Shown: positions 1 through 64,000 of the stretch, in pieces
How the letters are laid out: the number at the start of each line of letters is the position of its first letter
Position numbering within the stretch: position 1 is the first letter of the stretch
DNA from: an uncultured Candidatus Rokubacteria bacterium
GTDB lineage: Bacteria > Methylomirabilota > Methylomirabilia > Rokubacteriales > CSP1-6
Length of the DNA stretch: 64,000 nucleotides
NCBI GenBank assembly: GCA_963762145.1
Contig: CAVXJS010000021.1
Location: 224,001-288,000, forward strand
Direction: 5' to 3'
Notes under the pieces: model-generated
The model's database searches: none
What the model was told of the DNA's origin: nothing
What the model saw: the letters and a program-made list of their open reading frames with translations, nothing else
Position numbers and translations under genes: made by a program

Positions 1-376
<376 letters not shown>

Positions 377-386
377 CCCTCGGGTG

Positions 387-1722
387 ATGTTCCACAAGAT
401 CCTCATCGCCAACCGGGGCGAGATCGCGCTCCGGATCATCCGGGCGTGCCGCGAGATGGGAATCCGGACCGTGATCGCCCACTCCACCGCCGACGCCGAC
501 TCCCTGCCCGTGCGCCTGGCCGACGAGTCCGTCTGCATCGGGCCGCCCGAGGCGCGCCTGAGCTACCTCAACATCCCGAGCATCATCTCGGCGGCCGCGA
601 TCACCGACAGCGAGGCGATCCACCCCGGCTACGGTCTGCTCGCCGAGAACTCCGCCTTCGCGGAGATCTGCCGCGCGTGCGGCATCACCTTCATCGGCCC
701 GTCGCCCGAAGCCATCCGCCTCATGGGCGACAAGGCCCAGGCCCGGGAGATGGCCAAGCATGCGGGCGCGCCGGTGGTCCCGGGCAGCGAGGGGCCGCTC
801 TCCGGCGTGGACGAGGCGCAGACCCTCGCGGACTCGATGGGGTACCCGGTCATCGTCAAGGCGGCGGCGGGCGGCGGCGGGCGCGGGATGCGCATCGTGC
901 GCGAGCGGGAAGCGCTGGCCCGCGCCTACACGACCTGCCAGGCGGAGGCGGGCGCCGCGTTCGGATCCTCCGAGCTCTACCTCGAGAAGTTCGTGGAGGA
1001 CGCCCGACACGTCGAGGTGCAGGTGCTCGGGGACAAGAACGGCATGCGCGCTGCACCTGGGCGAGCGCGACTGCTCCGTGCAGCGCCGGCATCAGAAGCT
1101 CCTCGAGGAGGGGCCCGCGCCCGCGCTGCCGCCGGAGACCCGGGCCGGCCTCCACAAGTCGGCGCTCGCGGTGTCGAACGCGGTCAACTACGTGTCGGCG
1201 GGCACGGTGGAGTTCCTGGTCGACCGGGAGGGACAGTTCTACTTCATCGAGATGAACACGCGCATCCAGGTCGAGCACCCGGTGACCGAGATGATCACCG
1301 GCATCGACATCGTCCGCGAGCAGATCCGAATCGCCTCCGGGGAAGCGCTCGGGTACAAGCAGAGCGCGGTGACCTTCAGCGGCCACGCCATCGAGTGCCG
1401 GATCAACGCGGAGGACCCCGAGCATTTCATCCCCTCCCCGGGCCGCATCACCGCCTGGATCGCCCCGGGCGGCCCCGGGGTCCGCGTGGACAGCCACATG
1501 ATGACCGGCTACACGGTGCCGCCCTACTACGACTCGCTCATCGCCAAGATCATCGTCCACGGCCGCGACCGCAACGAGGCGATCGCCCGGATGCAGCGGG
1601 CTCTCCACGAGACGGTGGTCGAGGGCGTCAAGACGACGATCCCCTACCACCTGAAGCTGCTGGCCGACCCGGCGTTCGTGGCGGGCGGATCAACGCTGGC
1701 CCGGCTCGAGCAGAACCTCTAG
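387..1722 (+). CDS. accC: Biotin carboxylase (one frameshift at ~1050, probably a sequencing error)
   Basis: [32 protein letters not shown] and RHVEVQ in ORF 384; [31 protein letters not shown] and [10 protein letters not shown] continue in ORF 760..1722. Confidence 0.95.
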
Positions 1723-1730
1723 GGCGCCGC

Positions 1731-2357
1731 GTGCGGCTGCCCTCGCCGCTGTACGCGATCCTCGACCGCTCGGTCTCCGGTGGCCGCGAGCTACCCGCCC
1801 TGCTGGATGCGGTCCTGGGAGGCGGCGGCCGGTTCGTCCAGCTTCGCGAGAAGACCCTGCCGCTCACCGAGCTCCTGCCGATGGCGCGACACTTCGCGCG
1901 ACGATGCCGGGAGGCCGGCGCGCTCTTCATCGTGAACGACCGAGCCGACCTCGCCCTGGCCGCGGGCGCCGACGGGCTCCACGTGGGACAGGACGATCTG
2001 CCGGCGCGCCGGGCCCGCCAGATCCTGCGGCCCGGAATGATCCTCGGGGTGTCGACCCACGACCCCGAGCAAGCGCGGCGCGCCGTCGCGGACGGCGCCG
2101 ACTACGTCGCGGTGGGCAGCATCTACCCGACCTCGACGAAGGCCGGGTTCCAGCTGGTCGGGGCGGACCTGATCCGCCGGGTGCGGCCGGACGTGCCGGT
2201 TCCGCTCGTGGGTATCGGCGGCATCACCGCCGACAACGCGAGGGCGGTGCTCGACGCGGGGGCGGACGCCGTGGCGGTGATCTCCGCCCTCTGCGCGGCG
2301 CCGGATCCCGAAGCCGCGACGAGGGCCTTGCTCGGGCGCATCGTCGCGGATCGGTAA
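1731..2357 (+). CDS. thiE: Thiamine-phosphate synthase
   Basis: GTG start; [47 protein letters not shown] motifs (3' part of ORF 384..2357). Confidence 0.92.
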
Positions 2358-2369
2358 GGCCTCTCGCGT

Positions 2370-4136
2370 ATGCGCCGGCTCGTCCCGCTCGCCGTCGCGG
2401 TCCTCACCGCGGTGCCCTTCCTCTCCACGCTGTCCGGCTCGTTCCTCAACTGGGACGACAACGTCAACTTCCTCGAGAATCCGGCGTATCGTGGGCTCGA
2501 CCTCGAGCATGTCCGCTGGGCCTTCACGAGCGTGGCCTTCGGCCATTACATCCCGCTGACCCGTCTCACCTGGAGCCTCAACTGGGTCCTGGGCGGGATG
2601 AACCCCTGGGGCTATCACCTGGTGAACGTGCTGCTGCACGCCGTCAACGCGGCCCTCTTCTACGTCGTGGCCCGGCGCCTGCTGGCTGCCGCGGTGGCCG
2701 ATGGCGCCCAGGCCGGACGGCACGGAGCCGACCTGTGCGTGGCCGCGGCGGTCGCCGCGCTGGTCTTTGGCGTTCATCCGCTGCGGGTCGAGCCGGTGGC
2801 CTGGATCACCGGCCGCCCCGACCTGCTCTGCGGCTCCTTCGTGCTGCTCACGACGTGGGCTTACCTCCGTGCGACCGAGAGCGGAGGGCCCGCCCACCGC
2901 GGCCTCATCGGGATCGCCTCCGTCACACTCGGGGCCGCGCTGCTCTCCAAGGGAGCCGCGCTGCCGTTCGTCGGGGCGCTCTTCATCCTCGATGTCTACC
3001 CTCTCCGCCGAGTCCGGCGGCTGGGCCTCCGCGCCCTGGTGCGGGAGAAGCTCCCGCTCCTGCTGGTGACGGTGGCGGGGGCGGGAGCCGTCATCTACGC
3101 GGTCCGGCAGGGCGCCGTCCTCACCCTCATCTCCGAGCACGGCGGCGGCGCCCGGATCTCCGCGGCGGCCCATACCTTTCTCGTCGCCCCGCTGAGGGTG
3201 ATCTGGCCGGCCGCCCTGTCCCCGCTCTACGAGATGCCGGCGCGGATCAGCCCGCTCGAGCCCAGATTCGCCCTGGCCCTGGCCGGCGTGATCGTGGTCA
3301 CCGTGGTGCTGATCGGGTTGCGCAGGCGCTGGCCCGGAGGCCTCGCGGCGTGGGCGTTCTCGATCCTCATGCTCGCCCCGACGAGCGCGGTGGTGAGGCA
3401 GGGTGTCGATCTGTCGCCCGACCGTTACACCTACCTCTCCGGCATGGGATTCGCCGTCCTCGTGGGGGGTGCGACCCTCGGCCTGATCCGGCTCGTTCGG
3501 CAAGGAACCCTGACCCGTTCCCTTGGATGGTCTGCCGCCTTCGCGGGCCTGATCGCGATCGGGGCCCTCGCGAGCGCCGCGTGGAGCTACAGCCTGGTCT
3601 GGGGGGAATCGGAGACGCTCTGGCGCTGGGCCATCGAGGTCAATCCCGACTGCGGCGTCTGCCACGGCAAGCTCGGCGAGAGCGCCCTCGGCGGGCCGGG
3701 GGGACAGGCGCGGACCACGGAGGCCGAGGCGCTGTTCCGCCACGCGATCGCCTTGCGGCCGGATCTCCCCGACGCGTACTACAACCTCGGAACGGCCCTG
3801 GTGCTCCAGGGGCGATATAAGGATGCAGAGGTACCGCTCCGTAGGTACATGGAGCGCGCGCCCTGGTCCCCGTCGGGACCGGAGCGCCTGGGCCTCGTGT
3901 ACCTCCTGCAGGGCGAGCATGAAGCGGCCGTCCCGCTCCTCCGGACTGCGTTCGCCCTGAAGCCGGGTGCCCCGGACCTGGGCCGCTATCTGATCCAGGC
4001 CCTCGAGGGCCAGGCCCGGGCGCTCGAGGCCCAGGGACGAGCCGGCGAAGCCGGGGCGCTCCTGGCGGAGGCGCGTGCTGTCATCTTGAAGCCGTCGAAG
4101 CCACCCGCCGCGTCCGGTCCATCGTCGCGCCCATGA
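2370..4136 (+). CDS. TMTC-like GT-C membrane glycosyltransferase with C-terminal TPRs (paralog 1)
   Basis: NWDD loop motif, GYHLVNVLLH, HPLRVEPVAWI, ALLSK, DRYTYL, WGESETLW, then TPR repeats (AYYNLG); many hydrophobic segments. Confidence 0.85.
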   Translation: MRRLVPLAVAVLTAVPFLSTLSGSFLNWDDNVNFLENPAYRGLDLEHVRWAFTSVAFGHYIPLTRLTWSLNWVLGGMNPWGYHLVNVLLHAVNAALFYVVARRLLAAAVADGAQAGRHGADLCVAAAVAALVFGVHPLRVEPVAWITGRPDLLCGSFVLLTTWAYLRATESGGPAHRGLIGIASVTLGAALLSKGAALPFVGALFILDVYPLRRVRRLGLRALVREKLPLLLVTVAGAGAVIYAVRQGAVLTLISEHGGGARISAAAHTFLVAPLRVIWPAALSPLYEMPARISPLEPRFALALAGVIVVTVVLIGLRRRWPGGLAAWAFSILMLAPTSAVVRQGVDLSPDRYTYLSGMGFAVLVGGATLGLIRLVRQGTLTRSLGWSAAFAGLIAIGALASAAWSYSLVWGESETLWRWAIEVNPDCGVCHGKLGESALGGPGGQARTTEAEALFRHAIALRPDLPDAYYNLGTALVLQGRYKDAEVPLRRYMERAPWSPSGPERLGLVYLLQGEHEAAVPLLRTAFALKPGAPDLGRYLIQALEGQARALEAQGRAGEAGALLAEARAVILKPSKPPAASGPSSRP

Positions 4137-6043
4137 GGTCCCCGAGAAGCCTCGGCCTGCTCGTGCCCGGGCTGATCTTCCTGCTCGTCGGCGCGGTGTT
4201 CCTTCCGGCGCTGAACGGAGAGTTTCTCAACTGGGACGACTCGGTCAACTTCGTGGCCAACCCCCACTACCGCGGTCTGGCCTGGCCGCAGATCAGGTGG
4301 ATGCTGGGGGCAACGCTCATGGGCCACTACATCCCGGTGACCTGGTTGAGCTTCGGGCTGAACTACACCCTGGGTGGAATGAATCCCTGGGGCTACCACC
4401 TCGGAAATCTCCTGGTCCACGCCACCAACGCCACACTCGTGTACCTCATCGCCCGCCGTCTTCTTGCGGCGGCGCACGGAGATGGTGCGCAGCGGGGGCA
4501 CACGGCGGGCCCGATCGTGGCCGCGGGGGCGTTCGCGGCCGTGGTATGGGGCGTTCACCCGCTGCGCGTCGAGTCCGTGGCGTGGATCACCGAGCGGCGA
4601 GACGTCCTCTGCGGGCTGTTCTTTCTGCTCACCATCCTCGCCTACCTGAAGAGCCTCGAGCGGGGCGGGCACCCCAGGCCGATCTGGCAGGTGGTGGCCT
4701 TGGTCGCGTTCGCGGCGGCCCTCCTGTCGAAGGCGGCGGCGATGCCCCTGCCTGCGGTCTTGCTCCTGCTGGATCTCTACCCACTCCGACGGAGGGGTGC
4801 CGGTTGGAAGCGGCTGGTCATCGAGAAGGTCCCGTACGCGGTCCTTGCCGGCGCGACCGCGGTGGTCGCTCTGATCGCCCTGCCCCGCGGCGCTGCCGTG
4901 ACGTCGTACGAATCGTACGGCATGGGCGCCCGGATCGGCATGGTCGCCTATAGCTTCATGTTCTATCCTTCAAAACTTATTTTGCCAGTTAGTCTTTCGC
5001 CGATGTACGAGCTGCCCGCCCGGGTCGAGCTCGGCAGCTGGCCCTTTCTTGCTGCGCTCGTGGGGGTCGTGGGGGTAACCGCGATCCTCCTCCTAATCCG
5101 GACCAGGTGGCCGGGAGGTCTCGCCGCATGGACGTACTCGGCACTGATGGTGCTCCCGGTCAGTGGCTTCGTCCATGCGGGCAGCCAGCTCGTCAACGAC
5201 CGCTACAGCTACCTCTCGAGCCTCGGCTTCACGGTCCTGGCCGGCGCCGGACTGCTCGCGGTGCTACGCCTCCGGGAGCGGGGCCGCGCGACGAGGACAA
5301 CCGTCTCGGTGCTGATGGCGGGCGCGGCGCTCGTCATCCTGGCCCTGGGCGTCGCGGCCTGGACGCAGACCTACGTCTGGCGGGATTCGGAGACGCTCTG
5401 GCGGTGGGCGGTCGAGATGGACCCGGCCTGCTCGCTCTGTCAAGGCAACCTGGGCTCCGCCATCACCACGGCGGCGCTGGGGCAGGCCCGCCTCGATGAG
5501 GCGGAAGGGCACCTGCGTCGGGCGATCGAGCTACGGCCCGACAACCCCATCCCCCACTTCAACCTCGGGACCCTTCTGTCGGTCCGGACGCGGTACGCCG
5601 AAGCGGAGGCGGCTCTCCGGCGCTACCTCGAGCTCCTGCCGGCCGCACGGGACGGCCTGGGGCGGCTCGGCCTGCTCTACTTGCTCCAGGGTCGTCTCGA
5701 GGATGCGGCCCCGCTCCTCCTACGCGCCCGGGGATTGCCGCCAGCAGGACCCGTGGGGCCGGGCGGCCCGGCCTCCATCACACTCGCGACGGCCATCAGC
5801 CTCGTGGAAGACGATCCGGGAACGCTCATCCTGCTGGGGCGGGCGCTGGTCGAACAGGGGAACCCCGGCGACGCGATCTTCGCACTGCGCCGTGCGGCCG
5901 TCCTGGATCCTTCGGCCGTGCCCGCCCACTTCTGGCTCGTTCTGGCCTACCGGGGCGCCGGGCGGGACGACCTGGCTCGCGAGCAGCTGGATCTCCTGCT
6001 CCGGATCGATCCGCGCGCGGCCGCCGGGGTCCCCGTTCGTTGA
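4133..6043 (+). CDS. TMTC-like GT-C glycosyltransferase + TPRs (paralog 2)
   Basis: NWDD, GHYIP, HPLRVESVAWITERRD, LLSK, DRYSY, WRDSETLW, TPRs; ATGA overlap with paralog 1. Confidence 0.85.
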   Translation: MRSPRSLGLLVPGLIFLLVGAVFLPALNGEFLNWDDSVNFVANPHYRGLAWPQIRWMLGATLMGHYIPVTWLSFGLNYTLGGMNPWGYHLGNLLVHATNATLVYLIARRLLAAAHGDGAQRGHTAGPIVAAGAFAAVVWGVHPLRVESVAWITERRDVLCGLFFLLTILAYLKSLERGGHPRPIWQVVALVAFAAALLSKAAAMPLPAVLLLLDLYPLRRRGAGWKRLVIEKVPYAVLAGATAVVALIALPRGAAVTSYESYGMGARIGMVAYSFMFYPSKLILPVSLSPMYELPARVELGSWPFLAALVGVVGVTAILLLIRTRWPGGLAAWTYSALMVLPVSGFVHAGSQLVNDRYSYLSSLGFTVLAGAGLLAVLRLRERGRATRTTVSVLMAGAALVILALGVAAWTQTYVWRDSETLWRWAVEMDPACSLCQGNLGSAITTAALGQARLDEAEGHLRRAIELRPDNPIPHFNLGTLLSVRTRYAEAEAALRRYLELLPAARDGLGRLGLLYLLQGRLEDAAPLLLRARGLPPAGPVGPGGPASITLATAISLVEDDPGTLILLGRALVEQGNPGDAIFALRRAAVLDPSAVPAHFWLVLAYRGAGRDDLAREQLDLLLRIDPRAAAGVPVR

Positions 6044-6067
6044 CGAACGTCCAGAAATCGCTATAAT
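6040..6067 (+). promoter_or_regulatory. sigma70-type promoter of the liv operon
   Basis: TTGACG (6040-6045), 16-nt spacer, TATAAT (6062-6067); AGGAGG RBS before ATG 6117. Confidence 0.75.
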
Positions 6068-6116
6068 AGCCGCGCTTGAACCCACCCGTTTTCGTCAGGT
6101 CAAGGAGGAAGAGCCG

Positions 6117-7310
6117 ATGAGATTTGCACGACTTCGCCTCGTCATCGCCGTCATCGCCGCTTTGGCGTTGGTCCTGCCGGTGGCCTCCATCACCGACGCG
6201 CAGTCCAAGGGGACCATCAAGATCGCCTCCCAGAGCCCGCTGTCGGGTGGCCAGGCCGTGCTCGGCGAAGGCATCAAGCTGGGCGCCCAGCTCGCGGTCG
6301 AGAAGCTGAAGGGCAACCTCGAGAAGATGGGCTACAAGGTCGACTTCGTGCCGTTCGACGACCAGGCCAAGCCGGACGTCGGCGTGGCCAACGCGAAGAA
6401 CATCATTGCGGACAAGGACATCATGGTGGTCATCGGCCACCTGAACTCGGGGGTCGCGATCCCGTCGTCCGAGGTCTACAAGGAAGTCACGCTGGCCATG
6501 ATCTCCCCGGCCAACACCAACCCGGTGGTCACCGATCGCAACTACGTCAACGTGAACCGGGTGTGCGGACGTGACGACGTCCAGGGCGTGGTGGGCTCCG
6601 AGTTCGCCCACGGGACCATGAAGGTCAAGAGCGCCTATATCGTGCACGACAAGACCCAGTACGGGCAGAGCATCGCCGAGTTCTTCAAGGCGGACGCCGA
6701 GAAGAAGGGGATCAAGGTCGTGGGCTTCGAGGGCACCGAGGAGAAGTCGAACTTCGATCCGCTCCTCACCCCGATCAAGGCCAAGAACCCCGACATCATC
6801 TACTTCGGCGGGATCTACGACCAGGGGGCGCCCTTCTTCAAGCAGGCGCGCGAGAAGGGGATCAAGTCCAAGTTCATGGGCCCCGACGGCATGGACTCCT
6901 CGGACCTGACCAAGATCGCGGGCAAGGCGGTGGTGGGGATGAACTACACCTCCGCGGCCGGTCCGGCTTCCGCGCTGCCCAAGGCGAAGGCCTTCGTGGA
7001 CGACTACAAGAAGAAGTTCAGCAAGAACCCCGAGCCCTACGCGGCCGAGGCCTACGACGCGACCACGATCGCGATCAAGGCGCTGGAAGAGGCGGCGAAG
7101 AGCGGCAAGGTCACGCGTGAGGACGTCTCCGCCGCGATCCGCAAGGTCAAGCTCTCCGGGATCACCGGCGACATCGCCTTCGACAGCAAGGGCGATCGGC
7201 AGAAGGCCCAGTACTTCGTGCTGACCGTCGCGAGCGACAATCCCGACAAGTGGGGGGACAACAAGATCGTCAAGCAGCTCACGATCGCACCTCCCGCGGT
7301 CAAGAAGTAG
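6117..7310 (+). CDS. livK: Branched-chain amino acid ABC transporter substrate-binding protein
   Basis: Signal peptide, SPLSG, DDQAKP, VIGHLNSG, RVCGRDD, HDKTQYG; ATG 6117 after a strong RBS (ORF 5496 is an upstream extension). Confidence 0.9.
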   Translation: MRFARLRLVIAVIAALALVLPVASITDAQSKGTIKIASQSPLSGGQAVLGEGIKLGAQLAVEKLKGNLEKMGYKVDFVPFDDQAKPDVGVANAKNIIADKDIMVVIGHLNSGVAIPSSEVYKEVTLAMISPANTNPVVTDRNYVNVNRVCGRDDVQGVVGSEFAHGTMKVKSAYIVHDKTQYGQSIAEFFKADAEKKGIKVVGFEGTEEKSNFDPLLTPIKAKNPDIIYFGGIYDQGAPFFKQAREKGIKSKFMGPDGMDSSDLTKIAGKAVVGMNYTSAAGPASALPKAKAFVDDYKKKFSKNPEPYAAEAYDATTIAIKALEEAAKSGKVTREDVSAAIRKVKLSGITGDIAFDSKGDRQKAQYFVLTVASDNPDKWGDNKIVKQLTIAPPAVKK

Positions 7311-7324
7311 CGCGGCCATCCGCC

Positions 7325-7354
7325 GGAGGGGCGCCCGGATCCGGGCGCCCCTCC
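7325..7354. repeat. Perfect 30-bp palindrome between livK and livH (stem-loop; mRNA stabiliser or attenuator)
   Basis: GGAGGGGCGCCCGGA|TCCGGGCGCCCCTCC is its own reverse complement; no U-tract follows. Confidence 0.8.
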
Positions 7355-7383
7355 CACTGCTCCCGCCTTCCCGTTGACTGCCG

Positions 7384-8355
7384 ATGGACTTTGAGCTCCT
7401 GATCGGCATCTTCCCGCAGGTCCTCATCGACGGCCTCACTCTGGGCTTCATGTACGCCCTGATCGCGCTCGGCTACACCATGGTCTACGGCGTGCTCGAG
7501 TTCATCAACTTCGCCCACTCCGAGATCTTCATCATCGGGGCCTTCGTGGGGGTGGAGATCCTGTTGTCGTTCAAGTCGGCGGGCTGGCTGGACGTGCTGC
7601 CCTGGGTCCTCGTGCTGTTCCTGGTGCTGGTCGCGGGCATGGCGGTGAGCGGCGCCGTCGCGGTGGTGATCGAGCGGACCGCCTACCGGCCTCTGCGCAG
7701 CGCGCCGCGGCTCATTCCCCTGATCTCGGCGATCGGCGTCTCCTTCTTCCTCCAGGACGCGATCCGGCTCTTCGAATCGCTCTGGCGCAACTCCTTCAAC
7801 CTCGTGTACCCGACCATGGATGTGCTCAATCACCGCTTCGAGCTGACCGAGACGATCGACGTCTCCGTCAAATCGCTCGTGGTGATCGTGGCCGCGCTGC
7901 TCATGCTCTGGAGCCTGCACACCCTCGTCAACCGCACCAAGGTCGGGAAGGCGATCCGCGCGGTGGCGGAGGACCAGGCGGCCGCCTCGCTCATGGGCAT
8001 CAACGTGAACCGGATCATCTCGCTGACCTTCCTGATCGGCGGGGCCATGGGCGGGGGCGCCGGCGTGCTCTTCGGCGTGCAGTACAGCCTGATCAACCCC
8101 TACACCGGCTTCATCCCGGGACTGAAAGCCTTCACCGCCGCGGTGCTGGGCGGCATCGGCAATATTCCCGGCGCCATGCTGGGCGGTCTCGTCCTCGGGC
8201 TGCTCGAGGCCTTCGCAGCGTCCTACCTGTCGCTGCTGACCGGCGGTGCCTTCGGGGCGGAGTACAAGGACATCTTCGCGTTCTCGATCCTGATCCTGAT
8301 CCTCATATTCCGTCCGAAGGGTCTCCTCGGCGAAGTGGTGCGGGAGCGGGCATGA
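7384..8355 (+). CDS. livH: Branched-chain amino acid ABC permease
   Basis: YALIALGYTMVYGVLEFINFAH, RAVAED...LMGIN, GLKAFTAAVLGGIG, FRPKGLLG. Confidence 0.93.
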   Translation: MDFELLIGIFPQVLIDGLTLGFMYALIALGYTMVYGVLEFINFAHSEIFIIGAFVGVEILLSFKSAGWLDVLPWVLVLFLVLVAGMAVSGAVAVVIERTAYRPLRSAPRLIPLISAIGVSFFLQDAIRLFESLWRNSFNLVYPTMDVLNHRFELTETIDVSVKSLVVIVAALLMLWSLHTLVNRTKVGKAIRAVAEDQAAASLMGINVNRIISLTFLIGGAMGGGAGVLFGVQYSLINPYTGFIPGLKAFTAAVLGGIGNIPGAMLGGLVLGLLEAFAASYLSLLTGGAFGAEYKDIFAFSILILILIFRPKGLLGEVVRERA

Positions 8356-8369
8356 TCAAGAAGACGCGA

Positions 8370-8427
8370 CAGCTCCCCATAGAGGGCACGCGCCAGCGTG
8401 CCCGTTTCCAAGAAGAAGAGGGGGCTG
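8370..8427. repeat. Nested inverted-repeat (REP/MITE-like) element in the livH-livM spacer
   Basis: Inner hairpin GGGCACGC-GCCA-GCGTGCCC enclosed by CAGCTCCC...GGGGGCTG; spacer is A-rich relative to the flanking genes. Confidence 0.5.
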
Positions 8428-8480
8428 CCCAACCACCAACCCAGTCCGCCAACACGTTACAAACCCGCAAGGAGAACCGG

Positions 8481-9740
8481 ATGAAGGACCTGAACCGTCC
8501 ACTCCCCGCGAGCATCCTGGTGACCGCCCTGCTCGCGGCCACGACCTGGGGCGTGCTCTAAGCCCCCGTGCGGTGTCGGTCTTCCTGCTGTTCCAGGGCA
8601 CGCTCCTGCTCCTCTACCTGGCCCGCATGCCCGCCCTCGTCAAGGGCGCCCTCACCGTCATCACCCTGGGTGGGTTGATGCCGTGGTCGGTACGGTCAAC
8701 GCGTACTACATGGAGATCGCCATCCAGGTCGGCATCTTCGTGGCGCTCGCGCTCGGGCCTCAACATCGTGGTGGGGCTGGCGGGCCTGCTCGACCTGGGC
8801 TACGTGGCCTTCTTCGCGGTGGGCGCCTATTCCTGGGCGATCTTCGGGTCGCCGCAGGCGAACCTGATCTTCGGCGGCGACTACTTCCCGCTGAACCCGT
8901 GGTGGTTCTTCGTGTTCCTGTTCGTCGGGGTCGGCGGTGGCCGCCGGCGCGGGCATCCTGCTCGGCCTGCCGGTGCTGCGCCTGCACGGCGACTACCTGG
9001 CCCTGGTGACGCTCGGCTTCGGCGAGGTGATCCGCGTGCTCGCCAACAATCTCGACAAGCCGATCAACCTCACCAACGGCCCCAAGGGCATCACCCCCAT
9101 CGGCCGGCCGCCCATCTTCTTCGCCGCGCCCCTCGAGGCGATCGGCATCGATCCCAACCCCAACGTGATCTACCCGCTCTACCTGTACGCGCTGGTGCTC
9201 CTCATCGTGGGCGCCACCGTGCTCGCGAATCGCCGCCTGGAGGACTCGCACATCGGGCGCGCGTGGGAGGCGATCCGCGAGGACCAGACCGCGGCCCAGG
9301 CGATGGGCGTTCCCCTCGTGCGCATGAAGCTGCTCGCCTTCGCCTGCGGCGCCTCCTTCGCGGGCACCGTCGGGGTGCTCTTCTCGGCCAAGCAGATCTT
9401 CATCAACCCCGAGTCCTTCACGTTCATGGAGTCCATCGGCGTGCTCGCCATGATCATCCTGGGCGGCATGGGCTCGATTCCCGGCGCGATCCTTGGCGCC
9501 GCGGTGGTGACCATCCTGAACCTGCAGGTGCTCAAGGGCCTCTCGCTCTGGCTCAACGAGCTGCGGAACGCGGGGACCGTCATCTTCGGCTACGATCTCG
9601 TCAACCTGCCGACCCAGCTCGAGCCGGCCAAGTACGAGCGGATGGTCTTCGGCCTCATCCTCGTGCTCATGATGATCTTCCGCCCCCAGGGCATCCTGCC
9701 CGCGAAGCGCCGGCACCGGGAGCTCGCCGAGAAGCCCTGA
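8481..9740 (+). CDS. livM: Branched-chain amino acid ABC permease (several indels and an apparent stop between ~8560 and ~8940)
   Basis: GGAG RBS + ATG 8481; fragments GLNIVVGLAGLLDLGYVAFFAVGAY, LRLHGDYLALVTLGFGE, GRAWEAIRED, FRPQG spread over ORFs 8352, 8573, 8683 and 8937. Confidence 0.85.
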
Positions 9741-10538
9741 TGCCTCTGCTCGAGGCCCGGGCGGTGAGCAAGCACTTCGGCGGGTTGACGGCGCTGAACA
9801 CGGTGGACTTCACGCTCGAGGAAGGTCACATCGCCTCGATCATCGGGCCCAACGGGGCGGGCAAGACCACCTTCTTCAACGTCTTCACCGGGATCTACGT
9901 GCCGGAGGAAGGCGTCGTGACCTTCCGGGGCACGCCGGTGCTGGGCCGGCGCCCCGACCAGATCACCGCGCTGGGCATCTGCCGCACCTTCCAGAACATC
10001 CGCCTCTTCCCCCGGATGACCGCCATCGAGAACGTGCTGGTGGGCATGCACAGCCGCGTCCCGCTGACCTTCTGGGACGTCGTCAGCCGGAACCAGCGCT
10101 GGCGGGACCAGGAGCGGCGGCAGTGGGAGCACGGCGCCGAGCTCCTCGAGGTGGCGGGGCTCCGGGACAAGGCCAACGAGCTCGCGCGCAATCTCCCCTA
10201 CGGTGACCAGCGGCGGCTCGAGCTGGCGCGCGCGCTCGCCTCCGATCCGGCGCTGCTGCTGCTCGACGAGCCCACCGCGGGCATGACCCAGGGCGAGGCC
10301 CGCAGTCTCATGGCGCTCCTGCGCCGGCTGGTGGAGCAGCGCAAGCTCACCTTGCTCCTCATCGAGCACAACATGCGGGTGGTGATGGAGGTCTCCGACC
10401 GCGTCACCGTGCTCGACTACGGCGAGAAGATCGCGGAGGGCCGGCCCGGCGACGTCCAGCGGGATCCTCGAGTGATCGAAGCGTACCTCGGGCGCCGGCG
10501 GTGGACTCCGGGCGCGAACGCGGCGAGCGGCGAGCGCC

Positions 10539-10546
<8 letters not shown>
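9740..10546 (+). CDS. livG: Branched-chain amino acid ABC ATP-binding protein
   Basis: MPLLEARAVSKHFGGL, Walker A GPNGAGKT, RTFQNIRLF, LPYGDQRRLE, LLLDEP, IEHNM. Confidence 0.93.
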
Positions 10547-11243
<697 letters not shown>

Positions 11244-11255
11244 GCGCCGGGAACG

Positions 11256-11729
11256 ATGGAGAGGAGCGACAGCATGAAGAGTGCGGGACTGACCTACGAG
11301 GAGCACGCGGTGGGAGCCGTGTACCGGACGCTCGGCCGCACCGTGTCGGAGGCCGACATCTGCGCGTTCGTCAACCTGTGCGGCTTCAACGAGCCGCTCT
11401 TCATGGACATGGAATTCGTCGCGAAGGAGTCGGTCTTCAAGGGCCGGGCCGCGCCGGGCGCGATGACCTTCTGCCTCTCGGAAGGCCTCATCATGCAGAC
11501 CGGGCTGATCCACGGCACCGGGATGTCATACCTCGGCAGCGAGATCCGCATCGTGGCGCCGGTGCTGGAGGGCGACACGCTTCGCGTGAGCGTCACGATC
11601 ACGGACAAGCGCGAGACCAAGAAGGCCGATCGCGGCATCGTGACCTACCGCCACGAGGTCACCAACCAGCGCGGAGAGGTCGTCCTGGAAGCGACCGTGA
11701 AGCGGATGATCAAGCGCAAGTCCGCCTGA
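11256..11729 (+). CDS. MaoC/hot-dog family dehydratase
   Basis: RTVSEADI..F, PLFMD..F, APG, PVLEGDTL, VTNQRGEVV (alternative ATG at 11274). Confidence 0.85.
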   Translation: MERSDSMKSAGLTYEEHAVGAVYRTLGRTVSEADICAFVNLCGFNEPLFMDMEFVAKESVFKGRAAPGAMTFCLSEGLIMQTGLIHGTGMSYLGSEIRIVAPVLEGDTLRVSVTITDKRETKKADRGIVTYRHEVTNQRGEVVLEATVKRMIKRKSA

Positions 11730-12703
11730 TGCGGATCCTCGGCCGCGAGGTGCTGGAGGCGGTGCTCTCTCCCGCCGACGTGATCGCGGCCGTGGAGCGT
11801 GCCTTCCGCGAGGCCGCCGCGGGCCGAGCCGCCGCCCTCCCGCGCGCGGTGCTGCCGATGGGCCGGCACGGGGTGTTCCTGGCCATGGTCTCGGCCCTCC
11901 CCCGCGTGGGCGCTCTCGGCACCAAGCTGGTGACGGTCGTGGAGCGCAACCAGCGTCGGGGATTGCCTACCATCCACGCCACCTACCTGCTCACCGATCC
12001 GGAGACCGGCGCCCCTCTGGCCCTGATGGAGGCCGGCTTCCTCACCGCCATCCGCACCGGAGCGACGTCCGCCGTGGCCGCCCGCTACCTGGCCCGGCCC
12101 GACTCCCGCGTGGTGGCCTGCTTCGGCGCGGGGGTGCAGGCCCGCTTCCAGCTCCTCTGCCTGAGCCAGGTCCTGCCCCTGACCGAGGTGCGGGTGGTCG
12201 GCCGCAATCCGCAGCGGGCCGCGGCATTCGCGGAGCGCATGCGCGGCGAGCTGGGCATCGCGGTACGAGTCGCGGCCAGCCGAAAGGCCGCGGTGACCGG
12301 AGCGGACGTGATCACGTGCGCCACCACCGCCTCGAAGCCCGTCTTCTCGGGCCGCGATGTCGCCGCCGGCGCCCACGTGGACGGCGTCGGCACGTTCCGG
12401 CCCGCCACGCGCGAGATCGACACCCTGACCGTCAAGAGATCGCGGGTCGTGGTCGATACCTACGAAGGGGCCTGGGAGGAGGCGGGGGATCTGCTGATCC
12501 CGATCAAGGCCCGCGCCATCACCCGGCGTCACGTGCGGGCGGACCTGGCCGAGCTGGTGGCCGGAACCCGGCGGGGTCGGACCTCACCCGAGGAGATCAC
12601 CCTGTTCAAGTCGGTGGGATACGCCCCCGAGGATGCCGTGACCGCGCGGCTGGCCTATGACCGGGCGGTGGCGGCCGGACTGGGCATCGAGGTGGCGCTG
12701 TGA
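11729..12703 (+). CDS. Ornithine cyclodeaminase/mu-crystallin family protein
   Basis: GTKLV, LTAIRTGATSAVA, GAGVQA, ADVITCAT, EAGDL, ITLFKSVG..ED; TGATG overlap with the upstream gene. Confidence 0.9.
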   Translation: MRILGREVLEAVLSPADVIAAVERAFREAAAGRAAALPRAVLPMGRHGVFLAMVSALPRVGALGTKLVTVVERNQRRGLPTIHATYLLTDPETGAPLALMEAGFLTAIRTGATSAVAARYLARPDSRVVACFGAGVQARFQLLCLSQVLPLTEVRVVGRNPQRAAAFAERMRGELGIAVRVAASRKAAVTGADVITCATTASKPVFSGRDVAAGAHVDGVGTFRPATREIDTLTVKRSRVVVDTYEGAWEEAGDLLIPIKARAITRRHVRADLAELVAGTRRGRTSPEEITLFKSVGYAPEDAVTARLAYDRAVAAGLGIEVAL

Positions 12704-12822
12704 TCCCAGCGGCCGGTCCGTCCCGGCCGGCCAGCCGCTGCTGAACGCAGCAAGGTAGGTCTCACCGAAAATACCCCGGCCCCCTATACTGGAAGTGGCC
12801 GACTTCTCTGGCCTTTACGACC

Positions 12823-14869
12823 ATGACTCCAGCATTCCGCCAGGCCACGATCGAGCGATGGCTGCCAGGCCTGACGGCGGTCCTGACCTTCCTCATCTTC
12901 CTCCCGACGATCGAGGCCGCGTTCGTCAACTGGGACGACGAGACCAGCTTCCTCACCAACACCGCATACCGTGGGCTCGGCTGGGCCCAGCTCCGATGGG
13001 CGCTCACCACCACTTTCCTGGGTCATTGGAGCCCCCTCGCCTGGATGACCTGGAGCCTCAACTACGTCACGGGCGGCCTCGATCCGTGGGGCTATCACCT
13101 CGGCAACCTCCTCCTGCATGCCGCCAGCGTGGCCGTGCTCTGGCTCGTCGCGCACCGGCTGCTCGGGTCGAGCGCGGGCACCTCGACCGCCCTCGCCGCC
13201 GCGGGCGCGACCATCGCGGCGCTGGTCTGGGGCCTGCACCCGCTGCGCGCCGAGGCGGTGGCCTGGGCCAGCGCCCGGCGAGACGTGCTGTGCGGGCTCT
13301 TCTACCTCCTGGCGGTCCTCGCGTATCTGCGGGGCGTCGCCTCCGGCGCGGCGATCGAGGGTCGGTACTGGGCGCTCTCGGTGGGCGCCTTCGCGGCCGC
13401 GCTCTCGTCGAAGACCATCGCGATGACGCTGCCGCTCACCCTGCTCCTGCTGGACCTGTATCCACTCCGCCGTCGCGGCCTCGGCTGGTGGATCCTCACC
13501 CGCGAGAAGCTGCCCTACGCGATGCTCGCCGCCGCCGCCGGCGTCGTGGCGTTCCTGGCCCGCCAGGAGAGCGGCAACATCACGGCCTACACGGAGTACG
13601 GCGCCGGAGCCCGCCTGGCCCTGGCCGCGTACACCCTGTGGTTCTCCTGGTGGACCTCTCTCTGGCCGGTCGGCCTGTCGCCGATGTACGAGCTGCCCCG
13701 GCGCGTCGATCTCGGCCAGGCTCGGTTCCTCTCACCGCTGGTGGCCGTGAGCGCATTCACCGCCACGCTCTGGCTGCTGCGGCGCCGGTGGCCCGCGGGG
13801 CTCGCCGCATGGGCCCAGTCGGTCATCGTGCTGGTGCCCATCAGCGGGGTGGTCCATTCGGGCTATCAGCTCACCGCCGACCGCTACAGCCATCTCGCAA
13901 GCCTCGGGTTGTCGCTCCTCGCCGGGGCCGGGACTCGTCTGGATCTTGCGGCGCGCCGCCGACCGGCCGGTCCGGCGCTGGTTGCATCCCCTCGCGTGGG
14001 CGTCGGCCGCGCTGCTGGTGGTGGCGATCGGGGCGACCGCCCGAGCGCAGACCATGATCTGGAAGGACTCCGAGACGCTCTGGCGCCGGGCCGTCGAGGT
14101 CGATCCGACCTGCTCCCTCTGCGAGAGCAATCTCGGCCGGGTGGTGGCTCGTCCGGGGCGCTTCGCGGAAGGCGAGGCGCACCTGCGCCGAGCCATCGCG
14201 CTGCGTCCGGATCGCCCGGGCCCGCACGAGAACATGGGCGCGATCATGCTCGCCCAGGGTCGCCACCCTGAAGCGGAGGAGCACTTCCGGCGCGCCGCGA
14301 CGCTCCAGCCCGACCGTGCGGCGTCCCGGAACGCCCTGGGCGTGGCGCTGGCCACGCAGGGACGCGACCGCGAGGCGGAGGCCGAGTTCCAGGAGGCGGC
14401 GCGCCTGTCGCCTCGGCTCGTGGACGCCCAGAGCAATCTCGGCGTGCTCTATGCGAGGCAGCGGCGCTTCGAGGAGGCGATCACCGCCCTCCGGCGCGCG
14501 CTTGCCCTCGATGGCGGGCGGGACGGGGTCAGGGTCGATCTCGGCCGAGCCCTCAGGAGCCGCGCCATCGAGCTCGCGCGGGAGGGCCGGCTCGACGAGG
14601 CCGCGAAGCGCTGGCAGGAGGCGGCGCCCCTCGCGGGTGAGGATCCCGACCTCCTTCGCGCCCTGGGCCAGGCGCTCGTCGAGCGAGGCAAGGGGGTCGA
14701 AGCCATTCCGGTTCTCGAGCGGGCGGTCGCGCTGGCTCCCCAGCGCGGCGCGGAGCGCCTCTGGCTGGCGCGCGCCTACCGGCTCGCCGGACGGATGCCA
14801 GAGGCCGACCGCGAGGCCGCCACCCTGCGCACCCTGGCGCCCGCGTACGCGGCCGAGCTCGGCCGATGA
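12823..14869 (+). CDS. TMTC-like GT-C glycosyltransferase + TPRs (paralog 3; one frameshift at ~13935)
   Basis: NWDD, HPLRAEAVAW..RRD and DRYSH in ORF 12823; WKDSETLW, CSLC and many TPRs in ORF 13946..14869; TATACT at 12785 upstream. Confidence 0.82.
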
Positions 14870-16827
14870 CGCGCCTGCCGCGGGCGCTGCTCCCGACCCT
14901 CGTCTCCCTCCTTGCGTTCGCCGCGTTCCTGCCCGCCCTCGAGGGAGGGTTCCTGGACTGGGACGACGACCGGAACTTCCTGTGGAACACCGGATACCGC
15001 GGCCTCGGCCTGCGCGAGCTGCAGTGGATGTTCACCGCGACGTGGATGGGCCACTACATCCCGATCACGTGGCTGACCTTCGGACTCAACCATGCGCTCG
15101 GGGGGATGGATCCGTGGGGCTATCACCTGGGCAATCTCCTGCTCCACGCGGCGAACACGACCCTCTTCTTCTTCGTCGCGCGCCGGCTCCTGGCGGTCGC
15201 CCGGCCGGAAGCTGGGGTGGCCGTCCGCCTGGCGGCCGCCGCCGCCGCCCTGCTGTGGGCTCTTCACCCCCTCCGCGTGGAGTCGGTCGCGTGGATCACG
15301 GAGCGGCGAGATCTGCTCTGTGGCTTCTTCTACCTGATCGCGGTGCTCGCCTATCTGCGGGGGGCGACGCGCGAGCACACCCTCACCGGGCGCTGGCTCG
15401 TGGCATCGCTCGTCGCCTTCGCGGCGGCCCTCGGCTCGAAGGCGATCGCGATGACGCTCCCGCTGACCCTGCTCGTACTCGACGTCTATCCCCTCCGTCG
15501 CCTTCGACTCGGCTGGCCGGCCCTCGTCCGGGAGAAGCTGGGGCACTTCGCGCTCGCCGCCATCGGCGCGGGCGTGGCGAGCTGGGCGGTCACCCGGGGA
15601 GCCGGCTGGACGAGCTACGAGGCCTACGGGCTGGAGGCGCGGCTGGCGATGACCGGCTATAGCTTCTGGTTCTATCCCGCGAAGCTGATCTGGCCGGAAC
15701 GGCTCTCGCCCCTCTACGAGCTGCCCGCCCGCATCCGTCTGCTCGACGCCGAGTTCCTCTGGCCGGCCGTGGCCGTGCTCGTGGTCACCGCCGTCCTGCT
15801 GCTCGCGCGCCGCCGTGCCCCCGGCGCGCTCGCCGCCTGGCTTCACTCCCTCATCGTGCTGGCTCCGGTGAGCGGCATCGCGCACGCCGGCCACCAGCTG
15901 GCGCACGACCGCTATAGCTATCTCTCCGGTCTCGGGTTCGCGGTGCTCGCGGGAGCGGGCGTCGTGTGGCTCGGACAGCAGCGGGCGCGCGGGCAAGTGA
16001 GTCGCTGGGTGGTCGGAGCCACCGCCGCGGCGCTGGTGCTCGCGCTGACCGGACTGGGCGCGAGCACCTGGGTCCAGAGCCGCATCTGGCGCGATTCCGA
16101 GAGCCTCTGGCGATCGGCGGTCACGGCTCATCCCACGTGCGCGCTGTGCCGCCAGAAGCTCGGCGGCGTCCTGCAGACAGCGGGTCTCCACCGAGAGGCG
16201 GAGGCCGAGCTCACCCGCGCGACCGCGCTACGGCCGGAGCGGCCGACCGCGCACAACAGCCTCGGGGCTCTCTACGTGGACCAGGGCCAGCTCGGCCTAG
16301 CCGAGGCGGAGTTCCGCGAGGCCATCCGCCTGGCGCCGCAGTACGCCGAGGCCACCGCAAATCTGGGGGCCCTCTATGCGCGCCAGCGACGGCACGCCGA
16401 GGCGCTTCCGTTCCTGCGCCGCGCCGTCGCCCTCTCCCCGCAGTTCGGCAACGCGCGGGGCAACCTGGCGTTCGCCCTCGACAATGCGGGAGTCGAGCTC
16501 GCCCAGTCGGGCAAGCCCGCGGAAGCGGTCGGCCTGTTCAAGGAGGCGGCCGAGCTGGTGCCCGCGGAGGCCACCTTCTGGCGGAACCTCGGGCAGGCCC
16601 TGATCGAGGACGGGGAAATCGGCGAGGCCGTCGCGCCGCTCGAGCGCGCGGTGGCGCTCCGGCCCAAGGGCGCGACGGAGCGAGTCTGGCTCGCGCGAGT
16701 CTACCTGCTCGCAGACAGGCCGGCCGAAGCGCAGGCTCAGATCGACGTGCTCAGAACGCTGGACCCGGCGGCGGTGGGGACGGTCCTCCGCGCGGCCGGC
16801 GGGTCGGTCGAGGAGCCGCGCCGCTAG
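14866..16827 (+). CDS. TMTC-like GT-C glycosyltransferase + TPRs (paralog 4)
   Basis: DWDD, GHYIP, HPLRVESVAWITERRD, DRYSY, WRDSESLW, TPRs (AHNSLG, ATANLG); ATGA overlap with paralog 3. Confidence 0.85.
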   Translation: MTRLPRALLPTLVSLLAFAAFLPALEGGFLDWDDDRNFLWNTGYRGLGLRELQWMFTATWMGHYIPITWLTFGLNHALGGMDPWGYHLGNLLLHAANTTLFFFVARRLLAVARPEAGVAVRLAAAAAALLWALHPLRVESVAWITERRDLLCGFFYLIAVLAYLRGATREHTLTGRWLVASLVAFAAALGSKAIAMTLPLTLLVLDVYPLRRLRLGWPALVREKLGHFALAAIGAGVASWAVTRGAGWTSYEAYGLEARLAMTGYSFWFYPAKLIWPERLSPLYELPARIRLLDAEFLWPAVAVLVVTAVLLLARRRAPGALAAWLHSLIVLAPVSGIAHAGHQLAHDRYSYLSGLGFAVLAGAGVVWLGQQRARGQVSRWVVGATAAALVLALTGLGASTWVQSRIWRDSESLWRSAVTAHPTCALCRQKLGGVLQTAGLHREAEAELTRATALRPERPTAHNSLGALYVDQGQLGLAEAEFREAIRLAPQYAEATANLGALYARQRRHAEALPFLRRAVALSPQFGNARGNLAFALDNAGVELAQSGKPAEAVGLFKEAAELVPAEATFWRNLGQALIEDGEIGEAVAPLERAVALRPKGATERVWLARVYLLADRPAEAQAQIDVLRTLDPAAVGTVLRAAGGSVEEPRR

Positions 16828-16940
16828 GCTCCGCTCATGGTCCATTTCCTTCTTCCCGACACGGGTGCTGACGGATACTTGGGGAGGTTCTCGCTCTCCA
16901 CGCGGATGGAATTCACACCCGAACCCTCCGAGGTGATGTC

Positions 16941-18143
16941 TTGAGCGGAAGCGCCCGGACGGCCGACGCCGTCATCATCGGCGGCGGGGTGACGGGCGTC
17001 TCGATCGCGTTCCAGCTCGCAGGGGCGGGCCTCCGGCGAGTCGTCATCCTCGAGTGGAAGTTCCTCGGCTCGGGCGGGACGGGCCGATCCGTCGGCATCA
17101 TCCGTCAGCTCTATCCCACGCGCGAGACGAGCCAGATGGTGCTCCGCTCGCTCGCGGTCTTCGAGCGCTTCGGCGAGGCGGTGGGGGGCGAGGCGGGCTT
17201 CGTGCGCACCGGCGCTCTCATCGGAGTCTCCCCGTCCATGCGGCCCACGCTCGAGCGGACGCTGGCGCTGCAGAAGGGCATCGGCATCCAGGCCGAGATC
17301 GTGGAGCCCGCCGACGTGGCCCGCATCGAGCCCCGCATCGACACCTCGGAGCTCGGCGCGGTGCTGTGGGAGCCGGGCTCCGGCTACGGAGATCCCAGCG
17401 CGGTGACCGCCGGCTTCGCCGCCGCGGCGCGCCGACGCGGCGTCGCGATCGAGCAGGGCGTCGAGGTGATCGCGATTCGACGCCAGGGCGACCGGGTCGT
17501 CGGGGTGGACACCGCGACCGGCGACCGGATCGACGCGCCGGTCGTGATCAACGCGGCGGGGCTCTGGTCGCCCCGGGTCGCGCAGCTCGCCGGCGTGGCG
17601 CTGCCCATCGTGATCGGGCGTCATCCGGTCTTCACGGTGGCGCGGAATGCGGGATTCGGCCCCGCGCACACCGTGTACCTGGACCTGGCCGGGGGAAGCT
17701 ACGTGCGGCCCGAGACCGGCAACCTCACCTTGACCGGATCCCTCACCGATGACGAGACCCAGCACCCGATGGACCCGGATCTCCTCGGCAGCGAGGCCGG
17801 CTTCGACGAGGCCGCGGACGTCCTGGCCCGCACCGCCCGGGCCATCCCGGCGCTGACCGACGCGCGGTTCACCCGCGGCTACGCGGGAGCCTTCGACATC
17901 ACGCCGGACTGGATGCCGATTCTCGACGAGTCGCCGGTGCGCGGCTTCTGGATCGCGGCGGGCATGTCCGGCCACGGCTTCAAGCTGTCCCCGGCGGTGG
18001 GCGAGATGATGGCCGCCCTGGTCACGGGCGTCCCGTCGCCGGTGAGCCCCGCGCCGTTTCGGCTGGATCGCTTCGGCTCCCTCGACGCCGCGGGGTCCTC
18101 GGGCTTCGTCTCGTCCTACCTGGGAGCGGCCGGCCCGTCGTGA
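16941..18143 (+). CDS. FAD-dependent oxidoreductase, DAO/sarcosine oxidase beta family
   Basis: TTG start after GAGGTG; IIGGGVTG, GTGRSVG, VINAAGLWS, DITPDWMPIL, GMSGHGFKLSPAVG. Confidence 0.88.
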   Translation: MSGSARTADAVIIGGGVTGVSIAFQLAGAGLRRVVILEWKFLGSGGTGRSVGIIRQLYPTRETSQMVLRSLAVFERFGEAVGGEAGFVRTGALIGVSPSMRPTLERTLALQKGIGIQAEIVEPADVARIEPRIDTSELGAVLWEPGSGYGDPSAVTAGFAAAARRRGVAIEQGVEVIAIRRQGDRVVGVDTATGDRIDAPVVINAAGLWSPRVAQLAGVALPIVIGRHPVFTVARNAGFGPAHTVYLDLAGGSYVRPETGNLTLTGSLTDDETQHPMDPDLLGSEAGFDEAADVLARTARAIPALTDARFTRGYAGAFDITPDWMPILDESPVRGFWIAAGMSGHGFKLSPAVGEMMAALVTGVPSPVSPAPFRLDRFGSLDAAGSSGFVSSYLGAAGPS

Positions 18144-19882
18144 GTGACGTCACCCCGCGGGTGAAACGCCTGCTCCTCGGCCTGGCCGGCCTTCTCTGCA
18201 TCGCCGAGATCTGGATCTCCGGGCTCAACTTCGCGAACTACCAGATCTGGTACGGGGCCCACGGCTGGTTCCCGGGAGAGCTGGCCTTCCTCCTGCACTA
18301 CCTGCTCTTCGGCATCCCCGCCATCGTCCTCCTGACGTTCGCGATCCGGGAAACGGCCGGTCCCCGGATCCTGGATGCCATCGAGCGCCTCGATGGACTG
18401 AATCCTCGCGAGGTCCGCGCCATCGTCTTCGGCGCCTGCTCGGGCACGTTCTTTCTCACCACGCTGACCCGCCTCATGGTCCTGAAGGACGCGGCGGTCA
18501 GCGACGACGAGAACGCCTATCTCTTCATGGCCCAGATGTTCGCGTCCGGAAAGATCCTCGTGCCGGCCCCGCCGGATGCCCTCCGCGCGTTCTTCGAAAA
18601 CCAGTTCCTCGTCATCAACGCCGGGAAGATGTACGGGATCTACTTCCCGGGACATCCGGCCGCGCTCGCGATCGGGGAATCGCTCGGACTGCTCCACTGG
18701 GTGACCACGGTATCGGCCACCGTGACGGTGCTGCTGGCGTTCGCCATCGCGCGTCGCCTCTTCGGCCAGCGGACCGCGCTGCTGGCGCTGCCGATGCTCC
18801 TGGTCTCCCCGTACTTCGTGTTCTCGTCCGCCACGCTGCTCGCCCATTCGACGGTGGCGGTGCTTCTCCTGGCGTTCCTGTACGCGGTGCTGCGCGCCCA
18901 CGAGGACCCGCGCGCGATCCGCTGGTGGCTTCTCGCGGGAGCCGCGCTGGGCTGGGCCACCCTGACGCGGCCGTTCTCGGCGCCGGTCTTCGCGGCGCCC
19001 TGGCTGGGATGGCTCGCGCTGCGCTTGTGGACGGCGCGCTCTCCGCGGGCGCTCGTGGGAGCCGGCGCGGCTACCCTGACGGTGATCGGGGCCGGGCTGC
19101 TGCTCCTCGACTACCAGCACGCGCTTTCCGGCTCCCCGTTCGAGAGCGGCTACCAGACGTTCAGCCGCCTTCGGAACTGGGGCCTCGTCGGCCAGGCGGT
19201 CCGGGCTCCCGCGCCGCTTCCGTCGATCCACGAGCTCGGACACACGCTCGCCCGCTTCAACTTCTGGCTCTTCGGATGGCCGGTCTCGCTGGTGCTCGCG
19301 GCCTTCTTCCATCGCGTTCCGGGCGGGCTGCGGCTGTTCGCGAGCTGCGCCGGAGTGCTACTCCTCTATGCCGGCATCTCGGCGGCCAGCATCAGCAGCG
19401 CCGGCCCCGCCCACTACGCCGAGCTCGCCGCGCCGCTGGTGCTCCTGTCCGCCAGCGGCTTCCTGCGGCTCACCGAGCTGAGCCGCCGACCCGGAGCTCC
19501 CGCGGGCGCGCCCGCGTTCGTGGCCTCGTTCCCGCTCGTCGCCTCGCTCTGTGCGCTGATCACCTTCCTGCCGGTCTACGCCGGCTCCCTGCGGGCCAGC
19601 GCCGATCTGGTGAACGCCCCCTACGATCTCGTGGAGATCGAGGTGCCGGCGCCGGAGCGAGCCGTCGTCTTCGTCCACAGCCTCCCGGGCACCGCGCTGC
19701 CTCCCTACACCTGGGCCTACTACCGCCGGAACAATCGCCCGGACCTGAGCGATCGCGTTCTCCTCGTCAATTTCCTGGACGCGGATCGGAACCGCGCGCT
19801 CATGCAGGCCCTGCCGGAGCGCGTGCCCTACGTGATGGGGATGGACGGGGCGCGCCTGGTGCTGAAGCGCGTCACGCCCTGA
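18140..19882 (+). CDS. ArnT/PMT-like GT-C integral membrane glycosyltransferase (no TPRs)
   Basis: SDDENAY acidic loop motif, YFPGHP, LLVSP, LLAH, LTRP; many TM segments; periplasmic C-tail with RNNRPDL. Confidence 0.7.
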   Translation: MSDVTPRVKRLLLGLAGLLCIAEIWISGLNFANYQIWYGAHGWFPGELAFLLHYLLFGIPAIVLLTFAIRETAGPRILDAIERLDGLNPREVRAIVFGACSGTFFLTTLTRLMVLKDAAVSDDENAYLFMAQMFASGKILVPAPPDALRAFFENQFLVINAGKMYGIYFPGHPAALAIGESLGLLHWVTTVSATVTVLLAFAIARRLFGQRTALLALPMLLVSPYFVFSSATLLAHSTVAVLLLAFLYAVLRAHEDPRAIRWWLLAGAALGWATLTRPFSAPVFAAPWLGWLALRLWTARSPRALVGAGAATLTVIGAGLLLLDYQHALSGSPFESGYQTFSRLRNWGLVGQAVRAPAPLPSIHELGHTLARFNFWLFGWPVSLVLAAFFHRVPGGLRLFASCAGVLLLYAGISAASISSAGPAHYAELAAPLVLLSASGFLRLTELSRRPGAPAGAPAFVASFPLVASLCALITFLPVYAGSLRASADLVNAPYDLVEIEVPAPERAVVFVHSLPGTALPPYTWAYYRRNNRPDLSDRVLLVNFLDADRNRALMQALPERVPYVMGMDGARLVLKRVTP

Positions 19883-19897
19883 CCGGGCCGGCGGGCG

Positions 19898-20578
19898 CTA
19901 GCGTCCGCCGGCGCGGGAGAGGCAGACGAGATTGGATCGGAGGAGCGGGAGGCCCGACTTGAGCAGGCGATTCTGGCGGGCGGCCGGGAAGAGCGACAGG
20001 AAGGCCTCCGCGTCGAGCAGGTTCAGGTTCTCGATCTCCGCGAAGTAGTCGAGGCCGAGGCGGCGAAGACTGGCCCGATACGCCGCATCCGGGAGCCAGT
20101 GGAGCAGCGGCAGCCAGGTGTGCAGCTCGAGCGGGAACCGCTTGTTGGGGGTGGTGAACAGCACGCACCGGGACACTCGACAGACCTCGGCGACCAGAGC
20201 CCGCTGCTGATCGCGCGTGCCCCCGTGCTCGACCACCGCGTTGCAGATCCCGTAGTCGAAGTACCCGTCGGGTAGCGGGATCTCCCGGAGATCCGCCTCC
20301 AGGAACCGCAGACCCGGAAACGCCTCCTCGAACCAGCCCGCCTCCTCCGCCGCCCGTCCGATCGCGGTGACCTGGCGCCGGTACGGGTAGAGGCTCTCGA
20401 AGAAGTAATGCACCGGATGGTCGCGATGCCCGGACACCCCGAAGTCGGCCACGCGCGCCTCCGGGCCGGGGGCGCACTCGCGCATGAATCGGTCGAAGAT
20501 GCGGCGCCGGACCTGGAAGGCCAGATCGTTCTTGATCCGGTCGAAGGCGCCGAGCTCGGTCGCGTAGCGGAGCGCCAC
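19898..20578 (-). CDS. Class I SAM-dependent methyltransferase
   Basis: VADFGVSG, ADLREIPLPDGYFDYGICNAVVEH, FTTPNKRFPLELH. Confidence 0.8.
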   Translation of the reverse strand: MALRYATELGAFDRIKNDLAFQVRRRIFDRFMRECAPGPEARVADFGVSGHRDHPVHYFFESLYPYRRQVTAIGRAAEEAGWFEEAFPGLRFLEADLREIPLPDGYFDYGICNAVVEHGGTRDQQRALVAEVCRVSRCVLFTTPNKRFPLELHTWLPLLHWLPDAAYRASLRRLGLDYFAEIENLNLLDAEAFLSLFPAARQNRLLKSGLPLLRSNLVCLSRAGGR

Positions 20579-20584
20579 GGCGGG

Positions 20585-21517
20585 CTAGGCCTCGGGACGA
20601 CGGGCGATGAACGCCATCGTGGCGGTCCGGCTGACCAGCGCCTGAAAGATGGTCACCGGCAGGAACGGCGCGATCAGGGCCGGATACCAGCGGACGCGGC
20701 CGTTCGCGGGTACCCGGAGCCCGCCCCGGTCCGCGAGCCAGTTCTGGATGCCCGCGCTCCAACCGACCGTGCGCAGGCGAGGCACGATGCGGGTGTCCAC
20801 GAATCCGGTCTGCTCGCAGGCGGCCCGGATGGTCTCGGGGCTGAAGAGCGCGATGTGCCGCGGGAAGTGCAGCGCGCCCCAGTAGCGCCCGAAGAGCCGG
20901 AAGTCCCAGCAGTCGATGTTCGGCGTCTCGCCGAAGAGGATCCCGCCCGGCCGGAGCAGCTCCCGGGCGCGCCGCAGCGTCGCGATCGGATCGCGGACGT
21001 GCTCGATGACGTGGCCCATGCGAATGAGATCGAACGACTCCGGAGGGAAGTCGGTGTCGACCAGATCGCCCTGGCGCACGTTGAACCCGCGCCGGACCGC
21101 CTGGCGGGCGGCCTCCGCGTCGAGCTCGAGCCCGCAGACGTCCCACTCGCCCACCCCGGCGAGGGCGTTCAGGGCGCCGCCCGCGCCGCACCCGACGTCG
21201 AGGACCCGGCCGCGAGGACCGATGAGGCGCGCCACCCGCCGCGCGTCCAGCCAGTAGGTGATGCGGAACAACCAGCCCACCACCGGATCATCGCCGTAGA
21301 CCGCGTAGGTCGGCGGGTAGTAGCTCGGGATCACGTCGCGGGCCGGCCGCGGAGTCTGATAGTAGAGATCACACGCGGTGCAGCGGGAGAGCGTGAAGCG
21401 TCCGGACACGCCGTACTCGTAGTCGCCCGCTTCGAGCACGGGCACCGCGTGGCGGTCGGATCGACAGAGATCGCATACCGCCCCGGCCAGCTCGGCGTCG
21501 CGGACGGACGCGTTCAT
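20585..21517 (-). CDS. Class I SAM-dependent methyltransferase with N-terminal Zn-ribbon
   Basis: ATG 21517 (MNASVRD); CDLC...CTAC, VLDVGCGAG, FDLIRMGHVIEH, LRPGG, ETPN, PRH. Confidence 0.85.
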   Translation of the reverse strand: MNASVRDAELAGAVCDLCRSDRHAVPVLEAGDYEYGVSGRFTLSRCTACDLYYQTPRPARDVIPSYYPPTYAVYGDDPVVGWLFRITYWLDARRVARLIGPRGRVLDVGCGAGGALNALAGVGEWDVCGLELDAEAARQAVRRGFNVRQGDLVDTDFPPESFDLIRMGHVIEHVRDPIATLRRARELLRPGGILFGETPNIDCWDFRLFGRYWGALHFPRHIALFSPETIRAACEQTGFVDTRIVPRLRTVGWSAGIQNWLADRGGLRVPANGRVRWYPALIAPFLPVTIFQALVSRTATMAFIARRPEA

Positions 21518-22557
21518 GCGCGCTCCCGGACGGCCGACCCGCTCCGCCACTCGGCCCGGATCTTCTGGAACAGGAAGCCGAAATAGCTCCGATTCGTGGG
21601 CACCGGGATCCCCGCGGCCACGAGGAGACGATGCACCTCGGGCAGGTTGTAGTTGGGAATGCTGGGAAACACGTGATGCTCGTAGTGGAGGTACTGGCCG
21701 AAGGGCGCGATGATCCACCGCTCGACCACGTTCAGACGGCTCGTCCGCGTCACCCACGCCTCCTGCGGCGACTCCGGATGATAGCCCGCCTCGAAGCCGT
21801 GCTCCGCGATCGAGCGAACCCGGATCTGGAGTGGATAGAGCGTCATGATGGGCAGGACGTGCAGGAGCAGGTAGGCCCAGGGCCCGCCCGTCATCGTGAA
21901 CAGCGCCAGGAGCGCGAGCTGGGTGATCGCCACCGGGATCATCGTGGCGGCCATGCGGACGAAGTAGGCCGGCGTGAGGCGCCGCCACGGCGAGACGGAA
22001 TAGGTGGCGCGGTCGGACTGGGAGTACTGCAGCAGACGCTTGACCGCCGACACCAGGAAGAGGTCCCCGAGCAGGCCCTTGAGCATCGCGGACGCCGACG
22101 CCTCCGGCTGGCTGAAGATGATGTCGGGATCGCGATCGGTGTTCAGGTACAGGTGATGGTCCATGTGCGCGGTCCGGTGCCCCCCGCGCGTGTAGCCGAG
22201 CAGGTACGCGAAGAGATTCCCGAACCCCTGGTTCAGGCGCGGATCGTGGAACAGGGTGCCGTGGTCGCTCTCGTGCACGAGCTGGGCCGCGCAGTTGAAG
22301 TTGCGGATCGCCCAGAGCGCCAGGAGCGCGGCGGTCCACCAGCGGGGATAGAGCCCGAAGACCACCGGTACCGCCACGAACGACGCCAGCGCCGCGATCA
22401 CGTCCAGCGCGCTGCGCCCATCGCGCATCCGGTGCACGGCTCGGAGCGCCTCGAGACTGATCGCGCCCGACTGCAGCGCTTCCCGGGCGGACCGGGGCGC
22501 GCCCACCGTCATGTCCTCGAGACCCGCTCCGCTCCGGTCGGTCATTCCGGTGGTCAT
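21514..22557 (-). CDS. Membrane fatty-acid desaturase family (His-box diiron) protein
   Basis: Three His boxes HESDH, HMDHH and HYEHH, plus AEH and PSIPNYNLP; TM segments (3' part of ORF 21514..23805). Confidence 0.82.
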   Translation of the reverse strand: MTTGMTDRSGAGLEDMTVGAPRSAREALQSGAISLEALRAVHRMRDGRSALDVIAALASFVAVPVVFGLYPRWWTAALLALWAIRNFNCAAQLVHESDHGTLFHDPRLNQGFGNLFAYLLGYTRGGHRTAHMDHHLYLNTDRDPDIIFSQPEASASAMLKGLLGDLFLVSAVKRLLQYSQSDRATYSVSPWRRLTPAYFVRMAATMIPVAITQLALLALFTMTGGPWAYLLLHVLPIMTLYPLQIRVRSIAEHGFEAGYHPESPQEAWVTRTSRLNVVERWIIAPFGQYLHYEHHVFPSIPNYNLPEVHRLLVAAGIPVPTNRSYFGFLFQKIRAEWRSGSAVRERA

Positions 22558-22559
22558 CC

Positions 22560-23084
22560 CTAGAGCGCCTTCATGCGGAGAATCTTGCGGGCCGCCAGCC
22601 CGACGCTGCCCCCGATCCAGCCCTTGGGGGTGAGCACGAAGCGGTCGCCCTGGGCCTTCAGGAAGCGATTGGCCAGCATGATCTCCAGACGATCGGCCAT
22701 GAGCACCTCGACCCCGCACACCGCTTGCATCTGGGCGAGCGTGAGGCGCTGATGAGGCGCGCGGGCCAGCTCGATCAGGAGCCGGACGGTGATCGAGCGG
22801 TCGGCGTGGGAATAGAAGAGGCCGGCGGTGAGGAAGAGCAAGACCTGGAGCACGAGGCCGTTCACGAGCCCGAGCCGCCAGTCCGCGCCGACGAACGCGG
22901 GAGGGAGGAAGCCCAGATCGGCCGGGGTCATGACGTAGAGCACGAGGTAGAGCGGCACCGTGGGCGCGAACGCCGCCAGCATGGAGGCGAACGCCTTCCG
23001 GGGTGCCACGAGATGGAACACCGCCGCCTGCACGAGCACCCAGGTCGTGATGAGCAGGCCGCAGAGCACGAGACCCTTCAGCAC
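22560..23084 (-). CDS. Hypothetical membrane protein with C-terminal winged-helix-like region
   Basis: About 3 TM helices then RSITVRLLIEL...RLEIML...FVLTPKG; co-oriented within the operon. Confidence 0.7.
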   Translation of the reverse strand: MLKGLVLCGLLITTWVLVQAAVFHLVAPRKAFASMLAAFAPTVPLYLVLYVMTPADLGFLPPAFVGADWRLGLVNGLVLQVLLFLTAGLFYSHADRSITVRLLIELARAPHQRLTLAQMQAVCGVEVLMADRLEIMLANRFLKAQGDRFVLTPKGWIGGSVGLAARKILRMKAL

Positions 23085-23093
23085 CCGGTCCTC

Positions 23094-23630
23094 CTACGCG
23101 CCCACCTGGGCGTTGATCAGCCGCTTGAGAAAGGACCCCAGCGCCGCGACCCGCTCGCCCGGGGCCAGGATCCGGTACGCGCCCGCCTCCTCCCGCACGT
23201 AGCCGCCCTGCAGGAGCTTGGGGAGCCGCCGCTGGAAGATGAGGTTGACCGGCTGATCGCTCCCCTGGATGGCGAGGGCCGCGGACCGGGTCATGCCCTC
23301 TCGGCCGCGGAGCCGGAGCGCCACCATCACGCTCATGGACGGGCTCAGGCAGGCAAAGTACGAGAAGCACCAGTAGCCGTGGAACATCAGGACGAGGAGC
23401 AGGAAGCCGTTCCCGAAGTCCACCAATGGGACGGTCTCCTGCCAGGCGGTGGGCAGGAAGCCCAGATCGGGCGGCAGGAGCCAGAACCCCGCCACGTAGA
23501 GCGCCTCCGCGGCGGCGAACGCGCCGATGAACAGCCGGAACTCCTTGTTCCCCCGGTAGAAGCGGAGCGCCACCGCGCTCCCGATCACCAGCAGGGCCAG
23601 GGCTGCGCCGGAGAGGACGAGTCCCTTCAT
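23094..23630 (-). CDS. Hypothetical membrane protein, paralog of the adjacent gene
   Basis: Shares MKGLVL, P.DLGFLP.A, D..NG..L..L, and RL..L..G...Y.I...G with 22560..23084. Confidence 0.7.
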   Translation of the reverse strand: MKGLVLSGAALALLVIGSAVALRFYRGNKEFRLFIGAFAAAEALYVAGFWLLPPDLGFLPTAWQETVPLVDFGNGFLLLVLMFHGYWCFSYFACLSPSMSVMVALRLRGREGMTRSAALAIQGSDQPVNLIFQRRLPKLLQGGYVREEAGAYRILAPGERVAALGSFLKRLINAQVGA

Positions 23631-24302
23631 CTACTGCATCCACTTCTGGAAGTCGGTCACGAACTGGCGCACCGCTTCGTCGGTCTTGGGGTGGCTGACC
23701 ATGGCCCGGAAGAACTTCGGGGGCACCGTGACGATGTCGGCGCCCGCCTGGAAGGCCTCGCTGATGTCCGCGATGTGCCGGATGCTGCCCACGATGATCT
23801 CGCACGGGACCGCCCGCTCGCGGAACGTCTCCCGGACCGAGCGCACCACCGAGGCCGCGTCGTAGCCCACGTCCCGAATGCGGCCGTAGAAGAGGCTCAC
23901 GTAGTTGGCCCCCGCCGCGGCCGCCATCACCGCCTGCCCGTAGGACATGCAGCAGGTGCAGTTGACCCGGATGCCCCGGCGCCGCAGCTCGCTGATCACG
24001 GCCAGCTCGTCCCAGCCCACCGGGATCTTCACGTTGAGGTTCGGATAGTGGCCGAACTCCCGCACGAAATCCTCGGCTTGCTCGATCATCTCCTCCGGCC
24101 GGGTCGAGAAGACCTCGACGCTCAGCGGGATATCGTACCCGTAGCGCTGCACGAGCTCGATGATCTTCTTCATGTGCTCGCGGAAGTCCGCCTTCTCTTC
24201 CTTGGCGAGGATCGACGGGTTCGTGGTGATGCCGGCGGGAAAGCCGCGCTCCAGCGCCTCCTCGATCTCTACCAGGTTTGCCGAGTCGACGAAGATCTTC
24301 AT
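23631..24302 (-). CDS. Transaldolase/fructose-6-phosphate aldolase family protein
   Basis: MKIFVDSAN, GITTNPS, VKIP (Schiff-base Lys), VNCT, YVSLFYGR, GSIR, GADIVTVP, F..D. Confidence 0.9.
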   Translation of the reverse strand: MKIFVDSANLVEIEEALERGFPAGITTNPSILAKEEKADFREHMKKIIELVQRYGYDIPLSVEVFSTRPEEMIEQAEDFVREFGHYPNLNVKIPVGWDELAVISELRRRGIRVNCTCCMSYGQAVMAAAAGANYVSLFYGRIRDVGYDAASVVRSVRETFRERAVPCEIIVGSIRHIADISEAFQAGADIVTVPPKFFRAMVSHPKTDEAVRQFVTDFQKWMQ

Positions 24303-24327
24303 GATGTCTCCCTCCGGGCCCGCCCCG

Positions 24328-24981
24328 TCATTCGGTCAGGGTCCAGTAGTAGTCGCCGGTGTAGCCGGCCTCGCGGAACAACCGGCGCCAGCCCTCCGGA
24401 TCCGAGTAGGTGAGCGCGGTGAGCTGCCAGCGCTCGAACTTCTCGTGCTGCGCCTCGTCGAGCCACGAGTCCACCTGGACGTAGCGATGGCGCCGGCCCA
24501 CCCGCTCGATCTCGCCGAGCGCGCGGATGCAGTCCGAGCGCTCGAGGTTGTGCAGGGTGTTGATCGACACCACCAGGTCGAACGTCTTGTCCGCGAACGG
24601 CAGCCGCTCCGCAGAGCCGCGCGCGAGGAACGGTCGGACGTCGTCCATCGCCTGGCCGAGTGCGTAGGCCGAGACGTCGAGCCCCGCGACGCGCACCCCC
24701 GCGATCACGCGGCGCAGGTCGTGGAGGAGGAACCCCTTGGCGCATCCGACGTCGAGGACCCGATCGCCCGGTCGGAGCCCGTAGAAGTCGCGGAGGCGGG
24801 CCGCGATCGGCTCCCAGCGCCCGTCGTAGCGGTAGCCGCCGTAGCCCTGGCCGCGGTCGCCGTCGAAGTACTCGCGGGCGAACCGCTTCGCGACCTCGCG
24901 CTGGGCGGGGACCGCGGCGGCGCGGGCCGCGATGTCCCGCCGGGCGCGCGGATAGCGGTCGAGGAGATCCACCTCAGCCAT
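24328..24981 (-). CDS. Class I SAM-dependent methyltransferase
   Basis: YFDGDR..GYGGY.YDGRW, VLDVGCAKGFL, LPFADKTFDLVVSINTLHNL. Confidence 0.85.
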   Translation of the reverse strand: MAEVDLLDRYPRARRDIAARAAAVPAQREVAKRFAREYFDGDRGQGYGGYRYDGRWEPIAARLRDFYGLRPGDRVLDVGCAKGFLLHDLRRVIAGVRVAGLDVSAYALGQAMDDVRPFLARGSAERLPFADKTFDLVVSINTLHNLERSDCIRALGEIERVGRRHRYVQVDSWLDEAQHEKFERWQLTALTYSDPEGWRRLFREAGYTGDYYWTLTE

Positions 24982-25852
24982 TCGCGATCGCTCCAAAGGA
25001 CGCGAGGGTCGCCCGGAGGCCTTCCCGGATCGGGGTGAAGCGCAGTCCCGGCAGCGCGCGGCCCAGGCGGCCGGTGTCGAACCGGCGGTGCGTGATCGGC
25101 CCCTTCCGCGCCGCGCTCGTCACCGTGAGCTCGTAGGGCACGAGGTCGCGGATCGTCTTCACCACGTCCGCGAACGCCTGGCTCTGCCCGGTCGCCACGT
25201 TGTAGACGCCGTCGGCGCCGCTCCGGAGCAGGTCCGCGACCACGCGCGCCGCGTCGTCCACGTACAGGTGGTCGCGCTCTTCCTCTCCCGCCCCGAAGAT
25301 CCGGACCGTGCGGTCCCGGGCCAGGGAGCGCGCGAAGGCGTTGGGGCCGTAGGACGCGTGCGGATCGCCGGGCCCGTAGACTCCGGTCACCCGGAGCGTC
25401 AGGAGCGGAATCCCGCCCACGCGGGCCGCGCTCTCCATCACCCGCTCCCCGACGTACTTGCCGATCGCGTAGTAGCCCGCGGGCGACACCGGCGTGTCCT
25501 CGGTGACCGGCGCCTCGCCGAAGCCGTACGCCGCGTCCGAGCTCAGGTAGACCAGGCGGCCGAGGCGACGTCCCTCGAGATAGGCGGCCAGGTTCGCGGC
25601 CATCGTGGTGTTGGTGAGGAGCGTGGCGGGGCTCTGGCCTCGGTCCGGGGTCAACGCCGACGCGAACACGAGCGCGGTCTCGGGCCCCAGCGCGTCATCG
25701 AGGACCGCCAGCGCGTCGGCCCGCGTGAGGTCCAGCGTCCGTGACGAGTGTGCGACCACCGCGACGCCGTCCTTCTCGAGCCGCGCGTGGAGCGTCCGGC
25801 CGAGGAAGCCGCTCGCGCCCAGGATCACGACCCGCTCCGCCTTCCCGCTCAT
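24974..25852 (-). CDS. NAD-dependent epimerase/dehydratase (extended SDR)
   Basis: GASGFLG, LSSDAAYG, YAIGK (YxxxK), VYGPGD, RDHLYVDD, YNVATG. Confidence 0.88.
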   Translation of the reverse strand: MSGKAERVVILGASGFLGRTLHARLEKDGVAVVAHSSRTLDLTRADALAVLDDALGPETALVFASALTPDRGQSPATLLTNTTMAANLAAYLEGRRLGRLVYLSSDAAYGFGEAPVTEDTPVSPAGYYAIGKYVGERVMESAARVGGIPLLTLRVTGVYGPGDPHASYGPNAFARSLARDRTVRIFGAGEEERDHLYVDDAARVVADLLRSGADGVYNVATGQSQAFADVVKTIRDLVPYELTVTSAARKGPITHRRFDTGRLGRALPGLRFTPIREGLRATLASFGAIANG

Positions 25853-26448
25853 CGCGTGAGGCTCTCCCACCGCATCGGCGCGGCCTGCAGGCGCGGATGC
25901 GCGACCAGCATGTGCCACACCACCGCCTGGAACGCCTCGGCGTGCGCGGTGACCCGCTCCGGGCTCACGGTGGGGATGACCACGCACGCGTCCGCCACGG
26001 TCGCGGTGAAGCCGCCGTCCCGGCCGACGATGGCGCCGATCCGGGCCCTCACCGTCTTGGCGTGCTCGAGCGCGCGGACCAGGTTGATGCTCACCTTCCG
26101 CACCAGGTCGCCCCCGCCCACCGAGAACACGAGCACGCAGTCGCGCGGACCGAGGCGGCTGACCTTGAGCCAGTTGGCGAACGCGGTGTCCCAGCCGTCG
26201 TCGTTGATGCGGGCGGTGAGCTCCGACACGTTGTCGGTCGGCGCGTAGGCCTCGAAGCCCGAGATCTTCCGGAAGTCGTTCACCGCGTGCGAGGCGTTGC
26301 CGGCGCTGCCGCCAACGCCCAGCACGAAGAGACGGCCCCCGCCGTCGCGGGTGTCCGCGAGCAGGTCCACCAGGCTCGAGACCGCCGCGTGATCGATGCG
26401 GGCCGCCACCTCCGCGGCCTCCGCGAGGAACTGGGCGACGAAGTTCAT
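25849..26448 (-). CDS. gmhA: SIS-domain sugar-phosphate isomerase (GmhA-like)
   Basis: GVGGSAGNASHAVND, LTARIND.G...F, FSVGG, S.NL, GRDGG, AEAFQ. Confidence 0.8.
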   Translation of the reverse strand: MNFVAQFLAEAAEVAARIDHAAVSSLVDLLADTRDGGGRLFVLGVGGSAGNASHAVNDFRKISGFEAYAPTDNVSELTARINDDGWDTAFANWLKVSRLGPRDCVLVFSVGGGDLVRKVSINLVRALEHAKTVRARIGAIVGRDGGFTATVADACVVIPTVSPERVTAHAEAFQAVVWHMLVAHPRLQAAPMRWESLTR

Positions 26449-26981
26449 GGGAGATCCTCTATCCGCGCCAGCACCGCGTCGACCGCGCCGGCCAGATCGG
26501 CCACCCGGGCGTCCGCGACACGGCACTCGCTGTAAGGGCGCTCGATGAGCACCGTGTAGCATCCGACCGCCCGGCCCGCGTCGATGTCCCGCCACCGGTC
26601 GCCCACCACGAACGAGGCGGCCAGGTCGAGACCCCAGGCCCGGGCCGCCGCCTCCAGCATGCCCGGCCGGGGCTTGCGACACGCGCAGCCCTCGCCGTCC
26701 GCGTGCACGCAGACGAGAATGTCGTCGACGCCCACCGTCTCGCGTAGCCGCGCGTGCATGATCTCGAGGGTCTCGGGGCTGAGCGTGCCGCGGGCGACCT
26801 CGGGCTGGTTGGTGAAGACGATCGGCCGCAGCCCGACCGCCCGCAGCCGTCCGACCTGCTCGCGCGCCTCCGGGCAGATGCGGAACTCGGCGAGGGTCAC
26901 CGCCGCGTGGGCTCGGCCGTCCCGGACGAGCGTTTCCACCAGGACGCCGTCGCGATCGAGAAACGCGGCCCGCCCGCTCAC
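26445..26981 (-). CDS. gmhB: HAD sugar-bisphosphate phosphatase (GmhB-like)
   Basis: AAFLDRDGVL, TNQP, CVH....CACRKPRPGM, VGDRWRDIDAG. Confidence 0.88.
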   Translation of the reverse strand: MSGRAAFLDRDGVLVETLVRDGRAHAAVTLAEFRICPEAREQVGRLRAVGLRPIVFTNQPEVARGTLSPETLEIMHARLRETVGVDDILVCVHADGEGCACRKPRPGMLEAAARAWGLDLAASFVVGDRWRDIDAGRAVGCYTVLIERPYSECRVADARVADLAGAVDAVLARIEDLP

Positions 26982-28276
26982 CGGCGCCCCGCCTGACCCA
27001 TGGCCACGTACTCCACCCCGCGCAGCTCCGCGCGACCGGCGTCCATCACCCCCACGCAGTCGATGACCACGGGATGGCGCATCGCCCGGAACCCGACTCC
27101 GGGCGGCGTGGCGAACTCGTCCCAGTCGGTCAGGATCAGCAGGCAATCGGCGCCGACGAGGGCCGCGTCGCGGCTCTCCACAAGGGTCGCGGCCACCTCC
27201 GCGCCCGGCGCCTTCACGAGGGGATCGTAGGCGCGCACCTCCGCGCGGCCGCGCAGGTTCTCGATCACGCGCAGCGCCATCGAGTTCTTGGTGGAGCGCG
27301 TGTTCTTCTTGTACGCGAGACCCCACACCGCGACGACCGCGCTCGCGTTGCCGTCGAGCACGCGCCGCTCGAGCTGGCGGTGGACCCAGCGATAGCGGCG
27401 GGCATTGTGCGCGAGCAGCGTGTCCACGTACTCGACGTCGACGCCGTGCCGCTGCCCGAGCCCGCGCAGGGTCACGAGATCGCGCTCGAGATTCCCGCCC
27501 GCGACGCCCAGGCTGGGGCGGATGTACGCGGCGGGCCCGATGCGCCGGTCGAGCCGAAGGGCCGGTACCATCTCCGACCAGTTGGCCCCCACCGCCTCGC
27601 AGAGATCGGACAGGGTGTTGGCGTACGTCACCGCGCCGAACAGGTAGAGGTTGATCGCGGTCTTGGTCAGCTCCGCGCTCTCGTACCCCATCGGCAGGAT
27701 CGGGCATCCGAACCGGCGCAGCCCCTCGTCGAGCTCGGCGGGGAGCGGCCGGCCGGGATCGGCGGCGCCCACGATGAGCCGCTCCGGCTTGAGGAATCGC
27801 TCGACCGCGTTGCCGAAGATCAGCGTCTCGACCCAGTAGTAGACCGCGATCCCGCTGTCCGGGCGGCGCGACTCGATCCGCCCGGCGAGCGCGCGAGTGG
27901 CACCCGGCGATACCTGACTCATCAGGACCAGGGTGGAGCCGGGCCGCAGGTGGGGAATCGCCGCCTCGATCAGGCGGTGCACGATCTCCGGATCGCTTCC
28001 ATTGTCCGCGTCGGTCGGGATGTCCCGCGAGACGATCACGAGATCGCATTCCGCGAGCGCGGACGGATCGCTCGAGAACTGGATGCGGTCGCGGGTCGCG
28101 GCCAGGAGCTCCGGGAGCCCCGGCTCGTGTACCGGAAGCTCACCGCGCCCGAGCCGGTCCACCGCCTCGCGGTCGAGGTCCACCGCGATGACGCGGGATC
28201 CCAGCGAGGCCCACCCGATGCTCGAGATGATCCCGAGGTGGGACAGCCCGAGGAAGCCGGTGGGTCGCGCGCTCAC
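26978..28276 (-). CDS. UDP-glucose/GDP-mannose dehydrogenase family protein (non-canonical)
   Basis: HEPGL.EL, MSQVSPG, PERLIVG, SAELTKTAIN, CEAVGA, DRRIG, GLAYKKNT, YDP; the GGSC catalytic motif reads GGNL. Confidence 0.85.
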   Translation of the reverse strand: MSARPTGFLGLSHLGIISSIGWASLGSRVIAVDLDREAVDRLGRGELPVHEPGLPELLAATRDRIQFSSDPSALAECDLVIVSRDIPTDADNGSDPEIVHRLIEAAIPHLRPGSTLVLMSQVSPGATRALAGRIESRRPDSGIAVYYWVETLIFGNAVERFLKPERLIVGAADPGRPLPAELDEGLRRFGCPILPMGYESAELTKTAINLYLFGAVTYANTLSDLCEAVGANWSEMVPALRLDRRIGPAAYIRPSLGVAGGNLERDLVTLRGLGQRHGVDVEYVDTLLAHNARRYRWVHRQLERRVLDGNASAVVAVWGLAYKKNTRSTKNSMALRVIENLRGRAEVRAYDPLVKAPGAEVAATLVESRDAALVGADCLLILTDWDEFATPPGVGFRAMRHPVVIDCVGVMDAGRAELRGVEYVAMGQAGRR

Positions 28277-29187
28277 GCGCCGCCCTCCAGGGGGGCCGCG
28301 GCCGCCGCCTGCACGGTGCGGGACAGCCACAGGTCGTTCTCGCCGGAGCTGGCGCCGGTCGCGGCCATCGCCTCGAAGTGGCGGATATCGGCGGCCCACG
28401 TGGGGTCGGGGCCGTGCGCCATCTCGCGGCTCTCGTCCGGCACGCCGCTGGGGCGGCGCCGGCGCAGGATCACCAGCTCACTCCGGCCCCACTTGGTGAG
28501 CCCGTTCATCTCGAGCGCGCCCTCTTCTCCGAGGGCTTCGATGCGCCACCGATTCTTCCACGACAGGAAGCTGCACTCGATGGTCACGGCACGGTCGGCG
28601 GTCGCGAGGAGGCAGTGGTCGAAGCCCTTCAGCTCGTGGCGGCGGCGCTCCCACACCCGGAACTCGGCGCCGAAGCGTCCGAAGACGAACCCGGTGAGGT
28701 CGATGAGGTGCGAGGCCATGTCCTCGAGGATGCCGAGCGGGCTGTCCCGCCACGTGCCCACGATGTTGCCCGCGCTGCCGTTCCCGTAGAACATGCGCAC
28801 GCGGTAGAGCCGGCCGATCGTGCCCGCGTCCAGATGGCGCTTGAGGGCCACGACGTTCGGCTCGAACCGGAAGTTGTAGGACGTGTACCAGACGGCGCCG
28901 GAGGCCCGGGCCAGCCGGCCGAGCTGCTCGCCGGTCGCCGGGTCCAGGATCAGGGGCTTCTCGACGAGCACGTGCTTGCCGCGAGTGAGGAAGTACTCCA
29001 TGAGGCGGACCTTCACGTCGTTGGGCACCGCCAGGATCGCCGCGTCGTACCGCTCGTCGGGGCACTGGTCGGGCTGGCGAAAGTCCGCCGCCGGGTTGAA
29101 CGGATCGACGGTGGCTACGCAGCGGTCCCCCAGGACCGCGCGGCGCTTGCCGCCGATATTGCCGAGGCCGACGAGCAGGTATCTCAC
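28273..29187 (-). CDS. Gfo/Idh/MocA family oxidoreductase
   Basis: VGLGNIG, GKHVLVEKPL, YNFRFEP, GILEDMASHLIDL. Confidence 0.9.
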   Translation of the reverse strand: MRYLLVGLGNIGGKRRAVLGDRCVATVDPFNPAADFRQPDQCPDERYDAAILAVPNDVKVRLMEYFLTRGKHVLVEKPLILDPATGEQLGRLARASGAVWYTSYNFRFEPNVVALKRHLDAGTIGRLYRVRMFYGNGSAGNIVGTWRDSPLGILEDMASHLIDLTGFVFGRFGAEFRVWERRRHELKGFDHCLLATADRAVTIECSFLSWKNRWRIEALGEEGALEMNGLTKWGRSELVILRRRRPSGVPDESREMAHGPDPTWAADIRHFEAMAATGASSGENDLWLSRTVQAAAAAPLEGGA

Positions 29188-30719
29188 TCGAAGTGGGCCC
29201 GCTTCTCGATCCGGTGGATCTTCTCGGCCACCTCTTCCGGGGTGATCGGCCGGTTACCCTGATACTCGCAGGCGAGCGCCGCCGACACCGAGCCCAGGAC
29301 CGACGCGATCACGATGTCGCCGGTGGCGGCCAGCGCGAGCGCGGCGTAGCTCAGGAGCGCGTCGCCCGCCCCCACCGGGTCCTTGAGGGTATCCACCAGG
29401 CTGTCGACCGTGAAGAACTCGCGCGGCATGTGGCCCGGCGTCCGGTAGCCGAGAATGCCCCGCTCCCCGAGCTTGAGAATCAGGTGCTTGCACCGGGCGA
29501 GCCGGAAGAGCTGGAGCGCGAGCGGCCGCACCACCGAATCCTGGTCGCCCAGGGCGAAGCGCGCCTCGCGCTCGTTCGGGGTCAGGAGGTCGAAGTCGGT
29601 GAACTCGAGGATGTTGCCCCAGCGGTTCGACACCTGACTGTCCGCCACCTTGATCGCGCCCTCGGGCACCCGCTCCCGCAGCATCCGGATGCTCTTGGAC
29701 CGGAAGATCCCGTGGCGGAAATCGCTGAAGATCACGACGTCCGGGCGGCTGTCCGCCATCGACTCGCTGAGGAAGCGCAGCGCCCGGTCCGAGACCGCCC
29801 GGTTGTCCACCCGATCCACCTGGAGCATCTTGTGGCCGTCCGCGAAGAACCGCTCCTTCTGGGTGGTCGGCCGGGTGCGATCGATGAACCCGTGCACCAC
29901 CACCCCGGCCTCTTCCAGGTCCTTCAGCACGAAATCCTTGGCCGCGTCGTTGCCGAGCACCGTCGAGAAGGAGACCTCGGCCCCCGCCGCCTTCACGTGC
30001 TTGGCCACCACCGCGGCGCCGCCCGAGAAGACCTCGGTCCGCTCGTGCTTGACGCTGAAGGTCGGCGACTTGGCGGTGGCGCCCAGGAGCGAGCAGGACG
30101 AATAGCTGTCCACGATGGTGTCGCCGACCACGTGCACCCGGATCCCCCGCATCCGGCCGAGGGTCTCGCGGAGACGGTCGAAGCCGAAACCCTCCGACTC
30201 CATCAGGGCCAGCAGCTTCTCGACCCCGAGGTTCGGCGGCGCCGCCTCGATGAGCCGGGACGAGGAGTAGACCACGTCGCCCGGCGTGAACACGATCTCG
30301 CCGCCGTAGCTCTCCAGGGTGTCGATCTCCTCCTGGGTGCGCGGCGGCACCCCCTCGGAGAAGTACTCGTAGCCCTTGGCGAAGTAGTCGGGCTGGAGGT
30401 ACTTGATGTGCGCGATCGGGGTCGCGTTGGGGTCGATGATCACGTAGTCGACCATCTCGAGCGCGGCCAGGTTGGCCGCCCGCAGCTCCTGCGGCACGTA
30501 CGGACGGAAGGCCGCCTTGGTCGCGTGCTCGTCGGCGGTCAGGCTCGCGACGAGGAGGTCTGCCTTCTCCTTGGCGTACATCAGGTGGCGCAGGTGGCCG
30601 GGATGCACGATGTCGAACATCCCGTGGCACATGATCACGCTCTTGGCGCGCGGCCGCGGGCCGATGGCGGCGGCCAGCTCCTCGAGCGTCTTCACCTTCT
30701 GCCGGTAGTCGGCTTTCAT
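29184..30719 (-). CDS. Bifunctional sugar nucleotidyltransferase (N) / PfkB-type kinase (C), HldE-like with reversed domain order
   Basis: HGMFDIVHPGH (HxGH), PDYFAKGYEY, SSS; then VVGDTIVD, GGAA, SDF.HG, TPNEREAR, KLGERG, DPVGAGD. Confidence 0.85.
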   Translation of the reverse strand: MKADYRQKVKTLEELAAAIGPRPRAKSVIMCHGMFDIVHPGHLRHLMYAKEKADLLVASLTADEHATKAAFRPYVPQELRAANLAALEMVDYVIIDPNATPIAHIKYLQPDYFAKGYEYFSEGVPPRTQEEIDTLESYGGEIVFTPGDVVYSSSRLIEAAPPNLGVEKLLALMESEGFGFDRLRETLGRMRGIRVHVVGDTIVDSYSSCSLLGATAKSPTFSVKHERTEVFSGGAAVVAKHVKAAGAEVSFSTVLGNDAAKDFVLKDLEEAGVVVHGFIDRTRPTTQKERFFADGHKMLQVDRVDNRAVSDRALRFLSESMADSRPDVVIFSDFRHGIFRSKSIRMLRERVPEGAIKVADSQVSNRWGNILEFTDFDLLTPNEREARFALGDQDSVVRPLALQLFRLARCKHLILKLGERGILGYRTPGHMPREFFTVDSLVDTLKDPVGAGDALLSYAALALAATGDIVIASVLGSVSAALACEYQGNRPITPEEVAEKIHRIEKRAHFE

Positions 30720-31705
30720 CGCGCGAGGTGCTCGAACCACGTCCGGGTGGCGGCCTCGATCTTCTCGGGCGTCCAGAGGGGGGCCGCCCGCCAGTCCTCG
30801 ATCTGTCCGAGCATCGCGGCGACGCCCTGCGGGAAGGCCACCTCCGGCTTCCAGCCGAGGGCCCGCTGGATACGGCCGACGTCGGCCCACGTGCAGTCCG
30901 GCTCGCCCGGGCGCTTCGGCACGTGCACCACGTCGCCTCCCATCAGCTCGATCAGGCGGTTGATGGTCTGGGGATTGCCGGAGCCGAGGTTGAAGACCTG
31001 GTTGGTCTCGGTGGACTCGGCGGCCATCAGGTAGGCCCGGGCCACATCGGTGACGAACACGAAGTCCCGCCGCTGGGAGCCGTCGCCGACCACCGTGAAC
31101 GGCTTGCCGTGGAGCTTCTGGGCCAGGAAGACCCCGAACACCGCGCCGTAGGCGCCGGTGGTGCGGACGCGGGGTCCGTAGACGTTGAACATGCGGATCG
31201 AGACCACGGGCAGCCGGTACACCTGGGCCCAGTGCAGCGCCGCGCTCTCCCCCAGGTACTTGCTGAGCGCGTAGGGGTACTCGGGTCGGATGGGCGCGCC
31301 TTCCGTGGTCGGGAGCTCGGCGGCCATCCCGTAGCAGGAGGACGACGCGGCGTAGACGAACTTCCGGACCCCCGCGTGCCGGGAGGCCTCCAGGACCGCG
31401 AGCGTGCCGTCCACGTTGGCCCGCATGTACTCGAGGGGCCGCTCGATCGACGGCACGATGTCGCCGATGCCGCCGAAGTGGAAGACGTAGTCGACGTCCT
31501 GGAACAGCCGCGAGTCCGCCGCCACCGTGCACATGTCGATCTCGTGGAAGGCGACGCGCGGCTCGCGCCGGTGCTGCGCCAGGTTCTCGGCGCGGCCGGT
31601 CACGAGGTTGTCGATCACCACGACCGAGTAGCCGCGGTCGACGAGCAGATCGACCATGTGGCTGCCGATGAACCCGGCCCCTCCGGTGACGACGGCGCGC
31701 GGCAT
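30716..31705 (-). CDS. NAD-dependent epimerase (UDP-glucose 4-epimerase-like)
   Basis: TGGAGFIGSH, AASSSCYG, YALSK, FNVYGPR, GDGSQRRDFVFV. Confidence 0.9.
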   Translation of the reverse strand: MPRAVVTGGAGFIGSHMVDLLVDRGYSVVVIDNLVTGRAENLAQHRREPRVAFHEIDMCTVAADSRLFQDVDYVFHFGGIGDIVPSIERPLEYMRANVDGTLAVLEASRHAGVRKFVYAASSSCYGMAAELPTTEGAPIRPEYPYALSKYLGESAALHWAQVYRLPVVSIRMFNVYGPRVRTTGAYGAVFGVFLAQKLHGKPFTVVGDGSQRRDFVFVTDVARAYLMAAESTETNQVFNLGSGNPQTINRLIELMGGDVVHVPKRPGEPDCTWADVGRIQRALGWKPEVAFPQGVAAMLGQIEDWRAAPLWTPEKIEAATRTWFEHLAR

Positions 31706-31707
31706 GC

Positions 31708-32718
31708 TCAGGCCAGCCCCGAGGCCTGGATCGTCTTGACGTTGTAGTAGCGGATGTCGTTCAGCGGATCCGGGATGCGCCCGGTCCGGAACGCGGCACA
31801 CAGATCCACCACCGCGTCCTCGATGGTGCGCTGAGGCGCCCAGCCGATCTCCCGCTTGATCTTCTCCGACGACACGTGGTACGAGCGCGTGTCGTTGCTC
31901 GGCACCGTCTCCAGCGTGATGGGGCCGAGCTGCGGCATCTCCCGGCTCACGATCCCCCGCACCAGCTCGCCCAGCTGGGCCACCGTGTGGTTCTGATAGG
32001 CCGCGTTGAAGGTCTTGCCCGCGATCAGGTCCGCCGGCATGTCGAGCAGCTCGACGTAGAGATCGCTGATGTCCTCGATGTGGATGTTGGGGCGCTTCTG
32101 GGCCCCCCCGAAGATCGTGATGCGCCGCTGATTCACCGCGAGGCTCGTGAGGATGTTGACGGTCAGGTCGAGCCGCTGCCGCGGCGAGTAACCGCACACG
32201 GTGGCGGGGCGGATGATCACGGTGGTGAAGTCCGGGGCCTGGTAGCCGAGCAGGATCGGCTCGCACATGCCCTTGTACTTGTTGTAGTCGGTGAGGGGCA
32301 CGAGGGGATGGTCCTCGGTGACGTCCGGAGCGTCGCTGATCCCGTACACGCTCGACGTCGAGGCGTAGATGAACCGGCGCGCTCCCGCCCGGCGGGAGAT
32401 GCTGACGAGCGGCTCGAAGCAGTCGTAGTTGATCGAGCGGCTCAGCCCCGGATTCAGCTCGAAGCTCGGATCGTTCGAGATGCACGCGAGATGGATGACC
32501 GCGTCCACCCCCGCGGCGGCCTTGCCCAGCGCCTTCTGGTCCCGGATATCCGCCTTCACCAGCTCGAGCGACGGGTCGCGGGGCAGCACGTCGGTGCCGA
32601 ACAGGAAGAGATCGATGACCCGGACCCGGTAGCCCTTGGCGAGCAGCTTCGGGACCAGCACCGCCCCCACGTATCCACCGCCGCCGGTCACCAGCACCGT
32701 CGGACGCGTCGTCGCCAT
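31708..32718 (-). CDS. NAD-dependent epimerase/dehydratase (SDR)
   Basis: TGGGGYVG, HLACISNDP, ASTSSVYG, YNKYK, RPATVCGYSPRQRLDL. Confidence 0.9.
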   Translation of the reverse strand: MATTRPTVLVTGGGGYVGAVLVPKLLAKGYRVRVIDLFLFGTDVLPRDPSLELVKADIRDQKALGKAAAGVDAVIHLACISNDPSFELNPGLSRSINYDCFEPLVSISRRAGARRFIYASTSSVYGISDAPDVTEDHPLVPLTDYNKYKGMCEPILLGYQAPDFTTVIIRPATVCGYSPRQRLDLTVNILTSLAVNQRRITIFGGAQKRPNIHIEDISDLYVELLDMPADLIAGKTFNAAYQNHTVAQLGELVRGIVSREMPQLGPITLETVPSNDTRSYHVSSEKIKREIGWAPQRTIEDAVVDLCAAFRTGRIPDPLNDIRYYNVKTIQASGLA

Positions 32719-32719
32719 C

Positions 32720-33445
32720 TCAGGTCCTCCGCGCCACCGGCTCGCGCCGGACGTGGATGGTCCACCACGTCTGCCCGATCGCCCGCAGCGCCTTCAGGAT
32801 GTTCGTGATCGATACGGCCTTCGATCGGCCGTGGGTGCGGTCCACGTGGGTCAGCCCGACCTCGACATAGCTGTACCCGGCGTGGAGCGCGTGGATGAGC
32901 ATCTGGGTCAGGAAGTAGAAGCCCCCCGCGCTCTTGGGGAGCGATCGCGCCAGCGCGACCGGATAGATGCAGGGCCCCTGGTAGTAGTGCATGTGCAGGC
33001 CGAAGAGCCGGTTGACGAGCGCGGTCGAGGCCCACGTCAGGAAGCGGCGATGGAGCTGGCGCGCCCCCGGATTCTGGTGGTACGGCGCCACGATGTCGGC
33101 CCGGCCGACCGCCGCGAAGATGTCGTGCACCGAGTCGCGCGCGATCTCGCCGTCGGCGGCGAGAAAGCTGAAGTGGTCCAGCTTCGCCTCGTCGAGAGCT
33201 CGCTCGTAGGCGGCCGCGATCCCCATGTTCCGCGGCTGGTGGACGGCGCGGATCCGCGGGTTCTCGCGGCCGAGGCGCTCGGCCAGCTCCCCGGTCCGGT
33301 CGGTGCTGCCGTCGTTGATGATCAGGATCTCGTACTCGCTGGTCACCCGCTCGGCGGCCCAGACGATGTCGGCCACCGACCGCTCGAGATTCCCCTCCTC
33401 GTTGTAGGCGGGGAGAAACACGCTGATCCGGCGCGCGATCGCCAT
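32720..33445 (-). CDS. GT2 glycosyltransferase, polyprenol-phosphate (DPM1/Ppm1-like) type
   Basis: LPAYNEE, INDGSTD.T, NMG.AAA, AADG (degenerate DxD), R.HGRSK; 241 aa, soluble. Confidence 0.8.
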   Translation of the reverse strand: MAIARRISVFLPAYNEEGNLERSVADIVWAAERVTSEYEILIINDGSTDRTGELAERLGRENPRIRAVHQPRNMGIAAAYERALDEAKLDHFSFLAADGEIARDSVHDIFAAVGRADIVAPYHQNPGARQLHRRFLTWASTALVNRLFGLHMHYYQGPCIYPVALARSLPKSAGGFYFLTQMLIHALHAGYSYVEVGLTHVDRTHGRSKAVSITNILKALRAIGQTWWTIHVRREPVARRT

Positions 33446-33446
33446 C

Positions 33447-34481
33447 TCAGTAGGGCCCCGCGAACGTCGCCTGCACGTCCGCGACGCCGGCCTCGAGCGG
33501 GGTGCCCGCCTTCAGCACGTCGAGGCAGGCCTGCGCGATGGTCAGCGGATTGGGATGGAACGCATCTTCCAGCGGCTTCGAGACCGGCGCGGGGCAGTCG
33601 GGCGGCGTGACCCGTCGCACCGGGGCCTTCAGATCGTGCCACCCCTTCTCGGCCGCGATCGCGGCCACCTCGGCGGAGAACCCGCAGAGGGCCCAGCTCG
33701 TGTCCGCGACCACCAGGCGTCCCGTCTTCCGGAGCGAGCGCAGGATGATCTCCTCGTCCAGCGGGCGGACGCTCCGCAGGTCGACGACCTCCGCGCTGAC
33801 GCCCTGCTCGGCCAGGATGTCGGCGGCCCGCGCCGCCTCGTAGGCCATCAGCGAGATCCCGACGATCGTGACGTCCGTGCCCGGCCGGACGATCCGGCCC
33901 TTCCCGAAGGGCACCGCCTCGAGTCCCTCCGGCACCTCGCCGTCGAGGTCGTAGAGGGCGCGGTTCTCGAGCAGCACGACCGGGCCGCTGCCCTGCAGCG
34001 CGCTGACCAGCATCCCCTTGGCGTCGGCGGGCGAAGCGGGAAGGCCCACGTAGAGGCCGGGGAAGTGGGCGAACACCGACTGCAGGCTCTGGGAGTGCGT
34101 CGCCCCCTGCCCCCATCCACGGCCGACGATGCCGCGGAATACCACCGGCACGCCGCCCCGGTTGCCGAACATGTACCGCCACTTGGCGGCCAGGTTGAGG
34201 AGCTGATCCATGCACAGGAACATGAAATCGTTCCGCGGATGCACGACCAGCGGCCGCTTTCCGACCGCGGCGGCCCCGATGGCGATGCCGGTCATCGCGT
34301 TCTCGCCGTTCGGGATGTCGAAGACGCGCGCGGGTCCGAAGCGCCGATGCGCCTCCGCGGTCGTGCCGAAGATGCCCTTGAAATCATCGACGCCGATCCC
34401 GGCGACGAAGATGCTCGGGTCCGCTTCCATGCACTGCACGGTCGCTTCGCTGATGGCCTGCCCGTAGGTCAGTCGTCTCAT
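33447..34481 (-). CDS. TPP-dependent 2-oxoacid dehydrogenase E1 beta-like subunit
   Basis: RVFDIPNGEN..GIAIGAA, DQL.N.AAK, GATHSQ, PASPADAKG, VVDLRSVRPLD. Confidence 0.9.
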   Translation of the reverse strand: MRRLTYGQAISEATVQCMEADPSIFVAGIGVDDFKGIFGTTAEAHRRFGPARVFDIPNGENAMTGIAIGAAAVGKRPLVVHPRNDFMFLCMDQLLNLAAKWRYMFGNRGGVPVVFRGIVGRGWGQGATHSQSLQSVFAHFPGLYVGLPASPADAKGMLVSALQGSGPVVLLENRALYDLDGEVPEGLEAVPFGKGRIVRPGTDVTIVGISLMAYEAARAADILAEQGVSAEVVDLRSVRPLDEEIILRSLRKTGRLVVADTSWALCGFSAEVAAIAAEKGWHDLKAPVRRVTPPDCPAPVSKPLEDAFHPNPLTIAQACLDVLKAGTPLEAGVADVQATFAGPY

Positions 34482-34487
34482 GGGTCC

Positions 34488-35450
34488 TCAGTACGCGCCG
34501 GTGGTGAGGTCCTCGACCGCCGGGAAGGACGCCGCGCGCGCCGCGACGACCGCCGCGTCCACCTCGGCCTGGCTCGCGCGCTCCATCGCGGTGATCGCGG
34601 CGGGCGTGCACGCGCCGTCCGCGACGAGGCGCTCGGACGCGCGCCGGATCGGGCAGCGGGCGACCCACGAATCCACCTCGGCCTTGGTGCGGTATCCCTT
34701 GTCGTGGTCCCACAGCGGTCCGACGTGCTCGCGCCACCGGTAGGTCGTGCACTCGAGGAAGAACGGGCCGTCTCCGCGCCGCAGGTGCGCCACCGCTTCT
34801 CGGGCCGCCTCGTGGACCGCGAAGACGTCGTTGCCGTCCACCAGGCGCGCCGGCATGCCGTAGGAGGCGGCCCGCGCGTGGATCGGCACCGTCGCGGGCT
34901 GGCGGACCTCGAGCCGGGTGTGGGTCGAGAACCCGTTGTTCTCGCACACGAAGAGCACGGGCGCGCGCCGCATCACCGCGAAGTTCAGCGTCTCGTGGAA
35001 GATGCCCTCCTCCACGGTGCCGTCACCGAAGAAGCTCGCCGCGATCCGATCCCGGCCGTCCATCGTGAAGGCGAGCGCGGTTCCCACCGCGACCGCCATG
35101 GTCTGGCCGAGAATCGCGGAGGACGCGATGATGCCCGCGTCGGGATCGTTGAGGTGGACGGAGCCGCCCCGGCCCCGCGCGCAGCCCGTCTCGCGCCCAT
35201 ACAGCTCGGCCACCATTCCGGCGAGGTCGCCCCCCTTGGCCAGGTAGTGGGCGTGGCAGCGGTGACCGCTATAAATGATGTCGTCGCGTCGGAGGGCGCC
35301 GCACACACCGACCGCCACCGCCTCCTGGCCGATGGAGAAGTGCGTCGGCGTCCGCATCTCCTGCGACGGGTAGAGATCCGCGAGCGTCTCCTCGACGCGG
35401 CGGATGCGGAGCATGCCGCGCAGCAGGTCCACCCCGGAAGCGGTCGTCAT
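34488..35450 (-). CDS. TPP-dependent 2-oxoacid dehydrogenase E1 alpha-like subunit
   Basis: [31 protein letters not shown]...[18 protein letters not shown] (alternative GTG at 35459). Confidence 0.9.
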
Positions 35451-35680
35451 GGTCCCCACCTATCTCCAATGTCCAGAGCTGCTCATGGTCCGAGCTACGA
35501 GGAGCGTCTCGGCAACGACGCTCTTGGTCACCAGCCGGCCGCCTTCTGGCGGTCCGGCAGCGACTCCGACGCGGAGGTCTATGTCTATATTGTCCTTTTT
35601 TATTAAATGTTTATGTGACACAACGGCTGCTGGTCCCGCTGCGGCTGATCCTCGACGGGCGTCGTTAGGCACGAACAATT

Positions 35681-35697
35681 TGCATCGGGCATGCCAA
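35681..35697 (-). promoter_or_regulatory. Putative sigma54 (-24/-12) promoter of the sugar operon
   Basis: Minus strand TTGGCATGCCCGATGCA has GG-N10-GC spacing, close to consensus TGGCAC-N5-TTGC. Confidence 0.5.
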
Positions 35698-35749
35698 GGG
35701 GTCCTCGTCGTCGCCCTCCAGGGGCCCGCTGTTCGACGCCATGGGGCCT

Positions 35750-35758
35750 TGCTAGAAT
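35750..35758 (+). promoter_or_regulatory. Extended -10 promoter of purE (likely leaderless)
   Basis: TGCTAGAAT ends 8 nt before ATG 35767; no SD sequence in between. Confidence 0.6.
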
Positions 35759-35766
35759 GGGCCGCC

Positions 35767-36270
35767 ATGACACCCGGCTCCGCTCCACCGCTCGTCGGCA
35801 TCCTCATGGGATCGAAGTCCGACTGGGACACGATGCTGAACGCGGCCAAGGCGCTCGACGCGCTCGGCATCTCCTACGAGGTCAACGTGATGTCCGCCCA
35901 CCGCACGCCCGCGCTCGTGGACGAGTACGTGAGCGGCGCCGAGGCGCGCGGCCTCGAGGTCATCATCGCGGGAGCCGGCGGAGCCGCCCATCTGGCGGGA
36001 GTGAGCGCGGCGCGGACCCTGCTGCCGGTCCTCGGGGTGCCCATCCAGTCCAAGGCCCTGAACGGGATGGATTCCCTGCTCTCGACGGTGCAGATGCCGG
36101 CGGGCATCCCGGTCGGCACGCTGGCGATCGGCAACGCGGGGGCCACCAACGCGGGCCTGCTCGCCGCCGCCATCCTGGCCAACAAGCATCCCCACATCCG
36201 CGCCGCGCTCCGGAAGTACCGGGACGCGCAGACGCAGGCCCTCGCAGGCCAGACGGATCCGCGCACGTAG
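35767..36270 (+). CDS. purE: N5-carboxyaminoimidazole ribonucleotide mutase
   Basis: [54 protein letters not shown]. Confidence 0.96.
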
Positions 36271-36294
36271 CGCGATCCCGCACGGAGGCACGCC

Positions 36295-36978
36295 ATGACG
36301 ACCATGAGCCCGTTCCGGATCCAGCTCGAGCAGGCGGTCAACGCCCGCCACAGCCGGATGAATCCGTTCACCGAGAAGTGGGTCAACGGCGAGCTGACCC
36401 GGGCCCAGCTCGGCCAGTGGGTGTGCCAGCACTACCAGTACGTCTCGCAGTTCTCGCGCTGGTGCGCGCTGGTGTACGGCGGCTGCCCGGATCCGGACGC
36501 CTGTGACTTCCTGCTCGAGAACATCATCGAGGAGGAGTCCGGCACCAAGCACGTGGATCTCCTCATCCGCTTCGGCGAAGCGTGCGGGGTGAGCCGGACC
36601 GAGGTCGAGACCACGCGGCAGCTTCCGAGCACCCGCGGCCTGACCGCGTGGTGCTACGAGACGGCGCGCAAGCCCTTCCACGTCGCGGCGGCCGGGCTGC
36701 TGGTGGGGCTCGAGTCGCAGGTGCCCGGCATCTACAAGCGCAACCTGCCGCCACTCAAGACCCACTACGGGTTCACCGACCACGAGGTGGAGTTCTTCGC
36801 GATCCACATCGAGGCCGACGAGATCCACGGCGAACGGGGCTACCAGATCGTGGAGCGTCACAGCACGACGCCCGAGAGGCAGCGCGACGCCGCGGAGGCG
36901 GTGCGCGAGGCGACCGAGATGCGCTGGCAGTACATGACCGGGCTCCACCGCGCCTTCGTCCTCAAGGAAGACGCGTGA
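36295..36978 (+). CDS. Heme-oxygenase-like diiron oxidase (PqqC/CADD/TenA superfamily)
   Basis: PF.EKW..GELT..QL, ENIIEEE...KH, LESQVP, FFAIHIEADEIH: the E/H/E/H/D/H dimetal ligand pattern of CADD. Confidence 0.82.
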   Translation: MTTMSPFRIQLEQAVNARHSRMNPFTEKWVNGELTRAQLGQWVCQHYQYVSQFSRWCALVYGGCPDPDACDFLLENIIEEESGTKHVDLLIRFGEACGVSRTEVETTRQLPSTRGLTAWCYETARKPFHVAAAGLLVGLESQVPGIYKRNLPPLKTHYGFTDHEVEFFAIHIEADEIHGERGYQIVERHSTTPERQRDAAEAVREATEMRWQYMTGLHRAFVLKEDA

Positions 36979-37286
36979 GCGGGCCCCGGCAGGTCGCCTC
37001 GCTGGACGAGGTGCCGGCCGGGCAGCTGAAGCTCGTGGAGCTCGACGGCACCCGGATCGTGCTCGCCCGGATCGGCGACGCGGTCTACGCGTGCGGGGAT
37101 GTCTGCACGCACCGCGGCGGTCCCCTGAGCCAGGGCAAGCTCAACGGGAGCCGGCTCGCCTGCCCGTGGCACGGCTGGATGTACGACGTGCGCACCGGCC
37201 AGTGCCTCTTTCCGGGCCGGGGCGCGAGCGTGCCGGTCTATCCGGTGCGCCTGGACGACGGCGCGATCTTCGTGGAGCTGCCGTGA
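36975..37286 (+). CDS. Rieske [2Fe-2S] ferredoxin
   Basis: CTHRGGPL...CPWHGWMYDVRTG; GTGA overlap with the upstream gene. Confidence 0.92.
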   Translation: MSGPRQVASLDEVPAGQLKLVELDGTRIVLARIGDAVYACGDVCTHRGGPLSQGKLNGSRLACPWHGWMYDVRTGQCLFPGRGASVPVYPVRLDDGAIFVELP

Positions 37287-37723
37287 TCACGGTCAAGCGG
37301 CTCACCCTGGAGGACGCCCTCGTGCTGCTCGCCGCGGCCGAGGCGAAGGCGCGCGAGATCGGCGTCACCGAGACGATCTGCATCTGCGACGACGGCGGCC
37401 ATCCGATCGCGCTCCACCGCATGACCGGCGCGCGCATCACCGGCGTGGAGATCGCGATCGCCAAGGCCTTCACCGCCGCCGGTCACCGGCGCGCGACGCA
37501 CAAGTTCAATCAGGCCCCCGCCGGGCCCGCCCTGCCCGGCAACGAGGCCTTCGGCATCCACGCGATGCATCCCGGCCGCTTCGCGGTCTTCGTGGGAGGC
37601 TTCCCCATCGAGGTGGACGGCGACGTGGTCGGCGGGATCGGCATCAGCGGCGGAAACGGGGAGCAGGACACCGCCGTCGGCGCGGCCGCCCTGGAGGCGT
37701 TCCAGCGCCACGTCGCCGGCTGA
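37283..37723 (+). CDS. GlcG/HbpS family heme-binding protein
   Basis: ICICDDGG, RMTGA, IAIAKAFTA, GGFPI...G.VVGGIGISG....QD. Confidence 0.88.
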   Translation: MITVKRLTLEDALVLLAAAEAKAREIGVTETICICDDGGHPIALHRMTGARITGVEIAIAKAFTAAGHRRATHKFNQAPAGPALPGNEAFGIHAMHPGRFAVFVGGFPIEVDGDVVGGIGISGGNGEQDTAVGAAALEAFQRHVAG

Positions 37724-37750
37724 CACCCGCGTGATCGGCGGGGGTGCGGC

Positions 37751-39625
37751 CTAGCGAACCACGGTCGGCGCGGCCGCCCTCGGGTCCAGCCGACGGAGCG
37801 CCGCGAGCTCCCCCTCGGCCCGCGCGGTCTGTCCCGCTCCCTGGTACGCGTGCGCGAGCCACAATCGGAAGCTGGGCGCCGAGGGATAGAGCTGCACCGC
37901 GCGCGCGAGCGGGACGATCGCGTCGCCCGCCCGGCCCTGTTCGAGCAGGGCCTGGCCGAGGAATCGGAGGGTCTCGCCATCGCGGATCAGGTCTGCCGCG
38001 GCCGTGAGGTCGTCGCGGGCCCCGTCGGACCGGGAAATGCCACGGGCCCGGCGCAGGAGCGGGATCGCCTCGTCGGATCGCCCCTGGACGAGGTAAAGCA
38101 CGGCGAGCCGCTCGGCCCCGTCCGGAGCATCCGGCTGCCGCGCCACGTAGCTCCGCAAGGCAACCTCCGCCTCTCCGTAGCGTCCACGGAGCAGCGCGAC
38201 CGTGCCGAGGTTGAGGTGGCTCAGGGCGTACGTGGGCCGGAGCGCCACCGCCTGACGGAGATGGTCCTCCGCCTCGCTCAGGCCCTGCGGGTCTCGACGG
38301 TCGTGCATGAGCGCCACGCCCAGGTTGTTGTGGCAGCGGGAGCAGCGGGGATCCAGCTCCACCGCCCATCGCCAGAGCGTCTCGGGGTCTCGCCACACGT
38401 AGGTCTGGCTCCACGTCAGCAGCGCGAGGGCTCCGAGCATCAGCACGATTCCGCCGCTCGCCATCGTCATGGCCGCGCGCCGCACCCGGCCCGTCCGGTG
38501 GAGTTCGAGCAGGCGCACGAGCCCGTAGCCGGCCAGGACGACGAATCCGACCTGGGCGAGATAGCTGTAGCGATCCGCGACCATCTGGATGCCCGAGTGC
38601 ACGACCCCGCTGACCGGCGCGACGAAGTCGGCGGCGTGCGCCCACGCGGCGAGCGCGCCCGGCGCGCGACGCCGGAGCGCGAGCAGGACGCCGGTCACCG
38701 CGAGCAGGGCGAGCAGCGGCACCAGGAAGCGGGGATCCAGGAGGCTCACCTGGCTGGGCGCCTCGTAGAGCGGGGACAGATCGGCCGGCCACACGAGCTT
38801 CAACGGGGAGAAGCACACGCTGTACGCGATCAGCCCGATGCGCGCCGCGGTGCCGTACCCGCCGTAGTCGCTGAACTCCGCCCCCTGGGCCCGCGCCCAC
38901 GCCGCCACCACCGCGCCCGCCGCCGCCAGCGCGCAGTACGGCAGCTTCTCAATGAGCACACGGCGCCACCCCGTTCCCCACCTCCGGAGGGGGTATGCGT
39001 CGAGGATCAGGAGCGTGATCGGGAGGGTCATGGCCATCCCCTTGGACAGGAGCGCCGCCGCGAAGGCCACGACGGAGGCGACACTCCACCACGTGCGATG
39101 CGGGCCGTCCGGGCCCCCGACCGCGCGCAGATAGGCCAGGACCGCGAGGAGGTAGAACGCCGCGCACAGCAGGGTGGCCCGATCGGAAACCCACGCGACG
39201 GATTCGGCCCGCTGGGGATGGAGCGCGAAGAGCAGCGCGGCCAGCGCGGCGCCCAGCCTGACGTCCGCGGCGGTCTCCACGGGAGATGGCCGCGCGACGG
39301 CCAACAGCCGCCGCGCCACCCAGTAGACGAGCACCGCGTTGACGGCGTGCAGCAGCAGGCTGGCGAGGTGATATCCCCACGGGTCCATCCGGCCGAGAGC
39401 GTGGTCGAGGGCGAAGGTCAGCCACGTGAACGGCATGTAGTGGCCCATCAGGGTGTTGGTGAACATCCACCCGATCTGGCTCGCGTCGAATCCCCGGTAC
39501 CTGAGATTCGTCACCAGGTTGATGTCGTCGTCCCAATTGAATCCGCCCTGGAGGGCGGGCCAGAAGGCGGCGCACGTCACCAGGAAGATGCCGACCGGGA
39601 ACAGGGCGGCGGGGAGCTTGCGCAT
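37751..39625 (-). CDS. TMTC-like GT-C glycosyltransferase + TPRs (paralog 5)
   Basis: NWDD, GHYMP, HPQRAESVAWVSDR, LLSK, DRYSY, WRDPETLW, CSRCHNNLG, TPRs. Confidence 0.85.
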   Translation of the reverse strand: MRKLPAALFPVGIFLVTCAAFWPALQGGFNWDDDINLVTNLRYRGFDASQIGWMFTNTLMGHYMPFTWLTFALDHALGRMDPWGYHLASLLLHAVNAVLVYWVARRLLAVARPSPVETAADVRLGAALAALLFALHPQRAESVAWVSDRATLLCAAFYLLAVLAYLRAVGGPDGPHRTWWSVASVVAFAAALLSKGMAMTLPITLLILDAYPLRRWGTGWRRVLIEKLPYCALAAAGAVVAAWARAQGAEFSDYGGYGTAARIGLIAYSVCFSPLKLVWPADLSPLYEAPSQVSLLDPRFLVPLLALLAVTGVLLALRRRAPGALAAWAHAADFVAPVSGVVHSGIQMVADRYSYLAQVGFVVLAGYGLVRLLELHRTGRVRRAAMTMASGGIVLMLGALALLTWSQTYVWRDPETLWRWAVELDPRCSRCHNNLGVALMHDRRDPQGLSEAEDHLRQAVALRPTYALSHLNLGTVALLRGRYGEAEVALRSYVARQPDAPDGAERLAVLYLVQGRSDEAIPLLRRARGISRSDGARDDLTAAADLIRDGETLRFLGQALLEQGRAGDAIVPLARAVQLYPSAPSFRLWLAHAYQGAGQTARAEGELAALRRLDPRAAAPTVVR

Positions 39626-39693
39626 CGCGAACCCATTGTCGCCCGGTCGATTTTTGGGGTCGATGGTTTTTCGGCTCGGGTAGACTGATCGTG

Positions 39694-41526
39694 ATGTTGC
39701 GTCCCGCCTGGCGAGTTGCGCCCTTCGCTCTCGCGCTCGTGACCGCCGTGGTCTTCGCCCCCGTCCTCCGCGGCGGCTTCCTCGACTGGGACGACCCCAT
39801 CAATTTCCTGGAGAACCCCTACTATCGGGGGCTCGGCTGGCCGCAGCTCCGGTGGATGCTGACCGCGAGCGTCATGGGCCACTGGATCCCGGTGACCTGG
39901 CTGACGCTCGGCGCCGACTTCGCGGTGTGGGGCATGAACCCGTTCGGCTATCACCTCACGAATCTCCTGCTGCACGCGGTGAGCGCCGCGCTCTTCTATC
40001 TCGTTGCACAGCGTCTGCTCGGGCTCGCGATGCCGGCGGCCTCGCCCGGCACCGCGAGCCTGGGCGCGGCCGTCGCCGCGCTCTACTTCGCGGTGCATCC
40101 GCTGCGCGTGGAGTCCGTCGCGTGGATCACCGAGCGCCGTGATCTCACGTCGGGCCTGTTCTTTCTCCTCGCGATCCTCGCGTACCTGAAGGCCCACGAG
40201 CGGCCGCCCGCGGTGGCGACGGGCTGGCGCTGGGTCTCGCTCGCCGCCGCGGCGCTGGCGCTGGCCTCCAAGTCCATCGTGATGGGCCTGCCGCTGGTGC
40301 TGCTCATCCTCGATCTCTATCCGCTGGGCCGCCTCGGGCACCGCGTCAGGGACTGGTGGAGCCCCCCGGCCCGGCGGGTCTGGCGCGAGAAAATTCCGTT
40401 CGCGCTCCTCGCGGCCGCGACGGGCGCCGCGGCGTACCTGGTCCAGCGGAACGCCGGCTACCTGACGCCGGCGGATCCGGCCGGGCGGATCGGCATGGTC
40501 GCGTACAACGTCTGGTTCCACGTCTGGAAGACGGTGGCGCCGCTCGACCTCGCCCCCATCTACGAGCTGCCCTCGCGCGTGAATCCGCTCGAGGTGCCCT
40601 ACCTGCTGAGCGCGGCCGGCGCCCTCGCGATCACCGTCGCGGTCTGGCTCCTGCGGCGGCGCTGGCCGGCCGGTCTCGCCATCTGGGCCTTCTACCTGGT
40701 GACGCTGGCGCCGGTGGCCGGAGTCGTCCACACCGGCAATCATCTCGGCGCGGATCGCAACACCTACGTGCCCGGCATGGCGTTCGCCCTGCCGATCGGG
40801 GCGCTGGCGATGGCCATCGTGCTGGCGCGGCGACGGGGTCTGCTGCGCGCCTCCATCGCGGCCATGGCCCTCGCCGCGGTGGCGATGTGGATCGGCGGCC
40901 TCGCGCTCGCGGCCCGGGCCCAGTCCTTCATCTGGCACGACTCGGAAACCCTCTGGCGCTACGCCATCGAGGTCGAGCCCGCCTGCGCCATCTGCCACCA
41001 CAACCTCGGCACCAACGTGGCCCGGCGCGGGGACTGGATCCAGGCGCAGGCGCTCCTCGACCGGGCCATCGCGCTGCGCCCCGACCGGTCGGAGTTCCAG
41101 GGCACCTACGGGCCGATCCTGATCCAGATGGGCCGGCGCGCGGAGGGCGTGGCCAAGCTTCGCTACCGCCTCGACCGGGAGCCGCGCGACGTCACCGCCC
41201 GCGTCAACCTGGCGATCGCCCTCATCGAGGACGGCCAGCCCGGCGAGGCGATCGCCGAGCTCGAGCAGGCGCTTCGCGTCAAATCGGACTCGGTGCCGGC
41301 CCTGACCTCGCTCGGCCGGGCGCTGCTCGCCGAAGGCCGCGCCGAGCCGGCCCAGGCGGCCTTCGAGCGGGCGCTCCGATCCGATCCGGCGGACCCCGTC
41401 GCCCATCTCGGGCTCGCCCGCGCGCACCTCGCGCGCGGCGATCGCGCGGCCGCTCGGGAACAGATCCCGCTCCTGGATCGTCTCGATCCCCGCCTCGCTC
41501 GTATTCTCGAGCAGGAGATCCGGTAG
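39694..41526 (+). CDS. TMTC-like GT-C glycosyltransferase + TPRs (paralog 6)
   Basis: DWDD, GHWIP, HPLRVESVAWITERRD, DRNTY, WHDSETLW, CAICHHNLG, TPRs; TAGACT at 39681 suggests a leaderless start (GTG 39691 or ATG 39694). Confidence 0.85.
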   Translation: MLRPAWRVAPFALALVTAVVFAPVLRGGFLDWDDPINFLENPYYRGLGWPQLRWMLTASVMGHWIPVTWLTLGADFAVWGMNPFGYHLTNLLLHAVSAALFYLVAQRLLGLAMPAASPGTASLGAAVAALYFAVHPLRVESVAWITERRDLTSGLFFLLAILAYLKAHERPPAVATGWRWVSLAAAALALASKSIVMGLPLVLLILDLYPLGRLGHRVRDWWSPPARRVWREKIPFALLAAATGAAAYLVQRNAGYLTPADPAGRIGMVAYNVWFHVWKTVAPLDLAPIYELPSRVNPLEVPYLLSAAGALAITVAVWLLRRRWPAGLAIWAFYLVTLAPVAGVVHTGNHLGADRNTYVPGMAFALPIGALAMAIVLARRRGLLRASIAAMALAAVAMWIGGLALAARAQSFIWHDSETLWRYAIEVEPACAICHHNLGTNVARRGDWIQAQALLDRAIALRPDRSEFQGTYGPILIQMGRRAEGVAKLRYRLDREPRDVTARVNLAIALIEDGQPGEAIAELEQALRVKSDSVPALTSLGRALLAEGRAEPAQAAFERALRSDPADPVAHLGLARAHLARGDRAAAREQIPLLDRLDPRLARILEQEIR

Positions 41527-41591
41527 GCGGACCGCTTTCGGTGTAGACTTCCCCTCGCAGCGACAGCGATTCCCCACATGAGGTCAGCGAC

Positions 41592-43710
41592 ATGACGGCC
41601 AGCTCCAATCCCTCGCGGATCGGCGTGGACATCGGCGGCACCTTCACCGACCTGGTCTGGGTGGACGAGACCACCGGCGCCGTCCGCGTCGGCAAGGTCC
41701 TGACCACCCCGAAGGACCCGTCGCAGGCGGTGGAGGAAGGCGTGGTGACGCTGCTGCACGAGGCGGGCGCCGCCACCACCGCCGTACGCGCGCTGATCCA
41801 CGGCACCACGCTGGTCACCAACGCGCTGATCGAGCGCAAGGGCGCGCGGGCGGGGCTGCTCACGACCGCGGGCTTCCGGGACGCGGTCGAGATCGGGCGG
41901 GAAGGCCGCTACGACATGTACGATCTCTTCATCGACCCGCCGGTGCCGCTCGTGCCGCGCCAGCTCCGCGTGCGAGGTGTCCGAGCGCGTGCAGGCCGAC
42001 GGATCCGTCCTCCGGCCGCTCGACCTGGCCCAGGCGCGTGCCGCGGTGGCCGAGCTCGGCGCCCTGGGGGTGGAGGCCATCGCGGTCTGCCTGCTCCACG
42101 CCTACCGCAACCCGGCGCACGAGCGGGCGCTCGCCCGGCTCTGCGCCGAGCTCGCCCCCGGCGTCCCGGTGTCGCTGCTCCTCCGATGTGGTGCCCGAGA
42201 TCCGCGAGTACGAGCGCACCTCGACGACCACCGCCAACGTGTACGTGATGCCGCTGATGTCGCGGTATCTCGACGATCTCGAGCGCAAGCTGCCAGGGGC
42301 TCGGCGTCCCGGGCCGGCTGTACGTCATGCTGTCGGCCGGCGGCATCGCGACGCCCGAGACCGCCAAGCGCGTGCCGATCCGGCTCGTGGAATCGGGGCC
42401 GGCGGCGGGCGCGCTCGCGGCGGCGCGCTACGGCCCGCCGAGTCGGCATGGACCGCGTGCTGTCCTTCGACATGGGCGGCACCACCGCCAAGGCCTGCGT
42501 CATCGACCGGGGCGAGCCGCTGCTCGCGCGCGAGTTCGAGGTCGCGCGGGCGTATCGGTTCAAGAAGGGCTGGGGCCTGCCGATCCGCGTTCCGGTCGTG
42601 GAGCTGATCGAGATCGGCGCGGGCGGCGGCTCCATCGCCCGGGTCGACCGCTGGGCCTGCTCAAGGTCGGCCCGGACAGCGCCGGGGCGGATCCGGGCCC
42701 GGCCTGCTACGGGCTGGGCGGCCGCGAGCCCACCGTCACCGACGCCGACCTGCTCCTGGGTTATCTCGACGCCGAGTTCTTCCTGGGCGGCCGCATGCGG
42801 CTCGACGTGGAGGCCGCCCGGCGAGCCGTCGAGGAGCGCGTGGCCCGGCCGATGGGCCTCGAGCTGATCGACGCGGCCTGGGGCATTCACCGCGTGGTCA
42901 ACGAGAACATGGCGGGCGCCGCGCGCGTCCACGCCATCGAGCGCGGCAAGGACCTGCGCGGCTATCCGCTCTTCGCGTTCGGCGGCGCGGGACCGGTGCA
43001 CGCCTGGGAGGTGGGCCGCATCCTGCGCGTGCCGCGCGTGCTCGTGCCGTTCGGGGCGGGCGCGCTCTCGGCCTACGGGCTCCTGGCCGCGCCACTCGCC
43101 TTCGACTTCGTGCGCACCGCGCCGCAGCGCATGGCCGCGGCGGACTGGGCGCAGATCAACCGGCTCTTCGACGAGATGGAAGCGGAAGGCCGCCGCATCG
43201 TGCGCGGCGCCGGCGTGGCCGAGCGGGACATCAGCGTGCGCCGCACCGCCGAGATGCGCTACCTGGGCCAGGGCCACGAGGTGGACGTGGAGATTCCGGC
43301 CGGTCCGCTCGGGCCCGAGAGCCTGAGCGCGATCACCGCCGCGTTCGAGGCAGCCTATCGCCTCCTCTATAGCCGCACGCCCGCAGGGCGGTGCCGCTGG
43401 AGGCGCTCAACTGGCGCGCCGTCGTCTCCGGCCCGCGCCCGGATCTCACCATCAGCGGCGGGATGGCAGCCCGGCGCAGCCGTCACGCCCGGCCCCAAGA
43501 AGCACCGGGCCGCCTACTTTCCGGAGGCCCGTGGCTACGTCGAGACCCCGGTGTACGACCGCTACGCGCTGGGCCCGGGCGTGCGCCTCGCGGGGCCGGC
43601 CATCGTCGAGGAGCGCGAGTCCACCGCCGTCATCGGCCCGGGGGCGGTGATCACGGTGGACGACCACCGTACGCTCATCGCCGAGCCGGCGAGCCACGGA
43701 GGTGCGGTGA
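41592..43710 (+). CDS. Hydantoinase/oxoprolinase subunit A (multiple frameshifts)
   Basis: IGVDIGGTFTD, IHGTT, EYERTSTT, ESGPAAG, FDMGGTT, IGAGGGSIA, VGP.SAGADPGPACYG, PTVTDA, FGGAGP, RY.GQ across ORFs 41592, 41977, 42038, 42327 and 43391. Confidence 0.85.
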
Positions 43711-45347
43711 TGGATCCGATCACGCTCGACATCTGCTGGAACCGGCTGATCGGGGTGGTCAACGAGCAGGCGGCCGCGCTCGATGCGCACCTCGTTCACC
43801 TCGATCGTGCGCGAGGCGGGCGACCTCTCGGCCGGCGTCTTCGACCGGCGCGGCTACATGATCGCCCAGGCGGTCACCGGCACGCCCGGGCACATCAACT
43901 CGATGGCACCTGCCATGAAGCACTTCCTGGCCGCGTACCCGATCGAGCCGCTGCGGCCGGGCGACGTGCTGATCACCAACGACCCCTGGAAGACCTCCGG
44001 GCATCTCAACGACGTCACGGTCGTGCACTCCGGTCTTCCGCGGGCCGGACTGCGTCGCGTTCTTCGGCATCCACCTGCCACAGCGCCGACATCGGCGGCC
44101 GCGTGCTCTCGCGCGGAGGCCCGCGAGGTGTACGAGGAAGGCCTGTTCATCCCGATCATGAAGCTGTACGACGCGGCGGCCGGCTCGACGACTCGCTCGC
44201 CGCGATCATCCGCGCCAACGTGCGCGTCGCCCGACGAGGTGCTGGGCGACTTCCACGCGCAGGTCGCGGGCGGCAACCGTCGGCGGGCGAGCGCCTGCTC
44301 GAGTTCATGGACGAGTTCGGCCTCGAGCGGCATCGAGCCGCTCGCCGACGAGATCATCTCCCGCACCGAGCGCGGCCATGCGCGAGGCGATCGCCGCGCT
44401 TCGGCCGACGGCGACTACCGGTACTGCATCACCTCGGACGGCTTCGACGAGCCGATCACGCATCGCGGTCGCGGTGCGCGATCGAGGGCGACGATCTCGC
44501 TGGTGGACTACACGGGCTCCTCGCCCGCCAGCCGGCGCGGGCATCAACGTCGTGATGAACTACACCGACGGCCTACACGACCTACGGGGTCAAGGTCATC
44601 GTGAGCCCCGACGTGCCCAACAACGAGGGCGCCTTCCGGGTCCTTCGCATCACCGCGCCCGAGGGCTCCATCCTGAACGTGCAGCCTCCCGCGCCGGTCG
44701 CGGCCCGTCACATCGTCGGCCACTTCCTGCCCCACGCGGTGGCGGGCGCCCTCAAGGAGGCGCTGCCCGATCGGGTGATGGCCGAGGGCTCCGCGAACAT
44801 CTGGGGTCTCCAGCTCACCGGCAAGAACCCCGACCGCACGCCCTGGGTCTACACGTTCTTCAGCTCGGGCGGCACCGGGGCGCGACCCCAGCAGGACGGG
44901 CTGTCGGCGACCGCGTTCCCGTCGGGCGTGCTCGGCACCCCGGTGGAGGTCGTCGAGTCGCTCGCCCCGCTGCTGATCGAGCGCAAGGCTCTCCGGGGCG
45001 GCTCGGGCGGCGACGGGCGCCAGCGCGGCGGCCTCGGCCAGGTGATCGCCTTCCGGGTCCGCTCCGACGAGCCGGCCACGTGCTCGGTCCTCTGCGATCG
45101 CACGCAGACCCCGGCGCAGGGATTCTTCGGCGGCCGACCCGGCATGACCGGGCAGGTGCTGATCAACGGTCGCGCGCCCGCCAATCCGAAGGCCGAGCAG
45201 ACGCTGCGCCCGGGCGATCTGGTCGAGATCCTGCTGCCGGGCGGCGGCGGCTACGGCGATCCCGCGGAGCGGGATCCGGCCCTCCGCGCGCGAGACCTGC
45301 AGCAAGGCTACGTCCTGGGCGCGGAGCGAGGGATCGCGGCGGGCTGA
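43710..45347 (+). CDS. Hydantoinase B/oxoprolinase subunit B (many frameshifts)
   Basis: GGAGG RBS + MDPITL; RTSFTSIVRE..D, TNDPW..GHLND, EEGL.IP, PNNEG, GGTGA, TPVEV.E, GGGGYGDP. Confidence 0.85.
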
Positions 45348-45375
45348 TCCCGCTCGCCCCCGGTAGCCTGCCCGC

Positions 45376-47277
45376 TCAGTCGCGCCGAGCGGGGTCGCGC
45401 GGCGAGGTCTTGCCGAGCCGTTGCGCGGCGCGGGCGAGCTCGGCCGCGAGGGCAGGATCGAGCGGGCCGGCCCCCTGCAGCCGCGCGACGTAGCGCTCCC
45501 AGGCCGCCCGGGCGCGCGCGGGATCCCGCCCCGCGGTCACCTCCGCGGTGACCCGGTCCGCGAGCGGCAGCTCCGGGCTCATGAGCCGGACCAGCGCGAG
45601 CGCGCGCTCGAGCTGCGCCTCGGCCGGCTCCGCCTGACCGACCCACGCGAGCGCGAGGGCGCGGTTCAGCGCCGCGTGGACCTGGTTGGGCTTGGTCCGG
45701 AGCGATTCGGTGAGCTCGGGCAGCGCCAGCGCCGGCTCGCCGCGCTGGAGGTACAGCGCGCCCAGCGACGCCAGCACGTCCGCGTTCCCCGGCGCGAGCG
45801 CGCGCGCCTCGAGCCCGTGCCGGAGCCCCGCCTCGCGCTCCCCGAGGATGGTCTCGGTAAGTCCGAGCCCCGCGTTCGCCCTCGGGCTCCCGGGCGCGAG
45901 GCGCACCGCCTCGCGCAGGTGCTGGTTGGCCGGGCCGATCTCGCCACGGGCGAGCTGGGTGAACGCCAGGTTGAGGTGGGGCATCGCGGCGGCCGGCTCG
46001 GTCTCGACCATCCGCGAGTAGAGCCGGTACTCATCGCGCCAGTCCTCGTTACGCCAGAGGGTGAGGACCGCGTAGGCGAGCAGGACCGCCGCGAGGCCGA
46101 GGGACGGGATCGGGCGGATCTGAGTGGTACGGCCCCACGCCAGCGGGCCGAGCAGGCGGCCCGCGCCCCAGCCGAGGGCGAGAGAGAAGCCCACCGTGGG
46201 GAGGTAGAGGAAGCGCTCCGCCATGACCGCGCTCGGCAGGGGCAGCAGGTTCACCGCGATGGACGGCGCGAGCGTGATCCAGAACCAGAGCGCGCCGAAC
46301 CCGGCGGCGGGCGCTCGGCGAGCCGCCCAGATCGTCGCACCTAGCATGGCCATCAGACCGGCCAGCGCCAGCCACCACCCCAGGTCCGGCGGCACGGTCT
46401 CGGGGGCGATCGCATGGTAGGGACGGGTGGGATACGGAACGATCGTGAGCCAGGCGTACGCGGCCACGATCCGGACGGTGGTCAGGATCCGTTCGAGAAG
46501 GGAGCCCCACGCCTCTCCGCCGGGCTCGAGCCCGGCGAGCGCGAAGACGCGCAGGCCGAGATACAGCGCGGTGACCGCACCGTACGCGGCATAGCGACCG
46601 GCCGCCCGCCACGCGGCCCCACGGTCCCGCAGGTCGCCACGAACGAGCCCGTCCCAGAGCGCCAGCACGACCGGCAGCGTGATCGCCACTTCCTTGGCGA
46701 GTAGCGCGAGCAGGTAGGCCGCGAGCGACCACGCCAGCGGCCCCCACCGCTCTCGCGCGCGGCTCCGGTCGTAGGCGAGCAGGGCCAGCAGGAAGAAGAA
46801 GGTGGCGACGACGTCGGTCCGGCCCGAGACGAAGCTCACCGATTCCGTGTGGAGCGGGTGCAGTGCGAACACGAGCGCGCAGATCGCGACGGCGGGTCCG
46901 CCGCCCAGGGCCAGCCGCGCCACCGCGAGCACCGCCACGGTCACCGCCGCGTGAGCGATGACGTTCGTGAGATGGAACCCGAGCGGGTGGAGTCCCCAGA
47001 TCTGCACGTCCAGGAAGAAGGTCAACGTGATCAGGGGCCGATAGTAGCGACTCGCTTCCCCGACCTCGGCCCAGAAGTGCGAGGAGAGCAACGAGGGCAG
47101 CGCCTGCCAGTGATGCAGGCGCCAGCTCTGCTGGATGAGGAGCGTGTCGTCCCAGACGAGATCGTACCCGAGCGTCGCGGCGTAAGCGGCCACGGCCACG
47201 AGAGCCACGAACGCGGAGACCGCGAGCCGGCCCGGCGTGGCCCGCGACGGATCTGGGGGTGCGGAGGCCCCGGTCAT
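45376..47277 (-). CDS. TMTC-like GT-C glycosyltransferase + TPRs (paralog 7, canonical type)
   Basis: VWDD, YYRPL, FHLTNV..H, HPLHTESVSFVSGR.D, LLAKE, MAERFLYLP, RNEDWRDE, TPRs. Confidence 0.88.
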   Translation of the reverse strand: MTGASAPPDPSRATPGRLAVSAFVALVAVAAYAATLGYDLVWDDTLLIQQSWRLHHWQALPSLLSSHFWAEVGEASRYYRPLITLTFFLDVQIWGLHPLGFHLTNVIAHAAVTVAVLAVARLALGGGPAVAICALVFALHPLHTESVSFVSGRTDVVATFFFLLALLAYDRSRARERWGPLAWSLAAYLLALLAKEVAITLPVVLALWDGLVRGDLRDRGAAWRAAGRYAAYGAVTALYLGLRVFALAGLEPGGEAWGSLLERILTTVRIVAAYAWLTIVPYPTRPYHAIAPETVPPDLGWWLALAGLMAMLGATIWAARRAPAAGFGALWFWITLAPSIAVNLLPLPSAVMAERFLYLPTVGFSLALGWGAGRLLGPLAWGRTTQIRPIPSLGLAAVLLAYAVLTLWRNEDWRDEYRLYSRMVETEPAAAMPHLNLAFTQLARGEIGPANQHLREAVRLAPGSPRANAGLGLTETILGEREAGLRHGLEARALAPGNADVLASLGALYLQRGEPALALPELTESLRTKPNQVHAALNRALALAWVGQAEPAEAQLERALALVRLMSPELPLADRVTAEVTAGRDPARARAAWERYVARLQGAGPLDPALAAELARAAQRLGKTSPRDPARRD

Positions 47278-47353
47278 ACACGATCAGGTTCTCACGACCG
47301 CAATTCACGCCCGGGCTGTATTCCACCGCCGCCCGGGAGGGTCCACGGCGCTG

Positions 47354-47362
47354 TGCTAGAAT
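47354..47362 (+). promoter_or_regulatory. Extended -10 promoter of the second ABC operon
   Basis: TGCTAGAAT, same sequence as before purE; AAGGAG RBS before ATG 47436. Confidence 0.55.
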
Positions 47363-47435
47363 CCCGCCAGTCGTCGCCCCCGGTCAGTGCCGACCTCGTA
47401 GGCTCAACCAGACGAAGAGGAAGGAGCTCTCGACC

Positions 47436-48728
47436 ATGAAGGCACCTCGGCTCCGCGCGCTCACCGGCCTGCTCGCCGCCCTCCTGATCGGCCCGCTCGC
47501 GGGCTCCGTCGAGGCCCAGGCGCCGCGCGAGATCGTGATCGGCGTCATCTACCCGCTGAGCGGCAACCTCGCCCAGATCGGCATCGACTCGGTCACCGCG
47601 ATCCGGATGGCGACCGACATCTACAACGGTCGGTCCGAGCTGAACCTGCCATCGGCCCGGAAGGCCACCGACGGGCTGCCCGGTCTCGGGGGCGCCCGGG
47701 TCCGCCTCGTCGTCGTCGATCATCAGGGCAAGCCCGAGCTGGGCCAGGCGGAAGCGGAGCGGCTGATCACCCAGGAGAAGGTCAGCGCGCTGATCGGCTG
47801 CGTGCACTCGAGCGTCACCGCCACCGCGAGCCAGGTGGCCGAGCGGTACGGGGTACCGTTCATGAACGGGGAGTCGTCCTCGCCCACCCTCACCGAGCGC
47901 GGATTCAAGTGGTTCTTCCGCACCTCGCCGCACGACGGCCACTTCAGCCAGGCGATGTTCGACTTCATCGGAGACTTCGAGAAGAAGCGCGGCGTCAAGG
48001 TGAAGACGCTCGGAATCCTGCACGAGGACACGCTCTTCGGCGCCGACTCCGCCAAGGTGCAGGACGACCTCGCCAGGCGCGGCGGCTACGAGGTCGTCGC
48101 CAAACTGGCCTACCGTTCGCGCACGACGAGCCTCGACGCGGAGGTGACGCGCCTGAAGGCGGCCAACCCGGACGTCTTCCTGCCGACGTCCTACACCACC
48201 GACGCGACGCTGTACGTCAAGACCGCCAAGACGCTCGACTACGTCCCGAAGATGCTCATCGCCCAGAACGCGGGCTGGGTGGATCCCGCCTTCGTCCAGG
48301 AGATGCGCGCGGACATCGAGGGCCACATCACCCGATCCCCCTTCGCGCTCGATCTCCAGGCGAAGAAGCCGCTGATCCGCGAGGTCAACGAGCTCTTCAA
48401 GAAACAGAAGGACAACCCGGGCGGGCGTGACATCTCGGAGGCTCCGACCCGTGCCCTCACCGCGTTCACCGTGCTCATGGACGCCATCAATCGCGCCCGA
48501 TCCACCGGACCCGAGGAGATCCGGAAGGCGCTCGCGGCCGCCAACGTGCCGGCCGATCAGCTCCTCATGCCCTGGACCGGCGTCCGGTTCGACGAGAGAG
48601 GCCAGAACACGGGCGTGCGCGCGATTCTCCAGCAGATCCAGAAGGGAGCGTACGCGACGGTCTACCCCTTCGACCTCGCGGCGGCCGACGTGATCTACCC
48701 GCTCCCCGGCTACCGGGAAAAGAAGTAG
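47436..48728 (+). CDS. ABC transporter substrate-binding protein (LivK/Peripla_BP_6 family)
   Basis: Signal peptide ending AQA; IGVIYPLSG, DHQGKPE, SSPTLTERG.KWFFR. Confidence 0.88.
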   Translation: MKAPRLRALTGLLAALLIGPLAGSVEAQAPREIVIGVIYPLSGNLAQIGIDSVTAIRMATDIYNGRSELNLPSARKATDGLPGLGGARVRLVVVDHQGKPELGQAEAERLITQEKVSALIGCVHSSVTATASQVAERYGVPFMNGESSSPTLTERGFKWFFRTSPHDGHFSQAMFDFIGDFEKKRGVKVKTLGILHEDTLFGADSAKVQDDLARRGGYEVVAKLAYRSRTTSLDAEVTRLKAANPDVFLPTSYTTDATLYVKTAKTLDYVPKMLIAQNAGWVDPAFVQEMRADIEGHITRSPFALDLQAKKPLIREVNELFKKQKDNPGGRDISEAPTRALTAFTVLMDAINRARSTGPEEIRKALAAANVPADQLLMPWTGVRFDERGQNTGVRAILQQIQKGAYATVYPFDLAAADVIYPLPGYREKK

Positions 48729-48752
48729 ACCGGTCCCGGTCGCCCGGTCGCC

Positions 48753-49619
48753 ATGACCGCCGAGGTCCTCCTGCAGGGCATCGTCAGCGGTCTGCTCATG
48801 GGCCTCGTCTACGCGCTGATCGCGGCCGGACTCTCGCTGATCTTCGGGCTGATGGAGATCGTCAACTTCGCTCACGGCGAGTTCCTGATGGTCGCCATGT
48901 TCACGAGCTACTGGGCGTGGGCGCTCTGGCGTCTCGATCCGCTCGTCTCGCTGCCCCTCACCGTCTGCCTGCTCTTCGCGCTCGGGGCCGCGACCTACTG
49001 GGGCCTGATCCGCTGGATCCTCGACGCCCCGATGCTGGCCCAGATCTTCGCCACCTTCGGGCTCGCGGTGTTCCTGCGCTCCGCGGCCCAGGCCCTCTGG
49101 GGCGTGGACTTCCTGGTGGTCAAGAACCCCCTCGTCGAGGGCCGGATCTCGGTGAGCGGGCTCTTCCTGGGCCTGCCGCAGCTCGTGGCCAGCGCGGGCT
49201 CTCTCGCCGCCTTCGCGGGGCTGCACTGGTTCATCAGCCGCACCGAGACCGGCCTCGCGCTGCAGGCGACCGCCCAGGACCGGCAGGCCGCTTCGCTGAT
49301 GGGCATCGACACCCAGCGCATGTTCGCGCTGGGCTGGGGCATCGGGGCCGGCTGCGTGGGCGTGGCGGGGGCGCTGCTCTCGATGTTCTTCTACATCTTC
49401 CCCGAGGTGGGCGCCACCTTCGCCCTGCTCGCCTACGTGACGGTGGCGCTCGGCGGCTTCGGCAACGTGCCGGGGACGCTGGTGGCCGGGGTGGTCGTGG
49501 GCCTGGTGGAGGTCCTGGGAGGCCTGCTGATCGCGCCCGCCCTCAAGTACGCGGTGGTCTTCGCGATCTATCTCGTCGTCGTCCTCTGGCGGCCTCAGGG
49601 CCTCTTCGGCCGCTTCTGA
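48753..49619 (+). CDS. livH: Branched-chain amino acid ABC permease (LivH-type)
   Basis: GLSLIFG...IVNFAHG, A.LMGID, LGGFGN, WRPQGLFG. Confidence 0.88.
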   Translation: MTAEVLLQGIVSGLLMGLVYALIAAGLSLIFGLMEIVNFAHGEFLMVAMFTSYWAWALWRLDPLVSLPLTVCLLFALGAATYWGLIRWILDAPMLAQIFATFGLAVFLRSAAQALWGVDFLVVKNPLVEGRISVSGLFLGLPQLVASAGSLAAFAGLHWFISRTETGLALQATAQDRQAASLMGIDTQRMFALGWGIGAGCVGVAGALLSMFFYIFPEVGATFALLAYVTVALGGFGNVPGTLVAGVVVGLVEVLGGLLIAPALKYAVVFAIYLVVVLWRPQGLFGRF

Positions 49620-50590
49620 TGCGATCGCGCCTCGGCCCCCTCGCGGCCTGGGTGTTGCTGGGAGCGGCGCTCGCTTTCCCGCTCGTGTTCACGCTGCCGT
49701 ATCCGCGCGACGTGATGATCCGGATCTTCCTCTACGCGATGCTCGCCACCGCCTGGAACCTGCTCGCGGGCTACTGCGGCCAGATCTCGCTCGGCCACGC
49801 GGTGTTCTTCGGCACCGGAGCCTACACGTCCACCGTGCTGCTCCGGCAGGACTGGCTCGGCGTCTGGGCGAGCCCGTGGATCGGCATGGCGCTGGGTGCG
49901 CTCCTCGCCGCGCTGCTCTCGCAGGTCATCGGCTTTCCGGTGTTCCGGCTGCGCGGGCACTACTTCGCGATCGCCACCATCGCGGTGGGAGAGATCGTGC
50001 AGACCATCGTGATCAACTGGGACGCGGTCGGCGGCGCGCGCGGCCTCTTCGTGCCGATCAAGCGGCCCGACTCGTTCCTCAACTTTCAGTTCCACGAGAG
50101 CAAGCAGACCTACTACTACATCGCGCTCGCCCTGCTCGTGCTGGCGGTCGGGATCAGCCGGTCGATCGTCCACTCCCGCACCGGCTACTACTTCCGCGCC
50201 ATCCGGGAGGACCAGGACGCGGCCGCCGCGCTCGGGATCCCGGTGGCCCGCTACAAGCAGCGCGCGATGGCGATCTCGGCGGCCCTGACCGCGCTGGGCG
50301 GGACGTTCTACGCCCAGTACGTCTTGTTCATCGACCCCGAGTCGGTGCTTCCGCTGTCCCTCTCGATCCTCGTCTGCCTGGTGGCGGTGCTGGGCGGGGT
50401 CGGCACGCTGTGGGGCCCCATCCTCGGCGCCGCCATCCTGGTCCCGCTGGGTGAGGTCACGCGGGTCCAGTTCGGCGGCACCGGCAAGGCCCTCGACCTG
50501 GTCATCTACGGGCTGCTGATCATGATCGTCTCGGTGGTGCAGCCCGGCGGCATCATGGCTCTGCTCGAGCGCGGGTCCCGCCGCTCGTGA
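49619..50590 (+). CDS. livM: Branched-chain amino acid ABC permease (LivM-type)
   Basis: WNLLAGYCGQISLGH, RLRGHYFAIAT, RAIREDQDAA, LGGVGTLWGP. Confidence 0.88.
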   Translation: MRSRLGPLAAWVLLGAALAFPLVFTLPYPRDVMIRIFLYAMLATAWNLLAGYCGQISLGHAVFFGTGAYTSTVLLRQDWLGVWASPWIGMALGALLAALLSQVIGFPVFRLRGHYFAIATIAVGEIVQTIVINWDAVGGARGLFVPIKRPDSFLNFQFHESKQTYYYIALALLVLAVGISRSIVHSRTGYYFRAIREDQDAAAALGIPVARYKQRAMAISAALTALGGTFYAQYVLFIDPESVLPLSLSILVCLVAVLGGVGTLWGPILGAAILVPLGEVTRVQFGGTGKALDLVIYGLLIMIVSVVQPGGIMALLERGSRRS

Positions 50591-51315
50591 CGCCCCCCGT
50601 CCTCGATATCCGGGGGGTGACCAAGCGCTTCGGCGGGCTCGTGGCCAACCGCGAGATCTCGTTCCAGGTCGGTCCGGGCGAGCTGGTCGGCGTGATCGGA
50701 CCGAACGGCGCCGGCAAGTCCACGCTGTTCGATCTGCTCACCGGCTTCCAGACTCCCGACGCCGGTCACATCCGGCTCGACGGGATCGACATCGCGGGGC
50801 TGCGCCCGGACGAGATCAGCCGCCGCGGGGTCGGCCGCACGTTCCAGAAGCTCAAGCCGTTCGGCGGCATGACCGTGCTGGAGAACGTGATGGTCGGCGC
50901 GTTCCAGAAGACGGCGGACCCACGGCGCGCCCGCGCGGAAGCCGAGCGGACGCTCGCGAGCGTGGGGCTCGCCGACCGCGCGGGCGCGCACGCGCGGGTG
51001 CTCTCGACCGGGCAGCGCAAGCGGCTCGAGATGGCGCGCGCCCTCGCGACGCGCCCGCGGCTCCTGCTGCTCGACGAGATCACCGGCGGAGTGGACCAGC
51101 GCAGCATCCCCGCGCTCGTCGAGCTGGTGCGCCAGCTCCACGCCGGCGGCACCGCGCTCATCGTCATCGAGCACAACATGCGCGTGATCATGGGGATCTC
51201 CCAGCGGGTGGTCGCGCTCCACCTGGGCGAGGTCATCGCGGTCGGCTCCCCCGCCGCGGTGACGAGCGACGCGCGGGTGATCGAGGCGTACCTGGGGCGT
51301 GCCTATGGCGGCTGA
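50587..51315 (+). CDS. livG: ABC ATP-binding protein (LivG-type)
   Basis: KRFGGL, GPNGAGKS, RTFQ, LLLDE, IEHNM, VIEAYLG. Confidence 0.88.
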   Translation: MTPPVLDIRGVTKRFGGLVANREISFQVGPGELVGVIGPNGAGKSTLFDLLTGFQTPDAGHIRLDGIDIAGLRPDEISRRGVGRTFQKLKPFGGMTVLENVMVGAFQKTADPRRARAEAERTLASVGLADRAGAHARVLSTGQRKRLEMARALATRPRLLLLDEITGGVDQRSIPALVELVRQLHAGGTALIVIEHNMRVIMGISQRVVALHLGEVIAVGSPAAVTSDARVIEAYLGRAYGG

Positions 51316-52039
51316 GCCGCGCCGCGATGCCCTGCTGGAGGCCGACGCCGTCGACGTGCTGTACGGCGACTACCAGGTCCTCTGGGGCGCGCGCCTCCGC
51401 GTGGAGCCGGGGGAGGTGGTGGCGTTGCTCGGGCCGAACGGCGCCGGCAAGTCGACGCTCATGAACACGCTGTCGGGGCTCGTGCGGGCGCAGCGCGGCG
51501 CCGTCACGTTCCGCGGCCAGCGGATCGAGCGGCTGCCGGCCCATCGGATCGTGGACCTGGGGATGGCGCATGTCCTCGAGCGCCGACGGCTGTTTCCGTA
51601 CCTGACGGTCGGCCAGAACGTCCTCCTGGGCGCCTACCCACCCGCGGCGCGGGCTCGGCGGGCTGCCACGCTGCGCGAGGTCGAGGCCCTCTTCCCCCTG
51701 CTCCGGGCCCGCTGGGGACAGCCCGCCCATACCCTTTCGGGGGGCGAGCAGCAGATGGTCGCGATCGCGCGCGGCCTCATGGCTTGCCCGACCCTCCTGA
51801 TGATCGATGAGCCGTTCCTGGGGCTCGCCCCCCAGGTCGTCGCGCAGATCTCCCAGGTGATCACCCGGCTCAACCGGGAGCGCGGGCTGACCATCGTGTT
51901 CATCGAGCAGAACGTGGAGATGGCCCTGGGCCTGGCCCATCGCGGGTACGTGCTCGAATCCGGCCGGAACGTCCTCGACGGGCCCTCGGCGGCCCTGCTC
52001 CAGTCGGCCGAGGTAAAGCGTATCTTCCTCGGGACTTAG
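51305..52039 (+). CDS. livF: ABC ATP-binding protein (LivF-type)
   Basis: GPNGAGKS, LSGGEQQM, DEPFLGLAP, IEQN, GYVLESG. Confidence 0.88.
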   Translation: MAAEPRRDALLEADAVDVLYGDYQVLWGARLRVEPGEVVALLGPNGAGKSTLMNTLSGLVRAQRGAVTFRGQRIERLPAHRIVDLGMAHVLERRRLFPYLTVGQNVLLGAYPPAARARRAATLREVEALFPLLRARWGQPAHTLSGGEQQMVAIARGLMACPTLLMIDEPFLGLAPQVVAQISQVITRLNRERGLTIVFIEQNVEMALGLAHRGYVLESGRNVLDGPSAALLQSAEVKRIFLGT

Positions 52040-52139
52040 ACCGGCCCCGAGTTTGGATGCCCCTCCGAGCTCGCATGCTATGATGAACGGCAGTGATTGA
52101 TCTCCTGGCTGGGCAGCCCTTGACGAGGGGGGTCGGCGA

Positions 52140-52922
52140 GTGGGCCTAGCGACGTTCCTTGAGCGCACGTGGAGCGGCATCGCCGGGCTCGTCAAGCCAC
52201 GCTCGGCCTCCTCTCTCTTTCGGCTGGCCGACCAGTATCGCCACGAAGGGCGTTACGAGGACGCGGCCGAGCTGATCACCGAGGGGCTGCGCGTCTCGCC
52301 TAACATCGCGGTCGGTCACCTGCTGGACGCCTACCTTCACGTGGTGTTCCGCGAGATGCCCGCGGCCAAGGCTTCATTCCGGCGCGTCCTCGGGCTCGAT
52401 CCCTACCACCCGCGTGCCCTGTTTGGGCTCGCGCGCATCGCGCTGGAAGAGGGCGACATCGAGGGATGCCGGCCCTTCCTCGACCGGGCGATCCAGTACT
52501 TCCCGGATTTCCCGGAAGCAAAGGCGCTGCAGGAGATGGTGGCCACCTGGACCGCCCCCGCCCCGGGAGCCTCGACGGCGATCGGGGCGATCTCCACCGA
52601 GCGGCTTCGGCTGCCTCCGGGCGCCCAGGACCTCGTGCTGACGCGCGCGGACGGCAAACTCGTGTTCGCGCAGGGGAGCGAGGAGCGGCAGAAGCACCTC
52701 GGGCTGCACATGACGCAGGTCTACCGGATCGCGTCCGCCACGCTGGCCCGGGCCGGGCTCGGCGCGATGCGACGGGGCGTCATCGAGGGCGCTGAGGAGA
52801 CGACCTTTCTCCGCAGCGACGGCGGCGTGATCCTGGGTGTCGCGCTCGCGCGTGAGGTCGAGGTGGGAGCGGGACTGGTGCAGGTCGGACGCTTGTGGAC
52901 GGATCTCAACATCAAGGCCTGA
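52140..52922 (+). CDS. TPR protein with C-terminal Roadblock-like domain
   Basis: N-terminal TPR helices (GRYEDA, FRRVLGLDP..PRALFGLA); C-terminus LVLTRADGKLV...AGLGAMRRGVIEG...VILGV...GAGL. Confidence 0.7.
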   Translation: MGLATFLERTWSGIAGLVKPRSASSLFRLADQYRHEGRYEDAAELITEGLRVSPNIAVGHLLDAYLHVVFREMPAAKASFRRVLGLDPYHPRALFGLARIALEEGDIEGCRPFLDRAIQYFPDFPEAKALQEMVATWTAPAPGASTAIGAISTERLRLPPGAQDLVLTRADGKLVFAQGSEERQKHLGLHMTQVYRIASATLARAGLGAMRRGVIEGAEETTFLRSDGGVILGVALAREVEVGAGLVQVGRLWTDLNIKA

Positions 52923-52926
52923 GCCG

Positions 52927-53361
52927 ATGGCCGACCCGCAGACCACCGCCGATTCGACGCCTCCGGGCGGCACGCCGGCCCCGCGCCCATCGCGGGCGCA
53001 GGCCTTCCGCGAGACTCTGTCCGAGCTGACCCGGCTCGATGGCGTGCGCGGGGGGCTCATCGTGACGCCGGATGGCCTCGTCATCACGTCGGAGCTGCCC
53101 CCCCGCTTCCCGGTGGAGGCGCTCGCCGCGCTCGCGGCCACCCTCGGGCGTGAGCTGGAGCTGGGAGCGAGCCGGCTGGAGCGGGGCGCCTTCCGCACCG
53201 CGCTCTTCTCGGCGGACGACGGGACCGTCTTCGTGGGGGGCAGCCCGGTCGGCTACGTGACCCTCGTCGCGGACCGCAACGTGAACAACGAGGGGGTTCG
53301 CACCGCACTCGGCCGCGCAGTGGATCGCCTGCGCGGCACCTGGCGCACCCCGTCCCCTTAG
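52927..53361 (+). CDS. Roadblock/LC7 domain protein (MglB/MglC-like)
   Basis: L.EL....GVRGGLIVTPDGLVI, EALAALAA, beta-strand C-terminal half; ATG 52927. Confidence 0.85.
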   Translation: MADPQTTADSTPPGGTPAPRPSRAQAFRETLSELTRLDGVRGGLIVTPDGLVITSELPPRFPVEALAALAATLGRELELGASRLERGAFRTALFSADDGTVFVGGSPVGYVTLVADRNVNNEGVRTALGRAVDRLRGTWRTPSP

Positions 53362-53375
53362 GGGAGCGCGTCCGA

Positions 53376-53460
53376 GTCACCTCGTTCGAGCGCCGGCTTC
53401 GCCGGCGCAACTCGTTCTGGGGGAGGCTCGGAGGGGGCCGCCGAGGCCCCCTTCGATGAC
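53376..53460. repeat. Double-hairpin REP-like element between convergent genes
   Basis: GCGCCGGC-TTC-GCCGGCGC (53390-53408) and TCGGAGGGGGCC-GCCGA-GGCCCCCTTCGA (53428-53456); CTCGTTC repeated at 53381 and 53411. Confidence 0.65.
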
Positions 53461-55527
53461 TTATCCCATCGTCACTCGAATCACTTCCTCCACCGTCGTC
53501 ACGCCATCCACCACCTTCTGCAGCGCGTTCTGTCGCAGCGTCTTCATGCCCTGCGAGCAGGCGGTCTCGCGGATCTCGGCGGTGGTCGCGTTGCGCAGCA
53601 TGAGATCCCGGAGCTCGGAGGTGATCGGCATCACCTCGTAGATGGCCACCCGGCCCTTCATGCCCGTGAAGTTGCACGTCTGGCAGCCCTTGCCCTTGTA
53701 GAAATTGACGTTGCCGAGCCCCTGGGACACGTGCCCGTAGGGGACCAGGCTCTCCTCGTTCGCCTCGTAGGGCTCCTTGCAGTCCTTGCAGATCTTCCGT
53801 CCGAGCCGCTGGGCCAGGATCAGCTGGAGCGAGGACGAGACGAGGAAGGGCGGGATACCCATGTCGAGGAGCCGCGCGGGAGTGGACGGGCAGTCGTTGG
53901 TGTGCAGCGTGGAGAGCACGAGGTGGCCGGTGAGGGCGGCGCGGATACCGATCTGGGCCGTCTCCAGGTCTCGGGTCTCGCCGACCAGGATCACGTCCGG
54001 GTCCTGCCGCAGGAAGCTCCGCAGGCACGCCGCGAAGGTGCGGCCGATCTCGTCGTTGACCTGCACCTGGTTGACGCCCTTCAGGTTGTACTCGACCGGG
54101 TCCTCGGCGGTCATGATGTTGATGTCCGGCGAGTTGATGGTGTGGATCGCCGAGTACAGCGTGGTGGTCTTGCCGGAGCCGGTCGGGCCGGTGATCAGGA
54201 TCATGCCGTAGGGGCTGTGGATCGCCTTGCTGAACTGCTCGAGGCTCCACGGGTCGAAGCCGAGAGCCCCCATGTCGAGCTGGAGCGCTTCCTTGTCCAG
54301 GATACGCATGACGGTCTTCTCGCCGAAGATCGTCGGCAGCGTCGAGACCCGGAAGTCGATCTCCCGCTGGTGGTAGCGCAGCTTGATGCGGCCGTCCTGG
54401 GGGAGCCGGCGCTCCGCGATGTCCATCGTGGCCATGATCTTCACGCGCGAGGTCAGGGCCGCCTCGAGGCGCTTGGGCGGCGTCATGATCTCGTGTAGCA
54501 CACCGTCGATGCGGAACCGGACCCGGAAGACCTTCTCGTACGGCTCGAGGTGGATGTCGGAGGCGCCCCGCCGGATGGCGTCGGTCAGGATCATGTTGAT
54601 GAGCCGGACCACCGGCGCCTCGTCGGCCGACTCCTTGAGGTCGAAGACGTCGGCCTTGCTGAAGGCGGCCTCGCCGTCCTCGACGACCTCGACGTCGGTG
54701 TCGGCCTCCTCCAGCTCGCTCATCATGTCGTTGACGCTGGCGCCCGTCTCGTAGAGACGCTCGAAGGCCTTGCGGATCGCCGCCTCGGAGGCGACCACCG
54801 GCTGGATCTGCAGGCCGGTCATGAACCCGACGTCGTCGAGCGCGAAGACGTTGGTGGGATCCGCCATCGCGAGGGTGAGGACGTTCCCGATCCGCTTGAT
54901 CGGGAGCACGCTGTGCTTCTTGGCGATCTGCTCGGGCACGAGCTTGAGCACGTCCGGATCCGGATCCACCTGCGCCACCGTGATCGCGGGCATGGCGTAC
55001 TGCTTCGACAGGAACGAGACGAGGCTGTCCTCGGTGATGAACTGCAGGCGCACCAGGATCGTCCCGAGCTTGTCGGCGCTGCCCTTCTGCTCGGCGAGCG
55101 CGCGCTGGAGCTGCTCCGGGCTGATGAGCTTCTCGGCCACTAGCCGGTCCCCGAGACGCGACAGGCTGCCCTGGCGACGCTCGATCGAGGAGACCCCGCC
55201 CCGCTTGCCCGCCAACGGGGTCGGCGCGACCTCGATGGACGCGGCGAGCGCCTCCATCTCCTCGGTCGCCGGCACCCGACCGGCCGCGGGCTCCGGGGTC
55301 GGCGCCACGCTCGCGGACGGCCGTCCTCCCACCGTACCGGCAAGGCGCGCCACGACCCGGGCCAGGCTCTCCCGATCACCCAGCTTGGTGTAGATCTCCT
55401 TCAGGGTCTCGAGCGCCCCGGTGTCCGACGGGTTGGCCTCCACGATCATCTCGCAGAGTCGGGCCGACTCGGCCAGGGATCGCTTCTCTTCCGAGGACAG
55501 CGAGATCTTGTTGTCGGTCTGCGCCAT
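53461..55527 (-). CDS. pilB: Type IV pilus assembly ATPase with MshEN domain and extra N-terminal module
   Basis: RLGDRLV...LQRALAEQ (MshEN-like), ASDIHLEP, ERRLPQDGR, GPTGSGKTT, EDPVE, LRQDPD, TGHLVLSTLH, CKDC/CQTC Zn site. Confidence 0.93.
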   Translation of the reverse strand: MAQTDNKISLSSEEKRSLAESARLCEMIVEANPSDTGALETLKEIYTKLGDRESLARVVARLAGTVGGRPSASVAPTPEPAAGRVPATEEMEALAASIEVAPTPLAGKRGGVSSIERRQGSLSRLGDRLVAEKLISPEQLQRALAEQKGSADKLGTILVRLQFITEDSLVSFLSKQYAMPAITVAQVDPDPDVLKLVPEQIAKKHSVLPIKRIGNVLTLAMADPTNVFALDDVGFMTGLQIQPVVASEAAIRKAFERLYETGASVNDMMSELEEADTDVEVVEDGEAAFSKADVFDLKESADEAPVVRLINMILTDAIRRGASDIHLEPYEKVFRVRFRIDGVLHEIMTPPKRLEAALTSRVKIMATMDIAERRLPQDGRIKLRYHQREIDFRVSTLPTIFGEKTVMRILDKEALQLDMGALGFDPWSLEQFSKAIHSPYGMILITGPTGSGKTTTLYSAIHTINSPDINIMTAEDPVEYNLKGVNQVQVNDEIGRTFAACLRSFLRQDPDVILVGETRDLETAQIGIRAALTGHLVLSTLHTNDCPSTPARLLDMGIPPFLVSSSLQLILAQRLGRKICKDCKEPYEANEESLVPYGHVSQGLGNVNFYKGKGCQTCNFTGMKGRVAIYEVMPITSELRDLMLRNATTAEIRETACSQGMKTLRQNALQKVVDGVTTVEEVIRVTMG

Positions 55528-55546
55528 GGTCGTCGATGTCCGTCAG

Positions 55547-56035
55547 CTAGACCGGACGCTCCCGCAGCGAGGACTGCACCTCGTCCTTGTGGAGCGGCGT
55601 CGACAGCACGCCGGTGCGCTGCGGCCGCGTCCGGGTCTCGGCCAGGATGGCCCCGATCGCGGTGCCCGCCTCCTTGGCGAAGAGACGGACCATGCCCACG
55701 GTGGTCCGGCTGTCGAAGATGGCGAGCAGGATCGCGTGCTCGTCCACCGCGGCGACGTGGATGCTCTCCTTGACGCCCTGATGAAACAGCATCGTGAACT
55801 CGGTCTCGCCGAGCAGCCGCGCCATCGCGGCGGTCGAGCTGAACGCGCCCGCGGCGAGCGCGGAGAGCGACACGGTGTCGAGCGACCGTGAAGCGCCTCC
55901 GCGAGCCAGGAGCTGTCCGCTCCGATCGATCAGGAGCGATTCCATCGCTCCCGATTCGCCCAGGAAGTGCAGGAGAACGCCGTTGATCCGCTGCGCGTCA
56001 TCCTCGTGGATGGCCAGGTTGTCATTTAGACTCAT
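55547..56035 (-). CDS. mglB: Roadblock protein, MglA GAP
   Basis: LLIDRSGQL, DTVSLSALAAG.F......LLGETEF..LFHQG, FD..TTVGMVRL; adjacent to mglA. Confidence 0.9.
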   Translation of the reverse strand: MSLNDNLAIHEDDAQRINGVLLHFLGESGAMESLLIDRSGQLLARGGASRSLDTVSLSALAAGAFSSTAAMARLLGETEFTMLFHQGVKESIHVAAVDEHAILLAIFDSRTTVGMVRLFAKEAGTAIGAILAETRTRPQRTGVLSTPLHKDEVQSSLRERPV

Positions 56036-56639
56036 TGAGCGCCCCCTGTTCTTGTCCGAACCCGGCGACGAGAACCATGCGAGAGACGGTGTTGAGCGTA
56101 TCGAACACGCCCTTGCCCTCGACGGCGACCGATTCGAAGTACGGAACCCGCCGGCTCTTCCGGTTCAGCATGTATTCGAGGTACTCCACCGGAGCCACGT
56201 TGGGCAGGTCCCGCTTGTTGTACTGGATCACGTACGGGATCTCGTCAAGATTGTACCCGTATTCCTTGAGATTCTCTTCGAGGTTTCTGAAGCTCTCCAC
56301 GTTCTCGGGCAGGCGATCCCACTGCGAGTCCGCGACGAAGACGATGCCGTCGACGCCCCGCAGCACCAGCTTGCGCGTCATGTTGTAGTAAATCTGGCCC
56401 GGCACCGTGTAGAGCTGGAACTTGGCCACGAAGTTCCGCACCGTCACCGCGGAGACCGGCAGGAAGTCGAAGAAGAGCGTCCGATCGTCTCCCGTCGCGA
56501 GCGACACCATGTTGCCGCGGTTGACGTCCGGGAGGCCGCGGTAGATGTACTGGAGGTTGGCGGTCTTCCCGGCCACCCCGGTGCCGTAGTAGACGATCTT
56601 GAAGCTGATCTCTTTTTGCGCGTAGTTGATGATCGACAT
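56022..56639 (-). CDS. mglA: MglA small GTPase
   Basis: INYAQKEI.FKIVYYG..GKT, DRTLFFDFLP, LYTVPGQ, GVDGIVFVADSQ, QYNKRDLP, GVFDTL. Confidence 0.94.
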   Translation of the reverse strand: MSIINYAQKEISFKIVYYGTGVAGKTANLQYIYRGLPDVNRGNMVSLATGDDRTLFFDFLPVSAVTVRNFVAKFQLYTVPGQIYYNMTRKLVLRGVDGIVFVADSQWDRLPENVESFRNLEENLKEYGYNLDEIPYVIQYNKRDLPNVAPVEYLEYMLNRKSRRVPYFESVAVEGKGVFDTLNTVSRMVLVAGFGQEQGALNESK

Positions 56640-56648
56640 CGAGTCGCC

Positions 56649-59609
56649 TCAGGCCGACATCAGCGTCGCCGCTGCGCGCTCGACCTGGCGGTAGGCCAGG
56701 CCGGGCCGGGTGACGGATCCACCCGCGACGATGACGATCGACCGCCCGTGCCCGATCTCTTCGGGCTGGATGACGAGGAGCGTGTCGCCGGATCGCAGGA
56801 TCGCGGTCCGGAACACGGCGCCTGACCCCGCCGCCTTGCGCATCACGGCGTGGAGGTCCTGCGCGAACGCTCCCACCGCAGGCACGTCGTCTCCCGCCGG
56901 CAGGAAGAAGTAGAGGACCGCTTCGCTTTCCGCGTCTCTCAGCACCGACGCGGTGACGTCACCGAACGCGGTCAGCCCTCCCGTGAGGACCGCCGCCCGA
57001 CTCGGCACCGCGGCCGTCGCCAGGCTGGAGCTGGCCGCCGGAACCACGTCCTGACCGGGGCCCGCGGTACGCGCGCCGCGGTCGGCTGCGGCGCGCCGGC
57101 AGAGGATCTCGAGCAGCGCGAGCGTGCCGCCGCGAGGCGCCGCGGCCGCGAGAACCGGTCCCCGGTCGGCCGGACCGCCGAGCGGCGTCAGCACGACGGC
57201 CGTCTCCGGCCCGCGCAGGGTGATCTGATCGACCGGCCAGGACGGACGGCGATCCGTGAACAGCGGCAGGGCGAGGCCCGCCACCGCGACCGCGGTTTCA
57301 TGGGCGACCGTCGGCGCGGCCATCGCAAAGACGGTGACGCCCTCGACCGCCTGGACGCTCACGTCGAAGGACGCGATCGGCGCCAGCAGCGCGACGATAC
57401 GTCGGGCCTCCGCCGCCTCCGCGGCCCCGGGAACGAGCGCGGCGGGAGTCGGGGCGGCCGGCGCCGGCTCGGCCCAGGCGGCGACGGCGGCCCGGGCGGG
57501 AGAAGGCTTGGGCCAGGCGAACGCGGGCGGGGCTGGCGGCACCGAGGGCGGTGCGACCACCGGGGTCGGAACGGTCACGTGCGGCTCCGGCTGCGCGAGC
57601 ACTGGCCGCGTCTCGAGATCGCGGGGGCGGTCCAGCTCGACCCTCGCGACGACCGGAAGCTCCTCCGGCCGCTCCTCGATCGGATCCGGCACCGGATCGA
57701 TGCGGGGCGCATCGGCCATGACGGGCTCAGGTTCCGGGAGCGACGCGATGGCGGGTTCTGGCTCCAGCACGGTCTCCCGCGGCGACTCCTCGGCAGCGAC
57801 CGGCTGCGGCTCGGGCTCGGGGGCGGCCGCCGCTTCAACCGACGCCTCGGGCGCCGGATCCGACACGAGCGGCTGAAAGGGCGCCGGGAAGGACTCGATG
57901 CCGCGGACGTCGACGGCCGGGCCGGCGGCGGCCAAGAACAGGTCCAGCGGGACCTGCCGGACGACCTCGTCGAGCGGGAGGCGCAGGCCGTTCGGCAGAC
58001 GCTCGGTCATCTCCGCGTCCGAGACGGCCATCGCCTCCTGGGGGAATTGCGGCGCGATCACGTCCCAGCCGATGCGAATCAAGCCCTCCGCGAGCTGAGG
58101 CAGCACGAGCGACTGCGGGATCAGCAGCGCCCCGGGCTGCCGCATCCGCTCGGCCACCTCGTCGAGCGGAACGCGGAACGCTTCCACGGGAAGCTCGGCC
58201 GCCACGCGACTCCACGAGATACGCACGATGGGCTCGTCGGTGCCAGGCGCGGCGGCGGCCGAGAGCTCGAGCGCGGCCGGCTCGGGCTTCCTCACCGGCT
58301 CCGGCGTGACCGTCATCGCCGGCTCGATCGGCCGGGGCGCGGCGAGGGGCCGGATCGCCACGGGCTCGGCCGGCTCCGCCGGCTGTGACGCCGACGGCAC
58401 CGCGAGCGGGATCGGAGCGGGGGCGCGCGGCGCCTCCGGCGGCGGCGTCGGCCTGACCGCCGGGGCCGGTGCGATCTCGGGCTCCGGCTGCCTCACTGCC
58501 GCAGCCTCGGTCGGTGCCTGGGACTCGTCCATCGGGTGGAACGGCACCGGGATCCGGTGGAGCCCGTGGATCTCGACCTCGGGGGTATCCGCGACGAACA
58601 GCTCCTGTGGCAGCTGGCGGATCACCTCGTCGATGGGGAGCCTCAAGCCTTCGTCCAGGTGCTCGGCGATCTCGGCCTTGCTCAATCCCACCAGGTGGGC
58701 CGGGAACTGATCGGCGATATCGCTCCACGCGACCCGTGCCATCCCCTCCGATAGCTGGGTGACCACGAGCTCGCCGGAGATCCGGAGGAACCCGGGCTCG
58801 GCGAGGCTTGCCGCCACCTCGTCCTCCGGCGCGAGAAAAGTGCCGGGAGGGAGCTGGTCCATGACGCGGTCGAGCGCGATGCGCAGCACGACTTCCGATC
58901 GGCCGGGCACGCGGGCCGGCTCGGCGTCGCGCCGGCGCTTTGCCGCCGCGGCGCGGCGCCGACGGGGCTCCTCGTCCGGTGCCGGAACGGGCGCAGGCGG
59001 TGGGGGCGGCGCCACCGGGGGGACAGGAGCTGACATCACGCCGGGCTCGGGAGCCGGCTCGGCTCGCGAGAGCAGCGCGTCGCTCAGGGAGCCGCTCCCC
59101 TCGAGCGCAGGCGCGCTCGGCACGCGAGTGGGTGTGGCAGACCGGGCCCGACTCACCGACGAGCGCGCGGTCGAGGCACCCCGCTCGCGGGGAAGACGGG
59201 CGGGCGCGTGCAGCAGGTCACGGAGCGGCACCAGGAGCAGCATCACGCCGAGGAGCTCCGGCAAGGGCGGCGGCAGCATCCAGGGCAGGGCGCGGCCCGC
59301 GAGCGCCGGATCGAGCAACGCGCTGAGCGGCTCTCGGGACATGCTCAGCAAGACGTGGAGTCCGCTCAGGAGCGCGGTGCCCACGAGCCATCGCACGATG
59401 GATGGACGGCGAACCCAGAGCCAGACCAGCAAGCCGTACACCACCGGCGGAATGCTCGCGACCGCCCACTTCGGCAACGGCACCTCGAACTGGAGAGGGA
59501 CGAGGGTCAGGAGGTAGATGACGCCGACATACGCGGCGAGGCCCAGCACCGCCATGAGCCAGGACGAGAGCCGCTGGGCGCTGGACACGAAATGATGGGA
59601 CGTTCTCAT
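56649..59609 (-). CDS. Large membrane-anchored Pro/Ala-rich protein with a duplicated ~120-aa domain and C-terminal Roadblock-like regions
   Basis: About 4 N-terminal TM segments, two homologous internal domains, low-complexity linkers; within the Che-mgl operon (alternative GTG at 59624). Confidence 0.75.
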   Translation of the reverse strand: MRTSHHFVSSAQRLSSWLMAVLGLAAYVGVIYLLTLVPLQFEVPLPKWAVASIPPVVYGLLVWLWVRRPSIVRWLVGTALLSGLHVLLSMSREPLSALLDPALAGRALPWMLPPPLPELLGVMLLLVPLRDLLHAPARLPRERGASTARSSVSRARSATPTRVPSAPALEGSGSLSDALLSRAEPAPEPGVMSAPVPPVAPPPPPAPVPAPDEEPRRRRAAAAKRRRDAEPARVPGRSEVVLRIALDRVMDQLPPGTFLAPEDEVAASLAEPGFLRISGELVVTQLSEGMARVAWSDIADQFPAHLVGLSKAEIAEHLDEGLRLPIDEVIRQLPQELFVADTPEVEIHGLHRIPVPFHPMDESQAPTEAAAVRQPEPEIAPAPAVRPTPPPEAPRAPAPIPLAVPSASQPAEPAEPVAIRPLAAPRPIEPAMTVTPEPVRKPEPAALELSAAAAPGTDEPIVRISWSRVAAELPVEAFRVPLDEVAERMRQPGALLIPQSLVLPQLAEGLIRIGWDVIAPQFPQEAMAVSDAEMTERLPNGLRLPLDEVVRQVPLDLFLAAAGPAVDVRGIESFPAPFQPLVSDPAPEASVEAAAAPEPEPQPVAAEESPRETVLEPEPAIASLPEPEPVMADAPRIDPVPDPIEERPEELPVVARVELDRPRDLETRPVLAQPEPHVTVPTPVVAPPSVPPAPPAFAWPKPSPARAAVAAWAEPAPAAPTPAALVPGAAEAAEARRIVALLAPIASFDVSVQAVEGVTVFAMAAPTVAHETAVAVAGLALPLFTDRRPSWPVDQITLRGPETAVVLTPLGGPADRGPVLAAAAPRGGTLALLEILCRRAAADRGARTAGPGQDVVPAASSSLATAAVPSRAAVLTGGLTAFGDVTASVLRDAESEAVLYFFLPAGDDVPAVGAFAQDLHAVMRKAAGSGAVFRTAILRSGDTLLVIQPEEIGHGRSIVIVAGGSVTRPGLAYRQVERAAATLMSA

Positions 59610-59620
59610 GGAGGAAGGCC

Positions 59621-60505
59621 TCACACGGCCCGGACCAGGTCCGGGAGCGCTTTCTTCACGTGGTATCGCACCTTGCCGAGCACCGCCGAATCGCCAAGCA
59701 CCACCGCGAGCATCGCGCCCGCGCCCACGGCATTCAGCAGCACGACACCCGCGTCGTATTCGAGGATCAAGCTCTGGAGGCGCCCCTGGGTCAGGGCCCG
59801 TCCCACTCCGTCGGTCACTTCGACCAGACAGGCGGCGAGGGCGCCCGCGAGCTCGGCTTCGGGAAGGAGCCCACCCGCGACCTCCATCAGGGCTCCCTCG
59901 CGGTCGATCAGCGCGGTCAGGGAGACCCCGGCCAGCTCGGCCACCCCGGCGAGCAGCGCCTTGAGGTCGGGAGTCGGTGCCGCCGCGGCGACCGCAACCG
60001 GCTCCGCGACCGGCGCCGGCGGCTCGGGCTGAGGCACGCGGCGTTCGGGGGCCGTGACCGGCGCGGCGACCGGAGCGGCGGAAGCCGCCGGGACCACCGC
60101 GCGGGCCGGCGGGGACGCGACCGCGGGCGCGGGCCGCCCCGCGGCCGGCAACAGGCTCTCGATGCGATGCAGGAGCTCGTCGGCCGCGAAGGGCTTTCGC
60201 ATCACGTCGTCCGACCGCACCTTGGCCGCACGCTCCATCACGGTGCTGTTGACGATGCCCGAGATCAGCAGCACCGGCGTGTGTCCGAGAGTCGGGTGCT
60301 TCTTGACGAAGTCACAGATCTGGTAGCCGTCCATGTCCGGCATGATCACGTCACAGACGATGAGATCGGGCGTCTCGCGCGCGATCTGCTCCATCGCCTC
60401 GGTGCCCGAGGCGGCCGACAGCACCTCGATGCGCTTCGACTCCAGGGCCCGCTGCACGACCTTCCGGACGCTGAGACTGTCGTCTACGACCAGTACCTTG
60501 GGCAT
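59621..60505 (-). CDS. Response regulator: receiver + Pro/Ala linker + Roadblock domain
   Basis: VLVVDDS, PDLIVCDVIMPDMDG, KPF; C-terminus GV..TALIDREGALM...LQSLILEYD.G...LGKVRY. Confidence 0.88.
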   Translation of the reverse strand: MPKVLVVDDSLSVRKVVQRALESKRIEVLSAASGTEAMEQIARETPDLIVCDVIMPDMDGYQICDFVKKHPTLGHTPVLLISGIVNSTVMERAAKVRSDDVMRKPFAADELLHRIESLLPAAGRPAPAVASPPARAVVPAASAAPVAAPVTAPERRVPQPEPPAPVAEPVAVAAAAPTPDLKALLAGVAELAGVSLTALIDREGALMEVAGGLLPEAELAGALAACLVEVTDGVGRALTQGRLQSLILEYDAGVVLLNAVGAGAMLAVVLGDSAVLGKVRYHVKKALPDLVRAV

Positions 60506-60508
60506 GAT

Positions 60509-61402
60509 CTATCCGTCCCGCCTCGGTCCACGAGCGGCCGCGGCCTCGCGGCGCCCGTCGGCGCTCTGGGTTCCCTCGTCGATCGCTTGCGCCACGCTCA
60601 AGAGGAGCTGCTCCACGCTGCGCGAGATGGTGCGCGGTCGTCCCGCCAGGCTCTCGCGCTCGGCGCGGTTGAAGCAGAAGCGCGCCTCGCCTTCCCGCTG
60701 GGAGGCGCCTACCATCGCGGCGAAGGCGGGCTCGCCCGTCTTCCCGGAGAAGTCGGCGTGGATGACCCGACCGGCCTCGAAGAGGATGCTCCCCTCGCCG
60801 CCCGACAGCGAGAGCAGCAGCTCGCCGGTCTTGACTCCGAGCGAGATGACCTGGGTGAGCTCGGTCAGGTCCATCACGCCGAGCGAGCCCTGGAAGCTGC
60901 TGCGCCCCGGCTCGGCCGCGGCCCTTGCGGCCGGCGCCGCGACGGCGGGAGCGGCCGGGGGCCGCGGCGGCATCTTCGCGGGCCCCTTGGCCGCCACCGG
61001 CGGCTCCGGGCGGCGCACGGGGGCGACGGGGGGCTCCTCTCCGAGCAGCTCCTTGATGCGCGCCATCACGGTGGCCAGGGTGAAGTCGCCGGTGACCGTC
61101 ATGTCCACGCCGGCCTCGGTGGCGGCCAGCGCGATGGGCCGATCGCGACCGGCCAGGAGCAGGAACGGCGTGTCCTTCGTCGCCGGATCGCGCCGCACCA
61201 TCGTGAACAGCTCATAGCCGTCCATGTCCTGCACCTTGGCGTAGCTCACGATCAGGTCGGGCTGCTCCCATTCGAGCATGGTCAGCGCGAACGAGCCGCT
61301 CGTCGCGACCGCCGCTTCGTATCCGGCTTCCGCGAGAGCGTGGGCCAGCGCGACCCGGCTGTCCTGGTTGGCATCCACCACGAGCACCTTGGCGTCGGCC
61401 AT
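60509..61402 (-). CDS. Pseudo-receiver + DUF4388/PatA-like domain protein
   Basis: VLVVDAN, PDLIVSY (no phospho-Asp); FQGSL..MDL.EL.Q......KTG.L......G.I.FEAGRVIHA. Confidence 0.8.
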   Translation of the reverse strand: MADAKVLVVDANQDSRVALAHALAEAGYEAAVATSGSFALTMLEWEQPDLIVSYAKVQDMDGYELFTMVRRDPATKDTPFLLLAGRDRPIALAATEAGVDMTVTGDFTLATVMARIKELLGEEPPVAPVRRPEPPVAAKGPAKMPPRPPAAPAVAAPAARAAAEPGRSSFQGSLGVMDLTELTQVISLGVKTGELLLSLSGGEGSILFEAGRVIHADFSGKTGEPAFAAMVGASQREGEARFCFNRAERESLAGRPRTISRSVEQLLLSVAQAIDEGTQSADGRREAAAARGPRRDG

Positions 61403-61405
61403 CGC

Positions 61406-64000
61406 CTACTCCACCAGGCTCCCGCCGTGGGCGGAGCCGGCGACTTCGAGTGCCCGCTCCCCCGAGACGATCGATTCGACGATCCGCACGAAACTCTGCT
61501 CGTCCACCGGCTTCGTGACGTAGTGGCGCACGCCCAGGCGCCGGGCCAGGTCGACGTGCTTCGCGCCGGCGCGCGTCGTCATCACGATCACCGGAACCTC
61601 GCGGGTCGCCGGCCGCCGCCGCAGGTCCTCGATCAGGCCGTACCCGTTGAGCCGCGGCATCTCGAGATCGGTGACGACCACGTCCACGTTCCGCTCCACG
61701 AGCTGCGCGAGCGCGTCCTGGCCGTCGATCGCGGTGACGACCTGGAAGCCGGCCTTCTCCAGCATCTGACCGACGAACTTCCGGATGCTCACCGAATCGT
61801 CCACCAGCATGACGGTGGGCCGACGCTCCGCGGGGTCGAGCGGAGCCGGCTCGCGCACCGGGGCGGCTGGATGCCGCGTCGCCGCCTCGCGCAGAAGGGT
61901 CGGGTCGAGGAGCAGGATCACGCGGCCTTCGCCCGAGATCGTGGCGCCCGAGAACGGACCCACCCCCTCGACCAGCGCGCCCAGGCTCTTGATGACGATC
62001 TCTTCCTTGCCCAGGAGCTCGTCCACCACCACGCCGAAGGGCTTGCCACCACCCCGCATCACCACCACCGGCAGACGCGAGGGCGGCGGAGACGGGACCA
62101 GACCCAGCGCCCGATCGAGGCGGACGAGCTCGATCGTCCGGTCGTCGAGCGACACGGTCTCCCGCCCGCCCGCGACCTGGATCTCGCGCGGCGCGACCGA
62201 CCGCATCGCGCTCACCCCGGTGAGCGGGAACGCCACCGTCTCCGGCCCGCACCGCACCATCAGCGCGTCCGCGATCGCCATCGTGACGGGCAGCTTCAGG
62301 ACGAAGCGCGTCATGCGCCCGGCCTCCGTCTCGACGTGGATCTCTCCGTTGAGCCGGCTGACGTTGGTGCGCACGACGTCGAGGCCGACTCCGCGACCGG
62401 CGGTCTGGGTCACCGAGGACGCGGTGCTGAAGCCCGCCACGAAGATGAGGTTCAGGATCTCGCCCTCGGGCAGCGTGGCCGCCTCGGCCGGGGGCAGGAA
62501 CCCGCGCTCCACCGCGTGCCGCCGCAGCACCTCGGTATCGATCCCGCGCCCGTCGTCCTCCACCACCACCAGGATGAAGCTGCCCTCCTGGGACGCGGAC
62601 AGAGTCACGTGGCCGGCCGCCGCCTTGCCGCGGCTCTCGCGCTCCGGGGCCGGCTCGATGCCGTGCGCCACCGCGTTCTGGATCAGGTGCAGCAACGGGT
62701 CGGCGATCTGCTCGATGATCCCGTTGTCCACCTCCACCGACTCCCCGCGCACCGTGAGGCTCACCGACTTGCCGGTGGCCCGGGCCGTCTCCCGCACCTG
62801 CTGGGCCACCCGCGCGAAGAGCCGGCCGATGGGCACCATGCGCGCGCGCGTGATCTCCTTGCGGAGGGCCGCGGTCAGCCGCTGGATCTGCACCGTGTCT
62901 TCCCGGATGTTGCGCAGGAGGGTCGCGTGCTGGCTCTGCACCTCGGCCACGTCCGCGGACATCTCGGTCACGCTGCGGGCCAGGATATTGATGTCGTCGT
63001 AGCGGTCGAACTCGAGCTCGGCGAAGAGATCGGAGATGTCGCGCAGCTTCCCTGCCGCGTCGCGCTCGGCGCCGCGGCCGTCGCGGGGCATCGTGGGCGC
63101 CTGCTGGCGGAACTCGAAGTCGCGGCCGACCTGGCCGAGGCGCGTGCGGCTGGCGAGGAGCAGATCGCTCACCTGGTCGAGCTGGGCCAGCCGCCGGTCG
63201 AGGCGGCTCCGCGCGATCATCAGCTCCCCCACCAGGTTCATGAGCGTGTCCAGCCGCTCCACCGGCACCCGGATGCTGGGCCCGGAGGTCGCCGCGCTCG
63301 AGGCGCGGAGGGCCGGCCGCGGCAGAGCCTCGAGCCGGGCCAGGAACTCGGGGCGCACGAACGGCGGCAGCTCCAGCGAGGGCGTCCGCGCGAGATCCGG
63401 CGCCTCGGGGGCGACGACCGGATCGGGAGCCTCGACCGCGGGCGGAATGGCCGGGCGCTCGGGCAGGCTCTCCGAGGCCGCCAGGAGGCGCAGGTCGCGC
63501 GTCGCGCGCTCGAGCGCCTCCGCCGCCTCCTCGGACACCGCGGCCCCGGACTGGAGCACCCGCTTGATGGCCGCGGCTCCCGAGAAGATCGCCTCGGTCA
63601 CCGCCGGTGTGGCGGGAAGCCGCTGCTCGCGCAGTACGCCGAGAAGATCCTCGATGTAGTGCGTGGCGTCGCCGAGCGGGGCGCATCCGACCGTGTACGC
63701 CGCGCCCTTGAGCGTGTGAGCGGCCCGGAAAACGGTCGCCAGCGTGTCCTCGTCGCGCGCGCCGCCCTCGATGGCGAGCAGGGCGGTGGTCATCGACTCC
63801 AGGTGCTCGGCGGCCTCGGGCACGAAGTACTCGAGAACCTCGCCGCCCTCGGCGAAGAACCGCCGCAGGTCGGCGAGCAGCGGTGAGATCGGAGCCGGCG
63901 GCAGGGCGATCGCGGGCTCCGGGTCGGGCGCGGCGGCCGGCGAGGCGAAGAACGCGGGATGACGGGACTTGAAGTCCGCGATACGGGCCGAGTCCTCGTT
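61406..64000 (-). CDS. cheA: CheA/ChpA-like hybrid histidine kinase (Hpt-dimer-HATPase-CheW-REC), 5'-truncated
   Basis: FRAAHTLKG, IRVPVERLDTLMNLVGEL, PLLHLIQNAVAHGIE, DDGRG, GFST, GRGVGLDVV, CheW domain, C-terminal REC; frame stays open to the window edge. Confidence 0.93.
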   Translation of the reverse strand, partial: NEDSARIADFKSRHPAFFASPAAAPDPEPAIALPPAPISPLLADLRRFFAEGGEVLEYFVPEAAEHLESMTTALLAIEGGARDEDTLATVFRAAHTLKGAAYTVGCAPLGDATHYIEDLLGVLREQRLPATPAVTEAIFSGAAAIKRVLQSGAAVSEEAAEALERATRDLRLLAASESLPERPAIPPAVEAPDPVVAPEAPDLARTPSLELPPFVRPEFLARLEALPRPALRASSAATSGPSIRVPVERLDTLMNLVGELMIARSRLDRRLAQLDQVSDLLLASRTRLGQVGRDFEFRQQAPTMPRDGRGAERDAAGKLRDISDLFAELEFDRYDDINILARSVTEMSADVAEVQSQHATLLRNIREDTVQIQRLTAALRKEITRARMVPIGRLFARVAQQVRETARATGKSVSLTVRGESVEVDNGIIEQIADPLLHLIQNAVAHGIEPAPERESRGKAAAGHVTLSASQEGSFILVVVEDDGRGIDTEVLRRHAVERGFLPPAEAATLPEGEILNLIFVAGFSTASSVTQTAGRGVGLDVVRTNVSRLNGEIHVETEAGRMTRFVLKLPVTMAIADALMVRCGPETVAFPLTGVSAMRSVAPREIQVAGGRETVSLDDRTIELVRLDRALGLVPSPPPSRLPVVVMRGGGKPFGVVVDELLGKEEIVIKSLGALVEGVGPFSGATISGEGRVILLLDPTLLREAATRHPAAPVREPAPLDPAERRPTVMLVDDSVSIRKFVGQMLEKAGFQVVTAIDGQDALAQLVERNVDVVVTDLEMPRLNGYGLIEDLRRRPATREVPVIVMTTRAGAKHVDLARRLGVRHYVTKPVDEQSFVRIVESIVSGERALEVAGSAHGGSLVE

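Follow-up and report, generated by a model that had tools for sequence, protein, structure and literature searches.

In the Ppm1/Pmt systems of actinobacteria, a GT2 enzyme makes a polyprenyl-phosphate sugar and a GT-C enzyme transfers it to Ser/Thr residues of exported proteins. The streptococcal pairs GtrB/PgtC2 and PgfS/PgfM1 are described as working in the same manner (PMC12041528), and the three-component systems (GtrA/GtrB/Gtr*, ArnC/ArnT) as combining a GT2 polyprenyl-phosphate sugar synthase with a GT-C transferase (PMC11127046). [quoted passage not shown] The eukaryotic cadherin O-mannosyltransferases TMTC1-4 (GT105) are likewise reported with 11 TM segments plus TPRs; the human proteins match DUF1736 at E<1e-30 and in the TMTC K-E motif the Glu is a proposed metal binder (PMC7801869).

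We analysed a window of 64,000 nucleotides from an uncultured bacterium of soil type, in which an earlier note had placed seven TMTC-like paralogs (p1-p7) around an operon for an unusual sugar. We lean towards explaining the locus (Table 1) as two separable things, an ArnC/ArnT-style three-component module (A) beside a lineage-specific cluster of TfpW/TMTC-like paralogs (B). Module A would be a self-contained periplasmic glycosylation unit of the ArnC/ArnT or GtrB/Gtr* kind, in which a portable cassette would yield a nucleotide-activated sugar, a soluble GT2 would load that sugar onto polyprenyl phosphate, a pair of small 3-TM proteins may act as flippase for the lipid-linked product and an ArnT-like GT-C (18140) would move the sugar to some envelope acceptor. 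Cluster B comprises seven ancient paralogs, in each of which about 11 TM segments precede a TPR domain predicted to be periplasmic, an architecture shared with TfpW and TMTC.

Table 1. Features of the locus, with positions in the window, strand and supporting evidence.
Feature	Positions	Strand	Evidence and remarks
p1, multi-TM N-domain + TPR	2370-4136	+	588 aa; BLASTP, TPR Pfam, WDD/HP..E.V/DRY
p2	4133-6043	+	636 aa; BLASTP, TPR Pfam, motif alignment
p3, read in two frames	12823-14869	+	tblastn with p4; TPR matches in second piece
p4	14866-16827	+	653 aa; BLASTP, TPR Pfam, motif alignment
FAD oxidoreductase, DAO family	16941-18143	+	DAO E 9e-64; stop overlaps ArnT-like start
ArnT-like GT-C (PMT_2)	18140-19882	+	580 aa; PMT_2 E 2.4e-15, 57.5 bits vs cut-off 26.1
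Methyltransferase, last operon gene	19898-20578	-	Methyltransf_11 E 1.3e-6
Methyltransferase	20585-21481	-	Methyltransf_23 E 2e-28; frame analysis
Membrane fatty-acid-desaturase-family protein	21514-22557	-	FA_desaturase E 1.6e-29
Two paralogous small 3-TM proteins	22560-23630	-	174 and 178 aa; putative flippase pair
Fructose-6-P aldolase / transaldolase family	23631-24302	-	TAL_FSA E 1.4e-45
Methyltransferase	24328-24996	-	Pfam
SDR, RmlD / GDP-fucose-synthase-like	24974-25987	-	family-model matches
SIS isomerase, distant GmhA-like	25849-26682	-	SIS_2; gmhA model E 9e-13, below cut-off
Nucleotide-sugar dehydrogenase	26978-28399	-	TIGR03026, 226 bits vs cut-off 189.8
GFO/IDH/MocA oxidoreductase	28273-29187	-	Pfam
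Nucleotidyltransferase + PfkB kinase fusion (NTK)	29184-30720, start approximate	-	HldE-like domains, reverse order
SDR, NDP-sugar 4,6-dehydratase-like	30716-31705	-	GDP_Man_Dehyd E 2e-58
SDR epimerase/dehydratase	31708-32718	-	Pfam
GT2, polyprenyl-phosphate-sugar-synthase type	32720-33445	-	241 aa; PDB matches; no TM segment
E1 beta + E1 alpha, TPP-dependent, pyruvate-dehydrogenase-E1-like	33447-35459	-	family-model matches
p5	37751-39625	-	624 aa; BLASTP, TPR Pfam, motif alignment
p6	39691 (GTG) or 39694 (ATG) to 41526	+	611 aa; BLASTP, TPR Pfam, motif alignment
p7, divergent clade	45376-47277	-	633 aa; BLASTP, motifs K-E-V-x-x-T + E-R-F-L-Y

The sugar operon (19898-35459, minus strand) comprises 17 genes after re-annotation. 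As the earlier note had described, it contains a single GT2, and Pfam searches of 64 ORFs of the window gave no Wzx, Wzy, ABC-2 or GT4-type match. The best PDB matches of the GT2 are dolichol-phosphate-mannose synthase (DPMS, 5mlz, E 8.6e-10), ArnC (9hwj) and GtrB (5ekp), in agreement with the polyprenyl-phosphate type previously assigned to it. From the enzymes encoded (an aldolase, a SIS isomerase, the kinase-nucleotidyltransferase fusion, three SDRs, a GFO oxidoreductase, an NDP-sugar dehydrogenase, methyltransferases and TPP-dependent E1 alpha/beta) we infer a sugar that is probably of heptose-like precursor origin, deoxygenated, methylated and extended by a two-carbon branch; there is precedent for a sugar bearing such a branch (PMC4753412). 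The operon is a widely shared cassette found in many phyla, and its nucleotidyltransferase-kinase has relatives of 511 aa at 70-97% identity, as well as at least 562 confirmed relatives in species genomes. The candidate flippases, the two small 3-TM proteins, share 27% identity (E 1e-11), gave no family match, and are the only window ORFs of 70-260 aa with at least three TM segments.

The earlier assignment of an ArnT-like GT-C holds, with a PMT_2 score well above cut-off. The gene converges on the 3' end of the operon, and its C-terminal third was found at the same place in all three close relatives whose flank reaches that far (L001, L002 and L004); the NTK identity of these relatives is 86-97%, so this synteny could reflect inheritance alone. 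Furthermore, a large polytopic ORF accompanies the cassette at 9 of 16 GT2-bearing loci vs 4 of 35 loci lacking a GT2 (Fisher p 0.0014), and at distant GT2-bearing loci other polytopic genes adjoin it, namely PMT_2 in L011 and YfhO in L016 and L021. The polytopic ORFs counted in L002 and L003 include the ortholog of p6, and the association therefore leaves the paralogs as possible users of the lipid-linked sugar. The p3, p4, DAO and ArnT-like genes follow one another in the same orientation, their ends overlapping or close, and may form one transcript; two paralogs would then be tied to module A. In the relatives, the 10-kb flanks stop short of this side. The DAO gene matches soxB/ThiO-like models below cut-off.

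All seven paralogs are found where the earlier note had put them, and BLASTP, Pfam and alignment agree on a shared multi-TM plus TPR layout and shared motifs. Full-length pairs among p1-p6 are 40-54% identical (E 4e-107 to 6e-178; p1 vs p2 46%, E 3e-135), and p7 shares 29-34% identity with the other six (E 3e-11 to 1.5e-33). TPR families match the C-terminal part of every paralog (residues 446-532 in p1). The p1 stop overlaps the p2 start, and the p3 end overlaps the p4 start. Homology holds for all seven genes, but only six are intact, p3 not being one open frame: with p4 as tblastn query, it reads in frame 1 as far as DRY and in frame 2 from there, with a single switch near 13.9 kb (between ~13887 and 13907). 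Similar frame switches lie inside the accC, liv and hydantoinase genes of the window, suggesting that p3 may contain an assembly error instead of being a pseudogene.

In an alignment of ten N-domains (the seven paralogs and three from related loci), W-D-D, H-P-x-x-x-E-x-V, the Arg of DRY/ERF and a Lys before TM6 are invariant, and the acidic WDD loop, the Lys and the Arg remain nearly invariant across 72 distant relatives. The sidedness of the DD motif was checked by the positive-inside rule. With hand-drawn segment boundaries, the K+R density was 0.19-0.25 in assigned cytoplasmic loops vs 0.06-0.10 in periplasmic loops in all seven, a pattern that fits N-in, WDD-out and TPR-out and places the WDD loop and TPR in the periplasm. 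A Cys-x-x-Cys directly after the last TM segment, nearly invariant in p2 relatives and present in p1-p6, suits an oxidising compartment. The N-domains of the p5 and p6 lineages, the two tested, gave dN/dS values of 0.22-0.37, indicative of purifying selection. In the tree, every paralog but p4 groups with its own orthologs (support 98-100); the duplications are old. Many contigs carry orthologs of p2 (75-82% identity), some of these under the JGI names 'protein O-mannosyl-transferase' or 'TadD'.

The earlier assignment to a TMTC-like GT-C family stood in its architecture and not in its family models. Sequence ties to GT-C are weak. Apart from TPR, the only families matched, and these weakly, are GT-C families, namely PMT_2 (p3 N-part, E 7e-5, 23.5 bits vs cut-off 26.1), PMT (p2, E 0.015) and GT22 (E 2.5), every PMT_2 and PMT match in the window paralogs falling below the Pfam cut-offs. 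In the p7 clade, PMT_2 was found in 4 of 69 members (best E 7.2e-10), precomputed annotation gives it for 3 of 120, and one p7 relative carries the database name 'glycosyltransferase family 39 protein'. DUF1736, the Pfam domain typical of TMTC, had no match in the paralogs or p7-clade members. By sequence, an N-domain profile had no match among solved structures at E<=10, and the 60 listed of the 78 PDB matches of p2 at E<=1 all lie at residues 364 onward, mostly in the TPR part. BLASTP gave no match between the ArnT-like gene and the paralogs, and hhalign a probability of 2.6%.

The paralogs could instead be non-catalytic, membrane-anchored TPR scaffolds, with p3 a true pseudogene; the frame shift of p3, the lack of the K-E Glu in p1-p6 and the failure of any family model to exceed its cut-off would suit such a role. 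We consider it very improbable, given the conserved WDD, Lys and Arg, the dN/dS values and the frequent frame switches in other window genes, which point to assembly error. Judged from their sequences, the paralogs probably attach sugars to targets outside the cell, and most likely work as glycosyltransferases in the periplasm, with a polyprenyl-phosphate sugar as donor and the TPR domain picking the acceptors; we infer fold, catalysis, donor and acceptors alike.

Their acceptors could also be glycans or lipids (LPS, exopolysaccharide or peptidoglycan-linked polymers), or the enzymes could be polymerase-like, with the TPR docking to export or assembly machinery. Such a role would be in keeping with reports that the bacterial GT-C enzymes characterised so far mostly act on glycoconjugates (PMC11127046), that YfhO-family enzymes serve teichoic acids as well as proteins (PMC12041528) and that TfpW may itself polymerise arabinofuranose (bioRxiv 10.1101/2020.04.19.049825), and with sub-threshold matches of the paralog TPR segments to the BcsC, PgaA and PilW NCBIfam models. 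We nevertheless hold it to be unlikely, since TMTC and TfpW, the two families of known function with this exact layout, are described as acting on proteins, and the searches of the window ORFs yielded no polysaccharide export genes.

A functional link between paralogs and operon had been proposed, and linkage across relatives was set beforehand as its test. We compared 80 loci, from many phyla, around the NTK gene and scored paralog-type genes within 10 kb of the cassette by HMM search (E<=1e-3). Such a gene was present at 3 of the 80 loci, all nearest relatives (L001-L003), and the link was not upheld. Of the loci that bear the name Rokubacteria or Methylomirabilota and have a full upstream flank, these three have a paralog and three do not (L005, L011 and L027); L005, with 88% NTK identity, conserves CADD and HbpS but has no paralog in its remaining 1.8 kb. 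Orthologs of p6 occur in L001, L002 and L003, and of p5 in L001 only, the matching place in L002 and L003 being without it. The clustering near module A is lineage-specific, and does not show that the paralogs use the sugar of module A. The paralogs do cluster near the operon, but they flank it only loosely, unrelated genes intervening (two Liv ABC operons, thiE, ornithine cyclodeaminase, MaoC, purE, CADD, HbpS and hydantoinases).

These data render distinctly unlikely the original proposal that one common donor, the operon's sugar after its loading onto polyprenyl phosphate by the sole GT2, serves all seven paralogs as well as the ArnT-like enzyme, each glycosylating different exported proteins, type IV pilins included. 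Its appeal lies in the grouping of seven paralogs around the operon in a span of 45 kb, the operon-like p3-p4-DAO-ArnT-like arrangement abutting it, the p5/p6 orthologs in L001-L003 and the precedent of TfpW as described, a GT-C with TPR glycosylating pilin from a polyprenyl-phosphate sugar. The paralog family, however, is very large and bacterial, with 67,426 clusters at 50% identity (E<=1e-3), far more widespread than the cassette scan suggests for the operon (at least 562 confirmed relatives), so most members must use other donors. Type IV pili also lost ground as targets: pilB is real (TIGR02538, 750.5 bits vs cut-off 675.65), but none of the six frames of the window holds a prepilin motif, and no pilin gene is present there. 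Moreover, the two solute-binding proteins encoded beside p2 and p7 carry a plain signal peptide each and lack a Ser/Thr-rich linker.

The cluster, with its seven copies over 45 kb, is in our judgement denser than expected by chance, and this counts against the two-part reading.

Compared with TfpW, by its description and not its sequence, the paralogs match in length, layout and acidic loop; in contrast, tfpW is a single copy directly downstream of pilA, whereas seven copies and no pilin gene are found here. The likeness to the TMTCs as reported (PMC7801869) extends to the DD motif in the first luminal loop, R-x-D, a Lys at the TM5 end and (D/E)-R-x-x-Y before TM10, and in p7 also to K-E-x-x-x-T; the paralogs differ in the missing DUF1736 match, in the missing K-E Glu of p1-p6, in the reduction of S-H-K-S-Y-R-P to G-H-Y/W-x-P and in that no D-W motif was found in them. 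Module A shares with the three-component systems, as described, a GT2 whose closest solved relatives are DPMS, ArnC and GtrB, and a PMT_2 GT-C syntenic with it. Two paralogous small membrane proteins inside the operon are a further likeness, and we take this pair to resemble ArnE/ArnF. However, hydropathy indicates no TM segment in the GT2, family searches of the window ORFs found no GtrA-family match, and sugar synthesis is much more elaborate here. The GT-Cs of GtrB/PgtC2, PgfS/PgfM1 and Ppm1/Pmt differ from cluster B in family (YfhO or GT39) and in having no TPR domain; the YfhO genes of L016 and L021 adjoin the same sugar cassette in Bacillota.

Genes were called from third-position G+C (the window as a whole being 64-74% G+C) and by scanning 64 ORFs with Pfam and NCBIfam; Rfam and tRNA scans gave no match. 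The named relatives of the window proteins belong to Candidatus Rokuibacteriota / Methylomirabilota. All seven homologous genes proposed in the earlier note (p1 to p7) were found at the positions in the table, and in each of them hydropathy and Pfam indicated a hydrophobic N-terminal part of ~410 residues followed by C-terminal TPR matches. Pairwise identity among p1 to p6 is 40-54% (E 4e-107 to 6e-178 for full-length pairs), with p7 at 29-34% identity to the other paralogs (E 3e-11 to 1.5e-33). Position, homology and layout were thus as proposed for the seven, but p3 is not one open frame. Coding-frame switches were also seen in the accC, livM/livG and hydantoinase A/B genes (384-2357, 8300-10600 and 41500-45400), and the switches in the window point to an assembly rich in indels or, alternatively, to several pseudogenes. 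Because of these similar switches in the accC, liv and hydantoinase genes, p3 may be a pseudogene or may reflect an error of assembly.

Coordinates of the seven paralogs, the ArnT-like gene and the genes of the sugar operon (19898-35459), the latter listed from the 5' end
Gene	Position	Strand	Description or basis
p1	2370-4136	+	multi-TM + TPR
p2	4133-6043	+	multi-TM + TPR
p3	12823-14869	+	frame changes once, between about 13887 and 13907
p4	14866-16827	+	multi-TM + TPR
p5	37751-39625	-	multi-TM + TPR
p6	39691/39694-41526	+	multi-TM + TPR
p7	45376-47277	-	distant member of the paralog set
ArnT-like gene	18140-19882		PMT_2
E1 alpha and E1 beta, TPP-dependent	5' end of operon (35459 side)	-	Pfam/NCBIfam
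GT2, 241 aa, polyprenyl-phosphate type	after E1 genes	-	Pfam/NCBIfam, PDB matches
Two SDRs, one 4,6-dehydratase-like	after GT2	-	Pfam/NCBIfam
Nucleotidyltransferase-PfkB kinase fusion, then GFO oxidoreductase	after two SDRs	-	Pfam/NCBIfam
NDP-sugar dehydrogenase, then distant GmhA-like SIS isomerase	after GFO	-	Pfam/NCBIfam
Third SDR, methyltransferase, FSA/transaldolase	after SIS isomerase	-	Pfam/NCBIfam
Two paralogous 3-TM proteins	22560-23630	-	no known family
Fatty-acid-desaturase-family membrane protein	21514-22557	-	Pfam
Two further methyltransferases	3' end of operon (19898 side)	-	Pfam

The tree of the paralogs proposed in the earlier note was built from 64 N-domains by quick maximum likelihood. 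Six of the seven, p4 being the exception, paired with their own orthologs on other contigs (support 98-100), and the copies are therefore old lineages and not recent tandem duplicates. When p5 and p6 were compared with their orthologs, N-domain dN/dS was 0.22-0.37. Faster divergence of the TPR parts than of the N-domains was rejected, the identities being alike in most pairs and the TPR not consistently more divergent. As a count for the window, seven paralogs within 45 kb would be an unusual local copy number.

Hydropathy, alignment and Pfam are consistent with ~11 TM segments and, C-terminal to them, a non-cytoplasmic TPR domain, in a topology drawn by hand from the sequence. With this topology, the density of Lys plus Arg is 0.19-0.25 in the loops taken as cytoplasmic vs 0.06-0.10 in the loops taken as periplasmic; the positive-inside rule is obeyed in 7/7 paralogs, which places the WDD motif and the TPR domain outside. 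A C-x-x-C motif, conserved directly after the last TM in p1 to p6, fits an outside location of this region. Invariant in all ten aligned N-domains (those of the seven paralogs plus three from related loci) are W-D-D, H-P-x-x-x-E-x-V, the Lys before TM6 and the Arg of DRY/ERF. Likewise, across 72 relatives the second Asp of WDD is invariant and the first is at least 90% conserved.

The paralogs belong to a very large bacterial family, their multi-TM + TPR proteins forming one of the larger uncharacterised families of bacterial membrane proteins: the p2 N-domain matched 67,426 clusters at E≤1e-3, including 11,290 at E≤1e-30, in a library clustered at 50% identity. Most database labels in the family read only 'TPR repeat protein', with many relatives labelled 'protein O-mannosyl-transferase', 'TadD' or 'PilF' by JGI and one labelled 'glycosyltransferase family 39 protein' by NCBI. 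In the paralogs themselves only the TPR part exceeds Pfam thresholds. The sub-threshold matches of the N-domains are all to GT-C families (PMT_2, E 7e-5 for p3; PMT, E 0.015 for p2; GT22, E 2.5 for p4), and no paralog reaches a GT-C family cut-off (the N-part of p3 scoring 23.5 vs 26.1 bits for PMT_2 and p2 scoring 15.3 vs 22.7 for PMT). PMT_2 was detected in 4 of 69 members of the p7 clade at E≤0.01 (best E 7.2e-10) and was precomputed in 3 of 120 among the matches listed in the p7 search. Among the PDB matches listed for the p2 sequence, only the C-terminal and mostly TPR part was covered, and the N-domain profile gave no PDB match at E≤10. Comparison of this profile with the ArnT-like gene by hhalign returned a probability of 2.6%, and a tblastn search with the N-domains of p2 and p7 found no match on the plasmids among cultured, annotated replicons. 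Taken with the layout, the weak and transitive sequence ties of the N-domains to GT-C families point tentatively to a GT-C fold.

The single GT2 of the operon had been assigned in the earlier note to the polyprenol-phosphate type, and its top PDB matches agree with this by sequence likeness: DPMS (5mlz, E 8.6e-10), ArnC (9hwj, E 1.1e-8) and GtrB (5ekp, E 6.6e-8). With dolichol-P-mannose synthase (DPMS), ArnC and GtrB as its nearest relatives of solved structure, the assignment is a fair reading; no TM segment was found in the protein. Together, the operon, its GT2 and the ArnT-like gene (hereafter module A) would form a system of the three-component type, as outlined in the accessible text of a review (PMC11127046). 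Within it, the GT2 is the putative polyprenyl-phosphate sugar synthase. A cognate GT-C is encoded alongside by the ArnT-like gene, which scores 57.5 bits for PMT_2 (above cut-off), has no PDB match at E≤1, and abuts the operon, converging on its end. Its C-terminal third lies at the same place in loci L001, L002 and L004 (from the set L001-L080 around relatives of the kinase fusion in other genomes), these being all three close relatives whose flank reaches it. As to a small flippase of GtrA or ArnE/F type, no GtrA match was found in the window; the two 3-TM proteins, the only small multi-TM ORFs of the whole window (mutual identity 27%), may be a flippase pair. A P-x-D-L-G-F-L-P motif is common to the two proteins, which show conservation across L001-L004 and a weaker one in L010 and L011.

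A TPP enzyme (E1 alpha/beta, acetolactate-synthase-like or split transketolase) accompanies the cassette in 11 of 12 annotated loci. AviB1 and AviB2 resemble E1 alpha and beta. Two-carbon sugar branches are formed by two-protein or single TPP enzymes, with AviB1/AviB2, Pau11/12 and YerE given as examples in the accessible text of PMC4753412. No name for the cassette product was found in the literature search. The desaturase-family protein and the two extra methyltransferases at the 3' end are confined to the close relatives L001-L004, and hint at a lipid or lipid-linked substrate.

The link between paralogs and operon was tested with the kinase-fusion alignment as anchor in a scan of species genomes, which gave at least 562 confirmed relatives, 80 loci with 10-kb flanks being kept. 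The cassette is common to Rokubacteria, Chloroflexi, Bacillota, many Alphaproteobacteria, Chlamydiae and some archaea; besides these bacterial groups, the 80 loci cover Polyangiales, Binatia, Elusimicrobia, Planctomycetes, Acidobacteria and Thermoplasmata. Its core (SDRs, kinase fusion, GFO, dehydrogenase, SIS and methyltransferase) is retained throughout. In the annotated replicon collection, relatives of the kinase fusion were found at 32% identity only. An HMM of the paralog N-domain, run against the six-frame ORFs of the 80 loci (E≤1e-3), matched solely in L001, L002 and L003, which are the three loci with 92-97% anchor-protein identity; L001 has orthologs of both p5 and p6, and L002 and L003 that of p6 only. 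No paralog was found in the remaining 1.8 kb of L005 (88% anchor identity, CADD and HbpS kept), nor in L011 and L027, which are from the same phylum and have full flanks. The linkage of paralogs and operon proposed in the earlier note was therefore seen only in the nearest relatives (3/80 loci), within 10-kb flanks that leave the p3-p4 side outside in every relative. L005 is filed under the archaeon Nitrosocosmicus, with genes 75-88% identical to the window operon, and its contig is probably mis-binned.

On that p3-p4 side, p4 is followed by an FAD oxidoreductase gene (DAO), whose stop overlaps the start of the ArnT-like gene. Judged by overlapping or close gene ends, the string from p3 through p4 and DAO to the ArnT-like gene may be one transcript, possibly tying two paralogs to module A; a promoter/terminator scan of 11-21 kb returned nothing informative.

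A GT2 ortholog is present in 22 of the 80 loci. When loci of 15 kb or more are considered, a large polytopic ORF occurs in 9/16 with GT2 vs 4/35 without (Fisher p 0.0014), as counted by a crude hydropathy filter that flags 3 of the 8 such genes of the window. The polytopic partners vary by lineage, with PMT_2 in L011, YfhO in L016 and L021, and unassigned 8-10 TM proteins in L007 and L008. Those in L007, L008, L011 and L016 showed no homology to one another or to the window, bar one antisense artefact. In the Bacillota, a YfhO-family GT-C adjoins the same E1-GT2-sugar cassette (L016, 1571-3949; L021), and in the distant Methylomirabilota locus L011 a PMT_2 GT-C (2465-4057) adjoins the cassette, with NeuB and UDP-GlcNAc 2-epimerase. 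In annotated loci without GT2, the cassette lies amid sugar aminotransferases, TPP enzymes, HAD phosphatases and further glycosyltransferase genes. NeuB occurs both in L075, without GT2, and in the GT2-bearing L011.

Type IV pili had been put forward as plausible targets. The pilB gene is genuine and lies 6.2 kb from p7, but no prepilin leader motif was found in the six frames of the window, and pili as targets of the paralogs are unsupported. The neighbourhood also differs from that of the pilin glycosyltransferase TfpW, whose gene stands beside its pilin gene. The PilB ATPase has an MshEN (c-di-GMP-binding-type) N-domain, and its gene neighbours include an MglB-like gene and regulators of Che type; the stretch 52140-64000, with PilB, the MglB-like gene, a Ras-like GTPase, Roadblock-domain proteins, response regulators and CheA, resembles a motility-polarity cluster without pilin genes. 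At 56649-59624 a 991-aa protein has N-terminal TM segments, long Pro/Ala-rich stretches, a ~100-residue segment present twice and no family match. Two Liv-type ABC transporter operons (6117-11243 and 47436-52039) start beside p2 and p7. Their solute-binding proteins were rejected as acceptors on account of plain signal peptides and the lack of a Ser/Thr-rich linker. S-layer glycosylation in the sister phylum was likewise rejected, the Methylomirabilis S-layer protein being without reported glycans in the accessible text of the one paper found (PMC8671808).

With eukaryotic TMTC (GT105), the paralogs share the layout of ~11 TM segments then a non-cytoplasmic TPR domain (in the hand-drawn topology) and the Asp-Asp of the first extracytoplasmic loop, present as W-D-D in 10/10 N-domains. 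The accessible text of PMC7801869 lists seven TMTC motifs, mentions prokaryotic homologues, and gives DUF1736 at E<1e-30 in human TMTCs. Kept in the paralogs are D-D, R-x-D, the Lys of K-E (M4) and (D/E)-R-x-x-Y; the Glu of M4 is present in p7 alone and missing from p1 to p6, M2 is partly kept, and the D-W of M5 was not found by eye. DUF1736, the TM7-TM8 loop of TMTC, had no match at E≤10 in the seven paralog N-domains, lay outside the top 25 matched families both in 72 and in 69 relatives, and was missing from the precomputed domains of the 240 matches listed. In literature searches by title or abstract, no paper was found on the function of the bacterial family beyond TfpW. Given this, the known prokaryotic TMTC homologues and the automatic O-mannosyltransferase labels, the paralogs are therefore not a demonstrated dedicated system.

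We consider it improbable that the paralogs are a bacterial counterpart of TMTC, that is, a panel of protein-specific periplasmic O-glycosyltransferases of which at least p3 and p4 use the adjacent rare branched sugar. Every TPR domain would then be specific for its own class of exported proteins, and at least p3 and p4, which may share a transcript with the ArnT-like gene, would be supplied with the branched sugar. To our knowledge, a multi-enzyme, acceptor-partitioned protein glycosylation system is undescribed in bacteria. The most economical account is in two parts, module A on the one hand and p1 to p7 on the other, the latter as a putative lineage-specific cluster of TfpW/TMTC-like enzymes.

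With seven copies within 45 kb, all of them old and conserved, the genome would be convenient for asking whether acceptors are divided among the TPR domains, as has been suggested for TMTC, and which lipid-linked donors the paralogs use. A bacterial function is known for one related architecture, TfpW. According to the accessible text of its description (bioRxiv 10.1101/2020.04.19.049825), TfpW is 646 aa long and has 11 TM segments; its first periplasmic loop carries an essential DDx, its TPR domain is periplasmic, and it glycosylates pilin from a polyprenyl-phosphate sugar. Compared by this published description, TfpW would be the closest characterised analogue of the paralogs in layout.

Follow-up and report, generated by a model that had tools for sequence, protein, structure and literature searches.

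Heptose biosynthetic enzymes are described as occurring widely among bacteria, archaea and viruses, in unknown roles, and the four-step activation relay of the NDP-heptose enzymes has been laid out (PMC11573728, available text). The lincomycin/celesticetin GDP-octose pathway (LmbR, N, P, K, O, M, L, Z and S) follows a logic that would be shared by the operon described here, from a ketose phosphate to an aldose phosphate and then through 1-phosphorylation, dephosphorylation and formation of the NDP-sugar to side-chain tailoring (PMC4351081, PMC12945683); as far as the available accounts go, LmbR makes octulose-8-phosphate from fructose-6-phosphate or sedoheptulose-7-phosphate and ribose-5-phosphate (PMC5854111), and the dehydrogenase L and the NAD(P) oxidoreductase Z act on the GDP-octose (PMC12945683, PMC4351081). 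In the Campylobacter jejuni capsule, GDP-heptose is oxidised at C4 by Cj1427 (PMC10680097). Acetyl branches derived from pyruvate are put on NDP-4-keto sugars by the E1-like AviB1/AviB2 and by YerE, and the cases covered in the same available text (YerE in yersiniose, AviB1/AviB2 in avilamycin and ErwE in erwiniose) use 6-deoxy or 3,6-dideoxy hexoses from 4,6-dehydratases (PMC4753412, PMC9306805).

We analysed a window of 64,000 nucleotides from an uncultured Candidatus Rokubacteria bacterium (contig CAVXJS010000021.1, positions 224,001 to 288,000) together with related loci in other genomes. Our main reading, to which we give a probability of roughly 55%, is that the window holds a conserved, horizontally spread cassette for a nucleotide-activated, tailored C7 or C8 sugar, probably bearing a ThDP-derived two-carbon unit and methyl groups, which would here be passed to a lipid carrier for extracytoplasmic glycosylation.

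Gene content and conservation of the operon

The initial annotation had listed a transaldolase, a SIS isomerase, a GmhB-like phosphatase, a nucleotidyltransferase/kinase fusion, three SDRs and a UDP-glucose dehydrogenase (UGDH)-family protein beside a Gfo/Idh/MocA protein between positions 23631 and 32718. These families are real by ORF, Pfam and NCBIfam analysis, and both ends of the range coincide with gene boundaries (the transaldolase gene stops at 23631, and an SDR gene begins with its ATG at 32718); the list left out a methyltransferase gene (24328-24981), and the range itself is too narrow. Third-position GC frame analysis and the ORF listing place 10 minus-strand genes in it, and these are the middle of a translationally coupled, 18-gene minus-strand operon running from 35450 to 19898. 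In addition to the listed families, it has genes for an E1 alpha/beta pair that depends on ThDP, for a GT2 resembling DPM1 and ArnC, for three methyltransferases, for a protein similar to desaturases and for two small membrane proteins. The E1 pair, the methyltransferases and the GT2 had been overlooked; they alter the likely chemistry, bringing in a step that adds two carbons. The genes are the following.

g18, 34488..35450, minus strand: ThDP-dependent E1 alpha subunit (Pfam E1_dh, 218 bits)
g17, 33447..34481, minus strand: ThDP-dependent E1 beta subunit (Pfam Transket_pyr and Transketolase_C)
g16, 32720..33445, minus strand: soluble GT2 of 241 aa, polyprenyl-phosphate glycosyltransferase-like (Pfam Glycos_transf_2)
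g15, 31708..32718, minus strand: extended SDR, candidate NDP-sugar C4 dehydrogenase (Pfam Epimerase)
g14, 30716..31705, minus strand: GalE-like SDR epimerase (Pfam Epimerase, 216 bits)
g13, 29184..30719, minus strand: fusion of a nucleotidyltransferase and a PfkB sugar-phosphate kinase (Pfam CTP_transf_like, PfkB)
g12, 28273..29187, minus strand: short Gfo/Idh/MocA oxidoreductase of 304 aa, partner of g11 (Pfam)
g11, 26978..28276, minus strand: UDP-glucose/GDP-mannose dehydrogenase-family protein (all three Pfam UDPG_MGDP_dh domains)
g10, 26445..26981, minus strand: HAD-IIIA phosphatase, GmhB-like (NCBIfam)
g9, 25849..26448, minus strand: SIS-domain sugar-phosphate isomerase, distant relative of GmhA (Pfam SIS_2, 27.5 bits)
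g8, 24974..25852, minus strand: short SDR of 292 aa, RmlD/Fcl-like, candidate ketoreductase (Pfam Epimerase, RmlD_sub_bind)
g7, 24328..24981, minus strand: class I SAM methyltransferase (Pfam Methyltransf_25/11/31)
g6, 23631..24302, minus strand: short transaldolase of 223 aa (Pfam TAL_FSA, 156 bits)
g5, 23094..23630, minus strand: small membrane protein with three predicted TM segments and a C-terminal domain (hydropathy)
g4, 22560..23084, minus strand: paralog of g5, about 24% identity (hydropathy, comparison with g5)
g3, 21514..22557, minus strand: membrane di-iron FA_desaturase-family protein, hydroxylase or desaturase (Pfam FA_desaturase, 104 bits)
g2, 20585..21517, minus strand: SAM methyltransferase (Pfam Methyltransf_23, 99.5 bits)
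g1, 19898..20578, minus strand: SAM methyltransferase-like protein, ending the operon (Pfam Methyltransf_11, 29 bits)
g0, 18140..19882, plus strand: convergent polytopic GT-C (PMT_2/ArnT-like) glycosyltransferase (Pfam PMT_2, 57.5 bits)

For g7 the start candidates are 24981 (ATG), 24972 or 24996. Overlaps of 4-8 nt occur at 7 of the 9 junctions inside 23631-32718, where the largest gap is at most 25 nt. A search of 185,579 species genomes gave 313 relatives of g11, and the best 80 of these 313 loci were taken, 41 of them full-length (at least 19 kb). In these best 80, the gene order of the cassette core is shared by many phyla and by two lineages of archaea, and of the 60 loci with every gene of the five-gene SDR-SDR-nucleotidyltransferase/kinase-Gfo-UGDH block, 56 have them colinear. 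Because of these overlaps and this colinearity, the grouping of the genes is not due to chance.

Among the 41 full-length loci, g12 and g13 are present in all, g14 and g15 in 39 each, g8 in 36, g9 and g10 in 34 each, g7 in 31, a transaldolase in 32 and any ThDP enzyme in 30. The identity of g13 ranges from 53 to 96% (41/41) and that of g9 from 51 to 94% (34/41), and phyla are intermixed in the g11 plus g13 tree. Outside the conserved core are the GT2 (20 of 41 full-length loci) and g0-g5 (3-8 of the best 80 loci; g5 in 6, g4 in 7 and g3 in 3). Pfam found no aminotransferase in the operon, as had been stated, but sugar aminotransferases of the DegT family occur in 13 of the 41 full-length loci. 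NUDIX hydrolases, likewise in 13 of 41, are a hint at hydrolysis of the NDP-sugar in some lineages, in place of a role as donor.

Activation enzymes and transaldolase

Among named families, those closest to g9, g13 and g10 belong to ADP- and NDP-heptose synthesis (GmhA, HldE or HldA plus HldC, GmhB, HldD). GmhA models are the best matches of g9 (49.9 bits against the NCBIfam gmhA model, cut-off 209), while g10 reached 104 bits against GmhB PRK08942 (cut-off 178), g13 142 bits against HldE (cut-off 521) and the three SDRs 61-127 bits against HldD (cut-off 275). Since all these scores lie far below the equivalog cut-offs, the gene set is not housekeeping ADP-heptose synthesis, in agreement with the initial annotation. 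The histidinol-phosphatase/HAD-IIIA domain model of NCBIfam matched g10 above its cut-off (115 bits against 84), and a DRDG motif is visible in the protein. In g13, the CTP_transf_like (31-156) and PfkB (197-491) domains of Pfam stand in the order opposite to that of HldE; its best PDB matches are 5x9q and 4e84 (54 bits each; HldA/HldC-type), and a motif check found HxGH and GAGD and no STTR5 motif. By homology, g13 is an HldC-like N-terminal nucleotidyltransferase joined to an HldA-like C-terminal kinase. Unlike ADP-heptose systems, the operon has its own transaldolase, lacks HldD and carries its activation genes within a 12-gene tailoring cassette.

The transaldolase g6 did not reach any of the NCBIfam TAL/FSA cut-offs (best 169 against 246) and gave 154 bits against PDB 3r8r; it retains Asp6, Glu63, Lys92 and Phe138, which is the transaldolase and not the FSA type. 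The Asp, Glu and Lys are kept in 47 of 47 transaldolases of the cassette and the Phe in 46 of 47, and those of loci L042 and L036 are of the TIGR02134 type (343 and 301 bits, cut-off 282). Proteins that are not orthologous fill the transaldolase role and, likewise, the ThDP role in different loci, from which we conclude that the cassette needs both functions.

The parallel with lincomycin that had been drawn stands for the families of the transaldolase, SIS isomerase, phosphatase, SDR epimerase and UGDH plus Gfo pair and fails for the kinase and nucleotidyltransferase, which are HldA/HldC-type, whereas LmbP and LmbO are GHMP-kinase and GDP-type enzymes. As judged from these homologies, it holds at the level of enzyme families only, with the Lmb functions as given in the available text of PMC4351081 and PMC12945683. 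The operon differs in its HldC-HldA-type fusion, ThDP E1 alpha/beta pair, methyltransferases and GT2 and in the missing aminotransferase; Pfam showed in the window none of the amino-acid or condensation genes of lincosamide synthesis, and the cassette lies in surface-glycan contexts across many phyla and not in a lincosamide-type antibiotic cluster.

Candidate tailoring and glycosyl-transfer enzymes

In the alignment of g11, Asn262 replaces the catalytic cysteine (GGN against GGSC in 4a7p) and GxSxxG stands in place of GxGxxG; across 20 of 20 homologs, N262, G10, S12, G15, K205, N209 and D266 do not vary. Judging from these motifs, g11 is unable to oxidise its substrate to an acid by the classical two-step reaction, and with the altered Rossmann motif it might not be a redox enzyme at all. 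Its partner g12 has conserved GxGxxG, EKP and D..H motifs, and the nearest folds of its AF2 model (pLDDT 96.5) are sugar/inositol dehydrogenases, KijD10 and GenD2. The two genes are adjacent in 57 of the best 80 of 313 loci, and among the six long relatives that were found, five are natural g11-g12 fusions.

The best PDB match of g15 is 6vo6 (135 bits), which we take to be C. jejuni Cj1427. For g14 we obtained 172 bits against the GalE model (cut-off 262) and 178 bits against PDB 4zrm, and for g8 65 bits each against rmlD and Fcl, both under the cut-offs, with weak PDB matches. All three have YxxxK, and the motif check found in none of them TDE, the dehydratase motif of SDRs. The C. jejuni pathway is of the GDP-alpha type, with a GHMP kinase and a separate guanylyltransferase. 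It shares with the operon the SDR tailoring of an NDP-higher sugar through a keto intermediate (PMC10680097, available text), but works without a UGDH-like/Gfo pair, ThDP enzyme or transaldolase, and its cupin epimerases are absent from the operon. The best NCBIfam match of g3 is GntB (69 bits against 380).

Against the NCBIfam PDH E1 models, g18 scored 294 bits (alpha, cut-off 394) and g17 295 bits (beta, cut-off 321), and no E2 or E3 was found beside them in the operon (Pfam/NCBIfam). Orthologs of at least 35% identity occur in 20 (g18) and 19 (g17) of the 41 full-length loci. The ThDP enzyme varies among loci: some have E1 alpha/beta, others an ALS/YerE-like protein and others a split transketolase, whose L036 variants gave 146 bits with the DXP synthase model; none was detected within 10 kb in 11 of the 41, and the counts are a lower bound in which E1 matches below 35% identity are left out. 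With scores about 25-100 bits from the PDH E1 cut-offs, the pair could in principle be a metabolic enzyme travelling with the operon. It stands alone like AviB1/AviB2 (PMC4753412, PMC9306805, in part), and both this form and the ALS/YerE-like form lie beside NDP-sugar oxidoreductases and a candidate ketoreductase; in contrast to the known branching systems, the predicted backbone is of heptose or octose type, without a TDE-type dehydratase.

As in polyprenyl-phosphate carrier systems (ArnC/ArnT, GtrB/GtrA/Gtr, DPM1/PMT), a GT2 relative is accompanied by a PMT_2 GT-C gene adjoining the operon. The best solved relatives of g16 are DPMS 5mlz (42 bits for DPMS), ArnC 9hwj/9bhc/8vxh and GtrB 5ekp (E 1e-9 to 1e-7); the similarity is weak (E about 1e-9), and g16 differs from them in lacking C-terminal TM helices, no TM or hydrophobic segment being found by hydropathy. 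With about 7 merged hydrophobic segments, and in the same position in L005, L007 and L008, g0 is a candidate user of the polyprenyl-phosphate-linked sugar. No GtrA- or ArnE/F-type flippase was detected here, two 3-TM proteins (g4 and g5) being present instead; g5 has no Pfam or NCBIfam match, and its AF2 model (pLDDT 83.8) gave weak winged-helix-like matches only and no PDB fold match at E<=0.001. The lipid-carrier route would be valid for this lineage only, because the GT2, g0 and g1-g5 lie outside the conserved core.

Proposed pathway and competing readings

In the scheme that we favour, every substrate, the order of tailoring, the carbon number, the nucleotide and the acceptor are predicted, and all substrate assignments come from distant homology (e.g., 54 bits to HldA/HldC for g13 and 50 bits to GmhA for g9). 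The transaldolase g6 would provide a ketose phosphate, either sedoheptulose-7-phosphate or an LmbR-like octulose-8-phosphate, which g9 would isomerise to an aldose phosphate. Phosphorylation at C1 by the PfkB domain of g13, removal of the distal phosphate by g10 and nucleotide transfer by the HldC-like domain of g13 would give an NDP-sugar, presumably with ADP by homology. A keto-sugar would then be formed by the Cj1427-like g15 and epimerised by g14, while g12 with the cysteine-less g11 may oxidise or dehydrate the exocyclic chain. The stand-alone g18/g17 could place a two-carbon unit from pyruvate on a carbonyl, followed by reduction by g8 and methylation by g7, and g16 would load the sugar onto polyprenyl phosphate, from which g0 and other GT-C enzymes could take it.

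Tentatively, the product may be a lincomycin-like NDP-octose: the transaldolase would join a C3 unit and ribose-5-phosphate to octulose-8-phosphate, the UGDH-like/Gfo pair would carry out an LmbL/LmbZ-type 6,8-dehydration, and an 8-deoxy-octose derivative would be used for glycosylation. Sedoheptulose-7-phosphate belongs to standard metabolism and calls for no enzyme of its own, and in 32 of the 41 full-length loci a dedicated transaldolase, from two subfamilies, lies next to the genes for the SIS protein and the phosphatase. The octulose-8-phosphate product of LmbR (PMC5854111) and the action of L and Z on GDP-octose (PMC12945683, PMC4351081), as described in the available text, also favour the octose, as do the loss in g11 of the cysteine required for classical UGDH chemistry, the TDE-free SDRs and the DegT counterparts of LmbS in related loci. 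Against this, the kinase and nucleotidyltransferase come from another lineage than LmbP and LmbO, and the sequences do not tell how many carbons the sugar has. UGDH and Gfo genes are neighbours in unrelated pathways too (e.g., WbpA/WbpB), and the octose leaves the ThDP enzyme unexplained.

A modified NDP-heptose is a further tentative option, in which the transaldolase only boosts sedoheptulose-7-phosphate and the Campylobacter-capsule logic of C4 oxidation, epimerisation and reduction is combined with a yersiniose-type C-acetyl branch and methylation. The best families of g9, g10 and g13 (GmhA, GmhB and HldE/HldA/HldC) and the best solved relative of g15 agree with it, although every heptose-model score is far under its curated cut-off. 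The wide occurrence of heptose enzymes (PMC11573728) and the precedent for ThDP branching on 4-keto sugars (PMC4753412, PMC9306805), in the available text, add to its appeal; yet the transaldolase, dispensable for sedoheptulose-7-phosphate, is conserved and non-orthologously replaced, and a role of g11/g12 on a heptose is not obvious.

It is improbable that g11 halts at a terminal aldehyde to which the ThDP enzyme adds activated acetaldehyde in the manner of DXP synthase, giving a C9/C10 sugar with a keto-deoxy terminus that some loci then reduce, transaminate or methylate. ThDP carboligases usually take aldehydes as acceptors, the loss of the cysteine with Lys205, Asn209 and Asp266 kept would fit a one-step oxidation, and the L036 split transketolases resemble DXP synthase; the scheme is nevertheless pure conjecture, NAD binding may be impaired by GxSxxG, and g15 already provides a ketone acceptor. 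We know of no precedent for chain extension by such a route. Ordinary ADP-heptose synthesis, suggested by family names alone, is highly implausible given scores 2-4 fold under the equivalog cut-offs, no HldD, reversed domain order, tight coupling to ten other conserved genes and occurrence of the cassette also in Bacillota, Chloroflexota, Methanoperedens and Thermoplasmata MAGs.

The cassette is widely shared yet uncharacterised, and its product is most likely a heavily modified sugar destined for the cell surface and distinct from ordinary LPS heptose.

Gene content of the operon and its surroundings

Because the G+C content of the window is 70%, genes were called from third-position GC and not from the raw ORF list. 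Eighteen genes (g18 to g1) follow one another on the minus strand from 35450 down to 19898, with gaps of at most 25 nt and with overlaps of 4-8 nt at eight junctions, and a PMT_2 (GT-C) gene (g0) converges on the operon end. A scan of 18000-36500 was uninformative (0 promoter-like and 3 terminator-like sites; shuffle means 0.8 and 3.9). The initial annotation had placed a set of sugar enzymes in 23631-32718, and every item that it named was recovered by Pfam and NCBIfam searches. The borders of this range are true gene ends (the stop of the transaldolase at 23631 and the ATG of an SDR at 32718), but one of its ten genes, the methyltransferase at 24328-24981, had not been listed, and the operon runs on at both sides: three genes lie upstream, and two small membrane proteins (g5 and g4), an FA_desaturase-family protein (g3) and two further methyltransferases (g2 and g1) lie downstream.

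Genes of the operon within and upstream of 23631-32718 (Pfam/NCBIfam; GT2 by Pfam)
23631-24302, minus: transaldolase (g6)
24328-24981, minus: SAM methyltransferase (g7)
24974-25852, minus: extended SDR (g8)
25849-26448, minus: SIS isomerase (g9)
26445-26981, minus: GmhB-like HAD-IIIA phosphatase (g10)
26978-28276, minus: UGDH-family protein (g11)
28273-29187, minus: Gfo/Idh/MocA protein (g12)
29184-30719, minus: cytidylyltransferase-like domain followed by PfkB kinase domain in one protein (g13)
30716-31705, minus: extended SDR (g14)
31708-32718, minus: extended SDR (g15)
32720-33445, minus: GT2 (g16), upstream of the range
33447-34481, minus: ThDP-dependent E1 beta (g17), upstream of the range
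34488-35450, minus: ThDP-dependent E1 alpha (g18), upstream of the range

Around the sugar operon lie six paralogs of ~600 aa that combine a polytopic membrane domain with TPR repeats at the C-terminus; five of them share 40-51% identity (the sixth ~30%). Their membrane domains gave no significant Pfam match, and their language-model look-alikes are PMT_2 clusters and a eukaryotic TMTC DUF1736 cluster; they are possible GT-C glycosyltransferases acting with a lipid-linked sugar. The window also holds a motility and signalling cluster and two operons for branched-chain amino-acid ABC transporters of the Liv type, both of which encode one binding protein, two permeases and two ATPases. Two ORFs matched their families only in part: 44601-45347 (plus) covers the C-terminal portion of Hydantoinase_B (profile 292-519 of 519) and is preceded by a ~3-kb uncalled gap (41527-44600), and 1078-1722 (plus) covers the later part of biotin carboxylase. 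Both genes probably start upstream of the calls or carry frameshifts.

Features elsewhere in the window
2370-4136, 4133-6043, 14866-16827 and 39739-41526, plus: TPR paralogs (by paralogy)
37751-39625 and 45376-47199, minus: TPR paralogs (by paralogy)
6162-11243 and 47436-52039, plus: Liv-type transporter operons
53461-64000, minus: motility and signalling cluster, containing:
within 53461-64000, minus: PilB-like T2SSE ATPase with MshEN domain
within 53461-64000, minus: Roadblock/LC7 and small Ras-like GTPase genes (MglB/MglA-like pair)
within 53461-64000, minus: unassigned 979-aa protein and two response-regulator proteins
within 53461-64000, minus: CheA-CheW-receiver hybrid kinase, running past the window end

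Distribution and conservation of the cassette

The conserved core of the operon around g11 is here called the cassette. Relatives of g11 with 86-92% identity occur in MAGs of Candidatus Methylomirabilota/Rokuibacteriota. With an alignment of 20 homologs as query, 185,579 species (one genome each) were scanned; 381 stretches matched, 313 of them encode a relative, and the best 80 of these were retrieved together with flanking DNA of up to 10 kb at either end. The best 80 loci came from Methylomirabilota, Chloroflexota, Bacillota, Verrucomicrobiota, Planctomycetota, Acidobacteriota, Nitrospirota, Thermodesulfobacteriota, Omnitrophota, Bipolaricaulota, Peribacteria, Alphaproteobacteria (including the cultured Azospirillum sp. 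BE72 and Curvivirga aplysinae), and archaea (Methanoperedens and Thermoplasmata). The presence of genes was scored by tblastn with 19 window proteins (best non-overlapping match, at least 40% query coverage). Many of the 80 loci lie on short contigs, and a second count took only the 41 long loci that span 19 kb or more, leaving aside the 39 shorter ones and E1 matches below 35% identity.

Presence of operon genes in the best 80 loci and in the 41 loci of at least 19 kb
Gfo (g12): 76/80; 41/41
Nucleotidyltransferase/kinase (g13): 73/80; 41/41
SDR g8: 65/80; 36/41
SDR g14: 64/80; 39/41
SDR g15: 62/80; 39/41
SIS (g9): 56/80; 34/41
GmhB-like phosphatase (g10): 55/80; 34/41
Methyltransferase g7: 47/80; 31/41
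Transaldolase: 46/80; 32/41
E1 alpha (g18): 40/80
E1 beta (g17): 38/80
GT2 (g16): 31/80
g0 to g5, each: 3-8 of 80

Gene order is conserved for about a dozen cassette genes over a range that spans Methylomirabilota, Verrucomicrobiota, Bacillota and Methanoperedens. Sixty loci hold all five genes of the block g15-g14-g13-g12-g11, and the block is colinear in 56 of them. A tree of concatenated g11 and g13 (68 loci and the window; 12 loci without full-length matches to both proteins left out) interleaves the phyla, e.g., Bacillota and a Polyangiales MAG stand among Methylomirabilota and Chloroflexota, which fits a horizontal spread of the cassette.

The surroundings of the cassette vary. Other lineages carry DegT-family aminotransferases (13 of the 41 long loci) and NUDIX hydrolases (likewise 13), as well as GT4/GT2 transferases, RmlA/RmlB-like genes and ABC-2 exporters as neighbours, which place it in a surface-glycan context. 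The window and its close relatives (L005, L007 and L008) share as extras the GT2, the 3-TM proteins g4 and g5, the di-iron membrane enzyme g3, the methyltransferases g2 and g1 and, converging on the operon, the PMT_2 GT-C gene. A link between the DAO gene of the window (16941-18143) and the cassette-flanking DAO genes of Verrucomicrobia was rejected because the two are only 25% identical over ~200 residues.

Activation enzymes, transaldolase and the UGDH-like/Gfo pair

Heptose enzymes are the closest named families for the activation enzymes, yet all of these score far under the curated equivalog cut-offs. The SIS isomerase g9 reached 49.9 bits against GmhA (NCBIfam TIGR00441, cut-off 209.45; its Azospirillum ortholog in L042, 49.5 bits), and the fusion g13 reached 142 bits against HldE (PRK11316, cut-off 521; domain I 128 vs 345, domain II 87 vs 181.5). 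The phosphatase g10 scored 104 vs 178 (PRK08942) and 61 vs 150 (TIGR00213) against the GmhB models, passing the cut-off only for generic HAD-IIIA/histidinol-phosphatase domain models, and none of the SDRs reached the HldD cut-off of 274.6 (TIGR02197; g8 61, g14 127, g15 47). The Azospirillum orthologs of the activation enzymes gave the same picture. Furthermore, g13 has its nucleotidyltransferase at residues 31-156 and its kinase at 197-491, the reverse of HldE, in which the kinase is N-terminal and the adenylyltransferase C-terminal. Its closest solved relatives are Burkholderia HldC (5x9q) and HldA (4e84), with 54 bits each. It carries the HxGH and GAGD motifs, but a motif check did not find STTR5, which parts of PMC11573728 give as the mark of NTP-promiscuous heptose nucleotidyltransferases. 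Some carriers of the cassette belong to lineages without LPS synthesis. Together, the missed cut-offs for GmhA, HldE, GmhB and HldD, the reversed domain order and these lineages bear out the proposal of the initial annotation that the cassette does not serve plain, housekeeping ADP-heptose synthesis, a reading that is well supported.

The transaldolase g6 is a short enzyme; in an alignment with its counterparts from Bacillus and Thermoplasma, Asp6, Glu63, Lys92 and Phe138 are conserved. Glu/Phe is the pattern of transaldolases, Gln/Tyr that of fructose-6-phosphate aldolases (FSA), and an FSA type was rejected for g6 by this residue rule. Among 47 transaldolases (g6 and 46 cassette-linked homologs), Asp, Glu and Lys are kept in all and Phe in 46, the exception being a truncated sequence. 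In most other phyla the cassette transaldolase is only ~30% identical to g6 and belongs to the NCBIfam equivalog TIGR02134 (L042 343 and L036 301 bits; cut-off 282), lying mostly within a sub-block SIS-phosphatase-transaldolase. A transaldolase that is retained through non-orthologous replacement is integral to the pathway. Since sedoheptulose-7-phosphate is an ordinary pentose-phosphate intermediate, this favours, by way of argument and not of demonstration, a non-standard ketose phosphate as its product. The one known precedent, in passages of PMC5854111, is LmbR of the lincomycin pathway, which makes octulose-8-phosphate from F6P or S7P and ribose-5-phosphate.

Aligned to Sphingomonas UGDH (4a7p), the UGDH-like g11 has GGN at the position of GGSC, with Asn262 in place of Cys, and GLSHLG at that of GTGYVG, i.e., an NAD motif GxSxxG and not GxGxxG. 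All of 20 homologs (60-100% identity) share Asn262, Ser12, Lys205, Asn209 and Asp266. In classical UDP-glucose/GDP-mannose 6-dehydrogenases the catalytic Cys is the nucleophile for the second oxidation. The g11 subfamily, which is large and is labelled "UDPglucose 6-dehydrogenase" by one source, lacks this thiol and therefore, as judged from these residues, cannot be a classical uronic-acid-forming enzyme.

Its partner g12, a short member of the Gfo/Idh/MocA family, retains the GxGxxG, EKP and Asp/His motifs intact, and its confidently predicted model (pLDDT 96.5) is closest in fold to sugar and inositol dehydrogenases and to KijD10 and GenD2. The genes for g11 and g12 overlap by 4 nt in the window. 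Of the 80 loci, 57 have the two directly side by side and another 14 have a single SDR gene between them; g12 is missing from four, in three of which g11 lies at a contig edge. Nearly all of the 102 representatives that an all-against-library search with g12 found at E<=1e-30 are ~300 residues long. A search for longer relatives found six, and five of these, which stem from separate contigs and different sources, join a Gfo to a UGDH-like protein in 599-719 residues; in one, the entire second half aligns to g11 with 57% identity and with the Asn kept. To judge from overlap, adjacency and natural fusions, g11 and g12 very probably work as a unit. The sixth long relative (P0287, 614 aa) joins a g12-like Gfo to a PfkB kinase domain, a second Rosetta-stone link in the cassette. 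Ten distant g12 relatives are named only 'predicted dehydrogenase', with no Lmb names, and the Atlas names are generic. Two phage-only (Uroviricota) clusters of ~281-284 aa are among the closest Atlas look-alikes of g12 (scores 0.96-0.97), and relatives of the short Gfo subfamily may thus be carried by phages.

Putative carbon-carbon bond formation, possible lipid carrier and comparison with lincosamide octose synthesis

A domain search of the operon found no E2/E3 partner for the E1 alpha/beta pair (g18/g17). Of the 41 long loci, 20 carry an alpha and 19 a beta ortholog with at least 35% identity. Elsewhere their place is taken by a transketolase-like enzyme split into a pair or by one that resembles acetolactate synthase/YerE, so that at least 30 of the 41, a lower bound, carry one of the three ThDP enzyme types. 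As a ThDP enzyme in one of three forms accompanies the cassette, a carbon-carbon bond-forming step would be a conserved part of the pathway. The SDR g15 has as its best solved relative 6vo6 (135 bits), which we take to be Cj1427. Cj1427 oxidises GDP-heptose at C4, according to parts of PMC10680097. The E1-like AviB1/AviB2 and the flavoprotein YerE both place an acetyl branch from pyruvate onto NDP-4-keto sugars, as described in sections of PMC4753412 and PMC9306805. The operon resembles these C-branching systems in that g18/g17 are likewise without E2/E3 and are clustered with g15, and in that the alternative ThDP enzymes occur elsewhere. The ThDP step could either branch the sugar at a ketone of the ring or lengthen it at a terminal aldehyde. 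None of g8, g14 and g15 has the TDE dehydratase signature, and a classical 4,6-dehydratase was rejected for all three on this ground.

Compared with polyprenyl-phosphate carrier systems (a PI-GT GT2, a GT-C and a small flippase), the locus has the GT-C, but the GT2 g16 is without TM helices; its nearest solved relatives are DPMS, ArnC and GtrB, with weak similarity, and family searches found no GtrA or ArnE/F match. One reading of this weak homology is that the sugar may be moved to polyprenyl phosphate and used outside the cytoplasm. The paralogs g4 (22560-23084, minus) and g5 (23094-23630, minus) have three N-terminal hydrophobic segments and a ~80-residue C-terminal domain with weak winged-helix likeness. 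Family searches gave no match for either, and a fold search with g5 gave no PDB match at E<=0.001; among the best 80 loci they occur only in Methylomirabilota-like versions of the operon and in one Bacillota and one Rokuibacteriota locus. We speculate that they may anchor the TM-less GT2. The FA_desaturase-family protein g3 (21514-22557, minus; 3 of 80 loci) has the guanitoxin arginine hydroxylase GntB as its best NCBIfam match (69 bits vs a cut-off of 380), and its substrate may be a lipid carrier or a glycolipid.

The parallel to the lincosamide NDP-octose pathway drawn by the initial annotation stands in part. The dedicated transaldolase and SIS isomerase are matched by g6 and g9 at the family level only, and the pair LmbL and LmbZ, which we take to be of the UGDH and Gfo/Idh/MocA families, is matched by g11 and g12. 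The conversion by LmbL and the LmbZ homolog CcbZ is reportedly a 6,8-dehydration. LmbP and LmbO may differ in protein family from the PfkB and cytidylyltransferase-like type of kinase/nucleotidyltransferase found here, which is nearest to HldA/HldC. Parts of PMC4351081 and PMC12945683 call LmbL and LmbZ a dehydrogenase and an NAD(P)-dependent oxidoreductase, the latter has LmbL and CcbZ acting together in GDP-octose conversion (PMC12945683), and LmbO is given as a guanylyltransferase (PMC4351081). The LmbS-type aminotransferase, already noted as missing, was not found in the operon or the window by domain searches (compare the DegT-family genes of other lineages). The Cys-less, Gfo-coupled UGDH homolog and the conserved transaldolase support the parallel as a good functional analogy at the family level. 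Placing the cassette within the lincosamide octose pathway itself would go beyond what the sequences show: the activation enzymes are of the HldA/HldC lineage, and a C8 skeleton and deoxygenation are inferences.

Most likely, the operon contains a widely shared cassette for a tailored C7/C8-based sugar, including a ThDP-dependent two-carbon addition. A bolder version, which we regard as tentative and rather unlikely, is a new route to C9-C10 sugars, in which an octose from an LmbR-like transaldolase would be activated by the reversed HldC-HldA fusion, oxidised or dehydrated in its side chain by the UGDH-like/Gfo pair and extended by two carbons by the ThDP enzyme; if true, C9-C10 sugars would be present on the surfaces of hundreds of mostly uncultured species in more than a dozen phyla, including archaea.

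A literature search, with subscription journals largely outside its coverage, found no published description of the gene set; its own transaldolase, a reversed HldC-HldA fusion, a nucleophile-less UGDH-family protein tied or fused to a Gfo protein and a ThDP carboligase are not known together. Bacteria, archaea and viruses are all reported to carry NDP-heptose biosynthetic enzymes, mostly without an assigned role, to which conserved neighbours may be a clue (stated in part of PMC11573728), and the cassette is one such conserved neighbourhood. Solving it would give a new sugar building block of environmental microbes and a function for the large subfamily now labelled "UDP-glucose 6-dehydrogenase", and would test whether primary surface glycans widely employ chemistry of the LmbR/LmbL/LmbZ type, which is so far known only from the lincosamides among antibiotics.
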